This document shows, piece by piece, positions 1 to 64,000 of a stretch of 64,000 nt of DNA. Location of the stretch: positions 253,465 to 317,464 of the forward strand of contig JAUSIS010000006.1 in NCBI GenBank assembly GCA_030647355.1, written 5' to 3'. Positions within the stretch are counted from its first letter, which is position 1. Each line of letters starts with the position of its first letter. A model generated the notes under the pieces. It made no database searches. It had not been told where the DNA came from and saw only the letters and a list, made by a program, of their open reading frames with translations. The position numbers and the translations under genes are program-made. This stretch comes from a bacterium. Lineage in GTDB: Bacteria; Patescibacteriota; UBA1384; VFKW01.

Positions 1-194
1 GTCGGATTACCCTAACCGGAGCAATTTTTCTGGCTTTCATTGCAGTACTTCCGTTCATCGTCAGTGCGCTCTATCCAAATTTAAGTACAATTCAGCTGGG
101 TGGCACTAGTATCTTGATTGTTGTTTCGGTAATTATCGAGACTATGCGCCAACTTCAGTCTGAAATGCTCATGCGAACCTACGAAAAATATTAA
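1..194 (+). CDS. secY: Preprotein translocase SecY, C-terminal fragment; the 5' end lies outside the window
   Basis: In-frame translation ends ...GGTSILIVVSVIIETMRQLQSEMLMRTYEKY*. This matches the conserved SecY C-terminus and sits directly upstream of adk/map as in the usual spc-alpha cluster. Confidence 0.8.
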   Translation, partial: RITLTGAIFLAFIAVLPFIVSALYPNLSTIQLGGTSILIVVSVIIETMRQLQSEMLMRTYEKY

Positions 195-210
195 TTTGAG
201 CGAGGTACAA

Positions 211-927
211 ATGGGTTCTGCAAAAACTAAAATCCTAAATATTGCCACCCTAGGACTGGTTTTTGCCTTGGCCGGCAGCACCGTCTACTACTATCTCAAA
301 AGTCAGGAAGCATCCACTATCAAACAGGCCGATAAAATGACTGAACCGAAGCAGAAGACGATCACCGATAAAGAAAATAATACTTTATCTGATAGCCCTA
401 AAACCTCCGCTGCTCCTAATAGTGCCTACACACAGCCTGCTGCTAGTTCAGGGAGGCCATCTAATCCAGCACAAACATATATAGTTGGAGCCGGAGAAAC
501 TTTATCTGGCATCGCCAGCAAGTTAAATATGAACTGGACCAGATTATCCGAAATCAATAACCTAGAAAGTGGTGACCAAATTAAAGAAGGACAAATATTA
601 ATCATACCTTCCTACGATGAGAGTAGTAAAAAAATATTCGTCGAGTACAAAATTGACGGGCAAAAATCAACACAACTCCAAGACGAATCAACCAGACTTT
701 CGCCAGCCCCATACCTCGATCCTGCCACGGTAGCCAAAACAGATTCTGCTAATATTTATGGGTTAAGCGCAAGTGATACCTTCCAGTTCATTAGTAAAAA
801 CGAGGCTGACGGAACAGCGATTGTTAATGCTACCCACCTAGAAAAACATTACCAGATCGATCTATTCCAGCCAGTTCAAAAAGGAAAAGAGGGCATATGG
901 GCAATACAAAAAATAACACCGAGCTAA
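211..927 (+). CDS. LysM peptidoglycan-binding domain protein with an N-terminal transmembrane segment
   Basis: RBS GAGG 5 nt before ATG 211. N-terminal hydrophobic helix ILNIATLGLVFALAGSTVYYY. LysM-like block YIVGAGETLSGIASKLNMNWTRLSEINNLESGDQIKEGQILIIP. The track ORF 196-927 carries an alternative TTG start. Confidence 0.55.
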   Translation: MGSAKTKILNIATLGLVFALAGSTVYYYLKSQEASTIKQADKMTEPKQKTITDKENNTLSDSPKTSAAPNSAYTQPAASSGRPSNPAQTYIVGAGETLSGIASKLNMNWTRLSEINNLESGDQIKEGQILIIPSYDESSKKIFVEYKIDGQKSTQLQDESTRLSPAPYLDPATVAKTDSANIYGLSASDTFQFISKNEADGTAIVNATHLEKHYQIDLFQPVQKGKEGIWAIQKITPS

Positions 928-1577
928 CTCTTCAGAATTTTGTAATGATAGGTCCGCAGGGGAGTGGCAAAGGTACGCAAGCTATGTTTTTAACTAAAAC
1001 ATACAACCTCCAACACCTCAGTAGTGGAAATTTGCTGCGGCAAATATCCACCATTCCAAGCCCGCTTGGGCAAAAAATTAAAAATTTAATTGATAATGGA
1101 ATCCTTGTACCAGACGAGTTACTAATAGAAGTATTCCACAACGAACTGCAAGCATCAGATAGAACCCGGGGGCTTCTAATCGATGGGACACCTCGAACTT
1201 TAAAGCAAACTCAAATACTGGATCAGATTTTTGCCAAGGAAAATCTAGCCCTGCCTAAAGCCATAAATATCAACATTAGTCGGCAGTCCGCCATAGATCG
1301 TCTCACCAAGAGACATACATGCACAAAATGCCAAACCCCCTACCTTCCTTCCGACATTAGCTCTACTACAGGGATTTGCGAGCAATGCGGGGGTAATGTT
1401 GTCATCCGAAGTGACGATAATATTGAAGCCATTACTCAGCGCCTCGATTCATATTATAAGGAAACCGAACCAATTCTTGATTACTATGAGAAATCATCAC
1501 GCCTTATTAAGATCAACGGAGAACAATCAATTGAAGATGTATCAGCCGAGATAAAGAAAGCAATCGAAAATGATTAG
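897..1577 (+). CDS. adk: Adenylate kinase with a Zn-binding lid
   Basis: P-loop GPQGSGKGTQA. Lid cysteines CTKC...CEQCGG. RBS AAGGAAAAGAGGG before ATG 897; an alternative start is ATG 945 (MIGPQG...). Confidence 0.85.
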   Translation: MGNTKNNTELTLQNFVMIGPQGSGKGTQAMFLTKTYNLQHLSSGNLLRQISTIPSPLGQKIKNLIDNGILVPDELLIEVFHNELQASDRTRGLLIDGTPRTLKQTQILDQIFAKENLALPKAININISRQSAIDRLTKRHTCTKCQTPYLPSDISSTTGICEQCGGNVVIRSDDNIEAITQRLDSYYKETEPILDYYEKSSRLIKINGEQSIEDVSAEIKKAIEND

Positions 1578-2316
1578 CATTAAATCGCCTCAAGAAATCG
1601 AAATAATGGCGACCGGCGGCCGGATCCTTGCCAAAATTCGCGATCAGCTAGTCTCTATAGTTAAGCCAGGTATAACAACTTATGAGCTGGATCAATTTGC
1701 ATACAAAAAAATTACTGAATCAGGCGGTTATCCCTCATTCCTACACCATTCCGGTTTTCCCGCCTCCATCTGTACTTCCGTCAACGACGAAGTTGTTCAT
1801 GGAATTCCGGGCAAACGAATACTTAAAGATGGAGATACTGTTGGCATTGATATTGGTATGAAATACAAAGATTTCCATAATGATACAGCCATTACCGTAC
1901 CGGTAGGACAAATCACTCTCGAGCTCATAAATTTACTCGACACAGCTAAAGCCGCTCTTGCAGCCGGAATTCAAACTATAAAGCCAAACATACACCTAGG
2001 AGATGTACAAAACTCAATCCAAAAAGTTATTGAAAAAGCTGGTTACGGTATAGTCCGCGATCTTACAGGACATGGAGTCGGTAGAGAGCTTCAAGAAGAA
2101 CCCGCAATAGCCAACTTTGGTAATATCGGAACTGGTCCTATTCTTAAAACAGGAATGGTCATTGCTCTTGAGCCAATGATTACCCTCGGAAAACCAGAAG
2201 TCACCACTCTACTAGATGGCTGGACAGTTGTTACGGTAGATCGCTCACCAACGGCTCACTTCGAACATACCGTTGCAGTGACAGACCTCGGAGGACGTAT
2301 ACTAACACAGTGTTAA
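1570..2316 (+). CDS. map: Methionine aminopeptidase type I
   Basis: MAP-like sequence over its full length (…HGIPG…DIGMKY…HFEHTVAVT…). Follows adk with a 4-nt overlap, as in canonical synteny. Confidence 0.85.
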   Translation: MISIKSPQEIEIMATGGRILAKIRDQLVSIVKPGITTYELDQFAYKKITESGGYPSFLHHSGFPASICTSVNDEVVHGIPGKRILKDGDTVGIDIGMKYKDFHNDTAITVPVGQITLELINLLDTAKAALAAGIQTIKPNIHLGDVQNSIQKVIEKAGYGIVRDLTGHGVGRELQEEPAIANFGNIGTGPILKTGMVIALEPMITLGKPEVTTLLDGWTVVTVDRSPTAHFEHTVAVTDLGGRILTQC

Positions 2317-2340
2317 GTAATCAGGATAATAAGGAAAAAA

Positions 2341-3603
2341 TTGAACAAAATCATATATGCGTCCGAAAATCCGCCTACCGGTCTGCTTAATGGAGTTACA
2401 ACGGCAGTAACTAACATGCGGAAAGCCCTTGGATTAACTGATGCTGATTATATATATATCTGCCCAAATAAGCCCAAAAACAAACCACAGGAAAATGTCT
2501 ATGAATTGCCCTCCTTAGGACTCTCGGCAAGATGGATACCGTCATGGCTAGCCACTATTGATGAAGGATATCGTTTCGCACTGCCATATTCTTTCCCACT
2601 ACTGGGAAAAGCGATCAATCGTCGCCTAACAAGCTATCTGAAAAATATTCAGCCATGCTATCCTCATATACAAGGCACCCAACTGACTGGCGAGCAAGTT
2701 GCTATGGCCTGTCTAAAAGCAAACATTCCCTATATCCTAACATTACATACATACGATGAACATTACCTAGACGACCGAATCCACATCTCTCTACTTAGAA
2801 ACTTCATGAAAAAAAATCAAGCAAAAAGAAGCCGCTATGTTGCCGATCATGCCGCAACAGTAACATGCGCCAGTTTATGGTATGAAAAGCGCTATCGAGA
2901 CTTTACTGGCTATACTGGGAAAATAATTATCATACCAAGCATAGTTTGGCCGTTCGATCTCATGAACAGCCAAGAAAAAGAGCTGGAAGAACACAATTTC
3001 CGTACAAATGAACTGCCGTCCGAGTCGAGACACAGACCGCTCATAGGCGCATTTGGCAGGAAATCACCAGAAAAAAATCTTGACTTTGCTATTGAAATAA
3101 TGGCCCAAATTAACCTTTTATGTAATAACAAAAAAGTTATCAAAGAGAAAAGACCTTTATTGGTAGTAATTGGGCCGGGAGCTCAAGGATATGAAGATTT
3201 ATTAAAAAAATTAGCCACCAAAAAAGAAGTCATTAATGATATACTATTTCTTCCAGCTAAACCCAATGAACAACTTCTAAAAGTTTCCCAATTTATAACA
3301 GTACAAATTTTTACTTCCCTCACAGAAACACAAGGATTAATTCGAGTAGAAGCACAACTGGCGCAGTCGGTGCCTTTGGTTATGGAAAACACTGCTTTAG
3401 CCGAGAATCTTGATAACCCCAAACTAATACTGCCACCCCAACCGCAAATTTGGGCAAGCACAATACTCAAATTACTTGATGATCCCCATCATCTCAGGGA
3501 AACTGCCCGCAAGCAGAGAGATATCGCCCTAAAACAAAACGATCCCAACACCTATAAAAGGCGCCTAATGGAACTATACCAAAACATACAAAATAAATTA
3601 TGA
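2341..3603 (+). CDS. Glycosyltransferase, GT4-like (tentative)
   Basis: C-terminal block SLTETQGLIRVEAQLAQSVPLVMEN resembles the GT4 donor-binding E-x7-E region. TTG start. Confidence 0.4.
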   Translation: MNKIIYASENPPTGLLNGVTTAVTNMRKALGLTDADYIYICPNKPKNKPQENVYELPSLGLSARWIPSWLATIDEGYRFALPYSFPLLGKAINRRLTSYLKNIQPCYPHIQGTQLTGEQVAMACLKANIPYILTLHTYDEHYLDDRIHISLLRNFMKKNQAKRSRYVADHAATVTCASLWYEKRYRDFTGYTGKIIIIPSIVWPFDLMNSQEKELEEHNFRTNELPSESRHRPLIGAFGRKSPEKNLDFAIEIMAQINLLCNNKKVIKEKRPLLVVIGPGAQGYEDLLKKLATKKEVINDILFLPAKPNEQLLKVSQFITVQIFTSLTETQGLIRVEAQLAQSVPLVMENTALAENLDNPKLILPPQPQIWASTILKLLDDPHHLRETARKQRDIALKQNDPNTYKRRLMELYQNIQNKL

Positions 3604-3755
3604 GAAATTCAATTGCCGAGTATTGTGATTTCTGATATGATTAATTAAATCAACACACAAGGAGTCCTTATGGATAAACACAAAAAAATAGATATTGAAA
3701 TATCAAAAAGTGTTTCGGATATCGAAATTATCGCCAAGTAATAAAGGGGGAAATA

Positions 3756-5183
3756 ATGGAAACAGAAACAAAAACCTATCTCCCTAAAGCTGACGAGGAG
3801 CATCAACTTACCGAGCACAGAAATAATCGCTTTGATAGTGAAATCTCCGACAAAACAACAGATAAATCAGCGATCAATCATTTAACTACAAGCGAAGAAA
3901 CCACTGATAATACTTTAGACAGGGAAGATGAGAGTATTGATTCTGCTCACCACGAAGCATCAACACCTCTAACTACCACAACATTACCAGAGGAACGGAC
4001 TTTCGAAGGTACATCTCCATCCGTAGCCAGCCAAACCCCAGAGAGTCAACCTGACACCAAAGTCGAATCGCTGAATATAGAACCAGACGTAGTTATTGAT
4101 TTTGCCACAAATAATAGCCCGGAAAAAATACTCGATTACCTGCAGACACTTAGTAAATCCTCACTTCAATCATTAATTGTAGTTCTAGATCAAAACCCTG
4201 AGGATAGGGAAATATTTGAAAAAAAACTGCCAGGTGTAACCTACGAGATAGATCATTATGCTCATGCCGACGAAGATCCTACTAAACCCAGATTCGGAGA
4301 TTACCGGGAATCCGCTGAGTTGGATCAAGATAATCAACTTGCTCATACTAAATCTACTGATTCAGATGACCACGATGGCAACCCAGCTTCAGCCGCATCG
4401 GCATCAGAGAAAGATATTAACTCCTCCACCAAACCAGAACCTACCTTGCCAGAAGGGAATATCCTTGAATCAGATGGACCAGGATTCATATCCTCGATTA
4501 CAGGTAGAATGAAAGCGTTATCTCCTACGATGGGAGCATTTTTACTTTTTTCCGCCGGTTCGCGAGTAGAAGCCGGCTCAGCCCAAGAATCCCTGCAGAG
4601 ACAGCAGGGGATTAATATGGCCGCTAAAGCTGAAGCGATAAAATTCCTGCTGCCCAGCCAGATAAAAACTGAGATGCATAGTGGAAAGCAATATAGCTCG
4701 TTCGATGTAAAAGTCGGGCAAACAGAATTAATTAGGACCCTCTATTTCTCCGATCCTCAAAACAAAGAAAAAACAGGACGCTGGGATCATATTGCCAAAG
4801 CACAGCAACAATATCACGAATTCAAAGAGACGCTCGAAAAACTCTGTCCGGATAGTACCACGCGAAATACTATTGTTAGAGAAGTTGCAAAAGATTACCT
4901 TGAAAAGTTCGGTAGTCCATCAGACAAAGAAGCAAGCTCAAAAATTGGCAATGTCAGTATTGAAAACGCAACCTTTACCGACCTAACTACGGATACGACA
5001 AAACATTTAGAAGCAATACATTCAATCATAAGCGATTCCGATAAACAACAATACCTGGAAATAATGAACTTGGCAAATCATACTATTAACCAGTCAGCAG
5101 AAGAAGCTATATTATTGGATGCCGAACATTCTCAATCCAGTACCACAACAAATCCTCAAGAAACCACAATAAATAAGGAATAA
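3756..5183 (+). CDS. Hypothetical acidic low-complexity protein
   Basis: 475-aa ORF with RBS AAAGGGGG. Rich in D/E/S/T with no recognisable motif. A 23-aa micro-ORF with its own RBS lies upstream at 3671-3742. Confidence 0.4.
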   Translation: METETKTYLPKADEEHQLTEHRNNRFDSEISDKTTDKSAINHLTTSEETTDNTLDREDESIDSAHHEASTPLTTTTLPEERTFEGTSPSVASQTPESQPDTKVESLNIEPDVVIDFATNNSPEKILDYLQTLSKSSLQSLIVVLDQNPEDREIFEKKLPGVTYEIDHYAHADEDPTKPRFGDYRESAELDQDNQLAHTKSTDSDDHDGNPASAASASEKDINSSTKPEPTLPEGNILESDGPGFISSITGRMKALSPTMGAFLLFSAGSRVEAGSAQESLQRQQGINMAAKAEAIKFLLPSQIKTEMHSGKQYSSFDVKVGQTELIRTLYFSDPQNKEKTGRWDHIAKAQQQYHEFKETLEKLCPDSTTRNTIVREVAKDYLEKFGSPSDKEASSKIGNVSIENATFTDLTTDTTKHLEAIHSIISDSDKQQYLEIMNLANHTINQSAEEAILLDAEHSQSSTTTNPQETTINKE

Positions 5184-5184
5184 A

Positions 5185-6021
5185 ATGAGAATTGGTGCGC
5201 ACGTTAGTATAGCCGGCGGAATTATAAACGTCATTCCACGTGCACTTGCTATTGGTGCTAACACAATCCAAATATTTCTTTCAGCTCCCAAAAACTGGAA
5301 TCTAATTAAAATCACCGATGATGAGGCAGCTAACTTTAAAAAATTAGCCTCAAAAAATAACATCCATCCTATCTTTGCCCACTCTATTTACTTGGTAAAT
5401 GTGGCCTCGGAAAATTCCGAGCTAATTAACAAATCAGAGGCATCTTTAATAGATTACTTAAACACATCTGCTAAGTTAGGCTGTGTTGGTGTTATTTTTC
5501 ATATTGGCTCAAGCAAAAACAAAACATTCAACCAAATTAAAAACCGTATAATTACACATATAAACAATGTCTTAGAACATTCTAACCCAAAGAGTTTATT
5601 GATTATTGAGACCAACGCCGGACAAGGAAACTGTATCGGTTCCACATTTAGCCAAATAAATGAAATACTAAATGGAATCAACGAAAAATCGAGAATGGGC
5701 GTCTGTCTGGATACCGCCCATATATACGAGTCAGGATACGACCTAAGTTCAGATCCTAAATTAATTCTACAACAATTTGACTCGCAAATAGATCTTAAAT
5801 ACCTTAAAGTAATCCACTGCAATGACTCTAAATCAGGCCTGAACTCCAAAGTAGATCGTCACGAAAATATTGGCGAAGGGAAGATTGGCTCTCAGGCATT
5901 CAAACAACTACTCCACCTTCCAGCGTTGTCAGAAATTCCCTTCATCCTAGAAGTCCCCGGTTTTAACAATGATGGTCCTGACAAAAGAAACATAGAAATC
6001 CTGAAATCTCTTGCTTCCTGA
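5185..6021 (+). CDS. nfo: Endonuclease IV (AP endonuclease family 2)
   Basis: MRIGAHVSIAGG... N-terminus and Nfo-like histidine/aspartate-rich TIM-barrel sequence (HSIYLVN, FHIGS, CLDTAHIYESGYD). Confidence 0.8.
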   Translation: MRIGAHVSIAGGIINVIPRALAIGANTIQIFLSAPKNWNLIKITDDEAANFKKLASKNNIHPIFAHSIYLVNVASENSELINKSEASLIDYLNTSAKLGCVGVIFHIGSSKNKTFNQIKNRIITHINNVLEHSNPKSLLIIETNAGQGNCIGSTFSQINEILNGINEKSRMGVCLDTAHIYESGYDLSSDPKLILQQFDSQIDLKYLKVIHCNDSKSGLNSKVDRHENIGEGKIGSQAFKQLLHLPALSEIPFILEVPGFNNDGPDKRNIEILKSLAS

Positions 6022-6038
6022 AAATCTATTGCCATTAA

Positions 6039-6965
6039 CTATACTTTTTCAATTACCCTCAACTTAGCACTCGCTGCCCTAGCATTACCTTCGAGTTCAC
6101 TCTCTTTTGGCAATATCGGCTTTTTAGTAATCAAACGGACAACCGGATTTTCTATCAATGACATATTCTTAAATGTATGCTTTACGATCCTGTCTTCGAG
6201 CGAGTGGAAAGTGATAATAAACAACCTACCTCCTGGTTTTAACAAATCAACAGCTTGGGGGATAACCTCCTCAAGCGCCCCCAATTCATTATTCACTTCC
6301 ATTCGTATTGCACGAAATATTTTACTTGCGTAAGTCCCACCGCGTTTTGAAAAACGATACTTAGGCGGAGTAGCTTTTCGGACAATATCTAATAGATCTC
6401 CAATAGTTATTATAGGTCTCGGTTCTCTTTCTAACGCAATCCGATGGGCAATTCTTCGCGAAAATGGCTCCTCGCCATATTTAAAAAATATATCCGAAAG
6501 CTTACTCTCTGGATATTTATTTACTACATCATACGCAGATAGACTCTGCCGTTGATCCATCCTCATATCAAGCTTTTGCCGTAAATTCTCCTCAGTTTCT
6601 CGAAAACTAAATCCCCGCTCTACTTTATCGATCTGGTAACTAGAGACTCCAAGATCAATTAGTATACCATCCACCGCCGAAAAACCAAGATGATTAATAA
6701 TCAACTTTAAATCAACGAAATTATTGTTTTCGTATATAATTCTATCACCATAATTGCGTAAATTTGATTGAGCGGCAAAAATTGCCTCACTATCCCGATC
6801 AATTCCAATGACCCTTCCATTCTCAAATAATCTCTCTGCTATCAAAGCAGTATGGCCGCCGCCGCCTAAAGTACAATCAACATATACACCCTGCGGCAAT
6901 ACATTCAATAATTCGACAATTTCATCAGCTAAAACGGGCTTGTGAAATAAATTAGTCTCTTCCAT
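6039..6965 (-). CDS. rsmH: 16S rRNA (cytosine1402-N4)-methyltransferase RsmH/MraW
   Basis: HKPVLADEIVELL...YVDCTLGGGGH signature of RsmH. Confidence 0.85.
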   Translation of the reverse strand: MEETNLFHKPVLADEIVELLNVLPQGVYVDCTLGGGGHTALIAERLFENGRVIGIDRDSEAIFAAQSNLRNYGDRIIYENNNFVDLKLIINHLGFSAVDGILIDLGVSSYQIDKVERGFSFRETEENLRQKLDMRMDQRQSLSAYDVVNKYPESKLSDIFFKYGEEPFSRRIAHRIALEREPRPIITIGDLLDIVRKATPPKYRFSKRGGTYASKIFRAIRMEVNNELGALEEVIPQAVDLLKPGGRLFIITFHSLEDRIVKHTFKNMSLIENPVVRLITKKPILPKESELEGNARAASAKLRVIEKV

Positions 6966-7032
6966 TTATCTCTCCAAATTTAAGTATACAAGAAAATATT
7001 AAATCTGTAATGCTTAAAAATACAATTATAGC

Positions 7033-7983
7033 TCATTGACTGCCGAAAGTACCAACAATAGACAAAAATTCTTTCACATCATTGCATTGGCATATTTTTT
7101 CCCTAACCTTAGCGCAATTAGCTATTCCCTTATAATAATGAAGTAGATGTTTTTTTAATTCCACAAAATTCCCACAATTTTCCCGATGCAGACAAACATG
7201 TTGAAGACATATCTTTGTAATCTCATCATACGACAATGTTATAGACCTCGCTTCCCTTATTTCTTGAAATATCCACGGGCGACCAAGAGAAGCCTGGCCA
7301 ATTAGTACTCCATCGCCATCTGATGCACTTAAGCATTTGTCCACATCTTGCCATTTTTTTATACCTCCATTAACCAATATAGGTATCTTTATATTTTTTT
7401 TTATTTGCCTAACAGCATCCCAATCTGGATCCCCAGAAAAACCCTGCATCTTAGTTCTGCAGTGCAAAGCTATCAAATCAGCTCCTGCATCCTCTAGAGT
7501 CAAAATAAAATCACCAACTCCCTTAGAGTCCTTCCACCCAAGACGTGTCTTAACAGTAACCAAGCGATTACCGCTAGCTCTCTTTACGACCTTAACTATC
7601 TGACCTGCAAGCTCAGGCTCATTCATTAAAACAGAACCGTAACTATTCTTAACAATCTTTGGTGCCGGGCATCCCATATTGATGTCTATACCATCGGGAT
7701 CGAACTTATTACATATAATCTTAGCCGCCTCAGCCATTATCTTAGGCTCACGACCAAATATCTGCACTAAAATCGGTCTTTCAGCATCTTCAAACTCTGC
7801 CAATTTCAATGACTTACTAAATCCGTTCTCTTTATAGTCTTCAAACACACCTCTAGCCGATATCATCTCGGTATAAACGAGATCGCAACCAAAACTTTTC
7901 ACTAGTTGACGAAACGGTTTATCGGTAAATCCTGCCATCGGCGCCAACCCAATTATTTTTTTAGTAAAATCAATTCGATTCAT
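7033..7983 (-). CDS. dusB: tRNA-dihydrouridine synthase
   Basis: LAPMAGFTDKPFRQL...VYTEM...INMGCPAPK...HCR Dus family motifs. Confidence 0.8.
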   Translation of the reverse strand: MNRIDFTKKIIGLAPMAGFTDKPFRQLVKSFGCDLVYTEMISARGVFEDYKENGFSKSLKLAEFEDAERPILVQIFGREPKIMAEAAKIICNKFDPDGIDINMGCPAPKIVKNSYGSVLMNEPELAGQIVKVVKRASGNRLVTVKTRLGWKDSKGVGDFILTLEDAGADLIALHCRTKMQGFSGDPDWDAVRQIKKNIKIPILVNGGIKKWQDVDKCLSASDGDGVLIGQASLGRPWIFQEIREARSITLSYDEITKICLQHVCLHRENCGNFVELKKHLLHYYKGIANCAKVREKICQCNDVKEFLSIVGTFGSQ

Positions 7984-8297
7984 TGTCTGCCTCTCTAGAT
8001 TATTCTATCATAATAATCTAGAAAAGAAGGATGAATAAAATGCAAGAACCAAAACGATATAATGAGATCGGTAAACTATATCTACCTTTGATATAGCAAT
8101 TCAACGATACCATCGGTTTGAACCCATTAAAGCTTATCCATAAAAACCAGAAGCTGTTGACAAATAGAAAATAATCTTGTATTATTATACTAGTTGTTCG
8201 GAAGAGTTGTGGATTTAAATAATTATTTACCATAACTTCCGTCAACACAGTTGGCGGATTATTTGTATTAATAACCACGAGAACATCTATTCAAACT

Positions 8298-8537
8298 ATG
8301 TCAAAAGAAGTCGTTGAGCTAGAAGGATATATTGACGAAGCGTTACCAAACGCACAATTTCGAGTGCAAATCGGTAAGCCAGACAAACCTCATGTCATCC
8401 TAGCCCACATTTCAGGTAAAATCCGCATGCATTATATTAAAATACTCCCCGGAGACAGAGTACTTGTTGAACTTTCTCCATACGATCTGACTCGAGGTCG
8501 CATCGTACGACGACTACAAAAAGAGGAATCAATATGA
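8298..8537 (+). CDS. infA: Translation initiation factor IF-1
   Basis: S1-like IF-1 sequence [25 protein letters not shown]...[19 protein letters not shown]. Confidence 0.9.
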
Positions 8538-8650
8538 AAGTCAAACCTTCAGTTAAAAAAATATGCAAAGATTGCCAGATAGTCCGACGAGGCGGTACGG
8601 TTTATGTTATTTGTAAAAAAAATCCCAAACATAAACAACGACAGGGATAA
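8534..8650 (+). CDS. rpmJ: Ribosomal protein L36
   Basis: Translation is [38 protein letters not shown], 38 aa. It overlaps the infA stop. It is absent from the ORF track because it is below the length cut-off. Confidence 0.85.
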
Positions 8651-8658
8651 GGAGAACT

Positions 8659-9045
8659 ATGGCGCGTATTGCAGGAATTAATATCCCCGACAACAAAAGA
8701 GTTGAAATTGCCTTAACTTATATTTACGGTATTGGTCAAGTTACCGCCAAGAAAATCTTGAGCCAAGCCAATATTAAAAATAATCCCCACACCAACGAAT
8801 TAGCTACTTCGGAAATTGACCGTATTAGAGAAATAATCGACCGAAATTACAAAGTTGAGGGCGAAGCCAAAATGGCAGTTACCCAAAACATTAAACGCCT
8901 AAAAGAGATTAATGCATACCGTGGATTACGCCATACTAAAGGTCTGCCTGTCCGAGGTCAACGAACAAAAACTAACTCCCGCACCAAAAGAGGAAAAAGA
9001 ATCTCCGTTGGCAGCGGAAGACGTAAATCAGCCGAGAAAACATAA
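8659..9045 (+). CDS. rpsM: Ribosomal protein S13
   Basis: [26 protein letters not shown]. Confidence 0.9.
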
Positions 9046-9062
9046 AATTTAGGAGTAAACCA

Positions 9063-9458
9063 ATGGCCGCCACTCAACAAAAGACATTAAAGAAAAAGAA
9101 GATAATCAGAGTTGTTACCAATGCTCGAGTATATATCCAATCTTCTTTCAATAACACAATAGTAACCGTTACCGATATGGTAGGCAATGTATTGAGTTGG
9201 TCAAGTTCCGGTCACAATGCTTTCAAGGGAGCAAGGAAAGCTACCCCATATGCAGCTCAAGTCACACTTAAAACTGCTCTCGATAAGGCAGAGCCATACA
9301 ATATACAGACCGTAGATGTTCTGGTATCTGGCGTCGGATCAGGACGTGAAGCCGCTGTACGTGGATTCAAGGGCTCAAACATCACTGTCAATTCAATAAA
9401 AGACACCACCCCAATTCCCCATAATGGTTGCCGACCCAAAAAACCGAGGAGAGTCTAA
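9063..9458 (+). CDS. rpsK: Ribosomal protein S11
   Basis: Conserved S11 core, ...GNVLSWSSSGHNAFKGARKATPYAAQ... Confidence 0.9.
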   Translation: MAATQQKTLKKKKIIRVVTNARVYIQSSFNNTIVTVTDMVGNVLSWSSSGHNAFKGARKATPYAAQVTLKTALDKAEPYNIQTVDVLVSGVGSGREAAVRGFKGSNITVNSIKDTTPIPHNGCRPKKPRRV

Positions 9459-9970
9459 TGGTTACCAAGCGCCGAAAATTTAAAGAAATCGACTTCCAAA
9501 AATGGAGCACAATTAAATCTTCAGATTATGGGCGTCAACTTCGTGAAAAACAAAAAGCAAGATATACTTATGGCGTTATGGAAAAACAATTTCGCCGTTA
9601 CTATAACATCGCCGCAAGGGCAAAAGGATCAACAGGTGAGATTCTACTTCAATTACTAGAAAGACGTCTCGATAATATTGTTTACCGATTAGGACTTGCG
9701 GTTTCCCGACACCACGCAAGACAACTGATTAATCATCGCAAAATCAACATCAACGGAAAAATTTTAAATATTTCATCCTACATCGTTGAAAAAAATGATG
9801 TTATTCAGCCCAAAAAAATAGAAGACTATCAAATCTACGAAGCCGAAACACCAAAATGGCTCTCACTTGACAAGAAAACTAAGACAGGGAAAGTAATTAA
9901 TCTTCCTTCCAGAGAAGAAATGCCGCTAGATATTAATGAACAATTAATTGTAGAATACTACTCTCGTTAA
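9458..9970 (+). CDS. rpsD: Ribosomal protein S4
   Basis: S4 sequence with RBS GGAGAG before ATG 9458 (MVTKRRKFKE...). The track start at 9428 lies inside rpsK. Contains the LERRLDNIVYRLG S4 motif. Confidence 0.8.
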   Translation: MVTKRRKFKEIDFQKWSTIKSSDYGRQLREKQKARYTYGVMEKQFRRYYNIAARAKGSTGEILLQLLERRLDNIVYRLGLAVSRHHARQLINHRKININGKILNISSYIVEKNDVIQPKKIEDYQIYEAETPKWLSLDKKTKTGKVINLPSREEMPLDINEQLIVEYYSR

Positions 9971-9987
9971 GTAGTAGAGGAGAAATT

Positions 9988-10839
9988 ATGGAATTTACCC
10001 TACCGGAAATCAATTTACTACAGATCAAACAGGCGCAAACCGACGAGAATGCTGCTACCTTTGTGCTTGAACCTCTTTCGCCAGGCTATGGAGTCACGAT
10101 CGGCAACTCCTTGCGTCGTGTTTTACTATCCTCACTCGCCGGTGCCGCCATTTCTTATATCAAAATCGATGGCATTACCCACGAATTTTCGACAATTCCT
10201 GGAGTTAAAGAAGATGTAGTTGATCTAATATTAAATCTAAAAGGTATGCGGATTAAACTCCACGGAGACGAACCAACAACTATTACCCTCGAGGCAACTA
10301 AGTCGGGCGAGGTAAAAGCTAAAGACTTTAAGCCCAACCCACAAGTAGAGATTGTCGATCCGAACTATCACATTACCACTCTAGATAAAAATGGGAAGCT
10401 TTATTTAGAAGCTTATATTGAAAAAGGACGGGGATACCTCCCAACCGAATTAAAGAAAGACGATAAACTTCCCTTAGGAACAATCGCCATAGACAGCATA
10501 TTTACACCCGTGAAAAAAGTTCATTATGAAGTAGAAAATACCCGCGTAGGACGAATGACCAACTTCGACAAACTCACATTAGATTTAACAACGGACGGCA
10601 CAATCAAACCAATAGATGCACTAGAGCAAGCGGCGAAGATTCTTGTAGAACACTTTGGTATTATATCCGAGCTCAAAACTGAAAAGAAAGAGATAGAAAT
10701 AGTTGAAGAAGCTCCCGAGGTGAATAATTATGAACCGGAGCAAGAAGAGATGATTGAGGAAGAGAAACCTAGAAAACCCAGAAAAGCTAAAGAAGAAAAA
10801 ACAGCAAAGAAATCATCTAGGAAAAACCGGGAAGAATAA
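9988..10839 (+). CDS. rpoA: RNA polymerase alpha subunit. Only the N-terminal domain is present, followed by a charged low-complexity tail; no recognisable alpha-CTD.
   Basis: The alpha-NTD is conserved (VLEPLSPGYGVTIGNSLRRVLLSSLAGAA...). The C-terminal 55 aa are E/K-rich (KKEIEIVEEAPE...KPRKPRKAKEEKTAKKSSRKNREE). The protein is 283 aa against about 330 aa for a typical RpoA. Confidence 0.85.
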   Translation: MEFTLPEINLLQIKQAQTDENAATFVLEPLSPGYGVTIGNSLRRVLLSSLAGAAISYIKIDGITHEFSTIPGVKEDVVDLILNLKGMRIKLHGDEPTTITLEATKSGEVKAKDFKPNPQVEIVDPNYHITTLDKNGKLYLEAYIEKGRGYLPTELKKDDKLPLGTIAIDSIFTPVKKVHYEVENTRVGRMTNFDKLTLDLTTDGTIKPIDALEQAAKILVEHFGIISELKTEKKEIEIVEEAPEVNNYEPEQEEMIEEEKPRKPRKAKEEKTAKKSSRKNREE

Positions 10840-10851
10840 TCTAGGAGAAGC

Positions 10852-11259
10852 ATGGAACGTAAATTGGGCCGCAAAAAAGCAAATCGGGAGCACCTACTGA
10901 GAAATCTTGTGACTTCTCTAATTCTCTATGAACGAATAACCACCACCCGACCAAAAGCCAAAGAAGTTAAAAAAGAAATTGATCGCTTGATTACAACTGC
11001 CAAGAAAAACAATCTTGTATCGTACCGACAAGTAATGGCTTATGTTTTTGATGATAACGCCGCCAAAAAAATAAAAGAAATTCTGATTCCTCGCTTTACT
11101 ACAAGGACAAGCGGTTTTACTAAATCATACCATTATGGCAAGCGAACTGGTGATGCTGCTGAAATGACAATCGTTGAATTAATCCAAGACGAAAGTAAAA
11201 CAGAAGATTCTGTCCAGTCGAAAACAGACAAAGTGATTAAAACTAAAAAAACACCCTAG
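10852..11259 (+). CDS. rplQ: Ribosomal protein L17
   Basis: MERKLGRKKANREHLLRNLVTSLILYERITTT. Confidence 0.9.
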   Translation: MERKLGRKKANREHLLRNLVTSLILYERITTTRPKAKEVKKEIDRLITTAKKNNLVSYRQVMAYVFDDNAAKKIKEILIPRFTTRTSGFTKSYHYGKRTGDAAEMTIVELIQDESKTEDSVQSKTDKVIKTKKTP

Positions 11260-11269
11260 TAAAAAGGAA

Positions 11270-11659
11270 ATGGCAATGCCAAACCAAATACAAAGACAAC
11301 TTCATCAAATAGATGCAACCGACAAAATTCTCGGACGGCTTGCCAGTGAGATTGCCGATCTTCTACGCGGCAAAAAGAAGCCTGAATTCGTCCCAAATTT
11401 AGATGTTGGCGATACGGTAGTTGTAGAGAATGCGAGAAAAATACGGCTCACGGGAAATAAACTAAGCAAGAAAATTTATTACCGACACACTGGCTACCCT
11501 GGGGGAATTCGACAGAAAACCGCCAACGAAATAATGAATTCAGATCCCACCGAACTAATCCGCCATGCAGTCCATGGAATGTTGCCAAAAAATAAACTAA
11601 GAAGACTGTGGATGAACCGTCTCAAAATTCATGCAGATAGTGCAAGTAAGGAGCAGTAA
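11270..11659 (+). CDS. rplM: Ribosomal protein L13
   Basis: ...DATDKILGRLASEIADLLRGKKKPEFVPNLDVGD... Confidence 0.9.
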   Translation: MAMPNQIQRQLHQIDATDKILGRLASEIADLLRGKKKPEFVPNLDVGDTVVVENARKIRLTGNKLSKKIYYRHTGYPGGIRQKTANEIMNSDPTELIRHAVHGMLPKNKLRRLWMNRLKIHADSASKEQ

Positions 11660-12054
11660 TGGCAAATACCAAAAAGACTTCTGATAATAAATACGTCGTC
11701 GGAATAGGACGAAGAAAAACAGCCACTGCCCAGGCAAGACTTACACCCGGTAAAGGCAAATTGACTATCAATAATCAGGAAATAGATAAAATAGAAGATA
11801 AGATCACCAACCCATTAATACTTACGGGACAATTCGGAAAATTTGATATTAGTGTTATGGTCCGAGGCGGGGGAATGAGTAGTCAAACCGATGCAATAGC
11901 TCTTGCTATATCTCGGGCGATCATTGCCCATGACGAAAGTCTTAAGCCAACTCTCCGCAAAGCAGGCCTCACCACCCGTGATCCCAGAGAGAAAGAACGC
12001 AAAAAGCCCGGATTAAAAAGAGCGAGAAAAGCTCCTCAATGGCAAAAACGTTAG
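11659..12054 (+). CDS. rpsI: Ribosomal protein S9
   Basis: ...YVVGIGRRKTATAQARL...ends ...KAPQWQKR. Confidence 0.9.
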   Translation: MANTKKTSDNKYVVGIGRRKTATAQARLTPGKGKLTINNQEIDKIEDKITNPLILTGQFGKFDISVMVRGGGMSSQTDAIALAISRAIIAHDESLKPTLRKAGLTTRDPREKERKKPGLKRARKAPQWQKR

Positions 12055-12060
12055 CCAATT

Positions 12061-12095
12061 AAAAATACCACATTCATGTGGTATTTTTAATTTTA
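12061..12095 (+). terminator. Rho-independent terminator after rpsI
   Basis: Hairpin ATACCACAT-tc-ATGTGGTAT followed by TTTTTAATTTT. Confidence 0.5.
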
Positions 12096-12127
12096 TATTG
12101 ATCACCATCTTATGGTATAATCAATTT

Positions 12128-12442
12128 ATGACTACACGACTACAAAAAATCAACGAAACCCTCCGACACGAACTTAGTTTAATTTTACTAGACCTAAGTG
12201 AAAAAGAGTGGGGAATCGTCACCCTAACAGATGTTCAGATCAGCCCCGATCTGTCAACGGCTCGAGTATGGATCGATGGGGAAGAAGATATAATAAACCA
12301 AATTAAAAAACACACCCCTGAAATTCGAAAATTACTTCGTCCGCGAATAAAATTTAAATACATACCTCGTCTTTCTTTCCTCAAAGAGGATGATACTATC
12401 GCCCATATTGAAGAAATGCTGGAGAAAATTGATGAAAAATAA
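12128..12442 (+). CDS. rbfA: Ribosome-binding factor A
   Basis: TLTDVQISPDLSTARVWI and the overall KH-like RbfA pattern. Probable start is ATG 12128; the track ORF begins at 12098. Confidence 0.65.
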   Translation: MTTRLQKINETLRHELSLILLDLSEKEWGIVTLTDVQISPDLSTARVWIDGEEDIINQIKKHTPEIRKLLRPRIKFKYIPRLSFLKEDDTIAHIEEMLEKIDEK

Positions 12443-12824
12443 AACTACTCTTTTCACAATATTTAGTATCAGCCTATTCGCTTTTGGTATCTGGATAGTA
12501 ATATTATTCAATGTCGACCCAACAAGTGCAGATAAACTAAGCTATATATGCTTTGTCTCTAGCTTATTCCTGTGGTTAAGCGGTACTCTAGTGTTTATTG
12601 AATATTTTGCGAAAAAAAAATTATCAAATGGACAACTCGTCCATCTACCAATAATAGTGCGTCACAGCATAATGATCACCCTTGCCCTCACCCTCTTACT
12701 TTCATTAAAACTTTTGCGCATATTAAATTCAATCGATGCCATATTAATTATTGCCACCGTCTCTATATCAGAGTTGTATTTTAAAGCGAGGCCCAATGGA
12801 AAACCAAAACCAACCCAAAACTAA
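12432..12824 (+). CDS. Hypothetical polytopic membrane protein
   Basis: About 4 hydrophobic helices. Start is ATG 12432, overlapping the rbfA stop. Confidence 0.35.
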   Translation: MKNKTTLFTIFSISLFAFGIWIVILFNVDPTSADKLSYICFVSSLFLWLSGTLVFIEYFAKKKLSNGQLVHLPIIVRHSIMITLALTLLLSLKLLRILNSIDAILIIATVSISELYFKARPNGKPKPTQN

Positions 12825-13497
12825 AGGCCATCTACACCCAATGACTCAATTTATTCGTAATCTTGTCTCAATTTTTGAAAAAAACGGCTTTGAAGTCGCC
12901 ACAGGACCTGAAGTTGAAACAGAATGGAACAATTTTGATTTTCTCAACGTACCTGCCGATCACCCATCGCGTGACACACAAGATACTTTCTGGCTGACCA
13001 ACGGTACACTGCTTCGTACCCATACCACCACACTTCAAGCAAGAATAATGCAGAATCGCAAGCCGCCAGTGCGCTTTATAATGCCCGGAAAAATTTACCG
13101 CAACGAAGCAACTGACCAAACACATGAAGCAATTTTCTATCAATTGGACGGCTTTGCTATTGATAAGTATGCCAAGCTAACTGATTTACTCGGAACATTA
13201 GAAGATCTTTTCATACAATTATTGGGTGAAAAAACTGAAGTACGGTTCCGTCCTCATCTATTTCCATTTGTTGAGCCGGGTGTAGAAATGGATCTCAAAT
13301 GGAAAGGCAAATGGATGGAAATGGCAGGAGCAGGCATGATTCATCCCAAAGTTTTAACAAACATGGGACTTAATCCCGACGATTGGCAAGGCTTTGCATT
13401 TGGGATCGGTCTAGATAGATTCCTAATGAGTTATTACGGAATAGATGATATTCGACTTTTACATAAGAACGATCTTCGCTTTCTGGATCAATTTTAA
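12796..13497 (+). CDS. pheS: Phenylalanine--tRNA ligase alpha subunit (short form, catalytic core only)
   Basis: Class II motifs: FDFLNVPADHPSRDTQDTFWL, ...RPHLFPFVEPGVEMD..., GFAFGIGLDRFLM. The start is uncertain (12796 or 12841). It lacks the usual ~100-aa N-terminal extension. Confidence 0.75.
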   Translation: MENQNQPKTKGHLHPMTQFIRNLVSIFEKNGFEVATGPEVETEWNNFDFLNVPADHPSRDTQDTFWLTNGTLLRTHTTTLQARIMQNRKPPVRFIMPGKIYRNEATDQTHEAIFYQLDGFAIDKYAKLTDLLGTLEDLFIQLLGEKTEVRFRPHLFPFVEPGVEMDLKWKGKWMEMAGAGMIHPKVLTNMGLNPDDWQGFAFGIGLDRFLMSYYGIDDIRLLHKNDLRFLDQF

Positions 13498-13528
13498 AAA
13501 ACCCATTAATACTAAATCCGGAGGATTA

Positions 13529-15445
13529 ATGTTAATCCCAATTGATTGGTTAAATGAATATATATCGATAGATAAAAACGACTATCAAATTGCCCAGATA
13601 CTAACTCTGGCCGGACTTACAATTGAGAATACTAAAAATCAAATTATGAATGCAGAAGTAACCTCCAATCGCCCAGATTGGCTTTCGATCTATGGAATTG
13701 CGCGAGAATTCTCAGCCCTAACTAACACAAAATTAAATCCACTGCCAATCAAAAATATTACACCAAAACAAGAAACAGTACTTAAAATAACTGCCGACCC
13801 CTCGCTGATTTTTAGATTTACCGGTTACGTAGTAAAGAATATTAAAATCGGAGCATCACCAGATTGGCTAAAAAAAAGATTGAATTCGGTCGGCATTCGC
13901 TCAATCAATAATGTAGTTGACATCACAAATTATATAATGATCGAAACCGGACAACCACTTCACTCATTTGATCTTGATAAACTCGGCCCAAAATTTTCTC
14001 TTCGTTGCGGCAAGAAAGGCGAAACTATCGCAACGCTAGATGGAATTTCACGAGCACTCAACGAAAATATTATAATAGCCGAGTCCAACGACCAAATAGT
14101 TGATCTTGTTGGAATTATGGGTGGTTCATCGTGCGAAACAACCAAAACTACAAAGAATATTTTCCTGCAAGCAGCTGTCTTTCCGCCTAAACTAATTCGA
14201 AAATCTTCCAAAACCATCAAGCTTACAACAGAAGCATCTTACCGCTATGAACGAGGTGTAGATTATATAAAAAACAAAGACTGCCTAGATCGAGCCATTT
14301 CTATGATTTTGGATCTGTGCGGTGGAGAAGTAAGTCAGTTGATAGATATATACCCACCAAAAGACACATCAAAAACAATCCAATGGACAATCAAACAAGC
14401 AGAAACGCTCTTAGGTATCTCAATAAAAAAGGAGCAGGTACTCGATTGGCTAAACGCCTTGGGGATAGAAACCATCGAAAATGACAACATATTTACTTCT
14501 ACCGCGCCTTCCTGGCGCTTTGATATAAATATTAAAGAGGACGTTTTTGAAGAAATCGCCCGCTGTAAAATAATAAACGATTTCCCCAGAACCACTCTCA
14601 ATCCAACCCAACCCGAAGATCAGCACACAACATTTGATGGAATAGAACATACAAAAGATACACTCATTAATTTAGGCTTAACCGAAATTGATGGGTATTC
14701 ATTCCTTTCGCTTAGAAATCTTACAAATGCCGGCTTCTCATCCTCCGATTGCCTCGAAGCTAGCAACCCCCTCTCGGAAGAATTTCAATACCTAAGACCA
14801 TCGCTCTTACCCGATATGCTTCTTGCGGTAGCCCAAAATCCATCATTCAACGAAGTTGCTCTATTCGAAATCGGCAGTATTTTTCAAATTAATAAAGAAC
14901 AAATACAAGTCGGAATAATATTTGCGGGAAAAGATATAACTTCTCAGAGCGATACAATAAATAAGTGGCTAAACGCTACCTTAAGTAATCCCAAAACGCC
15001 TCAAGAAATCCCTAAAAACATACTGAAAAATTATAAAGTAAGAAAAAATAAAGTATACTTTATAGAATTTGCATTCGAAGAAATCTCAAAATCACTGCAA
15101 AACAAAAAACTTTCCTATATTATTCCCAAAATGGAGCAAAAATACGTTCCAATATCCAAATACCCTGCTATAAAAAGAGATTTAGCCATTATTATTGATC
15201 AGTCAATTAATCCAGATGATATCATAAAAACAATTACCAACCAATCACTAGATAATATAGAAATTTTTTGCCAGTTATTCGATGAATTTGTCAACGACAG
15301 ATTTGGAAAAAACAAAAAATCATTGGCTTTTCATATAACCTACCAATCGCAACAAAAAACACTCACTGATCAGGAAATCGAACAAATCCATTGCGCCATT
15401 ACCAAAACCCTAAAAAACAATTTTCAAGCTATCCCAAGAATATAA
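13529..15445 (+). CDS. pheT: Phenylalanine--tRNA ligase beta subunit
   Basis: RBS GGAGGA before ATG 13529 (MLIPIDWLNEYI...). B3/4 and B5 domain-like sequence. The track start at 13445 overlaps pheS. Confidence 0.8.
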   Translation: MLIPIDWLNEYISIDKNDYQIAQILTLAGLTIENTKNQIMNAEVTSNRPDWLSIYGIAREFSALTNTKLNPLPIKNITPKQETVLKITADPSLIFRFTGYVVKNIKIGASPDWLKKRLNSVGIRSINNVVDITNYIMIETGQPLHSFDLDKLGPKFSLRCGKKGETIATLDGISRALNENIIIAESNDQIVDLVGIMGGSSCETTKTTKNIFLQAAVFPPKLIRKSSKTIKLTTEASYRYERGVDYIKNKDCLDRAISMILDLCGGEVSQLIDIYPPKDTSKTIQWTIKQAETLLGISIKKEQVLDWLNALGIETIENDNIFTSTAPSWRFDINIKEDVFEEIARCKIINDFPRTTLNPTQPEDQHTTFDGIEHTKDTLINLGLTEIDGYSFLSLRNLTNAGFSSSDCLEASNPLSEEFQYLRPSLLPDMLLAVAQNPSFNEVALFEIGSIFQINKEQIQVGIIFAGKDITSQSDTINKWLNATLSNPKTPQEIPKNILKNYKVRKNKVYFIEFAFEEISKSLQNKKLSYIIPKMEQKYVPISKYPAIKRDLAIIIDQSINPDDIIKTITNQSLDNIEIFCQLFDEFVNDRFGKNKKSLAFHITYQSQQKTLTDQEIEQIHCAITKTLKNNFQAIPRI

Positions 15446-15453
15446 GAGGCAAA

Positions 15454-16524
15454 ATGCTTTACCAGAAACACCCTTACCAACCATACAAATCAAACTTCAA
15501 TTCCCAAAGACATTTATATTCCAAACCATTCAACAAATACAAAAAAACAATTTGGCAAATAACCAGCATTGCCCTGGTAGTTATTCTGATAATCTTCATA
15601 AACTCCAATAAAACCCACAAAAATCAATCAACAAATGAACCCCAAGCGCTTTCCGCTTCAATAAAATCTTTCCTGCCAATTTTGCCCACCATAACCCCAA
15701 AGAGCACCCTCGTAATTGCCCAAAGAAAAGCTGATATAAATGACCCGTATATACCAGCAAAAAATATTTTTTTACTAGACTCGGAAAATAGCTATCCTCT
15801 CTATGAAAAAAATTCCCACGATAGAGTACCTATCGCCTCAATAACTAAAATCATGACCGCCATAGTCGCACTAGATAATTATGATTTAAACCAAATAGTA
15901 ACAGTACCACAAAGTGCAGCCACTATAGCCGGCTCAAGAATGAAACTTTCCATAAACGAAAAAATTACAGTTCAAAATCTACTATATGGACTGCTGTTAG
16001 ATTCCGGTAATGATGCCGCTTATGCCCTAGCCAGCCTGGAGACTACAGCAAAAAAGGGAGATATTAAACCTTTTGTTGAAAAAATGAATCAGAAAGCCCA
16101 ACTCTTAGGTTTGAATAATACTTTTTTCTACTGCCCGGCTGGACTGGACGATAAGGGCTATTCAACCGCACACGACCTCGCATATTTAACGGCTTTCGGC
16201 TTGAGAAATAAAACTTTTTCCGAAATTATTTTAACAGCCCAAAAAACCGTTTTCTCTTCCGACGGAAAATATCGCCATGATCTCATCAATACAAACCGGC
16301 TAGTCGTCCCCACCGAAACATTATATCTTCCATCGGCAATCGGTGGCAAAACCGGATATACAGAATTAGCCGGGCACAGTTTAGTGGCAGCTGCAAAACA
16401 AGATGGACACACGCTGATTAGCGTTGTGCTTAATACATACAACCCTGCTAAACCGGAAAGTGCCCGCCTAAGTAAAGAGCTTCTCACTTGGGGTTTAGCA
16501 AGCTTTCAATGGACAGTTCAATAA
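15454..16524 (+). CDS. D-alanyl-D-alanine carboxypeptidase (serine-type, PBP5/6 family)
   Basis: SxxK (ASITKIMT), SxN (DSGND) and KTG (GGKTGYT) motifs. N-terminal signal-anchor. Confidence 0.75.
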   Translation: MLYQKHPYQPYKSNFNSQRHLYSKPFNKYKKTIWQITSIALVVILIIFINSNKTHKNQSTNEPQALSASIKSFLPILPTITPKSTLVIAQRKADINDPYIPAKNIFLLDSENSYPLYEKNSHDRVPIASITKIMTAIVALDNYDLNQIVTVPQSAATIAGSRMKLSINEKITVQNLLYGLLLDSGNDAAYALASLETTAKKGDIKPFVEKMNQKAQLLGLNNTFFYCPAGLDDKGYSTAHDLAYLTAFGLRNKTFSEIILTAQKTVFSSDGKYRHDLINTNRLVVPTETLYLPSAIGGKTGYTELAGHSLVAAAKQDGHTLISVVLNTYNPAKPESARLSKELLTWGLASFQWTVQ

Positions 16525-16603
16525 AAATGTTGACAACATTATTTTGCGTAGTATGATGAGCACAAAGGTCGATAACTTATTAATCTAACAAAAGGAGCTA
16601 TCA

Positions 16604-17281
16604 ATGCTTTCAGATTGGTACAACACAACCATAGATGACGTTAGTAAGTATTGGGACAGGATAGTTGATTTTACCCCCCGCCTAATCGGCGCTGTATTAA
16701 TTATTGTAGTTGGTTTAATTATCGCGCGATTACTAAAGTGGGCAGTTATCACTATTCTGGAAGCGCTCAAAGTGCAGACCTTCTTTGATAGGATCCACTT
16801 CACAGAGGTTATGAAAAAGGCAGGAATAACCTTCAAGGTAGAGTCCGTTTCGGCAGATTTCATAAAATGGCTCACCATCGTTATTTTTCTTATTCCCTCT
16901 GCCAAGATATTAGGATTGGATTCAATATCAGATCTATTGGAACGACTGCTGTTGTTCATACCAAATGTCATCATCACTGCACTTATCGTATTAATTGGCA
17001 CACTATTTGCTAATGTGCTATCGCAAGTCGTCAAAGCAGGATCCGCTGGAATCGGAATGACCACCTCCAGAATGCTGGCCGGCATAACCCGCTGGGTTAT
17101 TTATGTATTCATCGCTTTTGCTGCTTTCTTCCAGCTAGGTATTCCTACTTATCTGATCAGCGTAATGTTCACGGGATTAATTGCCGCCTTAGCAATTGCT
17201 ATAGGCCTTGCCTTTGGATTGGGCGGACAAAATGGAGCCTCCGATCTCGTCAAGAAAATCAGAGAAGACTTCAAAAAATAG
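16604..17281 (+). CDS. Membrane protein with repeated conserved TM-helix modules (MscS-like N-terminal repeats)
   Basis: Tandem repeats such as LIGAVLIIVVGLIIARLLKWAV and ITALIVLIGTLFANVLSQVVK. Confidence 0.45.
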   Translation: MLSDWYNTTIDDVSKYWDRIVDFTPRLIGAVLIIVVGLIIARLLKWAVITILEALKVQTFFDRIHFTEVMKKAGITFKVESVSADFIKWLTIVIFLIPSAKILGLDSISDLLERLLLFIPNVIITALIVLIGTLFANVLSQVVKAGSAGIGMTTSRMLAGITRWVIYVFIAFAAFFQLGIPTYLISVMFTGLIAALAIAIGLAFGLGGQNGASDLVKKIREDFKK

Positions 17282-17398
17282 TAACGACTATACAAGAAAG
17301 AGGGCAGCAAATCCTCTTTTTTGTATAACGGTCATTAAATATATTGCCAGAACACAATCTGTGTGATATAATTAACACCAAATATCAGAGAGGATATT

Positions 17399-18019
17399 GT
17401 GTACGAAGAAATTAGAGAAAGTATTCAAACCCAAAAAAGAACAAGCTTAATGATTTTTTTAGGTATCGCCCTAATACTACTTTTGGTTGCAATCGGTTTG
17501 AATATCAATAAATATTTAAACAAAAAAGAAACAGCCTCAAAAACCACCAAAACTACCCTTATAAAAAATGAAAATGAAAATAAATATAAAAAAGTAAAGA
17601 TGACAGTAAATGGCAAGATAATGAGCGTTTTTATACCAAATGATTTACCAATACAGTATGACAAAGATACCAGGATAAATATAATACTAAGTAATAAACA
17701 GCAGCTTGTTTTTATCCCTCAATCCTGGTCTTGCCCAGACAGTAAAGAAACTTCACCTCAAATAACACAACCAACCGCTCCGAGTCCAACTCCGGTTGCT
17801 TCAGCATCTCCCACGAACGCCAAAACAAATACAAAGCAAACAACGGTGAAAAAAATAATAACAATCTATCAATTATTGCCAACCGCCCCAGCATCATCTA
17901 GCGCGTCTGCCTGGAGCAATGCCAACGCCAATTCCACTACAAGTTCGAGCTCTTCATCCTCCTCTAGTTCATTTCAAAACGCTAACGCCACAGCCAGCGC
18001 CTCATCCCACACTAACTAA
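17399..18019 (+). CDS. Membrane-anchored Ser/Thr/Pro-rich surface protein
   Basis: N-terminal TM helix. C-terminal low-complexity PTAPSPTPVASASP...SSSSSSSSSS. GTG start, or ATG 17447. Confidence 0.4.
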   Translation: MYEEIRESIQTQKRTSLMIFLGIALILLLVAIGLNINKYLNKKETASKTTKTTLIKNENENKYKKVKMTVNGKIMSVFIPNDLPIQYDKDTRINIILSNKQQLVFIPQSWSCPDSKETSPQITQPTAPSPTPVASASPTNAKTNTKQTTVKKIITIYQLLPTAPASSSASAWSNANANSTTSSSSSSSSSSFQNANATASASSHTN

Positions 18020-18033
18020 TCTTAAAAAAAATA

Positions 18034-18723
18034 TCAATATCTCTCGAGGGCTTTGGAAGCGGCAACTTGCTCAGCCGCCTGTTTCGAAGCACCCGCACCC
18101 TCTCCAATCATTCTATCATTCACAAATACACCAACAATAAAACGTTTATCATGGTCTGGACCTGACTCGCCAATAACACGATAATTCGGCGTAAACCCCT
18201 CCCTCTCTTGAACTAATTCCTGCAATCTGCTCTTTGCATCAACATGTAATCCGAGTTCTAGTATCTCGGGCAAATGACCTAATATATAACGATTAACAAA
18301 ATCCTTAGCTTTTTCCATTTTTTGATCCAAATATATCGCGCCTATCAATGCTTCCAGCGCATTTGCCATAATAATCTGCCTGCCCTTACCACCACTCTTA
18401 GCTTCGCCACGACTCAGATAAAGGTAATCCGACATCGCTAAATCACCTGCAACTTTTGCCAGCATCTCACCTTTTACCAAAGCGCTCCGCCAGTTTGTCA
18501 GTTCTCCTTCCGGATTTGGAAAATTTTTATATAAATATTCTGTAGTTATTAGCTCTAAAACCGCGTCACCCAAGAATTCTAATCGTTCATTATGCTCTAA
18601 TTTAAATGAAGGATTCTCGTTTAAAAATGAGCGATGCACAAACACCTGGCAAAGCAGATCGGAGTTTTTAAACTTGATACCTATTTTTTTCTCAAAATTA
18701 GAAAAATTCTTATCCACAATCAC
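18034..18723 (-). CDS. rnc: Ribonuclease III
   Basis: ERLEFLGDAVLELITTEYLY catalytic signature plus a C-terminal dsRBD. Confidence 0.9.
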   Translation of the reverse strand: MIVDKNFSNFEKKIGIKFKNSDLLCQVFVHRSFLNENPSFKLEHNERLEFLGDAVLELITTEYLYKNFPNPEGELTNWRSALVKGEMLAKVAGDLAMSDYLYLSRGEAKSGGKGRQIIMANALEALIGAIYLDQKMEKAKDFVNRYILGHLPEILELGLHVDAKSRLQELVQEREGFTPNYRVIGESGPDHDKRFIVGVFVNDRMIGEGAGASKQAAEQVAASKALERY

Positions 18724-18734
18724 CTCATTACAAA

Positions 18735-19217
18735 TTAAGATTTCCCACTACTTTTTGATTTATCCTTTGATTTATCCAATTGCTCATCGGTAGATTCTTC
18801 CTCTTCTTCTACATATTTATCACTTTGACGATAGAGCGTCCCCAAAACCCCATTAATAAACTTACTAGAGTTTTCACCCCCGAACGCCTTACCAAGCTCA
18901 ACAGCTTCATTAATGGCAACCTTAGGCGGCACTTCTTCTTGATAAAGCAACTCAAAAATTGCCAACCGCAAGATTGTCTTATCAACCACCGATATTTGCT
19001 CTAGCGGCCATTCCGGTGCAGACTCAATAATCAACTTATCAATCTTATCAATATTACCAGCAACTCCAGAAACAATCCCCATAATGAAATCCTGATCAGC
19101 GCTATCGCCACTGTGCTCAATGTTTCGCTTGGTTATTGCAATCGAATCATCACCATGACGAAAATCCCACTCATACAAAGACTGCATTGCGATTATCCGT
19201 GAAAGATGACGATTCAT
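18735..19217 (-). CDS. nusB: Transcription antitermination factor NusB
   Basis: RIIAMQSLYEWDF... NusB fold with an acidic C-terminal tail. Confidence 0.75.
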   Translation of the reverse strand: MNRHLSRIIAMQSLYEWDFRHGDDSIAITKRNIEHSGDSADQDFIMGIVSGVAGNIDKIDKLIIESAPEWPLEQISVVDKTILRLAIFELLYQEEVPPKVAINEAVELGKAFGGENSSKFINGVLGTLYRQSDKYVEEEEESTDEQLDKSKDKSKSSGKS

Positions 19218-19226
19218 AAAACTCCT

Positions 19227-19451
19227 TTACTTCGATTTTTCTTCAGAGTCTGCAATAGTAGGCGTCTTCTCTTTCTTATCTAAGTCAAGGACTTTGCTGC
19301 CATTATAGAATCCACAAATTTTGCAAATTTCATGCGGCTTGATAGGTGATTTACATTTTTTGCAGACAATTAATGTCATCTCCAACAAATTGATTTGTCC
19401 ACGACGATTACCCGACCGGGTACTAGTCATTCTCTTCTTTGGTTGGGGCAT
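19227..19451 (-). CDS. rpmF: Ribosomal protein L32
   Basis: MPQPKKRMTSTRSGNRRGQ... with a C-x2-C...C-x2-C zinc ribbon. Confidence 0.85.
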   Translation of the reverse strand: MPQPKKRMTSTRSGNRRGQINLLEMTLIVCKKCKSPIKPHEICKICGFYNGSKVLDLDKKEKTPTIADSEEKSK

Positions 19452-19478
19452 TGGTTACTCCTTTGGTCTACCGTAGCT

Positions 19479-19880
19479 TTAGCGTAGGAGACCTCGACAA
19501 TTCTTCTTACATAATATTTGTATTGGCAAACTTAGAATAATCTCCTCGCGCACTATTGGTTCAAAATCCACGATCCCATCGCTTGACAAAACATCATCCG
19601 CATCCAAATCCTCTTCAAATATTCTTTCAAACTGTAAGTCAATATGTCTATTAAAGCCTCTGCCGCACCTAGAACATATCAGCTCAATCTCAGTTTCAAT
19701 ATTCCCCTTAGCATTAATCGTTTTGTCTATATTAACGATGTCAAGTTTTACAATAACCGGAGAAATGTACTTTATCTCGTCTTCACTGCTAAGATGACCA
19801 GAAAGCTTATACTTATATAACTTTCCGACCTCACCCGATAAAATCTCCCGCATGTCAATGGAAAACTTTTTCTCATCCAT
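19479..19880 (-). CDS. yceD: YceD/DUF177 family protein (large-subunit rRNA accumulation protein)
   Basis: CxRCG...C motif and the conserved position immediately upstream of rpmF. Confidence 0.6.
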   Translation of the reverse strand: MDEKKFSIDMREILSGEVGKLYKYKLSGHLSSEDEIKYISPVIVKLDIVNIDKTINAKGNIETEIELICSRCGRGFNRHIDLQFERIFEEDLDADDVLSSDGIVDFEPIVREEIILSLPIQILCKKNCRGLLR

Positions 19881-19933
19881 ATCAAGATAATACCATATTT
19901 ATCTCTTAAAATCAACGGTTGGCTAGTGTTAAC

Positions 19934-22900
19934 CTATTTAATAACTAAACTCATTACTTTTTCCGGACGGTATATCACTTTAACAATTTCCCTACCCTTA
20001 ATCCAATTGGCAATTACCGAATTCTTCCTAACAATATCCAGAACCTCTTCTTGGGTTGCCTTACTTCCAACCTCAACGACTCCTCTTAACTTCCCATTTA
20101 CCTGAACTGCAATTTTTACATAATCCAAAATCAAATATTTCGCATCAGCTTTGGGCCAAGTCTGATCTAATATACTCTCGGATCCACCTATCTTCTCCCA
20201 CAGCTCCTCAGCCAAATGAGGCGCAGCAGGGGACAGTAACTTCAAAAAAATACCAAACGAATCCTTAGATACTGTCTCTAAACTATCAATTTCATTATTA
20301 ATTTCCATAAGTTTTGCCACGTAAGTGTTTAAACGAAAATTTTCCAAATCATCTGTAACACTAACTATATATTTATTCAAATCAACTAAGAGATCCTTAG
20401 GGTCATCAATTCCTTCCTTAACCTTTCCAACATTCTTCCAAACGCGATTAAGAAAGCGAAAAACTCCCTGTAGACCGGCAACACTCCATGCAGATTCTTG
20501 ATCATATGGACCAATAAACATGATATAAGCTCTCATTGTATCAGCCCCATATGTCGATACTATATCATCCGGAATAATTACATTCCCCCGCGACTTACTC
20601 ATCTTCTGACCATCAGGTCCAAGAATTATTCCGTGAGCAATTCTTTTTTGATACGGCTCCGAAGTAGGAACTTCTTTCAAATCATATAAAAATTTATGCC
20701 AAAATCGTGAATAAAGTAGGTGAAGCGTTGTATGCTCCATGCCACCATTATATAAATCCACCGGTAACCAATATTCTAACTCTTTCTTGAATTCATCAAA
20801 TACGTTAACCGTTCCATTTTTTTGCTTTTTTATTTTTTCTTTTTCCTTTCCGAGCATAATATATGCGAGGTAGTACCAAGAAGAACCAGCCCAATTCGGC
20901 ATTGTATCTGTCTCACGCCGCGCCGGCCCAGAGCATCTTGGACATTTTATGTCTACCCATTCACTAACTGCAGCAAGCGGGGATTCACCCGTATTACTGG
21001 GTTCATATTTTTTAACATCTGGCAATTCTAGAGGCAAATCAGATTCGTTCAATGGAATTATTCCGCATTTCTCACAATAAATAATTGGTATTGGCTCTCC
21101 CCAATAATGCTGTCGGGAAAAAACCCAGTCTCTTAATTTATAATTAACCGCAAAATCACCGTTACCATCCTTCTTTATTTTTTTTGTAATTGCCTCGATT
21201 GCTTCTTTGGAATATATTCCGCTAAATTCACCTGAATTAACTAACTTTCCATACCCGATATAAGCATAATTTTTCTTTGTATACCTCTCGAATCCAATCT
21301 TATTATAAGGGTGCGTAATTTTTTGCAATGCTTCATTTGCCGTCATCCACACTGCCTCATGCAACTCAAGTTCTTCCTTACTAACCTCCCGTGGAGTTTT
21401 GTCTCGTAGCTCACACAAAACCGGCTGATCGATTCGTGCTCGCCAGACTTGTTTATTTTCGGCATAGAAGTGAGATTCTATTTGCCCACCTAGCTCCTCA
21501 ACCGCTTTAACTTTATAGCCAGTCTCTTCGAAAACTTCACGCTCCACCGCTTGCATCGGCGTTTCATCCTTTTCCATTCCGCCGATAGAGGGAGCAAACC
21601 AATCAAATTTTTTCCATTTTACGATCAAATATTTGTCATCGCTTCTTCGATGCACTACCGCCGATACTGTCTTTCGGAATTCAGCTCCTTTATGTTCTTC
21701 GCCTTCAAAAGGAATAACCACTTCCTTAATCAGTAGATTATACTTCTTTGCAAACTCAAAATCTCTCTCATCGTGAGCCGGAACCGCCATGACAGCACCC
21801 GTACCATAAGTCGAAAGAACATAATCAGCCACCCACACATCTACTTCTTCGTTATTTATTGGATTGATCGCTTTTACACCCTCAAGCCTTATTCCGGTCT
21901 TTTCTTTCTGCAATTCCGTTCTCTCTAGATCCGACTTCTTCCCAGCATTTTCTATATATTTTTCTACTTCCTCAAGATTTGAGATTTGAGATTTGAGATT
22001 TGAGGTGTAATCGCTCTCAGGAGCGATTACTATATATGCGCAACCAAACAATGTATCTGCTCGTGTGGTAAACACACGGACTTTATCAACGCAAGCATCG
22101 AAAACAACCGGCTCGTGTGTCCCGCAAATATGCTCCTCATTGGCAACAAAATCCACAATTTTTGCATTTAATAAATTAGAAATTTTATCACCCTGCTCAA
22201 ACGGCACCGCATAATCATTACTCGCCCGCAGATATATAGTACTACCAGTATTCTTTTTAATCTTTTCAAAATCAAACTTCCAATCAAATGTTTTTTCAAA
22301 TGGTCGCTTATGATCCTTAAAAGTTGGTTCAATAAAACCGGCTGCCAAAATCAGCTTAGCTATCGGATGTTTCAATCTCTCCACTACTTTCATCGCAACA
22401 ACTGCCCCCAAACTATGCCCCAGAATAACCGAATTTTCATCTATCTTTATTTTATCCACAACAAAGTCTACCTGCTCATCAATCTTAGGGTTATTAGTTT
22501 CTGGAAGCTCCGGCGCTTGTACTTTATACCCTCGCCTTTCCAGTTCAGCTCGTAGCCAAGGAAAGAAATTATCTTTCGGCGATCCGGTAAACCCATGTAA
22601 AATAATAAAATTAGCATTTTGCTTCAATTCAAAATCAATATTCGTTCCCTTGGATTTGCCAATCCAATTAATTTGTTGCGTTTTGATTTTTTCTAAATAA
22701 TCAGTTTTATCCAAATCGTTAATCAACCTATCAGCATAAGCCGTAATCCGAAGCATCCATTGTTTTTGCATCTTCTTCGCTGTCGGTGATTCACATCTCT
22801 CACACCTACCAGCAATCACTTCCTCATTTGCTAAACCAATCTTACACGATGGACACCAGTTGATCGGCATCTCTGCTTGATACGCCAATCTAGGCGTCGT

Positions 22901-23461
22901 CCGGTCATCATCGGCTATTTCAACTAATTTTCCAGCTTGTCCCGAGCCGGTCGAAGGATCCACATAGCCATGTTTATAAAATTGCAAAAATATCCACTGT
23001 GTCCACTTATAATATTCTGGGTCGCTAGTATTTATCTCTCGATCCCAATCGAAAGAGTAGGCGAGTGTCTTCATTTGTTTTCTAAAAAAATCTGTATTTT
23101 CTTTTGTTACTAAAGCCGGTTTTTTACCTGTTTTAATAGCATAATTTTCTGTCGGCAACCCAAAAGCATCCCAACCAATCGGGAAAAGCACATTATAGCC
23201 CTGCATACGCTTCATACGGGTGTGCGCATCCGATGCTGTATAACCCATGCAATGACCAACATGCAGACCAGACCCGGAAGGGTAGGGGAATTCAATCAAA
23301 CTGTAGAATTTTGGTTTTTTGGCAAAATCTTCAGCGCTAGAAAGATTATTTTTCTCCCAAACTACTTGCCATTTTTTTTCTATATTCTTTGGGTCATATT
23401 TATTCATATCAAAATCCCACTTAGATACTAATATTGTACCTTTAAAATAACAGTTCTTCAA
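19934..23461 (-). CDS. leuS: Leucine--tRNA ligase with two inserted accessory domains: an alpha/beta serine hydrolase and a Nudix hydrolase
   Basis: HVGH, KMSKS (QKMSKSRGN), editing-domain TTRADTLFG and the Zn-binding WCPSC...CERC are all present. An extra ~170-aa block (about 22112-22615) carries IILHGFTGSP...LGHSLGAVV (G-x-S-x-G). An extra ~140-aa block (about 21257-21694) carries the Nudix box GGMEKDETPMQAVEREVFEETGY. Total 1175 aa against the usual ~820-880 aa. Confidence 0.9.
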   Translation of the reverse strand: MKNCYFKGTILVSKWDFDMNKYDPKNIEKKWQVVWEKNNLSSAEDFAKKPKFYSLIEFPYPSGSGLHVGHCMGYTASDAHTRMKRMQGYNVLFPIGWDAFGLPTENYAIKTGKKPALVTKENTDFFRKQMKTLAYSFDWDREINTSDPEYYKWTQWIFLQFYKHGYVDPSTGSGQAGKLVEIADDDRTTPRLAYQAEMPINWCPSCKIGLANEEVIAGRCERCESPTAKKMQKQWMLRITAYADRLINDLDKTDYLEKIKTQQINWIGKSKGTNIDFELKQNANFIILHGFTGSPKDNFFPWLRAELERRGYKVQAPELPETNNPKIDEQVDFVVDKIKIDENSVILGHSLGAVVAMKVVERLKHPIAKLILAAGFIEPTFKDHKRPFEKTFDWKFDFEKIKKNTGSTIYLRASNDYAVPFEQGDKISNLLNAKIVDFVANEEHICGTHEPVVFDACVDKVRVFTTRADTLFGCAYIVIAPESDYTSNLKSQISNLEEVEKYIENAGKKSDLERTELQKEKTGIRLEGVKAINPINNEEVDVWVADYVLSTYGTGAVMAVPAHDERDFEFAKKYNLLIKEVVIPFEGEEHKGAEFRKTVSAVVHRRSDDKYLIVKWKKFDWFAPSIGGMEKDETPMQAVEREVFEETGYKVKAVEELGGQIESHFYAENKQVWRARIDQPVLCELRDKTPREVSKEELELHEAVWMTANEALQKITHPYNKIGFERYTKKNYAYIGYGKLVNSGEFSGIYSKEAIEAITKKIKKDGNGDFAVNYKLRDWVFSRQHYWGEPIPIIYCEKCGIIPLNESDLPLELPDVKKYEPSNTGESPLAAVSEWVDIKCPRCSGPARRETDTMPNWAGSSWYYLAYIMLGKEKEKIKKQKNGTVNVFDEFKKELEYWLPVDLYNGGMEHTTLHLLYSRFWHKFLYDLKEVPTSEPYQKRIAHGIILGPDGQKMSKSRGNVIIPDDIVSTYGADTMRAYIMFIGPYDQESAWSVAGLQGVFRFLNRVWKNVGKVKEGIDDPKDLLVDLNKYIVSVTDDLENFRLNTYVAKLMEINNEIDSLETVSKDSFGIFLKLLSPAAPHLAEELWEKIGGSESILDQTWPKADAKYLILDYVKIAVQVNGKLRGVVEVGSKATQEEVLDIVRKNSVIANWIKGREIVKVIYRPEKVMSLVIK
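21976..22003. repeat. Heptanucleotide tandem repeat (GATTTGA)x4 inside the leuS coding sequence
   Basis: Perfect 4-copy tandem seen directly. Encodes ...NLKSQISNLEE on the minus strand. Confidence 0.8.
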
Positions 23462-23477
23462 GATATTATTTCTTAGT

Positions 23478-24023
23478 TCAAATCTTCTTTTCCAAGATAA
23501 GGGCTGTCTTCAAAATTGCTGCCGTAGTCAATGCACAGACTATCTCTCCCGTTTTTATCATTTCTAACGCCTGCTCGATCGTGACTTTCTTAGCATTATC
23601 AATTGCTTCTTCTGCCATTTTATTATCTTCTGTCAATTGAAGTTCACGCGCCAGTATCACATGCATCACACAATCAGTTGTTCCATTCATTTCTTCATAT
23701 GTACCAATCTCCTGCCATTGCCTAGCTTTTAATCCTGCCTCTTCCCAAAGCTCCCGCTTAGCTGCCTCAATAATATCCTCACCATCCGTATTACCCCCGG
23801 GCAGTTCCCAGGAATACGAACCGGTAGGATAACGGTGTTGTCCTATTAGACAGAAACGCTCTTGGTCATCCATGGCCACAATATAAACATCATGACCCAT
23901 TTCAATGACTGAATATTTACCCTCTTTCCCATCTGGTCTAATAACCCTATCTTCCCTCACACTTATCCAGGGTGTCGTATATACCATTCTAGAATCCAAT
24001 TTCTTCCAAGGATTTTTTTTCAT
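23478..24023 (-). CDS. Nudix hydrolase (standalone)
   Basis: Nudix box ELPGGNTDGEDIIEAAKRELWEEAGL. Likely start at MKKNPWKK (24023). The longer track ORF, reaching 24149, reads through repeat R1. Confidence 0.7.
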   Translation of the reverse strand: MKKNPWKKLDSRMVYTTPWISVREDRVIRPDGKEGKYSVIEMGHDVYIVAMDDQERFCLIGQHRYPTGSYSWELPGGNTDGEDIIEAAKRELWEEAGLKARQWQEIGTYEEMNGTTDCVMHVILARELQLTEDNKMAEEAIDNAKKVTIEQALEMIKTGEIVCALTTAAILKTALILEKKI

Positions 24024-24040
24024 TTGACTCCTAGCGAAAT

Positions 24041-24140
24041 TCGGTATGGTGGACCAGAACCTGAAAACATGGAACTCCCTATTCGACATAATCCTTGACT
24101 GGGCCCAGGATTTAAAGGGTATATACGATAGTATTGATAG
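24041..24140 (-). repeat. Repeat R1: tRNA-3'-end-like element, first of three copies of a conserved ~100-150 nt repeat
   Basis: The core TGGTGGACC (rc GGTCCACCA) and a GGAGTTCC stretch resemble the T-arm/acceptor/CCA of tRNA-Ala(GGC) at 49227. Aligns with R2 and R3 over about 100 nt. Confidence 0.55.
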
Positions 24141-24267
24141 TGAAGCCAAGTTAGAACCTTGACAATTTTTGTTTTGTAAGAAAAAGCGGGGGTAGTATAG
24201 GTTTTTGCCCGTGCTACTCCCGCCAGTGATGTCTGCGCTTCTAGATCGTCTATACCAGCCTGATTCG

Positions 24268-24531
24268 CTACTCAGAGTCAGGGAATACCTTTTCTCCCAA
24301 AGAGCCGTCTGGCCTCACCTTATGAACATCAGCCAGTTTGCCCGGCCCCTTGGATATCCCAACCACGGTGTCAAGTTCCTCGCTGTGGCCCTTGACAGTG
24401 GGTCCCTGAAATCCATGCTCCCCAAGCACCGAGCCGATAAGACCCGTAGCCGCATTGAGAGCATTCTGATCCATAGGGTCGCCTTTTGGACACTTCCCTT
24501 TCCGAGATAAGAAATTCAGCTTAACCATCAA
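24268..24531 (-). CDS. Hypothetical small ORF in a GC-rich (about 55%) segment. Coding status is ambiguous; a 101-aa plus-strand ORF at 24205-24510 overlaps it.
   Basis: Atypical GC content and overlapping ORFs on both strands. Possibly a gene remnant. Confidence 0.2.
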   Translation of the reverse strand: MMVKLNFLSRKGKCPKGDPMDQNALNAATGLIGSVLGEHGFQGPTVKGHSEELDTVVGISKGPGKLADVHKVRPDGSLGEKVFPDSE

Positions 24532-24702
24532 TCCACCTCCTCTCAGTGCAGTAATTAAATCTGAAATTCCGGATTTTCAACAACACAATGTTTTTTTATG
24601 ACTGTGGATCTCAATCTCAACGAATATTTTACCATATAACTGGCTAAATCGCAATACTGTGTAATGAGGTCGTTTACAATGAAAAGTTACAAAAGACAAA
24701 TA

Positions 24703-24850
24703 GGTATATACGAAAAAAGCAGGCCTAAACCTGTTATTTTCATGGTGGACCCAGACGATTTTTTTTTTGGAACCCCTTCTATGATGTGATCCTAGAGTGG
24801 GCACCTATATTAAAGCAAATATACGAAACTCAAGATAATGATACTAATTC
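24703..24850 (-). repeat. Repeat R2: second copy of the tRNA-3'-like repeat
   Basis: Shares GGTATATACGAAAAA..CAGGCCTAAACCTGTTATTTT..TGGTGGACC...ATCCTAGAGTGGGC with R3, and its core with R1. Confidence 0.55.
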
Positions 24851-24968
24851 CAGACATTCACCAAAAGAGGTCTAGGATTTTATGTACCTTAAAATATAAA
24901 AAAACTCCCTGCGATAAGTCTTGCTCGCAAGGAGGGTGTAAATGAGCTATCGCTCAGCTCTGTCCATG

Positions 24969-25727
24969 TCAAGGCGTTATGAGTACTAGGTACTCGTCGG
25001 CCTTGGGCAACCAGTGCTTATACCATTCCTCAGATTGCCCTATGGGCTTATGTGCCTCAATTACCGTGCGGGCTCCGAACCTGTCCTTTCCTGGCTCAGG
25101 CAGGACACCCGGCCCAACCACGATGCCTCCTTGTTTCCACCTGCCAATGCAGTACGCCTCGCTACCGGCAAACGACTTTTTGCCAAATAGTTTTGCGCTT
25201 AGCACCAGCTCCTTGTCCGCGACGTATAGACCAAATTCTCCACCCCGGCTTATGCACTCGACCAGCTTTGACGGGTCGCTTTTGCAGAAAACATAGATAG
25301 CAACCGCGTGGCTAGTCGGAGTGGAAGTCGCGTAAGCAAAGTTGGACTTCTCCTCTGGGTGGGCGATCCAGAGGAACTGATTGGCTCGATTCTCCAGAGC
25401 TTCCGCTCTCGCATGGAGTTTTTCATATGCGAGGTAGGCGATTGCTTGCCTGCGGGTTTCACAGTGGCAACTCTCCATGGCATACTTGATTCCGATTTCC
25501 AACCAATGCTTTGTGATAGCCGACAGGATAGCTCTAAAGTCCTCTGGAAGCTCCCTTTCCGACTCGGGGAGATCTCGCCACAAAGGTGGCTTTGGCCCAC
25601 GGATAGGTTTCCTACCTACCCAAGGCGCTATTTGGTCATCTTCTCGACGAGTAACAGGACCGGATGCGTCAAAAGCCCTTTGGAGAGTGTCGAGGTCAAT
25701 TTTGTCCAATCTCGACAATACTCTCAC
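24969..25727 (-). CDS. Hypothetical protein in a GC-rich (about 57%) foreign segment
   Basis: 252-aa ORF with uniform codon usage unlike the host. Flanked by R2 and R3. No motif recognised. Confidence 0.45.
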   Translation of the reverse strand: MRVLSRLDKIDLDTLQRAFDASGPVTRREDDQIAPWVGRKPIRGPKPPLWRDLPESERELPEDFRAILSAITKHWLEIGIKYAMESCHCETRRQAIAYLAYEKLHARAEALENRANQFLWIAHPEEKSNFAYATSTPTSHAVAIYVFCKSDPSKLVECISRGGEFGLYVADKELVLSAKLFGKKSFAGSEAYCIGRWKQGGIVVGPGVLPEPGKDRFGARTVIEAHKPIGQSEEWYKHWLPKADEYLVLITP

Positions 25728-25850
25728 CTCCCTTCATAACAGATTTTCTCAGCCAAACTACCGGGTATATTATACATAAAATATTAAGTTTTAGCAATAC
25801 TATCAAACACCAAAGGAGAGTATGTTCCAAAAGAGTTCCAAATCCGCTCG

Positions 25851-25995
25851 GGTATATACAAAAATAGACAGGCCTAAACCTGTTATTTTTGTGGTGGACC
25901 GCAACCCTGAATCATGGAACTCTTTTTTCGATGTTATCCTAGACTGGGCCCCTAAGTTAAAACAAATATATAAACAAGATAACAAACTAGACAAT
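25851..25995 (-). repeat. Repeat R3: third copy of the tRNA-3'-like repeat
   Basis: See R1 and R2. TGTGGTGGACC is identical to the 11 nt at the tRNA-Ala(GGC) 3' end. Confidence 0.55.
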
Positions 25996-25997
25996 AG

Positions 25998-26213
25998 TTA
26001 GGAGATGTCTAGTGATTTTATATTTAATGCCTTTAAAACACGCTGCAGTTTCTCATACGAAATGCTCTTCTCGCCCCGCTCGACTATCGCATAATAGTTA
26101 GCATTGATGCCCGCTTTCTCGGCCAACTCTGATTGGGTAAGACTAGCATTCTCCCTTGCGTCCTTCAGCCGTTTGCCAAGTCTTATAGAAACATTTTCAT
26201 CTTTGCTATTCAT
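25998..26213 (-). CDS. XRE-family helix-turn-helix transcriptional regulator
   Basis: IRLGKRLKDARENASLTQSELAEKAGINANYYAIVERGEKSISYEKLQRVLKAL is a classic HTH_XRE. Confidence 0.7.
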   Translation of the reverse strand: MNSKDENVSIRLGKRLKDARENASLTQSELAEKAGINANYYAIVERGEKSISYEKLQRVLKALNIKSLDIS

Positions 26214-26287
26214 ATAAGCATAATATAACAAATTTAGTCACAAATTTCCAGATACCTTACCTATATTAAATAACAACAAGGAGGAAT

Positions 26288-27016
26288 ATGCCAACACAAA
26301 CGCCATCGTTCAAAAACTATCTAAAGCGCCGACAAGCAATAATTGACACCGAAACCAAGCAACAAGAAGAACCGAAAGCTCTGGCACTATTCAACGAGAA
26401 GACTTTTTACCGCTCTTTCTTGAAAGATATGATTGAAGCTGAAAAAGAAGTTATTATTTACAGCCCGTTTATAAGTAAATTCAGATCGGACTTCTTCAGA
26501 GATACATTCAAAAAACTCAGGCGGAGAAACATAGATGTCTTTATCTTTACCCGCCCGCTTGATGAACATGAATACTTTATGAGATCGGAAATTAAGAGCG
26601 CTTTAAGTGATTATGAGGAGATGGGAGCATGTATCTTCTATCTCCCCGGGTCGATTCATGAAAAAGTGGCAATAATAGATAGGGAAATACTCTGGGAAGG
26701 GAGCTTAAATATCCTTTCGCAGAGAACCAGTCGTGAACTGATGAGAAGGACATCAGACGAAGAATCGGCAAAACAAGTTATGGCCCACTTGGGGCTAAAC
26801 AAGAATCTGGTTGAAGGATATAAAGACAAATATGAGAGAATGTATAGGAGTCTGGTCGCCAACGCAAAAGACGATCGCATGAAAAAAGCCCGGCTATTTG
26901 TTACCGGCGTGCTCCTCCCAATTCTCACTTGGTGGCTATTTTTCAACTTTAAGGTTATGATAGTAGCGCTGAAAGGTGTTAAATTAATAATAAGCTTTAT
27001 AAGATCATATCATTAG
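26288..27016 (+). CDS. Phospholipase D-family (HKD) nuclease-like protein with a C-terminal TM helix
   Basis: HKD motif HEKVAIIDREILWEGSLN (H-x-K-x4-D). RBS AAGGAGG. Hydrophobic C-terminus. Confidence 0.55.
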   Translation: MPTQTPSFKNYLKRRQAIIDTETKQQEEPKALALFNEKTFYRSFLKDMIEAEKEVIIYSPFISKFRSDFFRDTFKKLRRRNIDVFIFTRPLDEHEYFMRSEIKSALSDYEEMGACIFYLPGSIHEKVAIIDREILWEGSLNILSQRTSRELMRRTSDEESAKQVMAHLGLNKNLVEGYKDKYERMYRSLVANAKDDRMKKARLFVTGVLLPILTWWLFFNFKVMIVALKGVKLIISFIRSYH

Positions 27017-27024
27017 GAGTAATT

Positions 27025-27387
27025 ATGAATAAAGATAAATTTATACCCCAAATTCCTGAACCGACAGAGGAGGAAATCAAGCAAGCCATTTCGAAACTTA
27101 AGAAAAAGTATGACATTGCAATTCCCCAATCTGACGCCAAAGAGTATGTTAAGCTAACCAACGAGTTAGGATGGTGGTTAACTACGGAAAAAGCATATCT
27201 CTCAGATGAATGCATAACTGAAGATATAGCTAAAGAAGTTCAAGTGTTTGTTAAAAAGACACAAGGGAAAGATATCTCGTTAAAAGAAGCTCATATAGAA
27301 GCTGAGAAATCGTTAATATATGCGGTACCCCATGAGAAAGATCGTATTGCCAACGAAATTAGAGCTTTGATTGCTAAATATAAATAG
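27025..27387 (+). CDS. Hypothetical protein
   Basis: 120-aa ORF with RBS AGGAG. No recognised domain. Confidence 0.35.
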   Translation: MNKDKFIPQIPEPTEEEIKQAISKLKKKYDIAIPQSDAKEYVKLTNELGWWLTTEKAYLSDECITEDIAKEVQVFVKKTQGKDISLKEAHIEAEKSLIYAVPHEKDRIANEIRALIAKYK

Positions 27388-27388
27388 C

Positions 27389-27802
27389 TCAACTTAAAGC
27401 AGATTTTATTTTGTCTACAAATTCTTGAATATTACGCCCTTTTTGTTTTTCGATATCTTTTTGCCAAAATCTCAAAACCTTCCATCCTTCTTCGCGTAAT
27501 ATGTTGTTTACTTTTTGATCTCTTTTGATATTTTGCATAATTTTTTCACACCAAAACATAGAATATTTTTCTTTTTCACTTTCGAAATTTCTGCCGTGCC
27601 ACCAATCGCCGTCTACGAAAACGGCAATCTTTTTCTTAAAAAATATGATGTCTGGCTTCCCGTGCACCCGCTTGTCATGAATTCTGTATCTTAGTCCCTT
27701 TGCAAAAGAAGCCCGTCTTAAAATAAGCTCGGCCCTGGTATTTTTTGAGCGAATCTTGGACATAATCTCGCTTCGCTTTTGTTTTGAAAATATATCTGTC
27801 AT
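27389..27802 (-). CDS. vsr: Very-short-patch-repair endonuclease (T:G mismatch endonuclease)
   Basis: Vsr signature SEIMSKIRSKNTRAE...GLRYRIH...GKPDIIFFKKKIAVFVDGDWWHG. The longer track ORF to 28264 runs antisense into the methyltransferase gene. Confidence 0.8.
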   Translation of the reverse strand: MTDIFSKQKRSEIMSKIRSKNTRAELILRRASFAKGLRYRIHDKRVHGKPDIIFFKKKIAVFVDGDWWHGRNFESEKEKYSMFWCEKIMQNIKRDQKVNNILREEGWKVLRFWQKDIEKQKGRNIQEFVDKIKSALS

Positions 27803-27865
27803 TCTCGATTTCCTATTACGCACAAATTGTAGTATATTATCCTTATAAATTAAAGCAAACAATTT

Positions 27866-28750
27866 ATGAAAAAAAGCAAAGAAAACAAGTACAAGTTTAT
27901 CGATCTCTTCGCTGGAATAGGCGGATTTCATTTGGCTTTTCACAATCTTGGGGCCGAATGCGTTTTTGTTTCGGAATGGGATAGCCCTGCCAGAAAAACA
28001 TATCAAACAAATTTTGAAAAGATCTCCCCGAAGGTATTTAAAAACGGAAATTTCGCAGGAGACATTATGGCTATCGATCCAAAAGATATGCCGGATTTTG
28101 ATATCCTCACAGGAGGATTTCCCTGCCAACCTTTCAGTCAGGCGGGAAAAAAGAAAGGTTTCGAAGAAGCGAGAGGGACCATGTTCTTCAAGATTGCCGA
28201 GATCATCAAGGCAAAACAGCCGAAAGCTTTTTTTATCGAAAACGTCAGACATTTTATGAAACATAATAACGGGGAAACTTTTAAGACGGTTAAAAGAATT
28301 ATTGAGAAAGATCTAGGATATTCCTTTTTCCCTCAAATTATTAAGGCATCGGATTACGGACTGCCTACTCACCGACCCAGACTTTACATGGTAGGTTTCA
28401 AAGATAAAAGTATAAAATTCGATTTTCCCGAGACTAAACCGCTTTCTTTAACGATGTCGGATATTTTCGGCGGTGAATGCAATAAAAAGATCGGTTATAC
28501 TCTAAGGGTGGGAGGGAGACATTCCGGGCTTGCCGACAGAAGAAATTGGGATACTTATCTGGTAGACGGGAAAGTCAGAAGAATTTCGATTGAAGAAGGA
28601 AGAAAGATTATGGGGTTCCCTCAAAATTTTCTTTTCCCTGTATCTGAAACCCAGGCGATGAAACAGCTCGGTAACAGCGTTGCCGTAACTGCAATTCAAG
28701 CAACTGCGGAGAAAATTCTTGATGCATTAAAAGAAAGTGAGAAAAAATGA
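27866..28750 (+). CDS. DNA (cytosine-5)-methyltransferase (small, short target-recognition domain)
   Basis: Motifs I FAGIGGF, IV GGFPCQPFS, VI FIENVRHF, VIII QIIKASDYGLPTHRPR, X GNSVAV. Confidence 0.85.
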   Translation: MKKSKENKYKFIDLFAGIGGFHLAFHNLGAECVFVSEWDSPARKTYQTNFEKISPKVFKNGNFAGDIMAIDPKDMPDFDILTGGFPCQPFSQAGKKKGFEEARGTMFFKIAEIIKAKQPKAFFIENVRHFMKHNNGETFKTVKRIIEKDLGYSFFPQIIKASDYGLPTHRPRLYMVGFKDKSIKFDFPETKPLSLTMSDIFGGECNKKIGYTLRVGGRHSGLADRRNWDTYLVDGKVRRISIEEGRKIMGFPQNFLFPVSETQAMKQLGNSVAVTAIQATAEKILDALKESEKK

Positions 28751-29835
28751 GTCAACCGAAGATACATAAAGTAAACAAGGGGGAATGGAGCGAGTTTTAT
28801 ACTCTGCTTAAACTTTTAGCCGAACAGAGACTCTATGCGGCCGATGAAAACCTGGAAAAGATGCAGGAGATATTCTATCCCGTCCTGAAGGTTATTGAGG
28901 CCAAAGGAACAGATAAGGAAACTCATTATGAACTAAACGAAAAAGATGACGATATAAAAGTATTTTTGGCGAGCAAAGATTCATTTTTTACAGTTTCCAA
29001 AGAATCGCTAAAAAGTAAAATTAAAGAGGTATTCCTTGCTATCAAGAATTCAAATGCGACCTTTGCGATTCCCGTAGCCAGCAAAATACTCGACGAACTA
29101 AAAAGAGATCATGTAAAGACCATTTCAAGCCGAAAATCGGATATAGTTTTGGTTATACATGACATGAAAACTGGAACCGATCCCGAAGTAGGTTTCAGCA
29201 TAAAGTCCAGACTGGGAGGCGCTTCGACAATACTTAATTCTTCGGGTGCAACCAACTTTACTTATAAAGTGGAAGGATTCACGGGAAACATAGATGAGAT
29301 TAATTCGATAGTCAGTAGCTCAAAAGTCAGAGAGAGAATCAAACTCATCGAAGAAAAAGGCGGAGAACTTAAATACCATAGAATGGACAGTCCTATTTTT
29401 GAGTCTAATGTAAGAAAGATAGATAGCAATCTGCCAGAGATACTCGCCGAAGTACTTAAAATTTACTTTGCGGGCGAAGCTTCAACTATGCCAGAGATAT
29501 GTGAACTAATAAAAGCCCCAGGATTAAGTTTTACAGCCGACAACAGCTTCTTTGAATATAAAAGTAAGGAGTTTCTATTAAATATTGCTCTAGGCATGAT
29601 GCCCAACACCCTTTGGGACGGCCATCTCGAAGCTCACGGAGGATATATAATAGTACGAGAGGACGGAGAGATTGTCTGCTACCATATTTATAACCTTGAT
29701 CGATTCAGGGGATATCTTTTCGACAATACTAAACTCGACACCCCCAGCACTACAAAGCATGGTTTCGGCAAACTCTACAAAGATAACGGCGAATTATTCT
29801 TCAAGTTAAATCTTCAAATAAGATTTATTAAATAG
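28747..29835 (+). CDS. Putative type II restriction endonuclease partner of the methyltransferase (HpaII-like; tentative)
   Basis: 362 aa, translationally coupled (ATGA overlap) to the C5-methyltransferase, with a divergently transcribed vsr. The vsr-methyltransferase-REase arrangement and the ~360-aa size resemble the HpaII system. No catalytic motif was confirmed by eye. Confidence 0.4.
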   Translation: MSQPKIHKVNKGEWSEFYTLLKLLAEQRLYAADENLEKMQEIFYPVLKVIEAKGTDKETHYELNEKDDDIKVFLASKDSFFTVSKESLKSKIKEVFLAIKNSNATFAIPVASKILDELKRDHVKTISSRKSDIVLVIHDMKTGTDPEVGFSIKSRLGGASTILNSSGATNFTYKVEGFTGNIDEINSIVSSSKVRERIKLIEEKGGELKYHRMDSPIFESNVRKIDSNLPEILAEVLKIYFAGEASTMPEICELIKAPGLSFTADNSFFEYKSKEFLLNIALGMMPNTLWDGHLEAHGGYIIVREDGEIVCYHIYNLDRFRGYLFDNTKLDTPSTTKHGFGKLYKDNGELFFKLNLQIRFIK

Positions 29836-29848
29836 ATCGGGCATAAAA

Positions 29849-30415
29849 GTGAGTGATTTAGAAACATTTTTTCAACAATTTGAGAACTGGGTTCTTAAAG
29901 ACATGCGTCTAATTCTTAAAATTGAAGATGAAAATGGTAATTTAATAGAACCAGACAGAACAGCTTTTACATCTCGCAGACCATTAGTTGCAGCAGTAAT
30001 TCTAATGTGCTGTGCGATAGATTGCCTCGCAAGATTTCGATACGGAGAGATTGATCGTAATGTAGGCAGTTCGTTTAAAAACTTTGTTTTTGGTTATTTC
30101 AGTGAAAACGTTTCTTTTTCGGGAAAATCATATGATAAGCAAAAAATCTACAAAGGATTAAGGAATGCTTTAGTTCATGGCTATAGCTTAGGGAGAGATC
30201 TGGGATTGGTTCACCAGAGCTCCGAGAACCATCTTGACCAAGTTAACAATCGAGTTATTATAGATGTGTTTAGTTTATATTATGATCTAGAGACCGCCTA
30301 CAATAAATATAAACAAGAACTTATTGATGGTTCGTACCAAGAACAATTCAAAAGAAGATGGAGAGAATATCCCCTTATACAATTTATAACTGAAGAAAAT
30401 GTAAAAGGAAGGTAA
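29849..30415 (+). CDS. Hypothetical protein, possibly HEPN-like
   Basis: 188-aa mostly helical ORF containing RNALVHGY (an Rx4H HEPN-like motif). The start is uncertain. Confidence 0.3.
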   Translation: MSDLETFFQQFENWVLKDMRLILKIEDENGNLIEPDRTAFTSRRPLVAAVILMCCAIDCLARFRYGEIDRNVGSSFKNFVFGYFSENVSFSGKSYDKQKIYKGLRNALVHGYSLGRDLGLVHQSSENHLDQVNNRVIIDVFSLYYDLETAYNKYKQELIDGSYQEQFKRRWREYPLIQFITEENVKGR

Positions 30416-30440
30416 ATGCTGATTAAATCTGGAGTTCGAA

Positions 30441-33257
30441 ATGATAGACAAAAATACAAACATGGACAAAGGCGCACACTTCTACAAATGCGATTTTCAA
30501 GTACATACACCACGGGACACCAATTGGAATGGTGATGCCGCTGTTTCTGATATAGAGAGAAAGGCATATGCCGAGGAGCTGATACAGGCTTGTCGAACAA
30601 AAGGACTAGATGCGATTGCGATTACCGATCATCATGATTTTGCGTTCTTTCCATTTATTAAAAAGTCTGCTCAAGATGAGTTGGACGATTCGGGTAATCT
30701 CGTTACTAAAGACAGGCAGATCGTTGTGTTTCCAGGTATTGAGCTTACATTGACTGCCCCAGCTTGTCAGGTAATACTACTTTTGGATGCGAATTTTCCA
30801 GAGAACTTGCTACAAAGTGTTCTTACGGCACTCTCTATCTCTCCAGCTTCGCCTACTGATGAAAAGCACGCAAAAATTGAAAGAGTTCCACAGAACGTTA
30901 TTAGCGACCTCTCCGATCTCTACCAGAAACTTAGTAGTCACGATCATTTAAAAGGCAGGTTTATAGTAATACCGAATGTCAGTGAAACTGGTCATGGGAC
31001 AATGTTGCGAACGGGCTTTGGCAATTTTTATAAGACAATGCCTTGTGTGGGCGGATACACCGACGGCCCAGTTTCTAAATTCGGCACTGGCAACCTTTCG
31101 ATTATACAGGGGAAAAATCGAGATTATGGTTTCAAGGCAATCGGTGTTTTCCAAACATCTGATAATCGAAAACGTAATCACGATGACCTCGGTAAATATA
31201 CCACATGGATAAAATGGTCTGAACCGACCGCGGAGGCGTTGAGGCAGGCCTGCCTAGCCAAAGAGTCGAGATTATCCCAGGACGAGCCTCTTCTACCGAA
31301 TATTTGGATCATGTCCATTAGCGTTTCCGCATCGAAGTTTCTGGGTAGAATCGAACTCGATCTCAGCCAACAATACAACGCAATAATTGGCGGCCGCGGG
31401 ACTGGTAAATCTACTATACTTGAGTACTTACGATGGGGACTTTGCGACCAACCATCGGAAGATATCGATTTTGATAATGTTCAAAAAAAACGCAAAACTT
31501 TAATTGATAATACACTACAAAAATTTGATGGAGAAGTACACGTTACCTTTCTGCTCAATGGTGTGAAGCATATTGTTAAACGGAACTCAAAAAAGCAGGA
31601 AATTCTCCTGAAAATCGGGGATTCGGATTTCGCGCAAACCACAGAACAGGAGATCAGGAATTTACTCCCGATCCAAGCTTATAGTCAAAAACAACTTAGC
31701 AGTGTAGGTGTACGAATTGAGGAATTAAGACGCTTTGTTGAGCTTCCTATAAAACAAGACCTTGACCAAACGCGATCAGAGATTAGGGATACTGAATCAA
31801 AATTGAGGATTGCTTACGGGAATCTCGTTCGCAAAAGAGAAATTGAAACCGAAGTAAGTAAATACAATATAGAAGCCTCTTCTCTAGTAGAGCAGCTTAA
31901 AGGTCTGCGCGATGGTCTCAAGGGTCTTTCGAAAGACGAACAGGCAATTATCAACCGAAAAATTAAATATGACAATGAAGAGTCTATTATCGGTAATTTC
32001 CAGAATACGTTTTCCAATGCCAAAACACTTATAGAAACCTTGAAGTCTGTAATTGATGTAGACCCCCCTAAACATGATAATGATAGCGTCGAACTGGAAA
32101 ACAAAACACTTATTGATACAATTCGCGATCAATTTTCCACACGCTTTGTTGATATCAATGTAAAAGTAACCGCACTCGATAATATCTTTGACGAGGCTTC
32201 GCTTGATAGTCTTACGACTGAAATTGAAAAATGGACGAAGTTAAAAACGGAATTTGACAAAAAATACGAAGCAGTCAAGGCAACGGCAAAAGCCAATCAA
32301 CAACAACTTGCTCAAATTCAGCAATTGGAAAAAAGAATAGCCGAATTAAAGAAGCTGCAAATTGATAAACGCAACTCACTTGAAACCCTAGCTGAATCAG
32401 AAAAAATCCACAAGGAATTAAGGCAAAAATGGGATATAGCGCATACCGATAAAATTACCGCTCTCGGAAAGCAATGCATGCAGTTTACCTCCTTGTCAAA
32501 TGGGCTTATAAAAGCAGAGATTACAAATAGTCTAGATATAGGGTCCCTCATGCAAAGATTTAAAATTGCTTTTAACGGTCTAAATATCAAGGAAGAAAAA
32601 ATTGAGAAAATTTGCCAATGCCTTGTCACGGCAACTGATCCCCTGGCGAAATGGAATGACATCTTAACTGAGCTCGAGAAGCTTGCCTGGCATTCTGCAG
32701 ATGGAACAACGACCATGCCAGACACTCCGACACTTGGACAGTGTGGATTTATTGACTCTGAGCGAGCACGGATTGTGGCTGGCTTTGATTCGGAGAAGTG
32801 GATTAATTTAGCTGTGACAGAATTGGAGTTCAACCCAAAATTCTCTTACTGTACAAACCAAGACAAGAATGAGTATATAGAATTTTCTGATGCTTCAGCT
32901 GGACAACAAGCTACTGCTCTTCTGACAGTGCTTCTTAACCAAAATGGAGCACCACTCATAATTGATCAGCCAGAAGATGATGTAGACAGCAAGATGATCA
33001 CGGATATTGTTAAGCAAATTTGGCTTGCGAAAAGTAACCGTCAGCTTATATTTGCAAGTCATAATGCTAACTTCGTTGTTAACGGGGATGCGGAGCTTGT
33101 TGTTTGTTGCGACTATGTAAAAGCTGCTGATCAAACAAACGGACATATTAAGGCAGAAGGGGCTATCGACAATAAAGCCATTAAAGAGGAAATAACATTA
33201 GTCACCGAGGGCGGTCCGCAGGCGTTTAAACTCAGAAAAGATAAGTACGGGTTCTAA
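30441..33257 (+). CDS. PHP-family phosphoesterase fused to an SMC/Rad50-like ABC ATPase with a long coiled-coil insert
   Basis: PHP motifs DFQVHTPRD, AIAITDHHD, FPGIELT. Walker A IIGGRGTGKST. About 400 aa of heptad-rich coiled coil. Signature SDASAGQQA, Walker B LIIDQPEDDVD, H-loop FASHNAN. Confidence 0.7.
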   Translation: MIDKNTNMDKGAHFYKCDFQVHTPRDTNWNGDAAVSDIERKAYAEELIQACRTKGLDAIAITDHHDFAFFPFIKKSAQDELDDSGNLVTKDRQIVVFPGIELTLTAPACQVILLLDANFPENLLQSVLTALSISPASPTDEKHAKIERVPQNVISDLSDLYQKLSSHDHLKGRFIVIPNVSETGHGTMLRTGFGNFYKTMPCVGGYTDGPVSKFGTGNLSIIQGKNRDYGFKAIGVFQTSDNRKRNHDDLGKYTTWIKWSEPTAEALRQACLAKESRLSQDEPLLPNIWIMSISVSASKFLGRIELDLSQQYNAIIGGRGTGKSTILEYLRWGLCDQPSEDIDFDNVQKKRKTLIDNTLQKFDGEVHVTFLLNGVKHIVKRNSKKQEILLKIGDSDFAQTTEQEIRNLLPIQAYSQKQLSSVGVRIEELRRFVELPIKQDLDQTRSEIRDTESKLRIAYGNLVRKREIETEVSKYNIEASSLVEQLKGLRDGLKGLSKDEQAIINRKIKYDNEESIIGNFQNTFSNAKTLIETLKSVIDVDPPKHDNDSVELENKTLIDTIRDQFSTRFVDINVKVTALDNIFDEASLDSLTTEIEKWTKLKTEFDKKYEAVKATAKANQQQLAQIQQLEKRIAELKKLQIDKRNSLETLAESEKIHKELRQKWDIAHTDKITALGKQCMQFTSLSNGLIKAEITNSLDIGSLMQRFKIAFNGLNIKEEKIEKICQCLVTATDPLAKWNDILTELEKLAWHSADGTTTMPDTPTLGQCGFIDSERARIVAGFDSEKWINLAVTELEFNPKFSYCTNQDKNEYIEFSDASAGQQATALLTVLLNQNGAPLIIDQPEDDVDSKMITDIVKQIWLAKSNRQLIFASHNANFVVNGDAELVVCCDYVKAADQTNGHIKAEGAIDNKAIKEEITLVTEGGPQAFKLRKDKYGF

Positions 33258-33276
33258 CCAATTTTTATATTTCTAA

Positions 33277-33594
33277 ATGAAAAATCTACCACAACTAAAC
33301 CGTGAACAACTGAATGAATGGCGAGAAGAAATATTGGGACACCGAAGCAAAAAGTTTCCAGAAAGTTTTCTATTTGATCAACTTTTTGATGAGAGATCTC
33401 CATTGGCTAAAGACAAATTACTATCTAAAAGAATTGAAATCCTGGTTAAAAAATACCCAAAGGCAGATACAAGAAAAAGCTTGAAAGAATTTGTCCCCAC
33501 AGCATTGGAGTTTTTAAAAGAGAATGGTTTTATTGATGACGAAACTTACTCCAAAGAAAGCTTGAATTGCCAAATTTTTATTGAAAATTCTTAG
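33277..33594 (+). CDS. Hypothetical small helical protein downstream of the PHP-ABC ATPase
   Basis: 105-aa ORF 20 nt after the ATPase stop. Confidence 0.3.
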   Translation: MKNLPQLNREQLNEWREEILGHRSKKFPESFLFDQLFDERSPLAKDKLLSKRIEILVKKYPKADTRKSLKEFVPTALEFLKENGFIDDETYSKESLNCQIFIENS

Positions 33595-33998
33595 TTCCTA
33601 TTGGAAAACCATTTTATTATTTTTGACCAATACCCCCCTTTGTTGTTGCCATAGTACCTATTTTTGTTTATTCGTTCTCTTTCTCGGCCTTCTCTAATTT
33701 CTTCATCTGTCCATTTTTCAGCCCAAATTACTTGGTTTCTCTTTATCCAGTAGTGGGATTGGCATTTATAGCTCCAGTTGCCAATCGAGGGTGAGAGCGA
33801 TATTGTTTTCCCATCATAAATTAACTTCCAATCCGTTGGAGTAAGCGGTGTTACTACTTCTTGTTGACAACCGCAGAAACATTTATGTATAGCCGTACCG
33901 TATTTTATTGAAATATAGATAACATTATCATCTAGGTCTCTTGGAATCTGCTCCACAAATTTATGCAATATAGTCATCATTGAATAATTTCCCGTCAT
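33591..33998 (-). CDS. Cys/His-rich small protein, last gene of the Ubl/E2-E1 operon (possible Zn-binding module)
   Basis: HKCFCGCQQ ... YKCQSHYW cysteine/histidine cluster. Overlaps the E2-E1 stop. Start taken at MTGNYS; the track ORF extends to 34049. Confidence 0.35.
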   Translation of the reverse strand: MTGNYSMMTILHKFVEQIPRDLDDNVIYISIKYGTAIHKCFCGCQQEVVTPLTPTDWKLIYDGKTISLSPSIGNWSYKCQSHYWIKRNQVIWAEKWTDEEIREGRERERINKNRYYGNNKGGYWSKIIKWFSNRN

Positions 33999-35142
33999 TA
34001 ATGGAATAAATTGTATTAAATTCTTTAGAAAGGTCTTGATAAAAACCAAAGAGCTTTTTCCATTTTATCACTGCTAACGTTGCGCTTAAAGCATTGAGGT
34101 CAGCTACCTGAATATTGGTTACATAGGCATCAGCGGCAGTTTTCTCTGCTACTGAGATTCTCTTTTCGATGTGATCTTTTTTCTCTTTTGTTATTGTGGT
34201 AACCCTTACATGGCCAAGAAGAGAATCGTCAGCTGTCAGCAACCCAATTCCGGCATCAATAAAGGGAATCTCTTTGGCAATTAAATGATCAATGATTTGC
34301 TTTTTAGCGACACCTTTGTCTATTGCTATAAACACGATATCCATTCCGGATAATTCTTCGAGTTTTTCGGCTGTCACATTATAAGGATGAGAATGAATAT
34401 TTTTGTGCATATTGGAGTAGATGCTCTGAAAATAATTCGTCTTCTTATTTGCTTCAGTCAATTTCTCTAATACTGGAGCACCGGGAGACCTATAGGCGTT
34501 ATGATTTAGGAGAACATCCTGGTCAAATAAATGAATTTCTTGCACGACAGTTTTGGCAATTAAATCTAGTATGTATGAGCCAGTTCCGCCCAACCCTACT
34601 ATTGCAATTTTCTGACCCTCCAATTTTTGCGTTATCGTGCTTATCTGTCCGCGGCTAATATTTGTATCCGGATAGTTAAAAACCGATTCGATACTCGGAG
34701 TGTTAATATCCTTGAATGGCTTTTCGGTAACTGTTCTGTCTAGCGCTTTAGCTTGTGCAGATATTATAGTTGCATAGTTAGACATCTTATGAAAGTAATC
34801 CTTGTATCCTTCCGTAGGCTTGTTTGAAAACGAGTGATTTACAATTATCCCACCCATTTGTATATCTTGGCTCCCGCTATGAATACCACTAATAAGGCTT
34901 CCGTCTTTATTACAAGGCAACTCTCCTTCCCAATAAGCAACATGTTGGGTTATCGGACTATTGGTAATATTACCGGCGATTGATGTTAAATCAGAGACCA
35001 AAGTACCATATCGAATCTGTTTGTCTGATGTAACATAAGGTATCTCATAAAGCAGAAGGCAATCATTGACGATTGCCACTGCATAACCTTCATCTTTTAA
35101 CCGCTTTAAATCCGGATTATGATTTATCAGTTCTTGTGGCAT
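33961..35142 (-). CDS. E2-like/E1-like (ThiF/MoeB adenylyltransferase) fusion protein, Cap2/BubCD-like
   Basis: C-terminal Rossmann motif QKIAIVGLGGTGSYILDLIAKTVVQEIHLFDQD is ThiF/E1-type. The N-terminal ~150 aa carry a candidate catalytic Cys (HVAYWEGELPCNKDG) in an E2/UBC-like position. Confidence 0.6.
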   Translation of the reverse strand: MPQELINHNPDLKRLKDEGYAVAIVNDCLLLYEIPYVTSDKQIRYGTLVSDLTSIAGNITNSPITQHVAYWEGELPCNKDGSLISGIHSGSQDIQMGGIIVNHSFSNKPTEGYKDYFHKMSNYATIISAQAKALDRTVTEKPFKDINTPSIESVFNYPDTNISRGQISTITQKLEGQKIAIVGLGGTGSYILDLIAKTVVQEIHLFDQDVLLNHNAYRSPGAPVLEKLTEANKKTNYFQSIYSNMHKNIHSHPYNVTAEKLEELSGMDIVFIAIDKGVAKKQIIDHLIAKEIPFIDAGIGLLTADDSLLGHVRVTTITKEKKDHIEKRISVAEKTAADAYVTNIQVADLNALSATLAVIKWKKLFGFYQDLSKEFNTIYSINDGKLFNDDYIA

Positions 35143-35392
35143 TGAAAATCATATCCTTTTTAACCTTAACCTCATCACCTTTTACCATTGTTCCCTCATC
35201 CGGATCGTTACCTTTGCTGTAAGAAACAGTGTAAACTATGTTCTCGTTTTCTTCATAGTTACCGAAAGCTATCTCGATTACCCGCTGAAATGTTATCATC
35301 TTGCCGGTAACTTGTTCCTCACGACCATTTACATAAATTGTGGTTGTTTTGTCGTGTCCTTGTCCTTCGTGTTTTTCTTCTTGGTTAGCCAT
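35117..35392 (-). CDS. Ubiquitin-like beta-grasp protein (multiubiquitin-family-like)
   Basis: 91 aa, TIYVNGREEQVTGKMITFQRVIEIAFG...VYTVSYSKG...GTMVKGDEVKVKKDMIFNATRTDKS pattern. Overlaps the E2-E1 start by 26 nt. Confidence 0.45.
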   Translation of the reverse strand: MANQEEKHEGQGHDKTTTIYVNGREEQVTGKMITFQRVIEIAFGNYEENENIVYTVSYSKGNDPDEGTMVKGDEVKVKKDMIFNATRTDKS

Positions 35393-35417
35393 AATAGCTC
35401 CTTTCTAATTATACTGA

Positions 35418-36035
35418 TTACAGAATTGGCGGAAGCACTTCGACCACTACTCCCTGAATTCTAAAATCTCTTGTTAAGACGATCGGTTTGTGTTCCTTGT
35501 TTGTTGATCGGGGCAAAAGAATATAAGCGTTCGGTGTTATAAATAACTCTTTTATAGTTGCTTCATCATCAATTAATGCTACAACCCTTTCGCCACTACG
35601 GGCCGTTTCCTGTTGTCGGATTAGAACAAAATCTCCGTCATTTATTCCACTCGCGTTCATCGAGTCGCCTTGTGCTTTCAGCATAAAGTATTTGTAGGGC
35701 GGATGGGCAATCTTGCTAGAAACAGGTATTAAAGCTTCAATATTCTCGACTGCCAAAACTGGGGCACCGCAAGCCACGCTTCCGACCAAAGGAACATTAA
35801 CTGTTACTGTCCGATCTTTCTCTTCGAAACTATCAGTTACTTGAAGCGATCCATTGGCTTTCTTCTTTAAAAATCCTTTTTTAATCAGTCCCTCAATAAT
35901 TAGTGCAGCGGATCTGGGGGAACCATATCCCAATGATTTCATTAGTTGACGCACCGAAGGAGAAGTGCCGTTTTGCAAGATAGCATTTCTAATTTCTTTT
36001 AGAGCTAAAATTTCTTTTGGGTTTAATATGTTCAT
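35418..36035 (-). CDS. lexA: LexA-like repressor (N-terminal wHTH plus S24 peptidase)
   Basis: N-terminal LexA-type DNA-binding domain. GDSM active-site Ser and a downstream Lys (ATIKELF). First gene of the four-gene minus-strand operon. Confidence 0.8.
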   Translation of the reverse strand: MNILNPKEILALKEIRNAILQNGTSPSVRQLMKSLGYGSPRSAALIIEGLIKKGFLKKKANGSLQVTDSFEEKDRTVTVNVPLVGSVACGAPVLAVENIEALIPVSSKIAHPPYKYFMLKAQGDSMNASGINDGDFVLIRQQETARSGERVVALIDDEATIKELFITPNAYILLPRSTNKEHKPIVLTRDFRIQGVVVEVLPPIL

Positions 36036-36266
36036 ACATACACTTTAATACAGCAAACATACAGTTGTCAAGAGCAAGGTAAAAATACTTTTTTCCTCCC
36101 GCCCAGTCTTCCCATCTTGTAGAATAAATAGTCTGTCTGCCTCAAGGTCGTTCATCTCGTAGGGTGCTCCACCTTGACCCAGCCAGCCAATTTATTCTTT
36201 GCCTCTCATCAGATGGGCGGGAAGGTCGATATCGCTCATTGTAAGTTAATTAGAGAGGAGGTATAT

Positions 36267-36593
36267 ATGGTAACTAAACAGATGGATGATACACGTACTC
36301 AACAAGCTATTCTAAACGATCAGTTTAGGAAGAGCGGATTCGGAGTAACGCTCACAGGCGGTGTCCAAAGTGTTGAGGATTTGCCCGGATTGCTTTTGGC
36401 AATTCAGGAGTTCGACAATTTCAATGAGGATAATGATCCCTGGCACGAGCACGACTTCGGTCGCTTGGACTGGCACGGTGATAAGGTCTTCTGGAAGATT
36501 GATTATTACGATCAGGAATTGCAGGAGTGGGAAGATCCGCTGACTGGGAGTTGCAGAAGAATAATAACGGTAATGCTGGCACAGGAGTATTAA
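36267..36593 (+). CDS. DUF3768-like conjugative-element protein (tentative)
   Basis: Strong RBS AGAGGAGG before ATG 36267. Motifs HEHDFG, KIDYYD and TVMLAQEY resemble the DUF3768 family found in plasmid/ICE leading regions. GC about 50%. Confidence 0.4.
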   Translation: MVTKQMDDTRTQQAILNDQFRKSGFGVTLTGGVQSVEDLPGLLLAIQEFDNFNEDNDPWHEHDFGRLDWHGDKVFWKIDYYDQELQEWEDPLTGSCRRIITVMLAQEY

Positions 36594-36963
36594 AGCTTAA
36601 AAGGCCTGGGAGTCGATGAGATTCTCAGGCTTTTTTTGTGGTTGTTCAGCTCTGAGCCATGGACAAAATCAACCGGTTGTGTTATTATTTATCCAATTCG
36701 GAGAAGAAAATGACTGTAAGTTTTATTGTTATCTTCTTCTCCAAATCATCCAGGAGAAGCATGCCCGCGGCATGAAGGCTCGCCTTACCGACTCATTGGT
36801 AAAAAACATTGTACGAACAATGGGCGATGAATTTATCCCCGACAAAAACGCACGAGCGTTGGGGCGCCAGCACTTTGCCATCAGGCCAAGGCAAAGAACT
36901 TTCACGAGAAAGGTGGCGATTCTGCTTAGGCCAAATCTCCACAGTGAGAAAGGATGACGTACC

Positions 36964-37758
36964 TTGGGAACAAAAACGAAATGCGCGCAAAAGTGGGAGA
37001 GCATGTTTGCTTTCCTTCGCCAAGACGACATGGAGAAAACATACTTGATGTTGCTAGGTCTGTCCAACAGCGTTAGTGACATTCAGACCCTTCATGCAAA
37101 GCTTCCGCCGAACGCTCAACTCTTGAGAGAAGATCGTAAGGAGCTAGAGAATCTGTGGAAAGAGCACCTTGCTCCGACTGGGACGTCGAAACCTGCCGGA
37201 ATAAGCGGTAGGGAGGGGGGCGACTGGCTGTTGCTCTCGCTCTTACCGAAAGGAAAGAAGATCAACGGGTTGCTAGACTACTATGAGAGGAAGCTTCGTG
37301 AGAGCAGGAACTGCTTAAACGCAAGCGACACCTATCTTCCCAGCATCGAGCAAGTATGCGACATTGCTATCGGGTGTGGTGAGCACCTCGCCAGCCACGG
37401 AAGGAATTTCCTTGCCCAGATGTTCGATGAGGAGTTTTCCTTCGGTGCTGCTTACTCTGGCTCTTTCGAAGGCAAACGAGACAAAGTGAGAATATGGTTC
37501 TATACCGAGTCTTCTCGCCTTACAGAGATCCTTGTTCACAAGCTAAGAAATCTGCCTGCTTACAAGCTGTATCAGTATGCCGGCGGGTTAGCATTCGCTT
37601 ACGAGATTCCCGCCCATGAAGAGAGTGGCTTGAGCTGGAGAAACATGGAGTGGGGAAACGGCGTTCATGTCTATAAGGCTCATGAAGATTTCACAGGTAG
37701 CGTCTGTGGGTATCTTCAGCAAATCGGAGTACCGATTGAGTCACTAACCGTGGCCTAA
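36964..37758 (+). CDS. Hypothetical protein in a GC-rich segment
   Basis: 264-aa ORF. Several overlapping ORFs at 36616-37082 make the 5' boundary uncertain. Confidence 0.3.
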   Translation: MGTKTKCAQKWESMFAFLRQDDMEKTYLMLLGLSNSVSDIQTLHAKLPPNAQLLREDRKELENLWKEHLAPTGTSKPAGISGREGGDWLLLSLLPKGKKINGLLDYYERKLRESRNCLNASDTYLPSIEQVCDIAIGCGEHLASHGRNFLAQMFDEEFSFGAAYSGSFEGKRDKVRIWFYTESSRLTEILVHKLRNLPAYKLYQYAGGLAFAYEIPAHEESGLSWRNMEWGNGVHVYKAHEDFTGSVCGYLQQIGVPIESLTVA

Positions 37759-37780
37759 ACGGGCCTGATAACTGCTATCT

Positions 37781-37818
37781 AGGGGTGTGTCCTAACGGGC
37801 CACCCCTTTTATTTTTTA
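37781..37818 (+). terminator. Rho-independent terminator
   Basis: AGGGGTG...CACCCCT stem followed by TTTTATTTTTT. Confidence 0.5.
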
Positions 37819-37835
37819 CAAGTGCTTTTTAATTT

Positions 37836-38624
37836 TTATTCCTCCTCTAAAACTTTCTGCAATGTCTCGCCATTCAGTCCCTTGCTGTCAACGAGTTCTT
37901 TGGTTGTAAGATAAAAAGACATTTCAGGCTCTCCCGAAAGTTTCTTGCGAATGTAATAGAACAAATGTCCTTTTGTCCTTGTGTTCGGGCAGATGAATAT
38001 AATTTCAGGGAATGGCTTGTCTGTGTTATCTTGCCAATCCCCGGAAGCATAATATTTAAAATATTGCGCTACCCGCCTGCGGTGCGCCGCCGGCGGAATA
38101 TCGTCTAAGATTTCTAGAAAGTAACGGATAATCTGTCCTTTCTTCTCCTCAATGGCGAAATGAGCATCGGGAGCAGGTGAAATAAAATGTTCCGTCCCGT
38201 GCAAATCGGTCTTGGTATAGAAATGGAGTGTTGATTTATTCTTTTCCGTTATGGCAAGTAAGGAAATATAGATATCGGCTAAAGATAAGCAATGTTCTCT
38301 AAACTTGGAAGAGTATTTCGCCTCTCTCCAGACCCGATCTAATAATGCCTGTTTAATATTGCCCTCCTTTAAACTCTTCAAATATTTTCTCCCCTTAGAA
38401 TCAAGCGAATAGACAGACGGAGACGATGCGATTGTTTTGTCGTAGTATTGTTTAGTGTAGTTTTGATTGGTTAGTTCGTTAAGCCAGGATAAGATGCGGG
38501 AGCGGTATTTGTGGTTGAGTAAGTTTTGTATGTGTAGGCGGTTTAGAAAGCGGAAGCGATAGAGAAGAATAAGAATGTCGGTTTGTCGTTTAGAAAGATT
38601 TTGTTGTGGTGATAATATTTTCAT
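37836..38624 (-). CDS. Replication-relaxation (Replic_Relax) family protein
   Basis: N-terminal wHTH LSKRQTDILILLYRFRFLNRLHIQNLL, typical of Replic_Relax proteins of conjugative elements. Confidence 0.55.
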   Translation of the reverse strand: MKILSPQQNLSKRQTDILILLYRFRFLNRLHIQNLLNHKYRSRILSWLNELTNQNYTKQYYDKTIASSPSVYSLDSKGRKYLKSLKEGNIKQALLDRVWREAKYSSKFREHCLSLADIYISLLAITEKNKSTLHFYTKTDLHGTEHFISPAPDAHFAIEEKKGQIIRYFLEILDDIPPAAHRRRVAQYFKYYASGDWQDNTDKPFPEIIFICPNTRTKGHLFYYIRKKLSGEPEMSFYLTTKELVDSKGLNGETLQKVLEEE

Positions 38625-38737
38625 AAGTTTAAAGCAATTAGTGCGTGTAGTATATATATAAAATATGTGGGTAGTGATTTTTTGTATTTTTAACCTTAAA
38701 TTCGGTCAAATTCCGTGTCCATAGGCGTACACAGAAT

Positions 38738-41368
38738 TTACCTGTAGGAATTCAAGCCGGCAGGGGCGGATTCGTTCGCTTTCTTTGGGCCGGTTTTGGC
38801 GGAGGGTTCGGATTGTACACCCGGCATTTCTTTTTTGACCGGCTTTACATATTCGACGGCGTAATTTTTTCTCGATGACTCAATTAAACTTTTCACTTTT
38901 GCCGGATTCTTTGGCGTTGTAATCGGTATTGTTTCTCCGGACAGGGGTTCCTGCGGTTCGACTGCTGCCATTTTCATATAGAATCGGTAGCGGGGCAGAT
39001 TGCCGATGTCGCCCTGTACCACCGCGGGGGCGAATTGGGACAGCATCAGATCTTCGTCAACCGGACTGGCCGTTCTAAAGCAAATGACCGTACCGGTATT
39101 GGCCAAAACAACATTGGTAACATTTTTGTTATCCTGCTGGGCTGTCGATTGTTCGGCAACGGTAATTCGGAGGCCGAACTTTCGTCCGCCGGATAAAAAC
39201 TTGGTGAACGATTTATTGGCAAAGTTTTGGAATTCATCGACGAATAGATAAAACGGCTGGCGCTTGGCGGTTTCCATTCTTGCTCTTCTGACGGCGGCTT
39301 GTTGGATTTTAGCCAGAACGGTCGCCCCCAGAAGCTGGGAAGTGTCTTCGCCCAGTTTGCCTTCCGCCAGATTGCAGATAAGGATTTTTCGGCTGTCCAA
39401 TATATCGTCAAAACTGATAGTGGATTTAGATTGCTCCAGTATCCGTCTGGCGGTAGCGGAGAAAAGAAATCGTCCTACCTTAGCGGTAATTCCGCCGATC
39501 ATTTTAACGTGCTGGTAATCGCCGGCTTTGCCGAACTCGTTTTTCCAGAAATTAATCAAATCCTCGTTTTTCAGATCCCTTATTGCCTGCCTTCGAACAT
39601 TTTGGTCGTTTAATAGATGATAGACGGTAAAGATCGTTCGATCGGGAACAACAAAAGCGGTGTGTATCGTGTTTCTAAGTATATACTCTATTCTATGAGC
39701 GTTCGCGTCTTCGTCCTTGAAAAAGACTCTTCTAAATATTGAGATGACGCTTTCACAGACCAGCTCTTTTTCCAACTCAAGATCGTCTTCTTCCAAGCTT
39801 TCGTCCAGTTCCAAAAGATTTATTCCGACAGGGAATTTAATATCGCGGGGGTTAAAATATATGAGATCATTTGTCCGCTCTTTCGGTACCGTATCAAGCA
39901 ATCCTTCCGCCAAGTCCCCATGCGGATCAATGACTGCCAGACCCCGCCCCTTTTTAATATCGTCGGATGCCATATGATAAATGATGGTTGATTTACCAGA
40001 ACCGGTTTGTCCGATTAGGTACAAATGGCGGGATCTGTCTTCATCAGTTAAGCCGATATCGGTTACAACATTTCCGTAAGTGCTTTTACCGAACACCACA
40101 TCAAGGTCTTGGTTATTCTTTAATACCAGCGGCGCAGGCAAATCTCGGCTCTTTACTCTTACAAGGTCTTCCGTATGGGTGTTGGCGGTATATGGGAAGT
40201 GATACAAAGCGCTGACTTCCGAAGTCGCCAGCACCAAAGGCGATCCGCTTAAACGCAGACGGAACATCAGCCACTTGAGCCGTTCAACTATTTTTACAGG
40301 ATTTCTCCATTTGGGAATAAGCGATTGCCCCGAAGAGTGCAGAAAGCTGGCAAATGATGAGCGCAAACCTCTTTCCCGCTCCAATATTTGATCCTCTGCC
40401 ATTACAAGGAGTGCCCGAACCGTTCCAGCAAATAGCGGTTGGTGTAGTTTGGATTTCATAAGATCGCCCATCTCTATATCCAATGTCGTAGCAGTTCTTT
40501 CAATACTTCCGCTATGAGGCAGAACATCGGCTTTCTGCCCGCTTGCAAATTCGGCCAGAAATAGAAGAGGCATCATAACAATTCGTACGGCCGATTCTAT
40601 CAGTCCGGCAATCAAGCGAAGCGTACTTTGCAGTTTAGTGTCGTTAATTCCTAAGGAGAATTTGTTTTGAGCGATAAGAGATTTAATTCTTGAGATTTCC
40701 TGCCTTTTGCCCATTTGGCGAAAGCCGTTTAGCGGCCTTAAAATTACCTGCAAAGCCATAAGCTCGCCTTTTTTTAACTGCGTCATGTTTCCGGTTAAGT
40801 AAGCCAGCGGGTCGTGCTTTTCCAGATGGGATTGCTCGTTTAGAGGCAGAGCAAAATGTTTGGCATGCTTGAATTCCAATATCCTCAAAACATTCGGCTT
40901 TGCGGGCAGGTAGTCGGCGATCTCTTTGACTTTAATACTCGGTATATATGAACGGAGATTCTTTTCGGCTACTTTGGCGATGTTTTCAGGGATACGCAGT
41001 ATATACCTAATCCCTGTTTCTTTAGCGGAAACTATTTCCAGAGAGCAAAACGGCTGTCTGAACAGCAACCTATCTAGCCAAGTGCGCTGGCTAATAAGAT
41101 TAGCGATTAAAGAGAACAATTGTGTTGTCGAAGCCGATGAGATTTCGGTCGTATGGGGAGGAGTGATTTCCAAAAAGACGAATTTGTCCTTTATGTCCCG
41201 ATAGGTTCGAACGATAGATAAAATAAGCGAAACAAAAAGCCAGAGGATTAAAAGAAAAAAGATATATACTGCTACGAGCTTAAGGTTGGAGTATGAAAAA
41301 GTGTGAACAAAAAAATTAGTAAGCGTATCTAAATCGATGGAGGATAATTTATTAGTTGCAGATTGCAT
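38738..41368 (-). CDS. Conjugative coupling-protein-like P-loop ATPase (TraD/VirD4/TraG superfamily) with N-terminal TM helices
   Basis: Two N-terminal TM segments. Walker A LIGQTGSGKST. Walker B FYLFVDEFQNF. Confidence 0.55.
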   Translation of the reverse strand: MQSATNKLSSIDLDTLTNFFVHTFSYSNLKLVAVYIFFLLILWLFVSLILSIVRTYRDIKDKFVFLEITPPHTTEISSASTTQLFSLIANLISQRTWLDRLLFRQPFCSLEIVSAKETGIRYILRIPENIAKVAEKNLRSYIPSIKVKEIADYLPAKPNVLRILEFKHAKHFALPLNEQSHLEKHDPLAYLTGNMTQLKKGELMALQVILRPLNGFRQMGKRQEISRIKSLIAQNKFSLGINDTKLQSTLRLIAGLIESAVRIVMMPLLFLAEFASGQKADVLPHSGSIERTATTLDIEMGDLMKSKLHQPLFAGTVRALLVMAEDQILERERGLRSSFASFLHSSGQSLIPKWRNPVKIVERLKWLMFRLRLSGSPLVLATSEVSALYHFPYTANTHTEDLVRVKSRDLPAPLVLKNNQDLDVVFGKSTYGNVVTDIGLTDEDRSRHLYLIGQTGSGKSTIIYHMASDDIKKGRGLAVIDPHGDLAEGLLDTVPKERTNDLIYFNPRDIKFPVGINLLELDESLEEDDLELEKELVCESVISIFRRVFFKDEDANAHRIEYILRNTIHTAFVVPDRTIFTVYHLLNDQNVRRQAIRDLKNEDLINFWKNEFGKAGDYQHVKMIGGITAKVGRFLFSATARRILEQSKSTISFDDILDSRKILICNLAEGKLGEDTSQLLGATVLAKIQQAAVRRARMETAKRQPFYLFVDEFQNFANKSFTKFLSGGRKFGLRITVAEQSTAQQDNKNVTNVVLANTGTVICFRTASPVDEDLMLSQFAPAVVQGDIGNLPRYRFYMKMAAVEPQEPLSGETIPITTPKNPAKVKSLIESSRKNYAVEYVKPVKKEMPGVQSEPSAKTGPKKANESAPAGLNSYR

Positions 41369-41792
41369 ATTATTCTCATAAATTCATTACCCTCCTTATA
41401 TGTTTGGTTTAACATAAGGTTGAGATTATGTAAAGAGAAAGGGCGATCGTGGCATATTGCCGTTGATCACCCTTCAGGATGAATCCATAGAACTGGAATG
41501 TTTTCCGACCCGCCATTAGCAGGCCGGATGAGTTGATGCTCTGGCTCTGTCGCCTGTTCTGAGCGTGATTCCCAAGCCAAACATGCTCAGAGTAGCCAAA
41601 CCGCTGACAACATAACCCAAAGTACCCGTCTGTGGCGCCTCTGGACCAGACAAGCTGGGACAGGTAGCTCCCACAATGATTATCACTGCCATAATGGTTC
41701 CGACCCAGACGCACATCGTATCCAGATCAAACGGCGTCCAAAAACTTAGAATGTACCGTATCACAGATACCACTCCTTTCTGGGCTGTCGCC

Positions 41793-42101
41793 CTATCTGG
41801 TTTCGCCAGGAAAAGTGCAGAGATAGCTGCTTTCAGTTGGGGATTCCATGATTACCTGGGTGCCCGGCTGAATTATGCATACCTCACCTGTGCTGTACAC
41901 AGTCCCATTGATCGTGATCCAGCCGTAGGTTACCTGGATATGTTCGAGACGCGAGATAATCCCAAAGTCATGTCTCGCCCCCAATTCCATGATGCCGGCC
42001 GACAGGGTTGCCATTGTCTTGCCCTTTGGAATATACCGGACGGCCTGTACTCCATCGCCGAATACCTTGTGTTCGATCAAACTCTTCAACACCTCCTTCA
42101 T
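41793..42101 (-). CDS. Hypothetical small protein (cupin-like?) in a GC-rich segment
   Basis: 102-aa ORF. A neighbouring 85-aa membrane ORF lies at 41516-41773. Confidence 0.25.
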   Translation of the reverse strand: MKEVLKSLIEHKVFGDGVQAVRYIPKGKTMATLSAGIMELGARHDFGIISRLEHIQVTYGWITINGTVYSTGEVCIIQPGTQVIMESPTESSYLCTFPGETR

Positions 42102-42336
42102 TGTCTTTGAATTCGAAAAACAGGCATCTAACCAGTAATTATATAATAAACGAGTGCAAAAGTCAACAGTTTGAAAACGTAATTAACTGGTTAAAGGCGA
42201 CCATCGAGTTACTTCCAAACCAAGTACCCTATTGACAAGCGATTTATGGCTGTGTTACGAATGGATTAACAGAATAATAAATAACCGAACACAAGAGATG
42301 TAAACTTTCTCTTTGTAAGGAGGGAGAAAGGCATGT

Positions 42337-42666
42337 ATGAATCGTCTTCGTTCCCTCCTTTGGTCTCTAATAATAGTCTTCTCATTGGTAAGTCCGGCCT
42401 TAGCCGCCGAATCGGCTGATGTAACCAGAGTCGAAAACTTTATAAAGAACATTATTCAGGTTCTCGTCACTCTGGCCGGCCTGATAGCAGCCGGCTTTTT
42501 CGTAATGGGCGGTATCGGCTACATCACCAGCTCCGGCAATCCGGAACATTTGGACAGATCGAAAAAGACGATTGTCTTCTCGGCGTTTGGGTTGGCAATC
42601 GCCATCGCCGCTTTAGTTCTATCAAATATAATTGCGGATATCGCGACTAAAGCATTCGGAAGTTAA
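42337..42666 (+). CDS. T4SS pilin-like protein (VirB2/TrbC-like)
   Basis: Signal peptide ...SPALA followed by two hydrophobic helices. Size and topology match conjugative pilins. Confidence 0.5.
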   Translation: MNRLRSLLWSLIIVFSLVSPALAAESADVTRVENFIKNIIQVLVTLAGLIAAGFFVMGGIGYITSSGNPEHLDRSKKTIVFSAFGLAIAIAALVLSNIIADIATKAFGS

Positions 42667-42671
42667 ATAAA

Positions 42672-43946
42672 ATGAAAAAACTCATTTCTGCAATTTTCAC
42701 TGCGGGAATAGTTTTCTTTGTGCCCATTCCCGCTTTCGCCGCAAGTAACAGCGAGGTTACCCATTTTGCCGATGAAACGCTGACCGGCTTTATTATTATC
42801 GCCTCAATCGCCACCGTATTCTTTCTTATTAGAGCCGGATACATATATATCACTTCGACTGGCAGTCCGGCGGCATTAGAGGAAGCCAAACATACGATCA
42901 AAAAAGCTTTGATCGGTCTTGTAATTGTTATAGCCGCAAGTGTCATTTCCTCAATTCTTTCCAATTCATTTTCTCAACCGGCTCCGGGAACGGATGCCAC
43001 CGCTATAAACTTAAGCCCGATACAACCGGCAGAAACGGACGGCTCACTGGCTCAACTGCTCTTAAATGCTATTTCCGGTTTCTTAAAGAATATCATCCAA
43101 TCGGCAACCAAACCGATTATAGATGGCATAATGAGTTTTCTGACCACTACGCCCACTTTAGCCACTAATTCGGTTGTCTTTAACTTCTGGCTGGTGATTC
43201 TGGGAATTGCCGATTCATTATTTGTCTTGGTGGTGGCTTTACTGGGTTTCCATGTTATGAGCGCTTCGTCGTTTGGTTTTGAGGAGCTATCCTTAAAAGA
43301 GCTTTTGCCACGCATCGGTTTGGCTTTTGTGGTTGCCAACTCTTCAATATTCATAATCGACTGGATGATAAAGCTTTGCCAAGTTCTGATTCATGCCGTT
43401 TTGGGAGCGACGGGAGGATTGGCGCAGGCCTGGATTATGAACGCCTTTGATCCGGCAGTACTTTTATCCGGCACGACAGCTCTTATCACCTTAATATTTA
43501 TGGTTGTCTTTATCGTCTTGGCGGTCGTTTTACTTCTTTTCTATATCAGCCGATTGGTAATTCTAGCTTTTGGCGCCGTTATGGCTCCGATTCTATGTCT
43601 TTTATGGCTCATTCCCAAAATGACCGGATTCGCCGAGTCCGCCGCTAAGGCCTACCTTGTCATGATATTTTCCCTATTCGTTCATGTCGTTATCATTCAA
43701 CTTGCTTCCGCTTTTCTGACCGTACCTGGACAAGTCGGCTCCAATCCGTTTATCTCAATACTGATCGGAATCGCTTTGTTTTCGATACTTCTAAAGAGCA
43801 GCTCGACCATGATTAATTTGGTCTTGTCATCGCAAACGAGCGGCGTATTTAGAAAATACGGAATGCAGATAATGAATGTGCTAAGTCCCGCTCCTGCCAG
43901 TAGCGGAGGAAAAGCGGCAGTAGCCAGAACTGCGAGGGCAAAATGA
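42672..43946 (+). CDS. Pilin-like N-terminus fused to a polytopic VirB6/TrbL-like membrane protein
   Basis: The N-terminal 100 aa repeat the pilin-like pattern of the previous gene. The remainder has 6 or more TM helices. Confidence 0.45.
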   Translation: MKKLISAIFTAGIVFFVPIPAFAASNSEVTHFADETLTGFIIIASIATVFFLIRAGYIYITSTGSPAALEEAKHTIKKALIGLVIVIAASVISSILSNSFSQPAPGTDATAINLSPIQPAETDGSLAQLLLNAISGFLKNIIQSATKPIIDGIMSFLTTTPTLATNSVVFNFWLVILGIADSLFVLVVALLGFHVMSASSFGFEELSLKELLPRIGLAFVVANSSIFIIDWMIKLCQVLIHAVLGATGGLAQAWIMNAFDPAVLLSGTTALITLIFMVVFIVLAVVLLLFYISRLVILAFGAVMAPILCLLWLIPKMTGFAESAAKAYLVMIFSLFVHVVIIQLASAFLTVPGQVGSNPFISILIGIALFSILLKSSSTMINLVLSSQTSGVFRKYGMQIMNVLSPAPASSGGKAAVARTARAK

Positions 43947-44452
43947 AAACAACAGTCGTACCGGCGCAAATTACAACCGTTGAAGACCGCATTGCCGGAA
44001 GCTTCACTTTCATTCAAATAGTTCTACTCATCATTCCCCTCATTTTAAGTACGGCTGTCTATGTGGCCGTACCGCCGCATTCGGGTTTGAGCTCGGTTAA
44101 AGTAATTGTAACCGTACTGCTCTTTTCCGCTTTCGGTGCTTTGGCAATCCGTATCAGGGGCAAGCTGGTGCTGGATTGGCTCGTAATTCTGCTAAGATTT
44201 TCATTCCGTCCGCATATTTATGTTTTTACCAAAAGCGATATTACCGGAAGAGAAGTTGAGAAAATCGAATCAATCAAAGCAACAAGAAAATCTCACTTGA
44301 AAATAAAAGTGGAACGCTCCGCTATAACGCCGCTATCGCTTGGCGAACAATCCAAAATAAACATTTTATTTGACAACCCGTCTTTAAGCTACCGATTTGA
44401 AATGGCAAAGAAAGGAGGCATTGATGTTTCGCTTACCTCGAAAAAAAACTAA
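43943..44452 (+). CDS. VirB3-like small membrane protein
   Basis: 169 aa with two TM helices, immediately preceding the VirB4 ATPase. Confidence 0.35.
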   Translation: MKTTVVPAQITTVEDRIAGSFTFIQIVLLIIPLILSTAVYVAVPPHSGLSSVKVIVTVLLFSAFGALAIRIRGKLVLDWLVILLRFSFRPHIYVFTKSDITGREVEKIESIKATRKSHLKIKVERSAITPLSLGEQSKINILFDNPSLSYRFEMAKKGGIDVSLTSKKN

Positions 44453-45044
44453 GGGTTCGGCCAGAAGCCAGATCGGCATTAAAGAAGTTAGAGATGATGT
44501 TTTAGTTCTATCCGACAATAGCTATCGTACGATTTTAACCACCTCTTCTTTGAATTTCGAACTGCAAAGCGAAGAAGAGCAGGACGCTTTAATAGATATT
44601 TTTCAATCGTTTCTTAACTCGCTCACTATTCCGATTCAAATTTTGATTCGCGTTCGAGAGCTGGACATCGAGCGCTACTTGGAAAATATCCAAACTTCGC
44701 GAGAAGACGAAGACCAGGAAGTATATAAAAAACAACTTGAGCATTACTGCACCTTTATCAGAAAGCTCATCTCGGGCAACAAGATATTATCCCGCCGCTT
44801 CTATTTGGTTATCCCTTATGACAGCAAAAGCTCGAAAAGCGATTTCTCGCTGGCCAAAGAACAGCTGATGCTCGAGCAGGAAATAATCATCAAGGGATTG
44901 GAAAAGATGGGCATGACGGCAAGACAATTAACCGGATTGGAGATACTCGACTTATTTTACAACTTCTATAATCTTGAACAGGCCAAAATTCAACCGCTTG
45001 TTCAAGCTATCGTGAGGCAAACGCATGAACAAAGTTTTATCTAA
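44424..45044 (+). CDS. VirB4/TrbE-family ATPase, N-terminal domain (separate ORF)
   Basis: RBS AAAGGAGG before ATG 44424. EVRDDVLVLSDNSYRTILTTSSLNFELQSEEEQDALIDIFQSFLNSLTIPIQILIR matches the CagE/TrbE/VirB4 N-terminal region. It is in a different frame from the downstream ATPase ORF. Confidence 0.55.
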   Translation: MFRLPRKKTKGSARSQIGIKEVRDDVLVLSDNSYRTILTTSSLNFELQSEEEQDALIDIFQSFLNSLTIPIQILIRVRELDIERYLENIQTSREDEDQEVYKKQLEHYCTFIRKLISGNKILSRRFYLVIPYDSKSSKSDFSLAKEQLMLEQEIIIKGLEKMGMTARQLTGLEILDLFYNFYNLEQAKIQPLVQAIVRQTHEQSFI

Positions 45045-46812
45045 AATTAAGCGAAATATCATCCGGCAAAAAGCAAAGCGCAAGGAGAAGCGGCAAGTTT
45101 TAAGTTTCCATGTCGGGCAGCAAGACCAGCTGGATTTTGTAACTTATTCGGGGCTGGAAGAAACCCCGAATTATCTTGTGATTGACGGACGTTACATTAG
45201 AACGCTTTTCATTTCCGGCTATCCCTACACCGCCTCCAGCGGCTGGCTTAACCACCTCATAAATTTTAATCACAATGTCGATATTTCATATCATATAGAG
45301 CCGGTTGAGGCGACTTATGCTTTGCCTAAATTGAATAGAAAAATCACCGAGCTTATGTCCACAAAAAGAGCGATGGAGCGGGACGGAAAGATTATCGGAG
45401 CGGAACTCTTAGATCCTCTGGAATCGGCGACCGAACTGCGGGATAAAATCCAGCGAGGACAGGAGAACCTATTCCAAGTTTCACTATATATTACCCTATC
45501 GGCAAAAAGCTTGGCCGAGCTCGATAGAGTAACCAAACTTTTGGAAACGGTATTGGCAACGAGGTTATTTTACACCAAATCGGCAATGTATCAGCAGTTG
45601 GAGGGTTTGCAGTCGGTACTACCCAGAGGAGATAACCAATTAGGGCAAAAGAGAAACCTTGACAGCTCATCGGCCGCTATGACTTTCCCTTTTATCTCCT
45701 CCGAATTCGTGCAGGAATCAGGCGTACTATACGGCATAAACCGCTCCAACAATTCCCTTGTTATTGTCGATAGGTTTTCACTGCCTAACGCCAATAGTAT
45801 CTTATTCGCTCAATCGGGAGCCGGAAAAAGCTATACAGCTAAAGTAGAAATTTTACGCCATTTAATGCAGGGGACGAAAGTCATCGTTATCGACCCCGAA
45901 CGGGAATACAGACGATTAGCCGATTCGGTCAAGGGGACATATATTAAACTATCGGTTCATTCCAAAGAGAAAATTAATCCCTTTGATTTATCCGTTAACG
46001 CTTTCAGTGAAACGGACGGGTTTGCCGACCATGTGCAATCGCTTACCGAAATCATCTCCCTTATGGCAGAAGGTTTATCGCCGGAAGAAAAATCGGTAGT
46101 CGACCAGGCAATTCTTAAAACCTACAAAAAATTCGGTTTATCGGTAAAAAAGCCGAGAAAAAGAGAACGCGATACTTATCCTTTGCTTTACGACTTTTAC
46201 ATAACGCTCAAAACTTTGAAGCAGACCAAGCTTTGCCAGCGCCTTGAGAAATATACCACCGGCTCTCTGGCCGAAGTATTTAATTCCCAAACAAACCTCT
46301 ACTTGGAAAATCGGCTGGTTGTTTTCGATACCAAAGACCTGCCTGAATCCTTGCGTCAGATTATGCATTTGGTTATCGCTCAATTCGTGCAAAACCAAGT
46401 CAAAAGCCATACCCAGAAACGATTGCTTGTAATAGACGAAGCATGGCTCTTGTTGGAGCATGAGGAAAGCGCAAGATTTGTGGCCGGATTAGTCAGACGT
46501 GCCAGAAAGTATTATCTTGGAGTAAGCATCATCTCTCAGCAGGCAAATGACTTTCTGCAAAACGCTTACGGTCGGGCTATCGCCTCTCAAAGCGCCTTAA
46601 GAATCCTTATGAGACAGGACACGACTACTATTAGGGGCGTAGCTCAAGAATTTAGGTTAAGCGAATATGAGCAGAAGTTTTTGCTAACTTGCGAACGAGG
46701 GGAAGCTCTGATTATCGCCGACCAGCACCATGTGGCCGTTAAAATAACCGCTTCCGAGAATGAACATCCTCTCATAACTACCGATCCGGCGGAAATCTTA
46801 AGAGGGAAATAA
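45025..46812 (+). CDS. VirB4/TrbE-family conjugative ATPase, C-terminal ATPase portion
   Basis: Walker A FAQSGAGKSYT. Walker B LLVIDEAWLLLE. Confidence 0.75.
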   Translation: MNKVLSKIKRNIIRQKAKRKEKRQVLSFHVGQQDQLDFVTYSGLEETPNYLVIDGRYIRTLFISGYPYTASSGWLNHLINFNHNVDISYHIEPVEATYALPKLNRKITELMSTKRAMERDGKIIGAELLDPLESATELRDKIQRGQENLFQVSLYITLSAKSLAELDRVTKLLETVLATRLFYTKSAMYQQLEGLQSVLPRGDNQLGQKRNLDSSSAAMTFPFISSEFVQESGVLYGINRSNNSLVIVDRFSLPNANSILFAQSGAGKSYTAKVEILRHLMQGTKVIVIDPEREYRRLADSVKGTYIKLSVHSKEKINPFDLSVNAFSETDGFADHVQSLTEIISLMAEGLSPEEKSVVDQAILKTYKKFGLSVKKPRKRERDTYPLLYDFYITLKTLKQTKLCQRLEKYTTGSLAEVFNSQTNLYLENRLVVFDTKDLPESLRQIMHLVIAQFVQNQVKSHTQKRLLVIDEAWLLLEHEESARFVAGLVRRARKYYLGVSIISQQANDFLQNAYGRAIASQSALRILMRQDTTTIRGVAQEFRLSEYEQKFLLTCERGEALIIADQHHVAVKITASENEHPLITTDPAEILRGK

Positions 46813-47426
46813 TGAATCCTGCTACTATCAGATATATTGCGCTTGCTTTCTCGATGAAGCAGGAGCTTAAGATTATATTCGGTACTCTAATCGTAATTAT
46901 TCTTCTGCCTATTTTTATGGTGGTTATGCTGACCCAAGCCGGAATAAATATCGTCTCCGGAGCACTCGTAAGCCGAGCAGAGCAAACGACCCAAGTGGAT
47001 ATTCACGATCCGTCTAACGGAGCAGTGATAGACCATGTAGAATCGACCGCTATTTGGCCGATAGGAGGAATCGTAACACTTGAATACGCTCAAACCTCTC
47101 CTTACCAGCTATTCCATACCGGAATTGATATAGCGGGGCCCGTAGGCGATCCTGTCGGTGCTTTTATGGCGGGCAAGGTTATTTATGCCGGAGAAACATC
47201 TTGGGGCTTCGGCAAGCATGTTGAGATAGATCATGGCCATCATTTTACTTCAATCTATGCTCATCTTGATTCAATAGCAGTCGAAAAAGGCCAAGAGGTA
47301 GAAGTCGGTTCTATTGTTGGCACCAGAGGCGATACCGGCTGGTCTACCGGCCCTCATTTACACTTTCAAATTAACGTCTTTGGCATACCGGTCGAACCTC
47401 GAATCTTTTTAACCGGCAACCCTTAA
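46812..47426 (+). CDS. M23-family metallopeptidase (cell-wall hydrolase of the transfer apparatus)
   Basis: HTGIDIAG...HVEIDHG...GWSTGPHLHFQI M23 motifs. N-terminal TM helix. Confidence 0.8.
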   Translation: MNPATIRYIALAFSMKQELKIIFGTLIVIILLPIFMVVMLTQAGINIVSGALVSRAEQTTQVDIHDPSNGAVIDHVESTAIWPIGGIVTLEYAQTSPYQLFHTGIDIAGPVGDPVGAFMAGKVIYAGETSWGFGKHVEIDHGHHFTSIYAHLDSIAVEKGQEVEVGSIVGTRGDTGWSTGPHLHFQINVFGIPVEPRIFLTGNP

Positions 47427-47518
47427 ATCTGAACCTTATATTTCTGTGGATAAACACCCTCTTGACACTATCACTAGAGAGATATACACTATTACTATAG
47501 TGATAATAAGGAGGGCAC

Positions 47519-47707
47519 ATGGAACTAATTCCCCAACCGAATAATCTGAACAAAGAGCAGGGTGGCAACGAGGTGATCTCTATTAATGAATGCAAACAAT
47601 ACCTAAGCGTATTTGATCTAAGCGATCAAAAGATTTTTGAAATTAGAAACACTTTGATAGGAATCGCTGGTAAATCAATCGACTCCTATCTGGATAATTT
47701 TATTTAA
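47519..47707 (+). CDS. Hypothetical small protein upstream of the recombinase
   Basis: 62-aa ORF with RBS AAGGAGG. An inverted repeat lies just upstream at 47462-47505. Confidence 0.25.
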   Translation: MELIPQPNNLNKEQGGNEVISINECKQYLSVFDLSDQKIFEIRNTLIGIAGKSIDSYLDNFI

Positions 47708-47716
47708 GTAGAAATT

Positions 47717-49291
47717 ATGGAAAGAGAATATACAAAAGCAGTAATCTATTGCCGAGTATCTTCCGAAAAACAAGTTAAGGAAGGGAACGGCTTAGACAGC
47801 CAAGAGCACAGATGCAGGAAGTATGCCGCTTCACTTAATTTAGAGGTGGAGAATGTTTTTAGAGACGAGGGCATATCCGGCGGGCTCTTTGATAGACCGG
47901 CGATGAAGTCCTTGATTGAGTACCTCGATAGCCATTGGCAAACGAAATACTTTGTAATCTTCGATGACCTCAAAAGGTTTGCTAGAGATGTGGAAGTTCA
48001 CATTAAACTTAAATCCGAATTAAAATGCAGGGAAGCTAAACTTAGTTGCTTAAACTATAATTTTGATGATAGCGCCGAAGGAGAATTTGTCGAAACAATC
48101 TTTGCCGCCCAAAATGAGCTTGAGCGCAAACAAAACAGACGGCAGGTCTGCCAAAAGATGAAAGCAAGGATAGAACGTGGCTACTGGTGCTTTTTTCCGC
48201 CTACCGGCTATGAATATGTCAAAGATAAAGAACACGGAAAAATACTTACCCCCGTCCAGCCAATTGCTAAAGTTCTGGCTGAAGGTCTAACAGCTTTTGG
48301 AGATAACCGGCTATTAGAGCAAGTCGACTTTCTTAATTATTTGAAAACAAAGAATTTCCATATCCTGATAGGTAAAGATATAAAACGTCTAACATTTGAA
48401 TATGTTAAGGGTCTTTTGACCCAACCACTTTATGCGGGGATAATTGAATACGATGAATGGAGCATTCCCAAAAGAAAGGGACACCATAAGGCAATTATTT
48501 CCGAAGATGTCTACTACAAAATACAAAATAAATTAAAACGGCCCGATAGGTTGCCAAGACCAACCGATAATCTTGAGTTTCCTTTGCGAAGAGTTATCAC
48601 TTGTTCTGTCTGCGGTATTAATATGACTGGCAGCGTAAACAAAGGAAAGTATAAATACTACGGTCATTATACTTGTAACAATAAAGATTGCACCGCCGAA
48701 CCAAAAAATGTCAGGATCGAAAAATTAGAAGGCGATTATATTCAGCTTTTGGAAAACATTGCGGTTGAAGAGCAGTTTTTGGCAATGAGCAAGGTTATAG
48801 TCAAGAGAATTTGGGAACAGAAAGTTGAAGACGCTTCCACCACCAGTGCGCTAAAAGAAACTGAGAAAAAAGAACTGGAGAAATTAGTTGATGATTATGT
48901 CGATCTTATCCCAAAAACAAGATCTGAGAGCATTAGGGCACGCTATGAAGAGAAAATAGAAACACTCGACAAACGTATAAAAGAGCTTGAAAGCGAAACC
49001 AAAAACAAAAAAGCACCCGATCTAGATGAGGCTCTTAATCTAACGTTAAAATTGCTCGGAACACCGGCGGAAACATGGAAAAACTCTGATAAGGACACGA
49101 AAATCCTACTACATAAGATGATTTTTACAGAAAACCCAACTTACTCTGCAAAAACAGGATTTGGAACACCGAAATTATCGCTCCCATTCCATATAAAACA
49201 GTATATTTGTGACTTTAACTCCGGTGTGGTGGACCTAAGGAGACTCGAACTCCTGACCTCCTCCATGCCATGGAGGCGCTCTACCAACTAA
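47717..49291 (+). CDS. Large serine recombinase (integrase)
   Basis: N-terminal resolvase domain AVIYCRVSSEKQ...SGG. Zn-ribbon CSVCG...C and coiled-coil recombinase domains. The 3' end overlaps tRNA-Ala. Confidence 0.85.
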   Translation: MEREYTKAVIYCRVSSEKQVKEGNGLDSQEHRCRKYAASLNLEVENVFRDEGISGGLFDRPAMKSLIEYLDSHWQTKYFVIFDDLKRFARDVEVHIKLKSELKCREAKLSCLNYNFDDSAEGEFVETIFAAQNELERKQNRRQVCQKMKARIERGYWCFFPPTGYEYVKDKEHGKILTPVQPIAKVLAEGLTAFGDNRLLEQVDFLNYLKTKNFHILIGKDIKRLTFEYVKGLLTQPLYAGIIEYDEWSIPKRKGHHKAIISEDVYYKIQNKLKRPDRLPRPTDNLEFPLRRVITCSVCGINMTGSVNKGKYKYYGHYTCNNKDCTAEPKNVRIEKLEGDYIQLLENIAVEEQFLAMSKVIVKRIWEQKVEDASTTSALKETEKKELEKLVDDYVDLIPKTRSESIRARYEEKIETLDKRIKELESETKNKKAPDLDEALNLTLKLLGTPAETWKNSDKDTKILLHKMIFTENPTYSAKTGFGTPKLSLPFHIKQYICDFNSGVVDLRRLELLTSSMPWRRSTN

Positions 49292-49302
49292 GCTATAGGC
49301 CC
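49227..49302 (-). tRNA. tRNA-Ala(GGC)
   Basis: Cloverleaf parsed by eye: acceptor GGGCCTA/TAGGTCC with G3:U70, D-arm GCTTAGTTGGTAGAGC, anticodon loop ATGGCAT, T-arm AGGAGTTCGAGTCTCCT, CCA encoded. Confidence 0.85.
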
Positions 49303-49353
49303 AACTTTTAGTAGAATAATTATACTACAAAACCAACCTCGAAGCAATTATCA

Positions 49354-50451
49354 CTACTTACTATTCAAAAAGTTCTCTACCATAACCCTCATTTGCGTCT
49401 CTTCATCCGGTTCGACAACCAGTACCTCAAAATCCTTTATAAAAGATAGATTATTTAAAATTAAATTTCTTATTTCAGCAGACTTAGACCCGATCGCCCC
49501 AGTGAAGATTAACGTATCAATACCGCCTAAGATTGCCGCATATGCGCCAATGTACTTAACAACTCGGTCTGTAAATAATTCAATAGACAAACGTGCATTA
49601 TCAATATAATTCTCCTTTTTCGGCATATTGCTTGCCGGTATATACTTTTCATCATCAACCTTAAATCCTCCAATATATAAAACATCACGCATATCTTCAC
49701 TTAAATTGCTCACACCCTTCACTCCCGATTCATTCTGAAGGATTTTCTCAACTTCTGAAATATCCGCTCCATTTTTTAACATATAAAAAATCAAACCTCC
49801 GTCAATATCTCCGGTATCAGTCATACCCATTAAACCCACCATCGGAGAAAAACCTCCGGAGTGATCAACGCAGCGCCCTTCCAATACCGCCGCAATCGAA
49901 CAAGTTGTACCCAAGTGAACACTTATAGTCCTCTGGGTTCTAATTAATCCAAGATCTAACTGGGCCTTTTCTATTGAATGCTCATGGCTAATTCCATGCC
50001 GACCAAGTTTTTTAAAATCATATTTACTAACGACCTCTTCAGATAATGGGTAAATTTTGGCAACTCTGTTCAAATCTCCAAAAAAACAATCATCAAACAC
50101 TGCAAAATGTGTCGCACGAGGGAAAATAGGTATAACCGTTTCCATCACATCAAAACTAGCAAAATCAAAAAATGGAATTTTCTTTCCATAATCTTTCAAT
50201 TCATCAATGATCTTTTTGTCCAGTTTGGTAACTTTCGAAAATTTACCGACACTAAAAGGTAACTTGTAAGCAATAGAATGTACTTCCGATGCATCAACCG
50301 ACAAACCTTGGTATAACTTTTCCCAAGCATGAATATGATTCAAAACACTACCATAGCCAATCCGATCTACTGCTCCTCCCTTGACCATCTTTTCGCCATT
50401 AAATAGTTTACATTTTACTGATGTTTTACCAACATTAATCGTTAGAATCAT
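49354..50451 (-). CDS. ackA: Acetate/propionate kinase family protein
   Basis: MILTINVGKTSVKCKLF N-terminal ATP site and ...HLGTTCSIAAVLEGRCVDHSGGFSPMVGLMGMTDTGDIDGG. Confidence 0.7.
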   Translation of the reverse strand: MILTINVGKTSVKCKLFNGEKMVKGGAVDRIGYGSVLNHIHAWEKLYQGLSVDASEVHSIAYKLPFSVGKFSKVTKLDKKIIDELKDYGKKIPFFDFASFDVMETVIPIFPRATHFAVFDDCFFGDLNRVAKIYPLSEEVVSKYDFKKLGRHGISHEHSIEKAQLDLGLIRTQRTISVHLGTTCSIAAVLEGRCVDHSGGFSPMVGLMGMTDTGDIDGGLIFYMLKNGADISEVEKILQNESGVKGVSNLSEDMRDVLYIGGFKVDDEKYIPASNMPKKENYIDNARLSIELFTDRVVKYIGAYAAILGGIDTLIFTGAIGSKSAEIRNLILNNLSFIKDFEVLVVEPDEETQMRVMVENFLNSK

Positions 50452-52016
50452 ATTTGTCCTTCAACATTTTGATTAATTAATAAACTCTTACCAGTCATCT
50501 CTGGCGGAATAGGAATTGACAAGTAATCAAGGATAGTTGGGGCTATATCGGATAATATACCGGAACTCCTTAAGGTAATTGGCTTATAGGTATTTACAAA
50601 GAAGAAAGGGACAGGATTAGTAGTATGCTCAGTATCCGGTCCTCCGGTAGCATTATTAATCATCTGCTCGGCATTTCCGTGATCAGCGGTAACTATCAAA
50701 CTGCCATGAATTCTAATAATTTCTTTCTTAATCCGTCCCAAACATCCATCAACTACTTCTACGGCTTGAGTAGTCGCTCGGATATTTCCTGAATGACCCA
50801 CCATATCCAAATTAGCAAAATTTACCACAATAAAATCGTATTTTTTCAATTTTTTTATTATCTCATCGGTTAATTTTGGAGCGGACATCTCTGGTTTTTG
50901 CTCATAAGTTGCTACCTTGGGCGATTCGATCATTATCCTATCCTCGCGCCCGAACGGAGCTTCAACGCCACCATTAAAGAAATAAGTGACATGCGGATAT
51001 TTAGCCGTTTCGGCAATATGTAGCTGTCTCCATCCTAAATCAGAAAACACCTTTGCTAAGGGCTGGGAAACCAATCTCGGAGAAAAAGCCACCTCAACCG
51101 GCAACCCTTCTTGATAGGACGTAAACGCTACAAAATATAAATCATTCCTCACTGTTCCGCGCCTAAAATTTCTAAAATCTGGCCTTACTAAAGCCTGCGT
51201 CAACTCTCTCGCTCTATCAGCCCGATAATTAAAAAATATAATAGCATCGTTATCTTTAATAAAATGCTTTACCTGATCCTTATCGCGAATCGCTGTCGCC
51301 ACAATAAATTCATCGCTTTGCCCCTTTCGGTAGGCATCGGAGATAGCCGCCGCAGGCGATAATGACTCTTGACCCGTACCTTCAGTTAGCACCCTATAAA
51401 CCGGCTCAACCCTCTCCCAGCGATTCTCACGATCCATTGCATAATATCTTCCCGAAACAGAAGCTATTACTCCTACACCAACTTCTTGAATCTTGCGCTC
51501 CAGTAGCCCCAAGTACCGGAGAGCTTCAGCTGGTGCAGTATCTCGCCCGTCAGTAAAGATATGAATAAAAACATCGCTTACCCCTTCCCGTTTAGCCATC
51601 TCAAGTAAAGCAAAAAGGTGAGAAATGTGACTGTGAACTCCACCATCGCTAAGTAGTCCCATTAAATGAATTTGGGATTTATTTTTTTTGACATAATCGA
51701 AAGCACTTTTGAGACGTTCATTATCGTAAAAGGACCCATCCTTTATTGTAGCCGAAATAGAAGGAAGATCTTGGTGAACAATCTGACCGCAACCAATATT
51801 CAAATGCCCAACTTCCGAATTACCTCTCTCGCCAACTGGCAACCCTACAGATCCCTCTGCCGCACCCAAGATAGATTTTGGTGCCGTCCGCCAGAGCTCA
51901 TTTATTATCGGTGACTTTGCTACCGAAGTTGCATTCCCACCCCATGGCGCCGCGATTCCCCAGCCGTCAACTATAATCAAAACCATCGGTCTACCAGGTC
52001 TCATACCCCTCCTCAC
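50448..52016 (-). CDS. gpmI: 2,3-bisphosphoglycerate-independent phosphoglycerate mutase
   Basis: PMVLIIVDGWG...SEVGHLN...and other iPGM motifs. Confidence 0.9.
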   Translation of the reverse strand: MRRGMRPGRPMVLIIVDGWGIAAPWGGNATSVAKSPIINELWRTAPKSILGAAEGSVGLPVGERGNSEVGHLNIGCGQIVHQDLPSISATIKDGSFYDNERLKSAFDYVKKNKSQIHLMGLLSDGGVHSHISHLFALLEMAKREGVSDVFIHIFTDGRDTAPAEALRYLGLLERKIQEVGVGVIASVSGRYYAMDRENRWERVEPVYRVLTEGTGQESLSPAAAISDAYRKGQSDEFIVATAIRDKDQVKHFIKDNDAIIFFNYRADRARELTQALVRPDFRNFRRGTVRNDLYFVAFTSYQEGLPVEVAFSPRLVSQPLAKVFSDLGWRQLHIAETAKYPHVTYFFNGGVEAPFGREDRIMIESPKVATYEQKPEMSAPKLTDEIIKKLKKYDFIVVNFANLDMVGHSGNIRATTQAVEVVDGCLGRIKKEIIRIHGSLIVTADHGNAEQMINNATGGPDTEHTTNPVPFFFVNTYKPITLRSSGILSDIAPTILDYLSIPIPPEMTGKSLLINQNVEGQI

Positions 52017-52019
52017 AAC

Positions 52020-53231
52020 CTATACCTTTTCTGCCTTCAATTCCTGCTCGATTTCCGCTAACCGCTCATATTTAACCATTCTCTCTCTATGCTCAGGGTT
52101 AGGCGCACCCGCCTTAATATACCCGGCGCCAGTTCCAACTGCCAAATCTGCAATAAATGAATCTTCAGTTTCACCAGCTCGGTGGGAAATTATATGTACA
52201 TAGTTATTTTCCTTGGCAACTCTGATAACATCCAATATCTCCGAAATAGTTCCTGCTTGATTAGGCTTTATCAGGATGGCGTTTCCAACATTTTCCTTAA
52301 CACCTTGCCTTAAACGATCTGCATTAGTGGAAAATATATCATCTCCAACCAGAAATACCGTTTTACCTTCTCTATCAATCTCATGCATCTGTATATCCAG
52401 TTGCGTCCACCAATGCCAATCATCAGCCGGCAGCGGATCCTCAAGATAAATGATCGGGTAAGTTTTCAATAGATCAACATAATGCTTATCGGTTAATTGA
52501 AAAGTAGGCGGTAGAAAAGAAGCCGCCACATCAATCGCCAAAAAAACATCCTTACCGGGAATATATCCTGCTTCTTTAATTGCCTCCAGCAACAGACCCA
52601 AAGCCATTTCATTGGTGTCAAGATCCGGAGCATAACCACCCTCGTCTCCAACACCGGTTTTTAGACCCTTGGCCTCAAGTACAGCTTTCAGCTTGTTAAA
52701 AATATTCATCCCCGCATCTAGTTTCTCTTTGAATGACGGAGGACCAACCGGAACTGTCATAAACTCCTGATAGTCAATATTGTTATCCGCATGCTGACCA
52801 CCATTGATCGCATTAAAGACTGGGGTTGGCATTTTGATACTTTTTCCCTCATCAAACGATCTTCCAATATGCTCAAATAAAGAAACACTATTAGATTTAG
52901 CCAGCGCCCTCGCCATCGCTATACTGACGGCTAAGGTTGTATTCGCTCCTAACCTGGATTTATCCGGTGTACCATCTAGATCGGTAATTATTTTATCAAT
53001 AGCCGCTTGATCGGTCAGCTCAAGACCTATTAGTTTGGGCTTAATATCCCCTTCGACATTGCGCACAGCCACCGAAACATCAACCACATGCACAACATTT
53101 GCTTGCCCGCCACCGCTAGGAACAGAGGCCTTCGCTTTATACCCATTATCCAGCTCAACCTCCACCTCTAAGGTTTTGTCCCCCCGCGAATCATTAATAG
53201 GATACGCTTTGATACCTACTAACTTGCTCAT
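52020..53231 (-). CDS. eno: Enolase
   Basis: INDSRGDKTLEVEV...SHRAGETEDSFIADLAV enolase signature. Confidence 0.9.
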   Translation of the reverse strand: MSKLVGIKAYPINDSRGDKTLEVEVELDNGYKAKASVPSGGGQANVVHVVDVSVAVRNVEGDIKPKLIGLELTDQAAIDKIITDLDGTPDKSRLGANTTLAVSIAMARALAKSNSVSLFEHIGRSFDEGKSIKMPTPVFNAINGGQHADNNIDYQEFMTVPVGPPSFKEKLDAGMNIFNKLKAVLEAKGLKTGVGDEGGYAPDLDTNEMALGLLLEAIKEAGYIPGKDVFLAIDVAASFLPPTFQLTDKHYVDLLKTYPIIYLEDPLPADDWHWWTQLDIQMHEIDREGKTVFLVGDDIFSTNADRLRQGVKENVGNAILIKPNQAGTISEILDVIRVAKENNYVHIISHRAGETEDSFIADLAVGTGAGYIKAGAPNPEHRERMVKYERLAEIEQELKAEKV

Positions 53232-53248
53232 ACAATCTCCTTTTTTAT

Positions 53249-54307
53249 TTATCCTAACTGCTTCTTCAAAAAGTCAACTTCTTCAATACTTGTCGGATTG
53301 ACCTCATCCAATATGGCCATATAATAAGACACATAATCTCCCAAGTAAAGCATCAATAACATTTCTGCGAGAATAGAGCTGCTGGGCTGTACAGTAATGG
53401 TGTCGAATTTAATTCCCTTTTTCTGAAGCAACTGTCCGATTATATTCTGTCTTTGTTTATTTCGTGGATGATCGTGTTTTGACTGCAAAAAAAGCACATA
53501 CATTTGCTTTAATATATCTGCCGGAAGCCGAAGCCCTGTTAACCAGTTATGACAAAGCTCGGGGAGCATCAAATCAAACCCCAGATGCTTTGAATTTTCA
53601 TTAATCTGCGTCCTCCAACGATAAGCTACGGGCGCCATCACCCCCGCACCAATAGTAACCGGAAAAACATTTTGGAGCGTCATTGCTATTTTCTTGGCTT
53701 CATTTTGATAAGTCGGAACCGTTGGCGCTAGTTTTGTTCGAATTCCTCTCATGAGTAAAATTGTTTCTTCTACATCATCTTTACCTAAATCAATTAATCC
53801 TAGCTTGCATAAAATCCCTAGAGTACTCACAAATGAATAACCAAGCGCTGCCCTAGGCTGTGATTTGTAACTGATCTTGTAGACAGGCGCTTTGAAATTA
53901 GACGCCACAGATGCCAGCTCTCCTCCAGTTGTAATAGCAACTAATTTTGCCTTCCTCTTGCCGGCTTCCCGGAAAGCAGCCAATGTTTCTTCTGTCCCAC
54001 CCGAATAGCTCACGGCGATTACCAAACTATCCGTACCGACATATTTTGGTAATTCATAAAAATTGGCCACCTCAACTGGTACTTTGGAGTCCAGCATTGC
54101 CAACGCTTTCGCCAGCATTCCTCCGATTCCGCTTCCTCCCATACCCAATATAACAACATTATTAATCCTAATATAATTTGCGGGTAGCACGAAGTTTTTT
54201 ATTTCACCCCAGCAATGTTCTATTTGATCAGGCAACTCCTCGATCGACTTTAGCATGTCCTGTTGATCAATTGCCTTAATATGATTTGGTTGATCTAAGT
54301 TAGCCAT
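53249..54307 (-). CDS. Bifunctional phosphoglucose/phosphomannose isomerase (SIS domain)
   Basis: VVILGMGGSGIGG SIS motif and a C-terminal PGI/PMI-type domain. Confidence 0.7.
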   Translation of the reverse strand: MANLDQPNHIKAIDQQDMLKSIEELPDQIEHCWGEIKNFVLPANYIRINNVVILGMGGSGIGGMLAKALAMLDSKVPVEVANFYELPKYVGTDSLVIAVSYSGGTEETLAAFREAGKRKAKLVAITTGGELASVASNFKAPVYKISYKSQPRAALGYSFVSTLGILCKLGLIDLGKDDVEETILLMRGIRTKLAPTVPTYQNEAKKIAMTLQNVFPVTIGAGVMAPVAYRWRTQINENSKHLGFDLMLPELCHNWLTGLRLPADILKQMYVLFLQSKHDHPRNKQRQNIIGQLLQKKGIKFDTITVQPSSSILAEMLLMLYLGDYVSYYMAILDEVNPTSIEEVDFLKKQLG

Positions 54308-54635
54308 ATATACTCCCTATCGCCAGCATAGCACGATACCCCTGACTATTCAAGTAAATATATAATAATATAAACCCTAAAAACATACCACAAATCCAGT
54401 TATCCACAACACTCGCTTGCAAATAAAAACCACTATTGCTAGTATCAAAACGATCGTTAATAACCAAATTTAGTAGTGTAAGGATAAACCGGTGAAAAAC
54501 CGGTGCGGTCCCGCCACTGTAAATTCTGAGTAAGGCGAAGAATTTATCCCGAGCTTAGTCGAGGGATAAGCCCTTCGACTCGCTTCGCTCGCTCAGGACA
54601 AGCCAGAAAACCTGCTGCTAAATCGTTAAGTCCTC

Positions 54636-54662
54636 CGGGCCTGAGGCAAATCTTTTTTTTAA
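54636..54662 (+). terminator. Rho-independent terminator closing a candidate plus-strand small RNA
   Basis: Stem CCTCCGGGCCTGAGG region followed by T9. No plus-strand CDS lies upstream. Confidence 0.35.
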
Positions 54663-54731
54663 TACCTTAGCCCGATGCAAGGTATTTTTGTTATAAAGTT
54701 ATTAGTTAATAAGTTACTTGAAAGGAGTAAT

Positions 54732-55163
54732 ATGTTCAAACGCATCATCGTCCCGCTGGTAATCGTGCTAGCTCTACTGGTAGGAGGCTACTATACCTAT
54801 AAAAACCCTGCGAGCAATTCTAAGCCAAAACCAACTTCCCAAACAACCAAAGATCAAGGTCAAATTTCAATTACATTAAAAACAACAAATGGCAGTACGC
54901 AGACATCCAATAACATAAAAGTCAAAAAAGACTCAACTGTCCTGGAAGCCATGCAAACAGCAAAGGAGCAAAAAAAGCTTGAGTTCACTTCTTCGTCATC
55001 TAGCATGGGTGTATTGATTGAATCAATCAATGGAGTCAAAAGCGACGCTACTACCAACCAATACTGGTCTTATTATCTAAACGGCACTATGGCTTCACAG
55101 GGCGTAGGCGCACAAAAAGTTTCCGCCAAAGATACTATCGAATGGAAATACGAAAAATTCTAA
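54732..55163 (+). CDS. DUF4430-like secreted/surface protein
   Basis: RBS AAAGGAG. Signal-anchor. The C-terminal ...YWSYYLNGTMASQGVGAQKVSAKDTIEWKY pattern matches DUF4430. Confidence 0.4.
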   Translation: MFKRIIVPLVIVLALLVGGYYTYKNPASNSKPKPTSQTTKDQGQISITLKTTNGSTQTSNNIKVKKDSTVLEAMQTAKEQKKLEFTSSSSSMGVLIESINGVKSDATTNQYWSYYLNGTMASQGVGAQKVSAKDTIEWKYEKF

Positions 55164-55228
55164 GTATATACTTTCCTAAAGTCTGGATTACATGTAAGCT
55201 AGATACATAAATACCTCAAGGAGGAATT

Positions 55229-55669
55229 GTGTCTAAAGAAAAGTTTAGAATCCGTTGTGCCGTCTATTTAGTTTTAATCAAAAACAGCAAGGTTCTGCTT
55301 ATGAGAAGACAGGGGACTACCTTTTACAAAGATTTCTATATGATGCCTGCCGGCCATATTGAAGGTCGCGAGACTCTCACTCAAGCGCTAATTCGTGAAA
55401 CCAAAGAGGAAATTGGTATAGATCTTGAAGAAAAATCCTTGAAAATGGTGCATCTCATGCACCGCGACAGCGCCGATTCAGAATATATTGATATATACTT
55501 TTCCGCCTCCAAATGGAAAGGCACCCCAAAAATTATGGAACCCCATAAATGCGATGATGTAGATTGGTTTGACATTGAAAATCTACCCAAAAATACCGTT
55601 CCATATATCCACGACGCTCTCAATAGTATAAAAAACAAATCAGTCTACAGCGAATCCGGCTGGAAATAA
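55229..55669 (+). CDS. Nudix hydrolase
   Basis: Nudix box PAGHIEGRETLTQALIRETKEEIGI. GTG start with RBS AGGAGG. Confidence 0.7.
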   Translation: MSKEKFRIRCAVYLVLIKNSKVLLMRRQGTTFYKDFYMMPAGHIEGRETLTQALIRETKEEIGIDLEEKSLKMVHLMHRDSADSEYIDIYFSASKWKGTPKIMEPHKCDDVDWFDIENLPKNTVPYIHDALNSIKNKSVYSESGWK

Positions 55670-55916
55670 CTAAAATAAAACAATATACGATACAGCGATG
55701 GTGGTCTATTCTTAAGTTGGCTCGAAGTTTTTATGGCCAAAAAGCCCGACCTGTCCCGAGCGACCTGTGGTGAGCGAAGTCGAACCGAGTCGAGGGAGAA
55801 GAAACCCGTCCGTCCGAATTCTTGAACCTTAACAATTTTTTAATTCGAGTTTATCGAGAATCCAGTTTTTCTTTTGTGGCATACTCCGAGAGTCCGCTCC
55901 CCCTCGATGGTCGTGA

Positions 55917-56588
55917 TCAGTCCACTGATGTCATAGTCGCATTGCTCTTATTCTCGAGTAGGTAGGTCAGCTCAATAAAAATCTTAAACACCACAATTCC
56001 CACCAATCTAACTATCGGGGGAACACTTGATGATTCTCCCCCCGAGATATATGCTCCGGTAAATATTGTCATAATCCCAACTATGATGTAGAGAATGCCA
56101 TTTTCCGCTTCTTTTTGAGGCATGGAGGTTTTATATTTACCCGAAACTATAAAATCTACATAAAAAACGATGCCATATGTGAAAAGCATTGAAAGCAAAG
56201 GATAGAGCGATCCGCTAGATGAAAAGGAACCAAGAAGAAGTTGTTCTACAGGCATGCTTTCATCAACAAGGTATAGTAAGGAGCCAAGGCCAAAAAGAAT
56301 AATTGGATAGTATACAACTGAAAAAAATACCGTCCTTGCTTTAGACCATTTACCAAATACTAGATTTTCGTCAAGAGACCCAACGATCGGCATACTTTGT
56401 GCGGCAATCGTCTTGCATAGTGAAACTATAGACAGTATAACTATCTCCAGCCACATAAGAAAAACGACATAATAAATATGCCATCCAAGGAAATAGACAC
56501 CTAAAATTGGAATAAGATTGTTTATGCCTATGGCCACTATTTTACTAAGAGTTAGCGTTTTGTGGCCAAAGTTTATTAGATCTTTCAT
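55917..56588 (-). CDS. Hypothetical polytopic membrane protein
   Basis: 223 aa, about 6 TM helices. Confidence 0.35.
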   Translation of the reverse strand: MKDLINFGHKTLTLSKIVAIGINNLIPILGVYFLGWHIYYVVFLMWLEIVILSIVSLCKTIAAQSMPIVGSLDENLVFGKWSKARTVFFSVVYYPIILFGLGSLLYLVDESMPVEQLLLGSFSSSGSLYPLLSMLFTYGIVFYVDFIVSGKYKTSMPQKEAENGILYIIVGIMTIFTGAYISGGESSSVPPIVRLVGIVVFKIFIELTYLLENKSNATMTSVD

Positions 56589-56626
56589 TTGTTTGTTATT
56601 TAGCTGCCCATGGAAGTTAGAGAATG

Positions 56627-57136
56627 CTAGATAGGGTTATTTAAGGATAGCCCGGCGCCATCCCTGATGTTATCAGTCATATTCTTGCGTGCTAAAAGAT
56701 GTAGTTTAATAGCGGAGACTATCCAAATAAAAAGGAGCAAGGACCATAATACCCAAATCCAGTTTATATATGGACTTTGTGGAGTTCGTATAATTGCTGT
56801 GTATGAAGTTGGTTCTGAGTTCCATGGAAGAAAAGCATATGGTTCGCCAACATAATATTCTCCGTAGTTAAGACGAAAAATTACAGCATATGGAATTGCT
56901 ATTATTAGCCATATTATTGGCCAATATCTGACCAAACCAATATGTAGATTCTTAATAACCAAGGTAGATATGATAGCAACGGTAATTAATATAACAGTCG
57001 CTAATCCAGATATAATAAAAATCCATTTGAAATTATCATACGAAGGTCCATACATTATTCTGTAGAAAATAGCATATATCGCAAATGTAAACAGAGCCCA
57101 ATATAATAATTTGTAAGCATAGACAATATTTTTCAT
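56627..57136 (-). CDS. Hypothetical polytopic membrane protein
   Basis: 169 aa, aromatic-rich TM helices. Confidence 0.35.
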   Translation of the reverse strand: MKNIVYAYKLLYWALFTFAIYAIFYRIMYGPSYDNFKWIFIISGLATVILITVAIISTLVIKNLHIGLVRYWPIIWLIIAIPYAVIFRLNYGEYYVGEPYAFLPWNSEPTSYTAIIRTPQSPYINWIWVLWSLLLFIWIVSAIKLHLLARKNMTDNIRDGAGLSLNNPI

Positions 57137-57368
57137 TTCCCCTCCTTTCCAATAGAACGATTTATTAAAAATTTTCTTTTACCATTCGACTGCACTCACG
57201 GCAGGCAAAATGTGGTTTCGAGCCGTCCGTCGGCTAGCGGATTCCATGTTCTTTGGCAGTTTATCAATTATCTATACTAAAACTACTCTCCAGACGAGAA
57301 CATGTCAACTTTCGCTAAACTGCAATTAATCCTTTGCGAACTCAAGCCAAACAACTTGGAACACCTGG

Positions 57369-58244
57369 TCACGAACCAATCTTTATCAAAACAACGCCAA
57401 GAATCATAACCATACTTCCAATAATTGTTTCGAGTTTTGGCTTGTCTTTGAAAAAGAAAAAGCTGAACAATAAAACGAAAAGCAATTGAGATCTGAAAAT
57501 TGTCGTAACTAAAGCAACATTCCCTCCACCGATAGCCGAAAAAGCAAGTATCGTTGAAATAGCGCTCAATACACCGAGTATAATAAATAACTTTTTATTA
57601 CTATATATTTCAGTCTTAAAATTTTTATTTCTAAGTTTTAAAACAGGTAAAAAGATTAAAACTGTTAAAACATTTTGAATTAAAAGAACAAAGTTCGTAT
57701 TCTGAGGTATTGTATTATTGATTGCTAGCTTATCAAAAATTACTACAACACTATCGGCTAATGCGGAAACGATCATTAAAGCCGATGCTTTATTTTCAAA
57801 CAAAAGTTTAATGGGTCTTAACAAACCCTCTTTGGCATTACTGACATTTAATATGTATGTCCCAAACAAGGTTACGAAAACTCCAACAATTGCTATAAAT
57901 CCAGATCTTTCGCTTAGAGGAGGTAAATAAGCGATTATTAGAGTAAAAATCGGACTAAGGGCGATAAGCGGATAAATTGCTGACAAATCGGCAATTTTCA
58001 TTGCTCTAAATTGCGCGACCTTATGTATAACATAAAAGAAAACAGAACCAAGTATTCCGATAGCAAACCAGCTGTTTAAATTTGGCATACCTTCTTTTAT
58101 GGCAAAGATTGCGATAATTGGAGTAGCTAAAACAAGCGTGCACCAAGTTAGAACCAGGGGACTCACACTCCGTAAAATTCGCTTATTTAAAATGATTGAA
58201 ATAGCACCTATAACCGATGAACCCAGTGCAACATAAAACCACAT
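57369..58244 (-). CDS. EamA/DMT-superfamily transporter
   Basis: 10-TM pattern with duplicated EamA-like halves. Confidence 0.6.
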   Translation of the reverse strand: MWFYVALGSSVIGAISIILNKRILRSVSPLVLTWCTLVLATPIIAIFAIKEGMPNLNSWFAIGILGSVFFYVIHKVAQFRAMKIADLSAIYPLIALSPIFTLIIAYLPPLSERSGFIAIVGVFVTLFGTYILNVSNAKEGLLRPIKLLFENKASALMIVSALADSVVVIFDKLAINNTIPQNTNFVLLIQNVLTVLIFLPVLKLRNKNFKTEIYSNKKLFIILGVLSAISTILAFSAIGGGNVALVTTIFRSQLLFVLLFSFFFFKDKPKLETIIGSMVMILGVVLIKIGS

Positions 58245-58399
58245 ACTTAACTTTCATGACTTAGCTAACACCTGAATTATCTCATAAAGTGCCTAGCTAA
58301 ACCACCGGTGAACCAGAGCCAAAAAACTTGGAACACTATTCCAAAAAAAGAAGGTCTGCCATATAGACAGACCCCAATAGAGACGAAAAAGCGCAGGGC

Positions 58400-58951
58400 T
58401 TAGGTGCGAGAAAACACTTCCTTCCAGATTTGCAACCTTTCGCCGCTTGCCTTCTCCGTAATCATACCCCAATTCATGCCCTTTACCTGTGGTCCGGTGG
58501 TTCGAGTTAGGATATTACCATGCTTGTCTTGCCAGACCTGGACACTCACGACATAGCAAGGCGTATACACAATATCCCGGTTCTTCCCTATGGTTGCGAT
58601 GACCGATGGGGTGGGGGGGATATTGTCATAGATAGGCTCTTTCCCGTATTCCGTTGATCCGAAGGGGAAATTCCTGACTCGGTTTGAAGGAGTCAGGATT
58701 TCATTCCCGAACCTATCTCTCCTGAGTCGCACAAGTGACCAACTTGTCGGATAGCTTACTTTCTTCGCGTCGCTGTCAACTGACACAATTCGCCCAGCTA
58801 CCGGTCGTTGATACATCGCAGAGGACGAGTTAGCAGTAATAGCAGCCCATACTATCAACATGGGGTACACTAGGCATAGCAGGTACAAAGACCAATGTCC
58901 CTGTTTCATCTGAATTCCTCCCAAAACAAGTAGTCGGTATTTCAAGCTCAA
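58400..58951 (-). CDS. Hypothetical membrane-anchored protein
   Basis: 183 aa, N-terminal TM. Confidence 0.3.
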   Translation of the reverse strand: MSLKYRLLVLGGIQMKQGHWSLYLLCLVYPMLIVWAAITANSSSAMYQRPVAGRIVSVDSDAKKVSYPTSWSLVRLRRDRFGNEILTPSNRVRNFPFGSTEYGKEPIYDNIPPTPSVIATIGKNRDIVYTPCYVVSVQVWQDKHGNILTRTTGPQVKGMNWGMITEKASGERLQIWKEVFSRT

Positions 58952-59087
58952 CCTGTATGCTAGCGCATTACAGGTTAAAAGTCAAGTGCTTGAGTGAGTA
59001 CGGAACTCGAAAATGACCCAATATTCTTTGAACAATTAAGCCTAAAAACTTGGAACACCTCATTACAAAAACAGGCCTCAATGAGTA

Positions 59088-60221
59088 CTAGCGGCGTTTT
59101 AAGAAATCAATATATTCAGGATCTAAAAGATAGCGTCTAATTATACATCTGATAAATTCCCTTATTCTATCGTTTAGATCAGATCCATTTAACCCTTCAG
59201 TATGAAATTTATCCATGATTTTCTCAATGTTGCTATATTCACCATGCGCGATACTAGATCTAAGATTATAAATTTGCCTAAGCAACTTTTCTGTCTCTCT
59301 CAAATCTGCCTTTTTATTTTCTTGATAATAAACATCAGCGGTTTTAAGAATAAACTGTTTGCTGATCGAATCTTCTGCATTATATCGTTGGTCGGGATTA
59401 TGGGTCAGCATCAGCTCAATAATACTGACTAGCATTATTAATTGAAGATTCCAATCCAAAGTGGAATGAAAAAACAAAATTTCACCGATATACTTGAACC
59501 TTTTTTCTTGATCAGGAAGTAGCTTTTCTAGCTGTCCCGCATAATATTTCAGCTTAGGTAGTTTTAGTATAAGCTTGTCGCCATCGGTTTCTTCTTTAAA
59601 CAACTTACTCAATTCTTGCACATTGATCGAAGGATAAACATCTGGTGGCATACCAGCATCATATGCCTCTCCTTCTATAGGCGTGCCACTGAAAAAAATA
59701 GGTAAAGCAAAAAAATCATTTAAGACTAAATTTAAAAATTCTAAGTAAAAGAGAACATGAGTTTTCTTGACCGACGCTACAGTATCTTCGTCATAGTCAA
59801 CATCTGGACCAAAAGCATCATAACCCAATGGATGCTTCGAAAAAACCTCCTCATATAATTCCTTAGAGACATCGAATCGCAATATGACCCATTTCTTAGC
59901 TAGGGCTTCCTGAAATGATTTGAGGCTTTTCAAAGAATTCTTAGGCAAATTTTTCCTAGCAAACTCTTGGATTGATTGGTCGTTAAAATCTTCGTCAGTA
60001 ATTTTATCTAGACAACGAACAATACAATCAATTTCATACCCCTTCGGATTATCTAATTCAATCCTGTGGTATTTGGATAAACTGATTTTTGCAATATTCC
60101 CAAAGCCACTCAATAACAGAGATCGAGACATTTTATTAATCTCCATATCCTTGAAGGCAAAAACTAAAGCAATAACTGATACTTTCAACCACAGCATAGT
60201 TCTTTTTTTCTTGGCTGACAA
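59088..60221 (-). CDS. Hypothetical protein
   Basis: 377-aa ORF, N-terminal signal/TM. No motif recognised. Confidence 0.3.
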   Translation of the reverse strand: MSAKKKRTMLWLKVSVIALVFAFKDMEINKMSRSLLLSGFGNIAKISLSKYHRIELDNPKGYEIDCIVRCLDKITDEDFNDQSIQEFARKNLPKNSLKSLKSFQEALAKKWVILRFDVSKELYEEVFSKHPLGYDAFGPDVDYDEDTVASVKKTHVLFYLEFLNLVLNDFFALPIFFSGTPIEGEAYDAGMPPDVYPSINVQELSKLFKEETDGDKLILKLPKLKYYAGQLEKLLPDQEKRFKYIGEILFFHSTLDWNLQLIMLVSIIELMLTHNPDQRYNAEDSISKQFILKTADVYYQENKKADLRETEKLLRQIYNLRSSIAHGEYSNIEKIMDKFHTEGLNGSDLNDRIREFIRCIIRRYLLDPEYIDFLKRR

Positions 60222-60254
60222 CGGGTGAATAAGTTTTAATAATGAGTAAAAGTC

Positions 60255-60437
60255 TTCTGTGGACTCAGGGAGATTCGAACTCCCGACCTCAATCCCTCAC
60301 CCTTTAATTGGTGGACCGTGCCGAATTCGAATCGGCGACCTCCACAATGCGAATGTGGCGCTCTAGCCAACTGAGCTAACGGCCCATGAAAGGGTGAAGG
60401 GACAAATGTAGCGCTCTACCAACTGAGCTATGAGCCT
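60255..60437 (-). other. Split tRNA-like sequence whose 5' part (60386-60437) and 3' part (60255-60308) flank the tRNA-Ala(CGC) gene
   Basis: The 5' part has an acceptor-like AGGCTCA plus a canonical D-arm GCTCAGTTGGTAGAGC. The 3' part has T-arm GGGAGTTCGAATCTCCC plus acceptor 3' strand TGAGTCC (pairs 6 of 7, G3:U70). The two parts also carry complementary CCCTTCACCCTTT / AAAGGGTGAGGG arms bracketing tRNA-Ala. Confidence 0.3.
60309..60385 (-). tRNA. tRNA-Ala(CGC)
   Basis: Cloverleaf parsed by eye: acceptor GGGCCGT/ACGGTCC with G3:U70, D-arm GCTCAGTTGGCTAGAGC, anticodon loop TTCGCAT, T-arm GCCGATTCGAATTCGGC, CCA encoded. Confidence 0.85.
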
Positions 60438-60506
60438 GGCTTTTCATTTCTTACCTTATATGATAACATAAAAAAAACTAAGCCACAACCAGTTAACCTG
60501 CATATT

Positions 60507-61112
60507 ATGATTGAATATAAAATAGACAAAGACAACCCAAATCCAGTAATTATTCAAAAAGCCGCCGAAGCCATTATTAATGGTAAGGTGGTAATATTTC
60601 CTACCGATACCAGCTATGGCTTAGCCGCCAACCCCATCAGCGAGCAAGCCATCGAGCGCCTATACCTCATTAAAAATGATCTAAAGAAAAAACCAATTTC
60701 GGTAATAGTACGCGACAAGCAAATGGCAAAAAAATATGCCGTCATCGAAAATGAGTCAGAGAAATTCTTTGATAAATACCTCCCTGGATCCGTAACCCTT
60801 ATCTACCCCGCCAAACGCGAGGATTTCTTACCCAATCAAAATCCCAGCTTTAGAATTCCCGGCACCCCATTAACCAACATGCTTTCTGACCTTCTGGATT
60901 TTCCCTACACAGCCACAAGCGCCAACCTAACCCGCTACGAGCCGGCTTATACCCCAGAAAAAATCTATGAATATTTCAAATCCAATAAACCCCAGCCAGA
61001 TATTTTCTTAAACGCAGGGGAGCTAGAAATCAACCCACCCTCCACAGTTGTAGATTTAATAACCACTCCACCCAAAATCATCCGACAAGGACCCACTAAA
61101 ATCGACCTCTAA
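60507..61112 (+). CDS. tsaC: Threonylcarbamoyl-AMP synthase (YrdC/Sua5 family)
   Basis: KVVIFPTDTSYGLAANP...KKKPISVIV YrdC motifs. Confidence 0.8.
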   Translation: MIEYKIDKDNPNPVIIQKAAEAIINGKVVIFPTDTSYGLAANPISEQAIERLYLIKNDLKKKPISVIVRDKQMAKKYAVIENESEKFFDKYLPGSVTLIYPAKREDFLPNQNPSFRIPGTPLTNMLSDLLDFPYTATSANLTRYEPAYTPEKIYEYFKSNKPQPDIFLNAGELEINPPSTVVDLITTPPKIIRQGPTKIDL

Positions 61113-61305
61113 TCTTGTTAAAACCGGCAATTTGCTGTATAATTTAATATATTAAGTGAAACCATTCTTTCTGAAAGACATCTCGGAGCCAAGCGAGCAT
61201 GGTCCCAGCTCTTTCCCAGAAAGGGCTGGGGAGCGAGGCGAGAGTAAGCGCCCCGATTTCGCTGGAAGAGGGGACGCGGTCTTGAAGAAAGTAATAGTTG
61301 AGCAA

Positions 61306-61387
61306 GCCGATGTGGCGGAATTGGTATACGCGCACGACTCAAAATCGTGTCCCGTAAGGGTTGTGGGTTCGAGTCCCACCTTCGGCA
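61306..61387 (+). tRNA. tRNA-Leu(CAA), class II with a long variable arm
   Basis: Acceptor GCCGATG, D-arm GCGGAATTGGTATACGC, anticodon loop CTCAAAA, variable arm TCCCGTAAGGGTT, T-arm GTGGGTTCGAGTCCCAC. Confidence 0.75.
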
Positions 61388-61388
61388 C

Positions 61389-61424
61389 AAATGTAATTAG
61401 CTATCATGATAGCTAATTACATTT
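61389..61424. repeat. Perfect 36-bp palindrome (18-bp arms) immediately 3' of tRNA-Leu
   Basis: AAATGTAATTAGCTATCA|TGATAGCTAATTACATTT. It generates the mirror-image ORFs NVISYHDS on both strands. Confidence 0.8.
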
Positions 61425-61541
61425 GAACGATTATACTGGGACTCGAAGGGAAGTTGAGCGCATCCAGTGGATGAAAAGGCGAACAGCTCTTGTGAGCCGT
61501 CAGCGAAACTCCCAGGCTTCGGAGGAGCTCTGAAAGAGCGG

Positions 61542-61588
61542 GGGAGAAGGAGTCCCACCTTCAACGACGGGAGAAGGAGTCCCACCTT
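61542..61588 (+). repeat. Two direct copies of GGGAGAAGGAGTCCCACCTT (period 27 nt) sharing 12 nt with the tRNA-Leu T-arm/3' region
   Basis: GAGTCCCACCTT occurs at 61371 in the tRNA and at 61549 and 61576 in the repeats. Confidence 0.6.
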
Positions 61589-61654
61589 TCCCGACAACTA
61601 CTACAAAAAATATCTTTAGACTATCACAAAATATCTCAACCTTATTTATGGTAT

Positions 61655-61672
61655 TATATATATATATATATA
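61655..61672. repeat. (TA)9 dinucleotide microsatellite overlapping the sortase start codon region
   Basis: TATATATATATATATATA directly followed by the G that completes ATG 61672. Confidence 0.9.
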
Positions 61673-62433
61673 TGAACGACGATAAACCATTAATTACACG
61701 CAACCAAGCTATTTTCTTAGCCCACCAGTCAAAGAAAAGGAAACAAGAGACAAAAGCCAAGAAAAATTTTCTAATCAGAGAAATTATTATTGTCGTCCTC
61801 ACTTTTACGATATTCTATATTATTGCTAACTATCCGGCATTTTCTGCCATAACCAATTACTGGTTCAATAAACCTCAACCCGTAGTTAAAACGGTGACTC
61901 CCGAGCCAACTCCTATTCCAACTCCAACTCCCGAACCAACACCGGAACCGGTAGTAACCCCCTCTACTATAACTATTCCCAAGATCGGCATCGAGGCCCC
62001 GATAATCTGGGATATTAATTTTGACGCAATTCGGGAAAATTTGAACGAGGGTGTTGTGCAATATGTAGAATCAGCCTATCCCGGACAAATCGGTAATATG
62101 TTCATTGTCGGTCACTCATCCGATTATGTATGGTCTAAGGGAAAATATAAGAGCATTTTTGCCCTTCTACCAAAATTAACTAACGGAGATCAAATAATTA
62201 TTTCTTACAAGGGTAAAGAATATATTTATGAAACATTTAATTACAAAATAGTCGCTCCCACCGATATTAGCGTAATAGAACCAACAGACAACGCAATCGT
62301 CACCCTTATGACTTGCTGGCCGATTGGAACCAGCCAAAAAAGATACATAGTACAGGCAAAATTAATCTCACCAAAACCGAGCGGGGAACAAACGACATAT
62401 CCTTCTATTCTAGGTCTGCCAAAAACTCGATAA
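61672..62433 (+). CDS. Sortase-family transpeptidase
   Basis: N-terminal TM anchor, Pro/Thr-rich linker, catalytic His (FIVGHSS) and TLxTC-type Cys motif (TLMTCWP). The track start at 61648 lies inside the TA repeat. Confidence 0.7.
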   Translation: MNDDKPLITRNQAIFLAHQSKKRKQETKAKKNFLIREIIIVVLTFTIFYIIANYPAFSAITNYWFNKPQPVVKTVTPEPTPIPTPTPEPTPEPVVTPSTITIPKIGIEAPIIWDINFDAIRENLNEGVVQYVESAYPGQIGNMFIVGHSSDYVWSKGKYKSIFALLPKLTNGDQIIISYKGKEYIYETFNYKIVAPTDISVIEPTDNAIVTLMTCWPIGTSQKRYIVQAKLISPKPSGEQTTYPSILGLPKTR

Positions 62434-62447
62434 ACTATATAATATAT

Positions 62448-63122
62448 CTACCTAATTTCTACCTGCTTCACCCGATTACCGTCTGTATATAACAAAGACT
62501 TACCATTATTAATAACCTTAAAAACCGACGGCTCTGCACCAGTCAAACTAACTAACTCAATATCGTTTTGTCCCGACAAATCAATCACTCGTATTTTATT
62601 CTCAATTTGAAATAAAATATGTTTACCATCCCACCATTGATATGAAACAGGATCGGTAAAAAACCTGGTCACCAAACTGTCATTAGCAGTCATCTCTCCA
62701 TTAACAGCATTAATATTCATAGGCAGTACCACATCCTCTAGTGATTTTTTTAGACTCATATCCTTCACTACTTGCGGCGAAGTATCTTTTTTAAAAAAAA
62801 CAATATCCCGAAACTCATATGCCTCGCTTGCCTCTGCATAAAAAGACTTCTTCCAGTCGTGATATCCGTTCTTCTTAATCTTCAATTCCTTCCATCCAAC
62901 TTCTACAAAACCAATCCGATAAGGTAAGTCATCGCCCACCTTCTTATTATCTATATAAATCTCAACATTCTTCTCGTCGCCTCTAAGCAAGATGAGTGCA
63001 GTCGGACGGACTGAAAAGTTAAGCCAATTTACCTTATAACCGCAGGCAGAAATTAAAATAAAACCGGATAAGAAAACAAAAACAGCCACCATCACGATCC
63101 AGAACACGATACCCTTTAACAT
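62448..63122 (-). CDS. Hypothetical membrane-anchored protein
   Basis: 224-aa ORF with an N-terminal TM helix. Confidence 0.3.
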   Translation of the reverse strand: MLKGIVFWIVMVAVFVFLSGFILISACGYKVNWLNFSVRPTALILLRGDEKNVEIYIDNKKVGDDLPYRIGFVEVGWKELKIKKNGYHDWKKSFYAEASEAYEFRDIVFFKKDTSPQVVKDMSLKKSLEDVVLPMNINAVNGEMTANDSLVTRFFTDPVSYQWWDGKHILFQIENKIRVIDLSGQNDIELVSLTGAEPSVFKVINNGKSLLYTDGNRVKQVEIR

Positions 63123-63260
63123 TGTATATCCTTAATACTTAATTACTTAGTACCAATTATACTACTACTTGATTAAACTTTGAAGATCAGGTAATATATA
63201 CTCAGCCACAGAGCCTGTTCGACAGCTGTTCTTGAGACGGCTCTAAGAGGAAGGGAGAAT

Positions 63261-64000
63261 ATGTCTAAATACATTATAGAAGGTGGAAAACCACTCCGTG
63301 GAACAATTTCAATAGGGGGTTGTAAAAATGCTGCCTTGCCGATAATGGCAGCCGCTTTGATTTCTGACGAAAATTCAACTATAAAAAATATCCCCGATAC
63401 ATCAGATGTCAAAATAATGGCGCAAATAATTGCCTCTACTGGCGCTCACATACAGCAAATAGATACAAATACTTGGGAAATAGGTGGGAAAAACATAGAC
63501 ACCTGTACGATTAAACCTGAACTAGCCCGCCAAATGCGCTCTTCCATTCTACTGGTTCCTCCGATTCTCACACACTGCAAAAAGATTGAATTCCCTCATC
63601 CTGGTGGATGCGTAATTGGCACACGACCCCTCGATACTCATTTTGAAGCTCTCCGAGCACTCGGAGTATCCATCACAGCTAATAATAAAAACTATATAGC
63701 CGAGATCACAATACTAAAAGGTACCAAGATGTTTCTCGACGAAGTATCGGTTACAGCCACAGAAAATGCCCTAATGCTCGCCTCAATTTCGCCCGGAGAA
63801 ACAATCATCGAACCAGCCGCTTGCGAACCACATGTAGTCGATCTGGCAAATTTTCTAATAAAAGCCGGCGCCAAAATCGAGGGAGCTGGCACTCATATTA
63901 TTAAAGTCACCGGAGTGGAAAAATTACACGCCGTGCAAGACTATTCAATCATCCCCGACAATATCGAAGCCGGAACATACGCCATTGCCGCTGTTGCTAC
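63261..64000 (+). CDS. murA: UDP-N-acetylglucosamine 1-carboxyvinyltransferase, N-terminal part; continues past the window end
   Basis: MSKYIIEGGKPLRGTISIGGCKNAALPIMAAAL... MurA N-terminus. RBS AAGGGAG. Confidence 0.85.
   Translation, partial: MSKYIIEGGKPLRGTISIGGCKNAALPIMAAALISDENSTIKNIPDTSDVKIMAQIIASTGAHIQQIDTNTWEIGGKNIDTCTIKPELARQMRSSILLVPPILTHCKKIEFPHPGGCVIGTRPLDTHFEALRALGVSITANNKNYIAEITILKGTKMFLDEVSVTATENALMLASISPGETIIEPAACEPHVVDLANFLIKAGAKIEGAGTHIIKVTGVEKLHAVQDYSIIPDNIEAGTYAIAAVA

What the first reader, a model, noticed from the sequence alone, without database searches (positions are those of the whole stretch)
19934..23461. Leucyl-tRNA synthetase carrying two inserted hydrolase domains (alpha/beta serine hydrolase and Nudix)
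All canonical LeuS elements are present and colinear: HVGH, Zn-binding WCPSC..CERC, editing TTRADTLFG and KMSKS. Two foreign domains sit in surface loops. A ~170-aa alpha/beta hydrolase (IILHGFTGSP...GHSLGA, RBBP9/YdeN-like) lies just before the editing domain, at about nt 22112-22615. A ~140-aa Nudix domain with an intact Nudix box GGMEKDETPMQAVEREVFEETGY lies inside the C-terminal part of the editing domain, at about nt 21257-21694. The gene is 1175 aa against about 850 aa normally. Synthetases make Ap4A and aminoacyl-adenylates, and Nudix enzymes hydrolyse exactly such dinucleoside polyphosphates; a fused Nudix/esterase could be a proofreading or signalling add-on. A standalone Nudix gene (23478-24023) is co-transcribed just upstream.
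Basis: seen in the sequence. Interest (0 to 1): 0.75.

Follow-up and report, generated by a model that had tools for sequence, protein, structure and literature searches.

The report
LeuRS with inserted Nudix and esterase
This Patescibacteria gene is a complete leucyl-tRNA synthetase with two apparently active small enzymes (a YdeN/RBBP9-type serine hydrolase and a Nudix pyrophosphatase) spliced into loops of its proofreading domain, and the same enzyme families also sit next to LeuRS genes as separate genes in other tiny-genome microbes, pointing to an undescribed functional partnership.

Summary
The ORF at 19934-23461(-), probably starting at ATG 23407 (1157 aa), is a bacterial-type LeuRS (TIGR00396, 902 bits) with HIGH, KMSKS and the editing motifs intact. 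A YdeN/RBBP9-family serine hydrolase (aa 280-459) and a Nudix domain (aa 583-732) are inserted in two loops of the CP1 editing domain. Both score above Pfam thresholds, fold confidently and keep their catalytic motifs. It is not a chimera or an intein: among the 120 sequences analysed, 95 carry the Nudix at this site and 22 carry the hydrolase, and at least 32 species-representative genomes carry the Nudix insert. Relatives carry further inserts (extra Nudix copies, Ham1/ITPase, HAD) at four or more other sites. The key new evidence is that free-standing homologs of both inserts (47-62% identical) lie directly beside leuS in 5 of 8 loci examined. One is a Pacearchaeota operon: hydrolase, hydrolase, YbaK-type deacylase, Ham1, archaeal LeuRS. 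One more lies beside an IleRS. This argues for a specific link between these hydrolases and class Ia synthetases. The substrates are unknown. I found no description in the literature. The upstream standalone Nudix belongs to a different subfamily, and its adjacency is not conserved.

The parts
19934..23407 (-). leuS gene. Probable ATG start at 23407, stop codon at 19934-19936. The maximal ORF extends to a TTG at 23461.
   Evidence: (TIGR00396, 902 bits).
22625..23407 (-). LeuRS N-terminal catalytic part (aa 19-279). It contains HIGH motif HVGH 67-70 (23252-23263), Zn-binding WCPSC/CERC 202-223, and the first strand of CP1. It aligns to T. thermophilus LeuRS residues 1-236.
22934..22957 (-). 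Eight extra residues, PSTGSGQA (aa 169-176), within a clade-specific 18-26 aa loop. The stretch is locally GC-rich and disordered in the model.
22085..22624 (-). Inserted YdeN/RBBP9-family alpha/beta serine hydrolase (aa 280-459), located between T. thermophilus positions 236 and 242. Nucleophile GHSLG 348-352 (22406-22420), acid in SNDYAVP 414-420, His in EEHICG 442-447.
21716..22084 (-). CP1 editing domain, central part (aa 460-582), with the T-rich motif TTRADT 465-470 and the conserved AHDERD 562-567.
21266..21715 (-). Inserted Nudix domain (aa 583-732), located between T. thermophilus positions 362 and 376. Nudix box 627-649 (21515-21583). It is a member of a subfamily that recurs with LeuRS.
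   Evidence: (pLDDT 95.3).
19934..21265 (-). Remainder of LeuRS (aa 733-1175): end of CP1, second half of the Rossmann fold with CEKCG/CPRC Zn motifs and KMSKS 953-957 (20591-20605), the anticodon-binding domain and the C-terminal domain. The leucine-specific domain (T. thermophilus 580-636) is absent.
23478..24023 (-). Neighbouring standalone Nudix gene (181 aa, NudE/ADP-ribose-pyrophosphatase-like). It is a neighbour, not part of the LeuRS-associated subfamily.
   Evidence: Adjacency is not conserved.

Best explanation
The gene encodes the organism's housekeeping, editing-proficient bacterial-type LeuRS. Two complete, autonomously folding small enzymes have been captured into surface loops of its CP1 editing domain. 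One is a YdeN/RBBP9-family Ser-Asp/Glu-His hydrolase. The other is a minimal Nudix pyrophosphohydrolase. SHOWN: the architecture; the insertion points; confident folds; conservation of the catalytic motifs across relatives whose inserts are otherwise only 24-66% identical; recurrence in many independent assemblies; and the fact that free-standing homologs of both inserts are usually encoded immediately next to leuS (bacterial or archaeal type) or ileS. INFERRED: both inserts are active enzymes that work with the synthetase rather than merely riding on it. The most likely logic is on-site clean-up of synthetase side-products. The hydrolase would cleave an aminoacyl ester, thioester or amide with a free alpha-amine, for example a mis-acylated tRNA 3' end, a released aminoacyl ester or homocysteine thiolactone. 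This is by analogy with RBBP9 chemistry and with the YbaK-type deacylase that shares its operon in an archaeon. The Nudix (like Ham1 in relatives) would hydrolyse a nucleoside di- or polyphosphate derivative, either ApnA made from aminoacyl-adenylate or a damaged NTP. Fusion and operon linkage are two ways of keeping the enzymes stoichiometric with LeuRS in minimal genomes. The specific substrates remain guesses.
Against: No biochemical data exist. Presence of the inserts is patchy: close relatives at 70% core identity (P0039, P0047) have neither insert, so they are dispensable for LeuRS function. The variety of other inserts (Ham1, HAD, NTase-like, and a His-phosphatase in IleRS) fits a generic house-cleaning or hitchhiking theme as well as a LeuRS-specific one. 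Two free-standing Nudix members are not next to an aaRS. One of them abuts Fpg/MutM, which suggests general MutT-like nucleotide sanitation. The residues that anchor the alpha-amine in RBBP9 (S76, Y99, E108) align to L, F and K in the query (alignment), so RBBP9 specificity cannot simply be transferred. Nudix fold matches are at 15-23% identity and are not diagnostic. I had no model coordinates, so the distances between active sites are unknown.
Confidence: 0.55

Rival explanations
1. Hitchhiking, or domain parking. The inserts are active, generic house-cleaning enzymes: MutT-like NTP sanitation and a general esterase. They were fused into, or co-transcribed with, a large, loop-rich, constitutively expressed essential gene in streamlined genomes, with no mechanistic connection to leucylation or editing.
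For: Several unrelated small hydrolases occupy at least 6 different LeuS loops in relatives: Nudix, Ham1, HAD, NTase-like and abhydrolase. Presence and absence are patchy, and the insert history disagrees with the core history. One free-standing Nudix member is adjacent to Fpg/MutM, the GO system, and another is unlinked to any aaRS. The inserts evolve faster than the core.
Against: It does not explain why the same two families are found beside leuS specifically, in at least 4 different gene arrangements, in both bacterial-type and archaeal-type LeuRS contexts, and together with a YbaK-type aminoacyl-tRNA deacylase. It also does not explain why the same Nudix subfamily entered LeuS at two sites and in two divergent LeuS lineages.
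Confidence: 0.3
2. Protective module against aminoacyl-nucleotide antibiotics. The esterase and Nudix (with Ham1 and phosphatases in relatives) would degrade leucyl-adenylate mimics that target LeuRS or IleRS, tethered to or co-expressed with the target enzyme.
For: Inference only. The association is with the target enzymes LeuRS and IleRS. The enzyme classes present hydrolyse ester or amide bonds and phosphoanhydride bonds. Presence is patchy and accessory-like, and exchange between lineages is typical of resistance traits.
Against: There is no direct evidence. Known immunity enzymes for such compounds belong to other families (recalled from my own knowledge, not tested). No toxin or biosynthetic genes are nearby.
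Confidence: 0.08
3. The inserts are catalytically inert structural or regulatory modules, for example ligand sensors or interaction surfaces.
For: A few family members have degenerate Nudix boxes (7 of 95). One hydrolase clade replaces the canonical Asp context.
Against: The strict Nudix box is kept in 88/95 inserts, and the Ser and His of the triad are kept in all 22 hydrolases, despite low overall identity. Free-standing homologs of 160-200 aa exist as complete enzymes.
Confidence: 0.05
4. Artefact: an assembly chimera, a frameshift fusion of separate genes, or inteins.
For: NCBI's protein for this gene (P0001) begins at residue 279, exactly at the hydrolase boundary, so the annotation pipeline was confused.
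Against: The reading frame is continuous and the composition is even across the borders. The same architecture, with junctions in register, occurs in dozens of independent assemblies from ENA, JGI, NCBI and Logan. AF2 folds the whole chain confidently. There is no Hint or intein Pfam hit and no HN[CST] motif anywhere in the protein.
Confidence: 0.01

Closest known systems
Bacterial-type leucyl-tRNA synthetase (T. thermophilus 1H3N, E. coli 4AQ7, M. mobile 3ZIU)
   Same: The whole core is colinear with T. thermophilus LeuRS 1-877. HIGH, KMSKS, the Zn motifs, the CP1 editing fold with its T-rich and Asp motifs, the anticodon-binding domain and the C-terminal domain are all present.
   Different: It carries two extra enzyme domains, of about 180 and 150 aa, inside CP1. 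It lacks the leucine-specific domain. It has a clade-specific 18-26 aa loop at T. thermophilus position 147/148.
YdeN (B. subtilis, 1UXO) / RBBP9 (human, 2QS9) serine hydrolases, Pfam PF06821
   Different: Here the hydrolase is embedded in a synthetase loop rather than free-standing. Identity is only 20-23%. The alpha-amine-binding residues of RBBP9 are not conserved. The physiological substrate of YdeN is, to my knowledge, unknown.
Minimal single-domain Nudix enzymes: Aquifex Ap4A hydrolase 3I7U, M. tuberculosis Rv2985 / M. smegmatis MutT1, DR1025, T. thermophilus Ndx1, E. faecalis 2AZW
   Different: Identity is 15-23%. It forms its own subfamily with extra conserved positions (W616, W621, K670, R674). 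That subfamily is found mostly inside or next to LeuRS.
IleRS with an N-acetyltransferase domain (NCBIfam NF040702, ileS_w_GNAT)
   Same: It is a curated precedent for a class Ia synthetase hosting an additional enzyme domain. It appears in the hit lists.
   Different: The guest domain and the host synthetase are both different. I did not examine its insertion site.
Free-standing trans-editing factors (YbaK/ProXp, PF04073)
   Same: These are small hydrolases that work alongside a synthetase. A YbaK-like gene sits in the same archaeal operon as the free-standing hydrolase homologs and LeuRS.
   Different: The fold is unrelated. No deacylase activity has been shown for the YdeN-type domain.

Membership tests
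Bacterial-type LeuRS (TIGR00396) | Whole-protein score above the curated cutoff | tested here: met
   902.3 bits against a cutoff of 548.4, split into 4 stretches by the inserts.
Bacterial-type LeuRS (TIGR00396) | Class I signature motifs HIGH and KMSKS | tested here: met
   HVGH 67-70 and KMSKS 953-957, aligned to the T. thermophilus motifs.
Bacterial-type LeuRS (TIGR00396) | CP1 editing domain with the T-rich motif and the conserved Asp | tested here: met
Bacterial-type LeuRS (TIGR00396) | Leucylation and editing activity; sole LeuRS of the genome | not testable with these tools
   Only 64 kb of the genome is available. The housekeeping synteny LeuS-YceD-L32-NusB-RNase III is conserved.
Nudix hydrolase superfamily (PF00293) | Pfam score above the gathering threshold | tested here: met
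   46.1 bits against 21.1.
Nudix hydrolase superfamily (PF00293) | Nudix box GX5EX7REUXEEXGU | tested here: met
   G627...E633...R641 E642 V F E E T G Y649. The strict box is present in 88/95 family inserts.
Nudix hydrolase superfamily (PF00293) | Nudix alpha/beta/alpha sandwich fold | tested here: met
   Domain model pLDDT 95.3. Foldseek probability 1.00 and TM 0.72-0.82 to 3i7u and 2azw.
ApnA (diadenosine polyphosphate) hydrolase subgroup of Nudix | Substrate specificity for Ap4A-Ap6A | not testable with these tools
   Several ApnA hydrolases are among the top fold matches. MutT-like, NudJ and RppH enzymes match at similar scores. Identity is 15-23%.
Ser_hydrolase / YdeN / RBBP9 (PF06821) | Pfam score above the gathering threshold, and closest solved relatives in the family | tested here: met
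Ser_hydrolase / YdeN / RBBP9 (PF06821) | Ser-Asp-His catalytic triad | tested here: met
   S350 in GHSLG is conserved in all 22 hydrolase inserts, and the downstream His (H444) is retained in all 22, although MAFFT offsets it in the P0002-type rows. D417 aligns to D or E, or has a neighbouring D, in relatives. The geometry was not checked because no coordinates were available.
Ser_hydrolase / YdeN / RBBP9 (PF06821) | RBBP9-type alpha-amine anchor (S76, Y99, E108) | tested here: not met
   These align to L351, F and K in the query (alignment; residues as defined in PMC8866121). Specificity may therefore differ.
Intein | Hint domain, N-terminal Cys/Ser, and C-terminal HN followed by Cys, Ser or Thr | tested here: not met
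   No Hint or intein Pfam hit. No HN[CST] motif anywhere in the protein. The junction residues are K/V and I/Y.

The most novel reading that the evidence does not exclude
YdeN/RBBP9-type serine hydrolases and a dedicated Nudix subfamily (with Ham1) form a previously unrecognised quality-control or damage-control module for editing class Ia synthetases (LeuRS, IleRS). The module is fused into the editing domain in Patescibacteria and some reduced Bacillota, and is operonic with a YbaK-type deacylase in DPANN archaea. The esterase would be a new kind of aminoacyl-ester or thioester hydrolase, acting on mischarged tRNA, released aminoacyl esters or homocysteine thiolactone. The Nudix would clear adenylate-derived dinucleotides. 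This would also assign a first physiological role to the orphan YdeN/RBBP9 family.
Probability: 0.25. Interest if true: 0.85.

Novelty: new variant of a known kind. Interest (0 to 1): 0.72.

Why it matters
Synthetases with appended domains are well known, but whole foreign enzymes inserted into the editing domain of a bacterial LeuRS have not been described in the literature I could search. The finding is not a one-off. It opens onto a mosaic LeuRS family of up to 1722 aa, carrying three Nudix domains, an esterase and a HAD domain. It also reveals a cross-domain genomic association between LeuRS or IleRS and YdeN-type hydrolases, Nudix and Ham1. If the association is functional, it identifies new candidate fidelity or clean-up factors for translation in ultra-small symbiotic microbes. 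It also gives a testable hypothesis for the physiological role of the YdeN/RBBP9 family. In practical terms, it shows that annotation pipelines truncate these genes: NCBI's protein starts at residue 279.

Tried and rejected
Intein: rejected. There is no Hint domain and no HN[CST] motif.

Assembly chimera or frameshift: rejected. The frame is continuous, the composition is even across borders, and the junctions are in register in dozens of independent assemblies.

The upstream standalone Nudix as the source or paralog of the insert: rejected. Similarity is confined to the Nudix box, it scores 22 bits against the subfamily profile, and it is not conserved upstream of LeuS in P0002, P0003, P0064 or P0094.

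Seeding a genome scan with the Nudix insert alone failed because no stretch was conserved enough. I repeated it with LeuS flanks included.

The AFDB fold library was unavailable.

Promoter and terminator scans were at chance level and say nothing about co-transcription.

Rfam found nothing near the gene.

Four literature searches for LeuRS or aaRS with Nudix, CPR or fusion terms returned nothing relevant.

My neighbour-joining core tree is crude. I use it only to show that insert-bearing and insert-free enzymes interleave.

I could not measure distances between active sites because model coordinates are not exposed.
Full report
OBSERVATION. The minus-strand ORF at 19934-23461 is uninterrupted and 1175 aa long from a TTG. 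The true start is most likely the ATG at 23407 (M19, giving 1157 aa). Three things point to this: T. thermophilus LeuRS residue 1 aligns to residue 19, close relatives begin MNKYDP/MEKYNP, and residues 1-18 are disordered in the AF2 model. Pfam scores NUDIX at 46.1 bits (cutoff 21.1; aa 596-715) and Ser_hydrolase PF06821 at 41.4 bits (cutoff 22; aa 286-445). It also finds the LeuS editing domain, the tRNA-synt_1 families and the anticodon-binding domain. NCBIfam leuS_bact scores 902 bits (cutoff 548), broken into four stretches.

ANATOMY. Alignment to T. thermophilus LeuRS (1h3n) gives this correspondence:

- query 19-165 matches Tt 1-147
- query 192-279 matches Tt 148-236
- query 460-582 matches Tt 242-362
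- query 733-948 matches Tt 376-579
- query 953-1175 matches Tt 637-877

NOT AN ARTEFACT, AND NOT RARE. I analysed 120 sequences: the query plus its 119 best database homologs, excluding the truncated NCBI copy P0001. All are from metagenomes, and those that carry names are labelled Patescibacteria, Berkelbacteria and similar. Of the 120, 95 carry a Nudix at this site. Twenty (including the query) carry the hydrolase at this site. About 25 carry neither. P0004 has the hydrolase without the Nudix. A truncated scan of species-representative genomes found at least 32 more LeuS genes with the Nudix insert. Two of them, L018 and L020 (GC 0.30, labelled Bacilli and Mycoplasmatota), have a core that is 58% identical to a Shouchella LeuS and only about 45% identical to the query. 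Even so, the Nudix sits in the same loop with the junctions in register. There is no Hint or intein signal and no HN[CST] motif. Composition is even across the borders.

A MOSAIC FAMILY. Relatives carry further guests at other loops:

- Extra Nudix copies of the same subfamily near q255: one in P0088 and P0102, two in tandem in P0094. L032 shows the same.
- A Ham1/ITPase at the hydrolase site (P0067, 26 bits against a cutoff of 22.5).
- A weak nucleotidyltransferase-like domain at the hydrolase site (P0017, P0026; below the Pfam cutoff).
- Ser_hydrolase beside the second Zn motif near q800 (P0036 at 82 bits; P0067).
- A HAD phosphatase near q844 (P0094).
- An unidentified insert of about 155 aa near q873 (P0050, P0051, P0065).

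P0094 reaches 1722 aa. On a crude core tree, insert-bearing and insert-free enzymes interleave. The query's hydrolase is closest (45-49%) to those in a distant core clade, and only 31-35% identical to those of its nearer core relatives P0002 and P0009. The inserts have therefore been gained, lost or exchanged repeatedly.

KEY NEW EVIDENCE: FREE-STANDING HOMOLOGS LIVE NEXT TO leuS. The best database matches to the hydrolase insert are free-standing proteins of 180-182 aa at 47-51% identity. One is annotated as from a Pacearchaeota archaeon. A profile of the Nudix insert finds 156 representative clusters at E ≤ 1e-30. These include true free-standing proteins of 160-200 aa, and P0163 is 62% identical to the query's insert. 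The genomic contexts are:

| Protein | Type | Context |
|---|---|---|
| P0163 | Nudix | 35 nt downstream of an archaeal-type LeuRS (TIGR00395, 895 bits) |
| P0147 | Nudix | ends 2 nt before a bacterial LeuS |
| P0176 | Nudix | ends 3 nt before an insert-free bacterial LeuS |
| P0121 | hydrolase | same-strand, overlapping cluster: Ser_hydrolase, Ser_hydrolase, YbaK-type tRNA_edit, Ham1, archaeal-type LeuRS (784 bits) |
| P0123 | hydrolase | starts 3 nt after an insert-free bacterial LeuS, with Ham1 upstream |
| P0124 | hydrolase | follows an IleRS (which has its own inserted histidine-phosphatase domain) and a Nudix |
| P0225 | Nudix | next to another Nudix, no aaRS |
| P0194 | Nudix | 4 nt after Fpg/MutM, no aaRS |

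That makes five of eight loci beside leuS and one beside ileS, in at least four different gene arrangements. As a control, none of the 47 insert-free LeuS loci in the species-representative sample had such a neighbour within 4 kb. Most of those 47 are ordinary bacteria. For a single gene in a genome of roughly 1000 genes, this degree of adjacency is far beyond chance. The sample is small, though, and P0147 and P0176 share synteny and so are not independent.

MECHANISM: WHAT IS SHOWN AND WHAT IS INFERRED. Shown: this is a complete editing-type LeuRS hosting two structurally complete hydrolases with conserved catalytic motifs, and these enzyme families have a recurrent, cross-domain genomic association with LeuRS and IleRS. 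Inferred: the association is functional. I think the most likely role is on-site clean-up of synthetase by-products. The characterised relative RBBP9 forms acyl-enzyme intermediates with single hydrophobic amino acids (Leu/Ile, Phe, Tyr, Trp). It needs a free alpha-amine, and its authors note that it may cleave amide, ester or thioester bonds (PMC8866121). It is also cited as a valacyclovir-activating enzyme, that is, one that hydrolyses an amino-acid ester of a nucleoside analogue (reference 5 of PMC7730578). That is the bond chemistry of aminoacyl-tRNA, aminoacyl esters and homocysteine thiolactone. Together with the YbaK-type deacylase in the archaeal operon, it suggests an auxiliary deacylase or aminoacyl-ester hydrolase. 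The Nudix, like Ham1 in relatives, hydrolyses nucleoside polyphosphate derivatives. ApnA made from aminoacyl-adenylate is an attractive substrate, and ApnA hydrolases are among the nearest folds. Several facts weigh against over-reading this. The alpha-amine-anchoring residues of RBBP9 are not conserved. The Nudix matches are at 15-23% identity. One free-standing member pairs with Fpg, which hints at MutT-like sanitation. The inserts are dispensable in close relatives.

RIVALS. The main rival is hitchhiking of generic house-cleaning enzymes in a loop-rich, constitutively expressed essential gene (confidence 0.3). It explains the variety and patchiness of the guests. It does not explain the specificity for leuS across fusion and operon arrangements in two domains of life. 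A protective role against aminoacyl-nucleotide antibiotics is possible but has no direct support (0.08). Catalytically inert modules (0.05) and artefact (0.01) are unlikely.

COMPARISON AND NOVELTY. As a LeuRS it passes every sequence and structure test for membership. Likewise the inserts are members of PF06821 and PF00293. Extra domains on synthetases are a known theme, and NCBIfam even curates an IleRS containing a GNAT domain (NF040702, seen). However, four full-text searches found no description of LeuRS with Nudix or alpha/beta-hydrolase inserts, or of the LeuRS-linked operons. NCBI's own protein for this gene is truncated at residue 279 and is named only 'class I tRNA ligase family protein'. 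I rate it a new variant of a known kind, with above-average interest because of the cross-domain association.

CAVEATS. There is no biochemistry. There are no model coordinates, so the geometry of the active sites is unknown. Organism labels come from record titles. Whether this is the only leuS in the genome cannot be tested from 64 kb, although the conserved housekeeping synteny (YceD, L32, NusB, RNase III, PheT) argues that it is the housekeeping copy.

Noticed in passing
window 24713-25900: A 39-nt direct repeat (24713-24751 and 25862-25900, 87% identical) brackets a GC-rich ORF at 24969-25727(-). The ORF is 252 aa, has GC of about 0.55 against about 0.38 for the surroundings, and has no Pfam hit. 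It looks like a small foreign insertion just upstream of the Nudix/LeuS genes. A second GC-rich patch at 24200-24530 has no Rfam match.
   Followed up: partly
window ~26000-49300: A block of genes resembling a conjugative or integrative element: PLD-like nuclease (26288-27016), SMC/AAA (30441-33257), HerA/TrwB-like ATPase (38738-41368), TraG-type P-loop (45025-46812), and a large serine recombinase (47717-49291) abutting a tRNA gene (49230-49302, minus strand). In the relative L082, iPGM lies about 3 kb from LeuS. Here iPGM is at 50448-52016, so the element appears to have been inserted between them.
   Followed up: partly
window 54457-54633 (+): Cobalamin riboswitch (Rfam RF00174, 41.5 bits against a gathering score of 31.5), upstream of the ORF at 54675-55163.
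   Followed up: no
window 22934-22957 (-); also the N-termini of P0002 and P0047: Short GC-rich in-frame mini-insertions in LeuS. The query has PSTGSGQA (disordered in the model). P0002 and P0047 have PSSAEATDGKQ and PFDSAQGKQ, which duplicate the flanking IEKKW motif. These may be footprints of a small repeat element.
   Followed up: no
window 22625 (residue 279 boundary): The public NCBI protein for this same gene (P0001, 100% identical) starts at residue 279 (MKQNANFIILHG...) and is 897 aa. The deposited annotation therefore drops the N-terminal catalytic part at the hydrolase boundary.
   Followed up: yes
L094 2-3001 and L095 2-3094: An IleRS (TIGR00392, 627-671 bits) carrying an inserted histidine-phosphatase (dPGM/ribazole-phosphatase-like) domain at about aa 307-480, followed by Nudix and Ser_hydrolase genes. 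Guest enzymes in class Ia synthetases are therefore not limited to LeuRS.
   Followed up: partly
L083 5001-10169 (P0094): A 1722-aa LeuRS with three Nudix domains, a Ser_hydrolase and a HAD phosphatase in five separate insertions. It is the extreme of the mosaic family.
   Followed up: partly
L023 140-6330: Two long overlapping ORFs on opposite strands both hit the Nudix-insert profile. This is possibly an inverted-duplication misassembly in that MAG.
   Followed up: no
window 20591-20620 region (aa 948-953): The leucine-specific domain of bacterial LeuRS (T. thermophilus 580-636) is missing in the query and in all 119 homologs compared.
   Followed up: partly

What the first reader, a model, noticed from the sequence alone, without database searches (positions are those of the whole stretch)
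24041..49302. About 25-kb integrated conjugative and defence island bounded by tRNA-like repeats on the left and serine recombinase plus tRNA-Ala(GGC) on the right
Host housekeeping genes stop at the Nudix/leuS operon (24023) and resume at ackA (49354). Between them lie higher-GC patches, a Vsr/Dcm/REase module, a PLD nuclease, the PHP-ABC and Ubl/E1 loci, a conjugation set (Replic_Relax, coupling ATPase, VirB2/3/4/6-like, M23 hydrolase), and a large serine recombinase whose last ~20 codons overlap tRNA-Ala(GGC). The left end carries three direct repeats beginning TGGTGGACC. That sequence is identical to the tRNA-Ala 3' end (rc GGTCCACCA) and sits in the same orientation, as expected for att duplications from integration into a tRNA 3' end.
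Basis: partly seen in the sequence, partly recalled or inferred. Interest (0 to 1): 0.6.

Follow-up and report, generated by a model that had tools for sequence, protein, structure and literature searches.

The report
Conjugative island at tRNA-Ala, split recombinase
A 25-kb mobile island carrying conjugation and anti-phage genes sits at the end of a tRNA-Ala gene in a Patescibacteria genome, and the three "repeats" at its far edge are the cut-off last ~35 codons of serine-recombinase genes that are split each time such an element integrates.

Summary
TGGTGGACC occurs at 24047, 24743 and 25892 and at the 3' ends of two tRNA-Ala genes. The gene content is as described, and the recombinase ORF (47717-49291) runs 65 nt antisense into tRNA-Ala(GGC).

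The host is a Patescibacteria (CPR) MAG. Recombinase homologues in about 50 metagenome loci end the same way, on tRNA-Ala, tmRNA or a few other tRNAs. Four contigs instead join the recombinase 3' end to a repeat-like sequence, the attP form. One of them continues HTH-PLD-orf120, as the window does after 25892.

The repeats are not tRNA copies beyond 9 nt. Read in the recombinase frame they encode a conserved tail (W-N-S-F-F-D-x-I-L-D-W-A-P-x-L-K-Q-I). attP therefore lies inside the recombinase gene, and integration swaps this tail for about 21 codons antisense to the tRNA.

The ICE proper is 25892-49235. Segments 24047-24743 and 24743-25892 are two small GC-rich accreted units.

Independent k=31 contigs from one sequencing run break exactly at both outer cores. 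This implies that the whole block is present in some cells and absent or replaced in others.

Verdict: a real ICE, and a new variant of a known kind.

The parts
23478..24023 (-). Host Nudix gene, the last host gene on the left
   Evidence: PF00293. 100% identical to NCBI MAG protein MDO8513374.1.
24026..24046 (+). Outer left arm (B arm), host sequence abutting the core
   Evidence: Logan contigs L101 (21975-24055) and L099 (24026-35565) overlap by exactly these 21 nt plus the 9-nt core. The inner 9 nt resemble the ICE P arm at 7 of 9 positions, by eye.
24047..24162 (+). R1: core TGGTGGACC plus a P' arm. It encodes a displaced recombinase tail, MVDQNLKTWNSLFDIILDWAQDLKGIYDSIDSEAKLEP*
   Evidence: nhmmer E 6.6e-19; GAAC at nt 26.
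24056..24742 (.). Small accreted unit A (687 bp, GC 44%) with orf87 at 24268-24531(-), GC 53%
   Evidence: No family hit.
24743..24841 (+). R2: a decayed P' arm. It encodes the same tail peptide, but a T10 run puts it 2 nt out of frame and shifts the GAAC motif to nt 28
24752..25891 (.). Small accreted unit B (1140 bp, GC 47.5%) with orf252 at 24969-25727(-), GC 53%, an ORFan
   Evidence: (the only homologue is itself).
24703..24742 (+). Left flank of R2: a hairpin plus T-run, 90% identical to the left flank of R3. On the minus strand it reads as a terminator right after CCA
25851..25891 (+). Left flank of R3: the same hairpin arm
25892..25998 (+). R3: attL of the ICE proper, core plus P' arm. 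It encodes the tail VVDRNPESWNSFFDVILDWAPKLKQIYKQDNKLDNS*
   Evidence: In L021 the order is LSR, R-like sequence, HTH, PLD, orf120, the same as here.
25998..26231 (-). HTH_3 regulator, the first gene of the ICE
   Evidence: Homologue next to attP in L021.
26288..27016 (+). PLD-family nuclease (cargo)
   Evidence: PF13091. MkoC/DrmC-like.
27389..29835 (.). Vsr (27389-27802, -), Dcm (27932-28750, +) and HpaII endonuclease (28747-29835, +): a restriction-modification module
   Evidence: Gene limits taken from the calls on L099.
30441..33257 (+). PHP-AAA ATPase, TrlF family, Ppl-related (defence candidate)
   Evidence: NF045780, 514.7 bits against a cut-off of 350. Ppl model hit.
33591..35392 (-). 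DUF6527/BubE, DUF6791-ThiF E1 and Multi_ubiq operon (ubiquitin-like conjugation system)
35418..36035 (-). LexA-like S24 repressor
36174..36593 (+). DUF3768 protein, conserved in related elements
37836..41368 (-). Replic_Relax protein (37836-38624), a candidate relaxase, and the coupling ATPase (38738-41368)
   Evidence: The same pair occurs in L005, L008, L032 and L039.
42337..47426 (+). T4SS genes: VirB2-like pilin, pilin-TrbL/VirB6, PrgI/VirB3, TraC-like, VirB4 and M23 hydrolase
   Evidence: 60-85% identical in related loci.
47519..47707 (+). Conserved 62-aa ORF just upstream of the recombinase (function unknown; a candidate directionality factor)
   Evidence: Present in all related loci. 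No family hit.
47717..49291 (+). Large serine recombinase in its integrated form (524 aa). The last 21 codons are antisense to the tRNA
   Evidence: Resolvase, Recombinase and Zn_ribbon_recom domains. 1716 homologues. AF2 model of a relative has mean pLDDT 83.
49227..49235 (+). attR core TGGTGGACC. The crossover is inferred to lie within TGGTGG, which is tRNA positions 71-76
   Evidence: L037 attP against L038 attR. L100 ends at 49256, so its last 31-mer is 49226-49256.
49227..49302 (-). tRNA-Ala(GGC), the integration target (B' arm)
49354..50451 (-). Host ackA, the first host gene on the right
   Evidence: PF00871.

Best explanation
Window 24047-49235 is a composite mobile island in a Patescibacteria genome, built at the CCA end of tRNA-Ala(GGC) by large serine recombinases (LSRs).

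The functional element is a 23.3-kb integrative conjugative element (25892-49235). Its backbone is DUF3768, Replic_Relax, coupling ATPase, VirB2-like pilins, VirB6, VirB3, VirB4, M23 hydrolase, a 62-aa ORF and the LSR. Its 10-kb cargo is a PLD nuclease, a Vsr/Dcm/HpaII module, a TrlF-type PHP-ATPase, a Ubl-E1-BubE operon and a LexA-like repressor.

The attP site lies inside the LSR gene, about 35 codons before its stop. Strand exchange takes place within TGGTGG, the complement of tRNA positions 71-76. The element therefore supplies the last few nucleotides of the tRNA and keeps it intact (inferred).

Integration splits the LSR gene. The body stays at the right end and now terminates after about 21 codons read antisense through the tRNA. 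The natural tail-coding fragment is left at the far end as attL (R3).

R1 and R2 are the same kind of fragment, left by two further elements. Only 0.7 and 1.1 kb of GC-rich ORFan DNA remain of those. R2 is decayed.

Shown: the conserved target, the attP-type junctions in relatives, the coding nature of the repeats, and the +5-nt motif offset between P' and B' arms. Inferred: the exact crossover dinucleotide, how the tandem units accreted, the present mobility of this copy, and any functional effect of the tail swap.
For: Target. LSR homologues overlap, in antisense, the 3' end of a tRNA or tmRNA gene.
- In the group at least 51% identical to the window LSR (L019-L052): 13 tRNA-Ala, 9 tmRNA genes called by ARAGORN plus one uncalled tmRNA-like 3' end (L042), and 1 tRNA-Leu.
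- In the 37-44% group, 27 of 43 loci: 11 Ala, 5 Thr, 3 Leu, 2 Tyr, 6 tmRNA.
- Host flanks beyond the tRNA differ between loci.
- One host locus carries two different elements, L008/L019 against L030.

attP.
- In L021, L045, L020 and L037 the LSR 3' end is followed directly by a repeat-like sequence, not by a tRNA.
- L021 continues HTH(-), PLD(+), orf120(+) at 54, 53 and 34% identity, the same order as after R3.
- L050 has attL, a 9-kb element, the LSR and a tmRNA on a 460-kb contig.

Coding.
- In the LSR frame, R1, R3, L021, L045 and L050 give tails of the form VD..W-N-S/T-F-F-D/E-x-I-L-D/E-W-A-P-x-L-K/R-Q-I followed by a stop.
- Mismatches by codon position in the core are 83, 60 and 158.
- Gene callers produced 540- and 545-aa LSRs on attP-type contigs, against 524-526 aa on integrated ones.

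Site geometry.
- G[A/C]AC lies at nt 21 in 22 of 22 B' arms and at nt 26 in 7 of 8 P' arms. In 7 of the 8 P' arms the motif matches the element's target-type core: GAAC with tRNA-Ala-type cores, GCAC with tmRNA-type cores. L050 is the exception.
- This matches the 5-bp shift of the zinc-ribbon-domain motif described for LSR attB against attP (PMC3783163).

Population.
- Logan k=31 contigs of SRR13727527 are 100% identical to the window and cover 21975-24055, 24026-35565, 36004-49256 and 49255-54599. k=31 is stated in PMC12424806.
- The graph nodes are therefore B arm plus core, and core plus tRNA body. This is as expected if B arm-core-tRNA, or another occupant of the site, co-exists in the sample.

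Composition.
Against: - No close relative of the host exists in the databases. Nudix relatives are at most 51% identical and show no synteny, so no empty site was read directly. The empty-site inference rests on contig end coordinates.
- No attP junction of this element is detectable in that assembly. There is no break at 24047 or at 49235.
- No canonical MOB relaxase was found, only Replic_Relax.
- No directionality factor was identified.
- The left flanks of R2 and R3 are 90% identical hairpin arms that are not recombinase coding sequence. Canonical LSR rules (attP x attB only) do not by themselves explain a tandem array. How units A and B got there is unresolved.
- The AlphaFold tail is low confidence (pLDDT below 50), so nothing supports a function for the tail swap.
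Confidence: 0.8

Rival explanations
1. A single 25-kb island was inserted once by a tyrosine-integrase-like mechanism. The three repeats are duplicated fragments of the tRNA 3' end. This is the literal form of the first reader's account.
For: The 9-mer is identical to the tRNA end and has the same orientation. Only the outermost sites appear polymorphic in the population.
Against: No tyrosine recombinase is present. Identity to the tRNA stops after 9 nt, while the repeats share about 95 nt with each other and encode a recombinase tail. In a relative, attP joins the LSR directly to the HTH-PLD-orf120 end, which places the ICE end at R3.
Confidence: 0.07
2. R1 and R2 did not come from independent elements. 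They arose by local duplication of the attL region (hairpin arm plus P' arm), for example by unequal crossing-over, followed by divergence and insertion of unrelated DNA.
For: The left flanks of R2 and R3 are 90% identical over 50 nt. This is more than the P' arms themselves (64-70%). orf252 is an ORFan.
Against: R1, R2 and R3 differ mostly at third codon positions and keep the tail peptide, like orthologues from diverged elements. R1 has a different left flank. The two segments share nothing else.
Confidence: 0.2
3. The repeats are genes for small tRNA-like or tmRNA-like RNAs on the minus strand (5' GGGCC..., GAGUUCC, ...GGUCCACCA 3'), each with its own promoter and terminator.
For: On the minus strand each ends in GGUCCACCA and starts with GGGCC. 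R2 and R3 are followed by a hairpin and T-run.
Against: There is no Rfam hit even at E = 10. Folding energies are not better than shuffles, with z from 0.01 to -1.65. Substitutions follow codon positions of the plus strand. ARAGORN calls nothing.
Confidence: 0.03
4. The T4SS block is a fixed chromosomal system of the host, as proposed for Patescibacteria in general. The recombinase next to the tRNA is then an unrelated or dead neighbour.
For: PMC12102498 reports Patescibacteria T4SS loci as chromosomal and without a relaxase. No attP junction of this copy was detected.
Against: The same backbone plus LSR is found at different tRNA and tmRNA loci with different host flanks, and also in the attP configuration. 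Composition differs from the host. Contig breaks fall at both cores.
Confidence: 0.05

Closest known systems
Dehalococcoides ssrA-specific genomic islands with the CcrB-like serine integrase DsiB (PMC3146451)
   Same: A large serine recombase of about 540 aa is encoded next to a tRNA-like gene (tmRNA) that is the target. There is a short direct repeat of the gene's 3' end, and tandem islands include units without an integrase.
   Different: There the insertion is in the T-loop with a 20-bp repeat, and the islands are mobilizable but carry no T4SS. No splitting of the integrase gene is described. Here the exchange is in the last 6 nt (the CCA end), only 7-9 nt are shared, a full T4SS set is present, and attP lies inside the recombinase ORF. 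Sequence relatedness to DsiB was not tested.
SCCmec / SCC composite islands (CcrAB serine recombinases at the 3' end of rlmH/orfX). From my own knowledge and as cited in PMC3146451
   Same: Serine recombinases insert at the 3' end of a conserved gene. Arrays of elements and recombinase-less pseudo-elements are separated by short direct repeats.
   Different: The target is a protein gene. There are no conjugation genes, and the recombinase gene does not span the attachment site.
SSV-type integrases of archaeal fuselloviruses (my own knowledge)
   Same: attP lies inside the integrase gene, so integration into a tRNA gene partitions the integrase ORF.
   Different: Those are tyrosine recombinases of archaeal viruses, and the split removes a large part of the gene. 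Here a serine recombinase loses only a ~35-aa tail and gains a tRNA-antisense tail, so all catalytic and DNA-binding domains remain.
Integration-dependent immunity of mycobacteriophages (Broussard et al. 2013; my own knowledge)
   Same: attP lies inside the 3' end of a phage gene, so integration changes the C-terminus of its product and thereby its behaviour.
   Different: The gene there is the repressor, and the integrase is a tyrosine recombinase. A functional consequence is demonstrated there, but not here.
MPF-FATA type ICEs of monoderm bacteria, and ICE/CIME accretion in Streptococcus thermophilus (my own knowledge; CIME concept cited)
   Same: VirB4, coupling protein, VirB6-like and VirB3-like proteins and a cell-wall hydrolase are present. 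att-flanked units without recombination or transfer genes sit next to the ICE.
   Different: This element carries VirB2-like pilins and a Replic_Relax protein instead of a recognised MOB relaxase, and a serine recombinase instead of a tyrosine one. The host is a CPR bacterium.
phiRSM filamentous phages (small serine recombinase; attP equals 13 nt of the tRNA-Ser 3' end; PMC4471427)
   Same: A serine recombinase uses the 3' end of a tRNA gene.
   Different: That enzyme is a small resolvase/invertase type, and its attP lies between two genes.

Membership tests
Integrative and conjugative element (ICE) | Site-specific recombinase at one end | tested here: met
   LSR at 47717-49291 with Resolvase, Recombinase and Zn_ribbon_recom domains.
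Integrative and conjugative element (ICE) | Defined att sites at both ends | tested here: met
   attR core at 49227-49235. attL at R3 (25892) and outer attL at R1 (24047). P' arms are matched by attP-type contigs. Contig breaks fall at both outer cores.
Integrative and conjugative element (ICE) | Mating-pair-formation genes: VirB4, coupling protein, channel and hydrolase | tested here: met
   Pfam and NCBIfam hits.
Integrative and conjugative element (ICE) | Relaxase and oriT | tested here: inconclusive
   Only a Replic_Relax (PF13814) protein next to the coupling protein. No MOB-family hit. oriT was not searched for.
Integrative and conjugative element (ICE) | Excision to a circle and transfer | tested here: inconclusive
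   attP-type junctions exist for relatives. For this copy no attP junction is detectable in the Logan contigs, and only presence/absence is inferred. Transfer is not testable here.
Large serine recombinase (serine integrase) | N-terminal resolvase domain with the R-x-S nucleophile motif, a recombinase domain, and a zinc ribbon with a coiled-coil insert | tested here: met
   Invariant R13, V14, S15 and Q19. The AF2 model has long helices at 352-425 inside the zinc-ribbon region.
Large serine recombinase (serine integrase) | attB half-site carries the distal motif 5 bp closer to the centre than attP does | tested here: met
   For the right-hand arms: nt 21 in 22 of 22 B' arms against nt 26 in 7 of 8 P' arms. 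Rule taken from PMC3783163. Left-hand arms showed no clear mirror motif (by eye).
Large serine recombinase (serine integrase) | 2-bp crossover, and a directionality factor for excision | not testable with these tools
   The crossover is limited to TGGTGG by comparing L037 (attP) with L038 (attR) and by L050. The conserved 62-aa ORF is only a candidate RDF.
tRNA/tmRNA-targeting genomic island (Islander type) | Intact target gene at one end and a displaced fragment of it at the other | tested here: met
   Met only in minimal form: 9 nt.
tRNA/tmRNA-targeting genomic island (Islander type) | Tyrosine integrase | tested here: not met
   The only recombinase is of the serine type. PMC7192596 states that serine integrases were not known for targeting tRNA genes.
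Dehalococcoides ssrA-GI / DsiB family | Insertion in the T-loop of ssrA with a 20-bp direct repeat | tested here: not met
   Here the break in homology is at the CCA end, with 7-9 nt shared.
Dehalococcoides ssrA-GI / DsiB family | Recombinase orthologous to DsiB | not tested
   No DsiB sequence was compared.
cis-mobilizable element (CIME) / accretion | att-flanked segment without recombination or transfer genes, adjacent to an ICE | tested here: met
   Segments 24047-24743 and 24743-25892 carry only orf87 and orf252.
cis-mobilizable element (CIME) / accretion | Co-mobilisation with the ICE | tested here: inconclusive
   Only the outermost sites show graph branching. This is compatible with the whole array behaving as one unit, but it is not proof.
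Type II restriction-modification (HpaII-like) with Vsr | C5 methyltransferase, cognate endonuclease and very-short-patch repair nuclease together | tested here: met
   PF00145 (E 7.6e-78), PF09561 (E 6e-113) and PF03852 (E 3.3e-27).

The most novel reading that the evidence does not exclude
The recombinase exists in two isoforms fixed by the element's state. The excised circle encodes the full protein with the conserved amphipathic tail. The integrated copy encodes a protein with a tRNA-antisense tail, and the tail fragment at attL may be expressed on its own from the NTG-GTG codons at the junction. This swap would be a built-in directionality or regulation switch for a large clade of serine integrases that target the universal CCA end of tRNA-Ala and tmRNA. 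In parallel, the characteristic Patescibacteria T4SS with VirB2-like pilins would be, at least in this lineage, a genuine conjugation machine that uses a Replic_Relax protein as the 'missing' relaxase.
Probability: 0.3. Interest if true: 0.8.

Novelty: new variant of a known kind. Interest (0 to 1): 0.66.

Why it matters
There are three reasons.

1. Serine integrases are prized genome-engineering tools, and they have been regarded as not targeting tRNA genes (PMC7192596). Here is a large, diverse clade that reads the acceptor/T-arm end of tRNA-Ala, tmRNA and a few other tRNAs. Natural attP/attB pairs can be deduced for dozens of members.

2. The recombinase gene spans its own attP. Integration therefore changes the protein's C-terminus. 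This is a simple, testable candidate for state-dependent control of directionality.

3. A 2025 survey concluded that Patescibacteria T4SSs are chromosomal, lack relaxases and were co-opted for other roles (PMC12102498). This locus shows the same kind of T4SS gene set on a mobile, site-specific element, next to a Replic_Relax protein. That makes the question of conjugation in CPR bacteria directly testable.

The cargo also shows that such elements ferry defence systems between these tiny genomes.

Tried and rejected
- tRNA-like or tmRNA-like small-RNA idea for the repeats. No Rfam hit, folds no better than shuffles, and a codon-position substitution pattern. Rejected.
- Empty site via host synteny. 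The nearest Nudix relatives are at most 51% identical and have unrelated neighbourhoods. Dead end.
- Exact-pattern scan of GTDB species genomes for the repeat. Only 7 hits, in unrelated taxa, about the number expected by chance on my own estimate.
- Viral contig scans with a DNA pattern and with the LSR. Nothing found.
- orf252 homologues, to look for similar mini-elements elsewhere. It is an ORFan.
- Exact look-up of the predicted excised-form recombinases (LSR body plus R1 or R3 tail). Not in the collection.
- AlphaFold2 of an attP-form recombinase, to see whether the tail docks. The tail has pLDDT below 50, so this is uninformative.
- Mirror-image motif search in the left-hand arms (B, P and hairpin arms), done by eye. 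No convincing GTTC/GTGC motif at the expected distance.
- Reading the R2 and R3 left flanks as recombinase coding remnants. Not supported. The DNA similarity between them does not respect a reading frame.
- ARAGORN with introns on the nested tRNA at 60.3 kb. Only the inner tRNA-Ala is called.

Full report
**Observation.** ARAGORN finds tRNA-Ala(GGC) at 49227-49302(-) and tRNA-Ala(CGC) at 60309-60385(-). TGGTGGACC occurs five times against 0.19 expected: at 24047, 24743 and 25892 and at the two tRNA-Ala 3' ends, all in one orientation. The recombinase ORF (47717-49291) overlaps the tRNA by 65 nt on the opposite strand.

GC skew is strongly negative in the host flanks and near zero between 24 and 49 kb. 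GC reaches 53% in the two small ORFs at 24.3-25.7 kb and 44% in the conjugation backbone, against 39-40% in the host. The three left repeats share about 95 nt with one another (64-70% identity) but only the 9-mer with the tRNA.

**Host and relatives.** Names attached to recombinase homologues place the window in Patescibacteria. The window itself is a 326-kb contig of an NCBI MAG. The same backbone recurs on many metagenome contigs: DUF3768, Replic_Relax, coupling ATPase, pilin, pilin-TrbL, PrgI, TraC-like, VirB4, M23, a 62-69-aa ORF and the large serine recombinase (LSR).

**Target.** In loci fetched with an LSR alignment, the LSR 3' end overlaps the 3' end of a tRNA or tmRNA gene in antisense.
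- In the group at least 51% identical to the window LSR: 13 tRNA-Ala (GGC, TGC, CGC), 9 tmRNA genes called by ARAGORN plus one uncalled tmRNA-like 3' end (L042), and 1 tRNA-Leu.
- In 27 of 43 more distant homologues (37-44% identity): 11 Ala, 5 Thr, 3 Leu, 2 Tyr and 6 tmRNA.

Host DNA beyond the tRNA differs between loci. One host locus carries two different elements, L008/L019 against L030. This is a large LSR clade aimed at the acceptor end of tRNA-Ala-like genes. A 2020 survey stated that serine integrases were not known to target tRNA genes (PMC7192596). The known exceptions are the Dehalococcoides ssrA islands (PMC3146451) and the small recombinase of phiRSM (PMC4471427).

**What the repeats are.** In four contigs (L021, L045, L020, L037) the LSR 3' end is followed not by a tRNA but by a sequence like R1-R3. 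In L021 the order continues HTH(-), PLD(+), orf120(+) at 54, 53 and 34% identity. This is exactly what follows R3 in the window. These contigs are therefore in the attP configuration, and R3 (25892) is the left end of the ICE proper, which spans 25892-49235 (23.3 kb). L050 shows a complete small relative on a 460-kb contig: a terminator hairpin, an R-like attL, 9 kb of element, the LSR and a tmRNA. Only TGGTGGA is shared between its two ends.

Read in the LSR frame across the core (..L/V-V-D), R1, R3, L021, L045 and L050 encode related tails: W-N-S/T-F-F-D/E-x-I-L-D/E-W-A-P-x-L-K/R-Q-I, then a stop after about 35 codons. R2 encodes the same peptide but is 2 nt out of frame at a T10 run. Mismatches among these sequences fall 83, 60 and 158 on codon positions 1, 2 and 3 in the core. 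Gene callers produced 540- and 545-aa LSRs on attP-type contigs, against 524-526 aa on integrated ones.

So attP lies inside the LSR gene. Integration replaces the natural tail with VVDLRRLELLTSSMPWRRSTN*, read antisense through the tRNA, and leaves the tail-coding fragment at the other end of the element.

My earlier idea was that the repeats are tRNA-like RNA genes. It fails for three reasons: no Rfam hit at E = 10, folding z-scores between 0.01 and -1.65, and the plus-strand codon periodicity.

**Site geometry.** Counting from the T of TGGTGG, G[A/C]AC sits at nt 21 in 22 of 22 tRNA or tmRNA arms and at nt 26 in 7 of 8 P' arms. R2 has it at nt 28. In 7 of the 8 P' arms the motif matches the element's target-type core: GAAC with tRNA-Ala-type cores, GCAC with tmRNA-type cores. 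L050 is the exception. This is the 5-bp inward shift of the zinc-ribbon-domain motif in attB relative to attP, described for serine integrases (PMC3783163).

L037 (attP) and L038 (attR) have the same P arm and diverge right after TGGTGG. L005 also breaks there. The crossover therefore lies within TGGTGG, which corresponds to tRNA positions 71-76. The element would supply the last few nucleotides, including CCA (inferred).

**Population evidence.** Logan contigs from run SRR13727527 are 100% identical to the window. They cover 21975-24055 (L101), 24026-35565 (L099), 36004-49256 (L100) and 49255-54599 (L001). Logan uses k = 31 and omits contigs under 150 bp (PMC12424806).

L101 and L099 overlap by exactly k-1 = 30 nt: 21 nt of host arm plus the 9-nt core. 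The last 31-mer of L100 is one P-arm base, the core and 21 nt of tRNA. These are the branch nodes expected if the sample also contains host arm-core-tRNA, either as an empty attB or with a different occupant. The private unitig of such a junction would be only 51 nt and so would go unreported.

Each node alone could instead reflect a variant at 24025 or at 49257, but that needs two coincidences. There is no break at 24047 or 49235, so no circle junction is detectable. There is also no break at R2 or R3.

**The two small units.** Segments 24047-24743 (orf87) and 24743-25892 (orf252, an ORFan) are GC-rich. Each begins with a P' arm. Each ends with a hairpin arm that is 90% identical between the two. 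On the minus strand that arm looks like a terminator directly after CCA, as does the host arm in L050.

They resemble recombinase-less units accreted beside an ICE, as in the Dehalococcoides arrays and SCC composite islands. How a serine integrase builds such an array is unresolved. One possibility is that the hairpin arm acts as a B-type half-site and so regenerates an attB. Another is local duplication of attL. I could not discriminate between these.

**Comparison and novelty.** ICEs, tRNA-end integration, tandem accretion and defence cargo are all known. Four features are new here.
1. A broad LSR clade is dedicated to the CCA end of tRNA-Ala, tmRNA and some other tRNAs.
2. The LSR ORF spans attP, so integration swaps its C-terminal tail. 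The nearest analogues are the SSV-type tyrosine integrases and mycobacteriophage integration-dependent immunity, both cited from my own knowledge.
3. A Patescibacteria-type T4SS with VirB2-like pilins sits on a demonstrably site-specific mobile element with a Replic_Relax protein beside the coupling ATPase. The 2025 survey found these systems chromosomal and relaxase-less, suggested co-option, and does not mention recombinases or tRNAs (PMC12102498).
4. The three "repeats" are the displaced recombinase tails.

The AlphaFold2 model of an attP-form LSR is good for the core (mean pLDDT 83). It is below 50 for the tail, so any function of the swap remains a hypothesis.

**Verdict.** The finding is real and its interpretation is essentially right, with the corrections above. 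It is a new variant of a known kind. Interest is 0.66.

Noticed in passing
window 60250-60441 (-): tRNA-Ala(CGC) is embedded between two halves of another tRNA-like sequence. The outer sequence has acceptor, D and T arms and possibly the anticodon UGU. The halves are joined by a 12-13-bp stem that carries the whole tRNA-Ala at its tip. The 199-nt fold has an energy of -74.2 kcal/mol and z = -3.2. ARAGORN with introns calls only the inner tRNA. This may be a tRNA gene with a ~115-nt insertion that contains another tRNA.
   Followed up: partly
window 58307-58340 (+): A weak fourth P'-like remnant, CCGGTGAACCAGAGCCAAAAAACTTGGAACAC (nhmmer E 0.12). In frame it reads VNQSQKTWNT and then diverges. 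It lies 2 kb from tRNA-Ala(CGC), with two unannotated ORFs between; one of them has a faint HEPN hit. It could be a relic of an older element.
   Followed up: partly
window 25822-25998 (+); also 24046-24162 and about 24692-24850: Small ORFs span the junctions. At R3 there is a 58-aa ORF with the ribosome-binding site AAAGGAG, made of 22 codons from the hairpin arm plus the recombinase tail. Prodigal called 59-, 36- and 44-aa genes at R3, R2 and R1 in the Logan contig. The displaced tail might be expressed on its own.
   Followed up: partly
window 24759-24768: A T10 homopolymer in R2 puts the tail peptide 2 nt out of frame and shifts the GAAC motif from nt 26 to nt 28. This is either decay or an assembly length error in a homopolymer.
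   Followed up: partly
L002/L003 1624-3089: A related ICE (LSR 77% identical) carries reverse-transcriptase (RVT_1) genes and a bAvd gene between the coupling ATPase and the pilin genes. This looks like a diversity-generating retroelement on the ICE.
   Followed up: no
L005 11510-21500: An LSR (499 aa, with a frameshifted end) is joined after TGGTGG to a non-tRNA sequence, TGTGTTCTCGACTCCGCTCGAACACAC. This is followed by a second coupling ATPase, Replic_Relax and DUF3768 set in inverted order, and by a type I R-M system. It may be two elements back to back, or an unrecognised RNA gene serving as target.
   Followed up: partly
L008/L019 versus L030, about 11511-11640: The same tRNA-Ala(GGC) and nearly the same downstream host flank carry two different recombinase P arms. 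These are independent integrations at one host locus.
   Followed up: partly
window 35566-36003: The Logan assembly of the same population leaves a 438-nt gap inside and upstream of the LexA-like gene, between L099 and L100. This suggests a second variable or shared segment there.
   Followed up: no
window 54457-54633 (+): A cobalamin riboswitch above Rfam's gathering score (41.5 bits), in the host flank.
   Followed up: no
L020 8458-10563: Downstream of an attP-type junction there is an HTH homologue and a second, distant serine recombinase (23% identity). That element may use another integrase while keeping the first intact.
   Followed up: no

What the first reader, a model, noticed from the sequence alone, without database searches (positions are those of the whole stretch)
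24041..25995. Three tandemly arranged copies of a ~100-150-nt tRNA-3'-end-like repeat, each 5' of a minus-strand cargo gene
R1 (24041-24140), R2 (24703-24850) and R3 (25851-25995) align over about 100 nt: TGGTGGACC..CTGAA..CATGGAACTC..TTCGA..ATCCTAGACTGGGCCC..ATATA. R2 and R3 also share an extra 5' block, GGTATATAC..CAGGCCTAAACCTGTTATTTT. Read on the minus strand, each ends GGAGTTCC...GGTCCACCA, resembling a degenerate tRNA T-arm, acceptor and CCA. Each copy lies immediately upstream, in transcription sense, of a minus-strand gene: the Nudix gene, an 87-aa GC-rich ORF, and a 252-aa GC-rich ORF. The array therefore looks like successive cassette insertions at one att site. The alternative is a shared 5' leader, regulatory RNA or MITE.
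Basis: seen in the sequence. Interest (0 to 1): 0.6.

Follow-up and report, generated by a model that had tools for sequence, protein, structure and literature searches.

The report
Integration scars holding detached recombinase-gene tails
The three repeats are scars left where mobile elements inserted next to an alanine tRNA gene; each holds the cut-off last ~110 bases of a serine recombinase gene, because this recombinase family keeps its attachment site inside its own coding sequence.

Summary
The repeats are real and are the only copies in the window. They are neither tRNA-like RNAs nor 5' leaders. On the + strand each reads as the C-terminal ~35 residues of a large serine recombinase (LSR), [L/M/V]VD-x5-WN.FFD[VI]IL[DE]WA..LK.IY. 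Each starts at a 9-bp core, TGGTGGACC, the reverse complement of the tRNA-Ala 3' end. In metagenomic locus L005 the same peptide ends an intact 540-aa LSR. The window's own LSR (47717-49291) matches that protein through ..VD, then runs into antisense tRNA-Ala(GGC) at 49227.

So attP lies inside the LSR gene, and integration detaches the gene's tail. The tail stays at the left junction of an ICE-like island of about 25 kb. R1-R3 are three such left-junction scars, separated by GC-rich ORFan cargo. R2 is dead (+2 nt frameshift).

About 80% of the 107 classifiable homologues among the 120 closest, largely from Patescibacteria MAGs, carry swapped, tRNA-antisense tails. Similar arrays recur in L001, L018 and L023.

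The tRNA resemblance is limited to the 9-bp core plus a T-arm-like motif 5 bp out of register. How the inner copies acquired terminator-type left arms is unresolved.

This is a new variant of known kinds: LSR islands in tandem at a tRNA-like gene, and an integrase with attP inside its own gene.

The parts
24028..24046 (.). R1 left arm (host-side arm), directly upstream of the Nudix RBS and start codon
   Evidence: Sequence. 15 of 19 nt match the arm before the core in L006, which lies inside a second-type LSR gene. The Logan contig break point implies this arm plus the core also continues into something else in the sample.
24047..24055 (+). Core TGGTGGACC of R1, the outer left junction of the composite island
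   Evidence: It is the reverse complement of the tRNA-Ala 3' end, GGTCCACCA.
24046..24162 (+). R1 detached LSR tail: open frame MVDQNLKTWNSLFDIILDWAQDLKGIYDSIDSEAKLEP plus stop
24268..24531 (-). 87-aa cargo ORF, 53% GC, no family hit, with its own promoter-like site (24654->24626)
24679..24742 (.). R2 left arm: GGTATATAC, A-run, hairpin 24718-24735, T-run (terminator type)
24743..24751 (+). Core of R2
24752..24875 (+). R2 tail, decayed. The T10 run at 24759-24768 is 2 nt longer than in the intact relatives L001-B and L006. This breaks the frame and moves the GGAAC motif to 17 nt from the core.
24969..25727 (-). 252-aa cargo ORF, 53% GC, an ORFan (only itself among 5.8e9 proteins), with its own promoter-like site (25797->25769)
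25822..25891 (.). R3 left arm: same type as the R2 arm (hairpin 25867-25884). Homologous arms occur in L007, L006 and L001.
25892..25900 (+). Core of R3
25891..26001 (+). R3 detached LSR tail (VVDRNPESWNSFFDVILDWAPKLKQIYKQDNKLDNS*). Its stop overlaps the XRE stop by 4 nt, as in the other loci.
25998..27387 (.). Conserved left-end module of the element: XRE HTH gene (-), PLD-like gene (+), 120-aa gene (+)
47717..49291 (+). Large serine recombinase gene. Residues 1-506 are 74% identical to the intact L005 protein. The last 18 codons read antisense tRNA-Ala.
49227..49235 (+). Core at the right junction (attR)
49227..49302 (-). tRNA-Ala(GGC), intact: the integration target
24056..49226 (.). Composite ICE-like island. 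It holds the two small cargo segments, defence genes, T4SS-like genes and the LSR.

Best explanation
Each repeat is an integration junction of attL type. It contains the 9-bp crossover core TGGTGGACC followed by the detached last ~110 nt of a large serine recombinase (LSR) gene.

In this LSR family the element's attachment site (attP) lies inside the 3' end of the recombinase gene. The crossover falls at codons [L/M/V]-V-D, which sit in a flexible linker before a C-terminal helix. The element recombines with the 3' end (..GGTCCACCA) of tRNA-Ala(GGC). After integration the recombinase body sits at the right end of the island, fused to antisense tRNA (window 47717-49291 / 49227). The helix-coding tail sits at the left end, about 25 kb away.

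The tail DNA doubles as the P' half-site. Its invariant GGAAC(T/C)C motif mimics the tRNA T-arm CGAACTCC, but 5 bp further from the core. This is the offset expected for the zinc-ribbon motif of attP relative to attB.

The three copies record three separate acquisitions at this target, by elements with different tails. R2, and probably R3, are relics inside a composite. R2 is frameshifted. The ORFan cargo between copies is all that remains of, or came with, the earlier insertions. The composite from R1 to attR is now the unit that is present or absent in the population.

Shown: the identity of the repeat as an LSR tail; the shared core at both ends; the family-wide tail swap; recurrence of arrays. 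Inferred: the crossover position within the core; the half-site role of GGAAC; the order of events; the present mobility.

Confidence is about 0.9 that the repeats are LSR-tail att scars. It is about 0.45 for the specific route by which the array grew (serial insertion plus decay, then movement as a composite). The single figure given is a blend of the two.
For: 1. The + frame peptide is conserved. In 21 copies frame +0 has no stop, while every other frame has stops in at least 10 of 21 copies. Codon position 3 is the most variable.
2. In L005 the peptide is the C-terminus of an intact 540-aa LSR. The same holds for 13 database homologues.
3. The window LSR is 74% identical to the L005 protein up to residue 506 (..VD), then reads antisense tRNA-Ala(GGC).
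4. The core TGGTGGACC is present at R1, R2, R3, attR and every related copy.
5. 84 of the 107 classifiable proteins among the top 120 homologues end in antisense tRNA/tmRNA translations, 13 keep native tails and 10 fit neither class.
6. Pfam Resolvase, Recombinase and Zn_ribbon_recom all match. The fold matches SPbeta, Bxb1, phiC31 and LI integrases.
7. In the AlphaFold model the crossover codons lie in a low-confidence linker (501-505) and the tail is one helix (510-539).
8. The gap from core to [C/G]GAACTCC is 10 nt in the tRNA and 15 nt in R1 and R3. This matches the published 5-bp attB/attP shift (PMC3783163).
9. Codons AAC (20/20) and GAC (20/21) are fixed, against a 26-30% C-ending background.
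10. Tails in one array differ: R1/R3 share 63% of residues, and R2/R3 tails are about 70% alike at nucleotide level. That argues for separate sources.
11. Arrays also occur in L001, L018 and L023. LSR remnants next to tails run from intact to about 35 aa. In L006 a different LSR type is joined out of frame to this tail.
12. The island carries T4SS-like and defence genes.
13. Independent Logan contigs break at 24026 and 49256, exactly k-1 = 30 nt around the two outer cores.
14. Precedent: CcrB-like LSR islands in tandem at the Dehalococcoides tmRNA 3' end, some without an integrase (PMC3146451).
Against: 1. Simple serial insertion next to the tRNA predicts recombinase-coding (P-type) left arms at the inner junctions. 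R2 and R3 instead have terminator-type arms. These look like host sequence downstream of a target gene, and the two are 92% alike. L007 shows a similar duplicated arm without a tail.
2. No recombination was observed. The crossover point and the half-site assignment rest on sequence only, and no matching motif was found in the left half-sites.
3. No empty-site genome was recovered, so the native arrangement is inferred. The contig-end argument assumes k=31 assembly (my knowledge of Logan). It could also reflect a sibling strain.
4. Copies are related by descent, so the codon-bias P values overstate independence.
Confidence: 0.75

Rival explanations
1. The units are self-contained cassettes without a recombinase. 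Each comprises a terminator-type arm, the core, a tail and one gene. The resident LSR moves them in trans, so the array grows and shrinks cassette by cassette. This resembles an integron or CIME / pseudo-SCC elements. Recombination would be between like sites, or a circle's attL-type site would recombine with the chromosomal attR and regenerate a B|B' site next to the tRNA.
For: Inner copies carry terminator-type arms rather than recombinase-coding arms. The same 'GIYKK-hairpin-NFVVD' arm is joined to many different tails in at least 14 database clusters. Each segment holds one gene with its own promoter-like site, and a terminator hairpin lies inside the R2 and R3 arms. Cargo is unique to each locus. 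L001, L018 and L023 show one- or two-gene segments between copies.
Against: Canonical LSRs do not recombine attL-type sites with each other without a directionality factor (PMC3783163 abstract). R2 is frameshifted with altered motif spacing, so it is probably inactive. No cargo gene is seen twice in different contexts. The Logan contig is continuous through R2 and R3, so no alternative junction is detected there. A decay series of recombinase remnants beside tails fits erosion of full elements.
Confidence: 0.2
2. The host once had two or three tandem target genes, tRNA-Ala-like paralogues each with its own terminator. Each was hit once by a different element. The left-hand elements, together with their redundant target genes, then decayed. 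That left side-by-side attL scars with paralogous terminator arms.
For: L006 and L013 carry a tRNA-Ala(GGC)-like gene 'X' ending AGGTCCACCA. In L006 it is preceded by the same arm as R2 and R3 and is unoccupied; in L013 the arm before it is a different hairpin. In L018, L021 and L023 a second RNA-like gene 'Y', ending CCTCCACCA, lies just left of the scar. The R2 and R3 arms are 92% alike although their tails are about 70% alike.
Against: No remnant of a target-gene body lies between the cargo ORFs and the next arm in the window (no hit to X or Y in the window). The model needs two clean deletions. L023's two arms are unrelated hairpins.
Confidence: 0.12
3. The repeat is a functional small gene in its own right. 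A 38-59-aa peptide, expressed from the left junction, would act in trans on the truncated recombinase, for example as a directionality factor.
For: The first codon is always NTG (ATG, GTG, TTG or CTG). Tails that are not joined to an LSR gene where they lie still show mostly synonymous differences, e.g. L001-B against L003 (sequences). 44 of the 48 profile hits among 1.84e9 representative proteins are small ORFs of 32-91 aa.
Against: No Shine-Dalgarno sequence precedes any of the three window copies. R2 is frameshifted. Purifying selection is equally explained if the tail rejoins the recombinase gene in the excised circle. The NTG codon encodes L/M/V inside intact proteins.
Confidence: 0.06
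4. The repeat is a minus-strand structured RNA, tRNA-like element, riboswitch-type leader or MITE.
For: The minus strand ends GGTCCACCA and has a GGAGTTCC element. Each copy precedes a minus-strand ORF.
Against: There are no tRNA or Rfam hits. Fold z-scores run from -0.15 to +1.5 on both strands. Minus frames carry stops, and variation has coding periodicity on the + strand. Promoter-like sites lie downstream of the repeats. Copies are not dispersed.
Confidence: 0.02

Closest known systems
Dehalococcoides ssrA genomic islands (DsiB, a CcrB-like large serine recombinase; PMC3146451)
   Same: Elements encoding a ~540-aa serine recombinase insert at the 3' end of a tRNA-like gene (tmRNA). Several islands lie in tandem, bounded by direct repeats of the target's 3' end. 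Many islands lack an integrase and are proposed to be cis-mobilisable by accretion.
   Different: There the repeat is a 20-bp copy of the tmRNA end, the crossover is placed in the T-loop, and the integrase gene is not reported to contain the site. Here the shared core is 9 bp at the CCA/acceptor end, and the ~100-nt repeat is recombinase coding sequence. Sequence relatedness to DsiB was not tested. CcrB/CcrC/XisF models match only below their cut-offs.
SSV1 / pTN3 / pT26-2 'suicidal' integrases of archaea (PMC8371274)
   Same: attP lies within the integrase gene, the target is a tRNA gene, and integration splits the gene into two parts at the two ends of the element.
   Different: Those are tyrosine recombinases, and the split separates an N-terminal part from the catalytic C-terminal part. 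The review states such enzymes are found only in archaea. Here the enzyme is a bacterial serine recombinase. Only the last 34-37 residues are detached, and a tRNA-antisense peptide replaces them.
SCC composite islands (CcrAB/CcrC) and ICESt1/ICESt3 CIME accretion
   Same: Tandem site-specific accumulation at one chromosomal site. Inner elements lack their own recombinase. The repeats are att sites (and my own knowledge of the CIME model of Pavlovic et al. 2004, cited in PMC3146451).
   Different: The targets are protein genes (rlmH, fda). The ICESt enzymes are tyrosine recombinases. The repeats are short and are not recombinase coding sequence.
Canonical phage large serine integrases (LI/A118, Bxb1, phiC31, SPbeta)
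   Same: Domain set and fold. Short att sites. A zinc-ribbon motif 5 bp further out in attP than in attB, mirrored here by GGAACTCC against CGAACTCC.
   Different: To my knowledge their attP sites lie outside the integrase coding sequence and their targets are usually protein genes. Here the site is in the gene's last ~110 nt and the targets are tRNA/tmRNA 3' ends.
Integron cassette arrays
   Same: An ordered row of single-gene units separated by a recurring ~100-nt recombination-site-like sequence.
   Different: No IntI tyrosine recombinase, attI or Pc is present. The repeats show no attC-type hairpin. The genes carry their own promoters.

Membership tests
Large serine recombinase integrative element | Recombinase with an N-terminal resolvase catalytic domain, a recombinase domain and a zinc ribbon with coiled coil | tested here: met
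   Pfam PF00239 90.8 bits, PF07508 25.4 bits and PF13408 26.8 bits, all above their cut-offs. The model's best PDB matches are SPbeta, Bxb1, phiC31 and LI integrases, E down to 1e-16.
Large serine recombinase integrative element | The element is bounded by hybrid junctions that share a short core with the target (attL/attR) | tested here: met
   TGGTGGACC is present at 24047, 24743 and 25892 and at 49227, where the LSR meets tRNA-Ala. An intact attP-type arrangement is seen in L005.
Large serine recombinase integrative element | attP half-sites carry the zinc-ribbon motif about 5 bp further from the centre than attB half-sites | tested here: inconclusive
   The right half-sites fit: the gap is 15 nt against 10 nt to [G/C]GAACTCC (PMC3783163). 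No corresponding motif was found in the left half-sites, and the crossover dinucleotide is not mapped.
Large serine recombinase integrative element | Catalysis of attP x attB recombination | not testable with these tools
   Needs an in vitro or in vivo assay.
Tandem accretion arrays (ssrA-GIs, SCC composite islands, CIME-ICE) | Several direct copies of the att core on one side of a single target gene, with foreign segments between them | tested here: met
   Three cores in the same orientation lie within 1.9 kb. The cargo ORFs between them are 53% GC against 38-39% for LeuRS and the XRE-PLD module and are ORFans.
Tandem accretion arrays (ssrA-GIs, SCC composite islands, CIME-ICE) | Only some units encode a recombinase; the others depend on it | tested here: met
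   The one LSR gene sits at the tRNA-proximal end. The 87-aa and 252-aa units have none.
Tandem accretion arrays (ssrA-GIs, SCC composite islands, CIME-ICE) | The composite is excised or transferred as a unit (cis-mobilisation) | tested here: inconclusive
   The Logan contig ends at 24026 and 49256 fit an empty R1-arm|core|tRNA junction in the sample, with no break at R2 or R3. This is indirect.
'Suicidal' (SSV-type) integrases | attP lies inside the integrase ORF, so integration partitions the gene | tested here: met
'Suicidal' (SSV-type) integrases | Tyrosine recombinase of the SSV/pTN3 superfamily (PF16795), archaeal host | tested here: not met
   The enzyme has serine recombinase domains. 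The hosts are Patescibacteria MAGs.
Integron | IntI tyrosine recombinase with attI and Pc, plus attC sites with a conserved single-strand hairpin | tested here: not met
   No such gene was seen among the ORFs listed next to the array. The repeats fold no better than shuffles as RNA on either strand (DNA parameters not run). The cassettes have their own promoter-like sites.
tRNA-derived or tRNA-like RNA element | Cloverleaf or other conserved secondary structure | tested here: not met
   ARAGORN and Rfam find nothing. Fold z-scores are -0.15 to +1.5. Identity to the tRNA is limited to 9 nt.
REP / MITE | Many dispersed copies beside unrelated genes | tested here: not met
   There are only three copies, all within 2 kb of each other. 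In other genomes copies sit at the same junction, left of XRE-PLD.

The most novel reading that the evidence does not exclude
This recombinase family, seen largely in Patescibacteria MAGs, may use self-partition of its gene as a built-in switch. The full-length enzyme, with the C-terminal helix, can only be made from the excised circle, where the tail is rejoined. Integration into a tRNA or tmRNA 3' end replaces the helix with a tRNA-antisense peptide. That could change or silence the enzyme, locking the element in or changing which site pairs it will join. This would be the bacterial, serine-recombinase counterpart of the archaeal 'suicidal' tyrosine integrases. The leftover tail-plus-terminator units would then serve as reusable landing or pick-up sites through which single foreign genes are gathered and carried along with the island.
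Probability: 0.3. Interest if true: 0.75.

Novelty: new variant of a known kind. Interest (0 to 1): 0.6.

Why it matters
1. Annotation. Dozens of small orphan ORFs (32-91 aa) in Patescibacteria assemblies are explained as detached recombinase tails. Most database entries for this recombinase family are explained as integration-truncated forms with tRNA-antisense C-termini.

2. Island mapping. The paired features give a simple rule for delimiting integrated elements in these reduced genomes: a tail on one side, and the recombinase body fused to antisense tRNA on the other.

3. Recombinase biology. A published review states that recombinases which disrupt their own gene occur only in archaea (PMC8371274). 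A bacterial serine-recombinase family that does so partially would qualify that statement. It also offers a testable route to directionality control without a separate factor.

4. Tool design. The attP-inside-ORF arrangement is compact, and tRNA-end targeting with tolerance for any outer flank may interest designers of integration tools.

Tried and rejected
- tRNA, tmRNA and Rfam scans of the region and of related loci found nothing relevant.
- Folding both strands of R1-R3 gave no excess stability.
- Pfam, NCBIfam, PADLOC and PHROGs searches on the tail peptides and on the 87-aa and 252-aa ORFs gave no hits. A homologue search for the 252-aa ORF returned only itself.
- A minus-strand coding reading was considered, because the antisense frame shares wobble positions. 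It was rejected on stop codons and lower amino-acid conservation.
- The first idea for the R2 and R3 left arms was decayed recombinase 3' ends with an inserted hairpin. It was weakened when native terminators of the same build were seen after tRNA-Gly genes, and when the same arm was found in front of an unoccupied tRNA-Ala-like gene in L006.
- A 'REP-like' or second-LSR origin of the R1 arm remains open.
- A genome-contig scan with the tail and a viral-contig scan found nothing.
- Literature searches for a serine recombinase with attP inside its gene, or for such elements in CPR bacteria, found no description. This was a limited search, not proof of absence.
- No symmetric partner of the GGAAC motif was found in the left half-sites.
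Full report
**1. Observation**

The three copies exist where stated: R1 24041-24140, R2 24703-24850 and R3 25851-25995. R2 and R3 align at 76% over 137 nt (E 3e-21). R1 and R3 align at 78% over 60 nt (E 7e-9). No further copy is present in the 64-kb window. R2 and R3 share an extra 5' block (92% over 39 nt). The ORFs between the copies are 53% GC, against 38-39% for neighbouring genes.

**2. Not an RNA and not a leader**

- ARAGORN finds three tRNAs elsewhere in the window and none here.
- Rfam finds nothing at the gathering thresholds, and only noise at E up to 10.
- Neither strand of any copy folds better than its shuffles; z-scores run from -0.15 to +1.5.
- Promoter-like sites for the 252-aa and 87-aa ORFs (25797->25769 and 24654->24626) lie between each repeat and its ORF.
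- Hairpin-plus-T-run terminators lie inside R2 and R3.

**3. The repeat is + strand coding sequence**

Translated on the + strand the copies read:
- R1: MVDQNLKTWNSLFDIILDWAQDLKGIY..
- R3: VVDRNPESWNSFFDVILDWAPKLKQIY..
- R2: the same motif, broken by a frameshift in a T-run.

Twenty-one copies were collected from the window and related loci. In them, frame +0 has no stop codon, every other frame has stops in at least 10 of 21 copies, and the third codon position is the most variable.

**4. The peptide belongs to a large serine recombinase**

The peptide is rare as a called protein. A metagenome scan gave three more loci. In L005 the peptide is the C-terminus of an intact 540-aa protein that starts ..VIYCRVSSEKQ...

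The window has a homologue at 47717-49291. It is 74% identical through residue 506 (..VVD), and there the similarity stops. From 49227 the window gene reads the antisense strand of tRNA-Ala(GGC).

The switch point is the 9-bp sequence TGGTGGACC, the reverse complement of the tRNA 3' end GGTCCACCA. The same 9-mer starts the conserved part of R1, R2, R3 and of every related copy.

The protein has Resolvase, Recombinase and zinc-ribbon Pfam domains. Its model matches solved large serine integrases.

**5. What this means**

attP lies inside the last ~110 nt of the recombinase gene. Integration into the tRNA-Ala 3' end leaves the gene body at the right junction and the tail at the left junction.

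Between the junctions lie:
- an XRE/PLD module, Vsr/Dcm/HpaII genes, an SMC-like gene and a ubiquitin-like system;
- T4SS-like genes: TrbC-type pilin, a TraC-like gene, a VirB4/TraG-like ATPase, a DUF87/TrwB-like gene and an M23 peptidase.

This is an ICE-like island of about 25 kb.

**6. The design is a family property**

- The top 120 homologues come largely from Patescibacteria MAGs. Of the 107 that could be classified, 84 end in antisense tRNA or tmRNA translations (e.g. VDPTGFEPATSSMPWRRST, VEVAGVAPASKRLKTY), 13 keep native tails (VD-x5-WN...) and 10 fit neither class.
- A profile of the tail finds 48 representatives among 1.84e9 proteins. 44 of them are orphan ORFs of 32-91 aa.
- In the AlphaFold model the crossover codons fall in a low-confidence linker (501-505), and the tail is a single helix (510-539).

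**7. The tail DNA looks like a half-site**

The tRNA has CGAACTCC 10 nt after the core. R1 and R3 have GGAACTC(C/T) 15 nt after it. A 5-bp outward shift of the zinc-ribbon motif in attP relative to attB is the published rule for these enzymes (PMC3783163).

The Asn codon in WN is AAC in 20 of 20 copies. The Asp codon in VD is GAC in 20 of 21. Only 26-30% of such codons end in C in window genes. These figures point to a constraint on the DNA itself.

R2 has 17 nt of spacing, because its T-run is T10 against T8 in the intact relatives. It is therefore dead both as code and, probably, as a site. I found no mirror motif in the left half-sites, so this part remains suggestive.

**8. Arrays recur elsewhere**

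A genome scan with the PLD-like protein gave 41 loci in Patescibacteria MAGs. About 20 carry a tail directly left of the XRE/PLD module.

| Locus | Tail copies | Between the copies |
|---|---|---|
| Window | 3 | 87-aa and 252-aa ORFans |
| L001 | 2 | a methyltransferase gene |
| L018 | 3 | Fic-like and GIY-YIG-like ORFs, judged from sequence motifs only |
| L023 | 2 | not examined |

Recombinase remnants next to tails run from intact (L005, L013, L006) through 228 aa, about 80, 64 and 48 aa, down to about 35 aa. In L006 an intact recombinase of a second type is joined out of frame to a tail of the first type. That is a junction between two different elements.

Tails within one array differ much more than their left arms do. 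This argues for separate acquisitions rather than local duplication. Cargo ORFs are unique to each locus.

**9. What remains unexplained**

The left arms of R2 and R3 share one layout: GGTATATAC, an A-run, a hairpin and a T-run. The same arm occurs in L001-B, L007 and L006, and many other loci have A-run/hairpin/T-run arms of the same build. It resembles the native terminators that follow tRNA-Gly genes in L010, L016 and L022.

In L006 the same arm precedes the core and an unoccupied tRNA-Ala(GGC)-like gene. These arms therefore look like host-side arms. Simple serial insertion next to the tRNA predicts recombinase-coding arms at the inner junctions instead.

L007 also has this arm duplicated around a GC-rich segment. 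Three routes are possible and are listed as rivals or sub-models:
- cassettes that carry such an arm;
- a composite that carries junctions from earlier related hosts;
- tandem target genes, each hit once.

An 11-nt identity, GGTATATACGA, at the end of the R1 tail and the start of the R2 arm is also unexplained.

**10. A hint of current polymorphism**

Two independent Logan contigs come from run SRR13727527 and are 100% identical to the window. One starts at window 24026 and the other ends at 49256. These are exactly 30 nt around the outer cores (24055 and 49227). In a k=31 graph (my knowledge of how Logan was assembled) this is what an additional empty junction would produce, namely R1 arm, core, tRNA-Ala. 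There is no break at R2, at R3 or at the recombinase-arm/core boundary. This suggests that the whole composite (24056-49226) is the present/absent unit. It is indirect evidence.

**11. Comparison with known systems**

- Closest in behaviour are the Dehalococcoides ssrA islands. A CcrB-like serine recombinase inserts at the tmRNA 3' end, the islands lie in tandem bounded by 20-bp repeats, and many lack an integrase (PMC3146451).
- Closest in gene design are the archaeal 'suicidal' tyrosine integrases, whose attP lies in their own gene. A review says this is exclusive to archaea (PMC8371274).
- The present case combines the two in a bacterial serine recombinase, with only the C-terminal helix detached.
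- My limited literature searches found no description of this.

**12. Verdict**

The finding is a new variant of known kinds, of moderate to good interest. Its identity is secure. The way the array grew is not.

Noticed in passing
window 60255-60438 (minus strand): tRNA-Ala(CGC) (60309-60385) sits inside what looks like another tRNA. A 5' part, AGGCTCATAGCTCAGTTGGTAGAGCGCTACATTTGT, comes first. An inverted repeat, CCCTTCACCCTTT ... AAAGGGTGAGGG, brackets the tRNA-Ala. A 3' part with a T-arm and an acceptor end (..GGGAGTTCGAATCTCCCTGAGTCCACA) follows. Only the inner tRNA is called by ARAGORN and Rfam.
   Followed up: no
L006 7758-7937 and L013 7754-7915 (minus strand), upstream of the recombinase genes at L006 8097-9647 and L013 8117-9748: A second recombinase type (starts MIKYFIYCRKSSE) reads the same core in another frame (..WWT..). 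An inverted copy of its own 3' end lies about 160-200 nt upstream of the gene, so the gene is flanked by inverted att-like sequences.
   Followed up: no
L006 5245-5400; L013 4767-4924 (minus strand): A roughly 150-nt RNA-like gene ends AGGTCCACCA. It has a tRNA-Ala(GGC)-like anticodon stem-loop (CCGCT ATGGCAT AGCGG) and a 10-bp terminal stem. ARAGORN does not call it in either locus, and Rfam, run on the L006 stretch only, finds nothing. In L006 it is preceded by the same terminator arm as window R2 and R3, so it looks like an unoccupied target.
   Followed up: partly
L021 9471-9580; L018 4101-4208; L022 553-634; L023 2490-2574: A conserved ~110-nt element lies just left of the tail junction in L018, L021 and L023, and beside tRNA-Gly in L022. 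Its minus strand ends ..CCGCCACCTCCACCA in L021 (a close variant in L018; the end is truncated in L023). This is the kind of 3' end that the 'VEVAGVAPAS' members of the recombinase family are fused to. No Rfam or ARAGORN call was obtained.
   Followed up: partly
L007 9505-9600 and 6815-6890; L018 3960-4095: A repeated GC-rich motif, TCCAACTTCGCTCT.C.AGCTACGCTGGACAAACTTC, occurs here and is tandem in L018. A related GC-rich palindromic arm (..GCGAAGG) lies next to the core in L004 (positions 235-345) and L018 2100-2228. It may be a REP-like element of these genomes.
   Followed up: no
window 26288-35565 and 36004-47426: The island carries several defence-type genes: a PLD-like gene matching MkoC/DrmC models, Vsr + Dcm + HpaII, a 938-aa SMC-like ATPase, and BubE/ThiF/Multi_ubiq. 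It also carries a T4SS-like gene set. This would be a conjugative-type element in a Patescibacteria genome.
   Followed up: partly
window 19934-23461: The leucyl-tRNA synthetase ORF is 1175 aa, against 1009 aa in L003 and 857 aa in L007. The window copy has an extra internal segment of about 170 residues.
   Followed up: no
window 54457-54633: A cobalamin riboswitch is called at the Rfam gathering threshold (41.5 bits).
   Followed up: no
L010 8940-9020; L022 820-905; L016 6870-6950: The same XRE/PLD element family occurs with a different core (TGGTCGCC..) and a diverged tail (..FEHFLSWIDQIMKAYE..). It lies next to a tRNA-Gly gene. This suggests sub-families aimed at other tRNA 3' ends.
   Followed up: no
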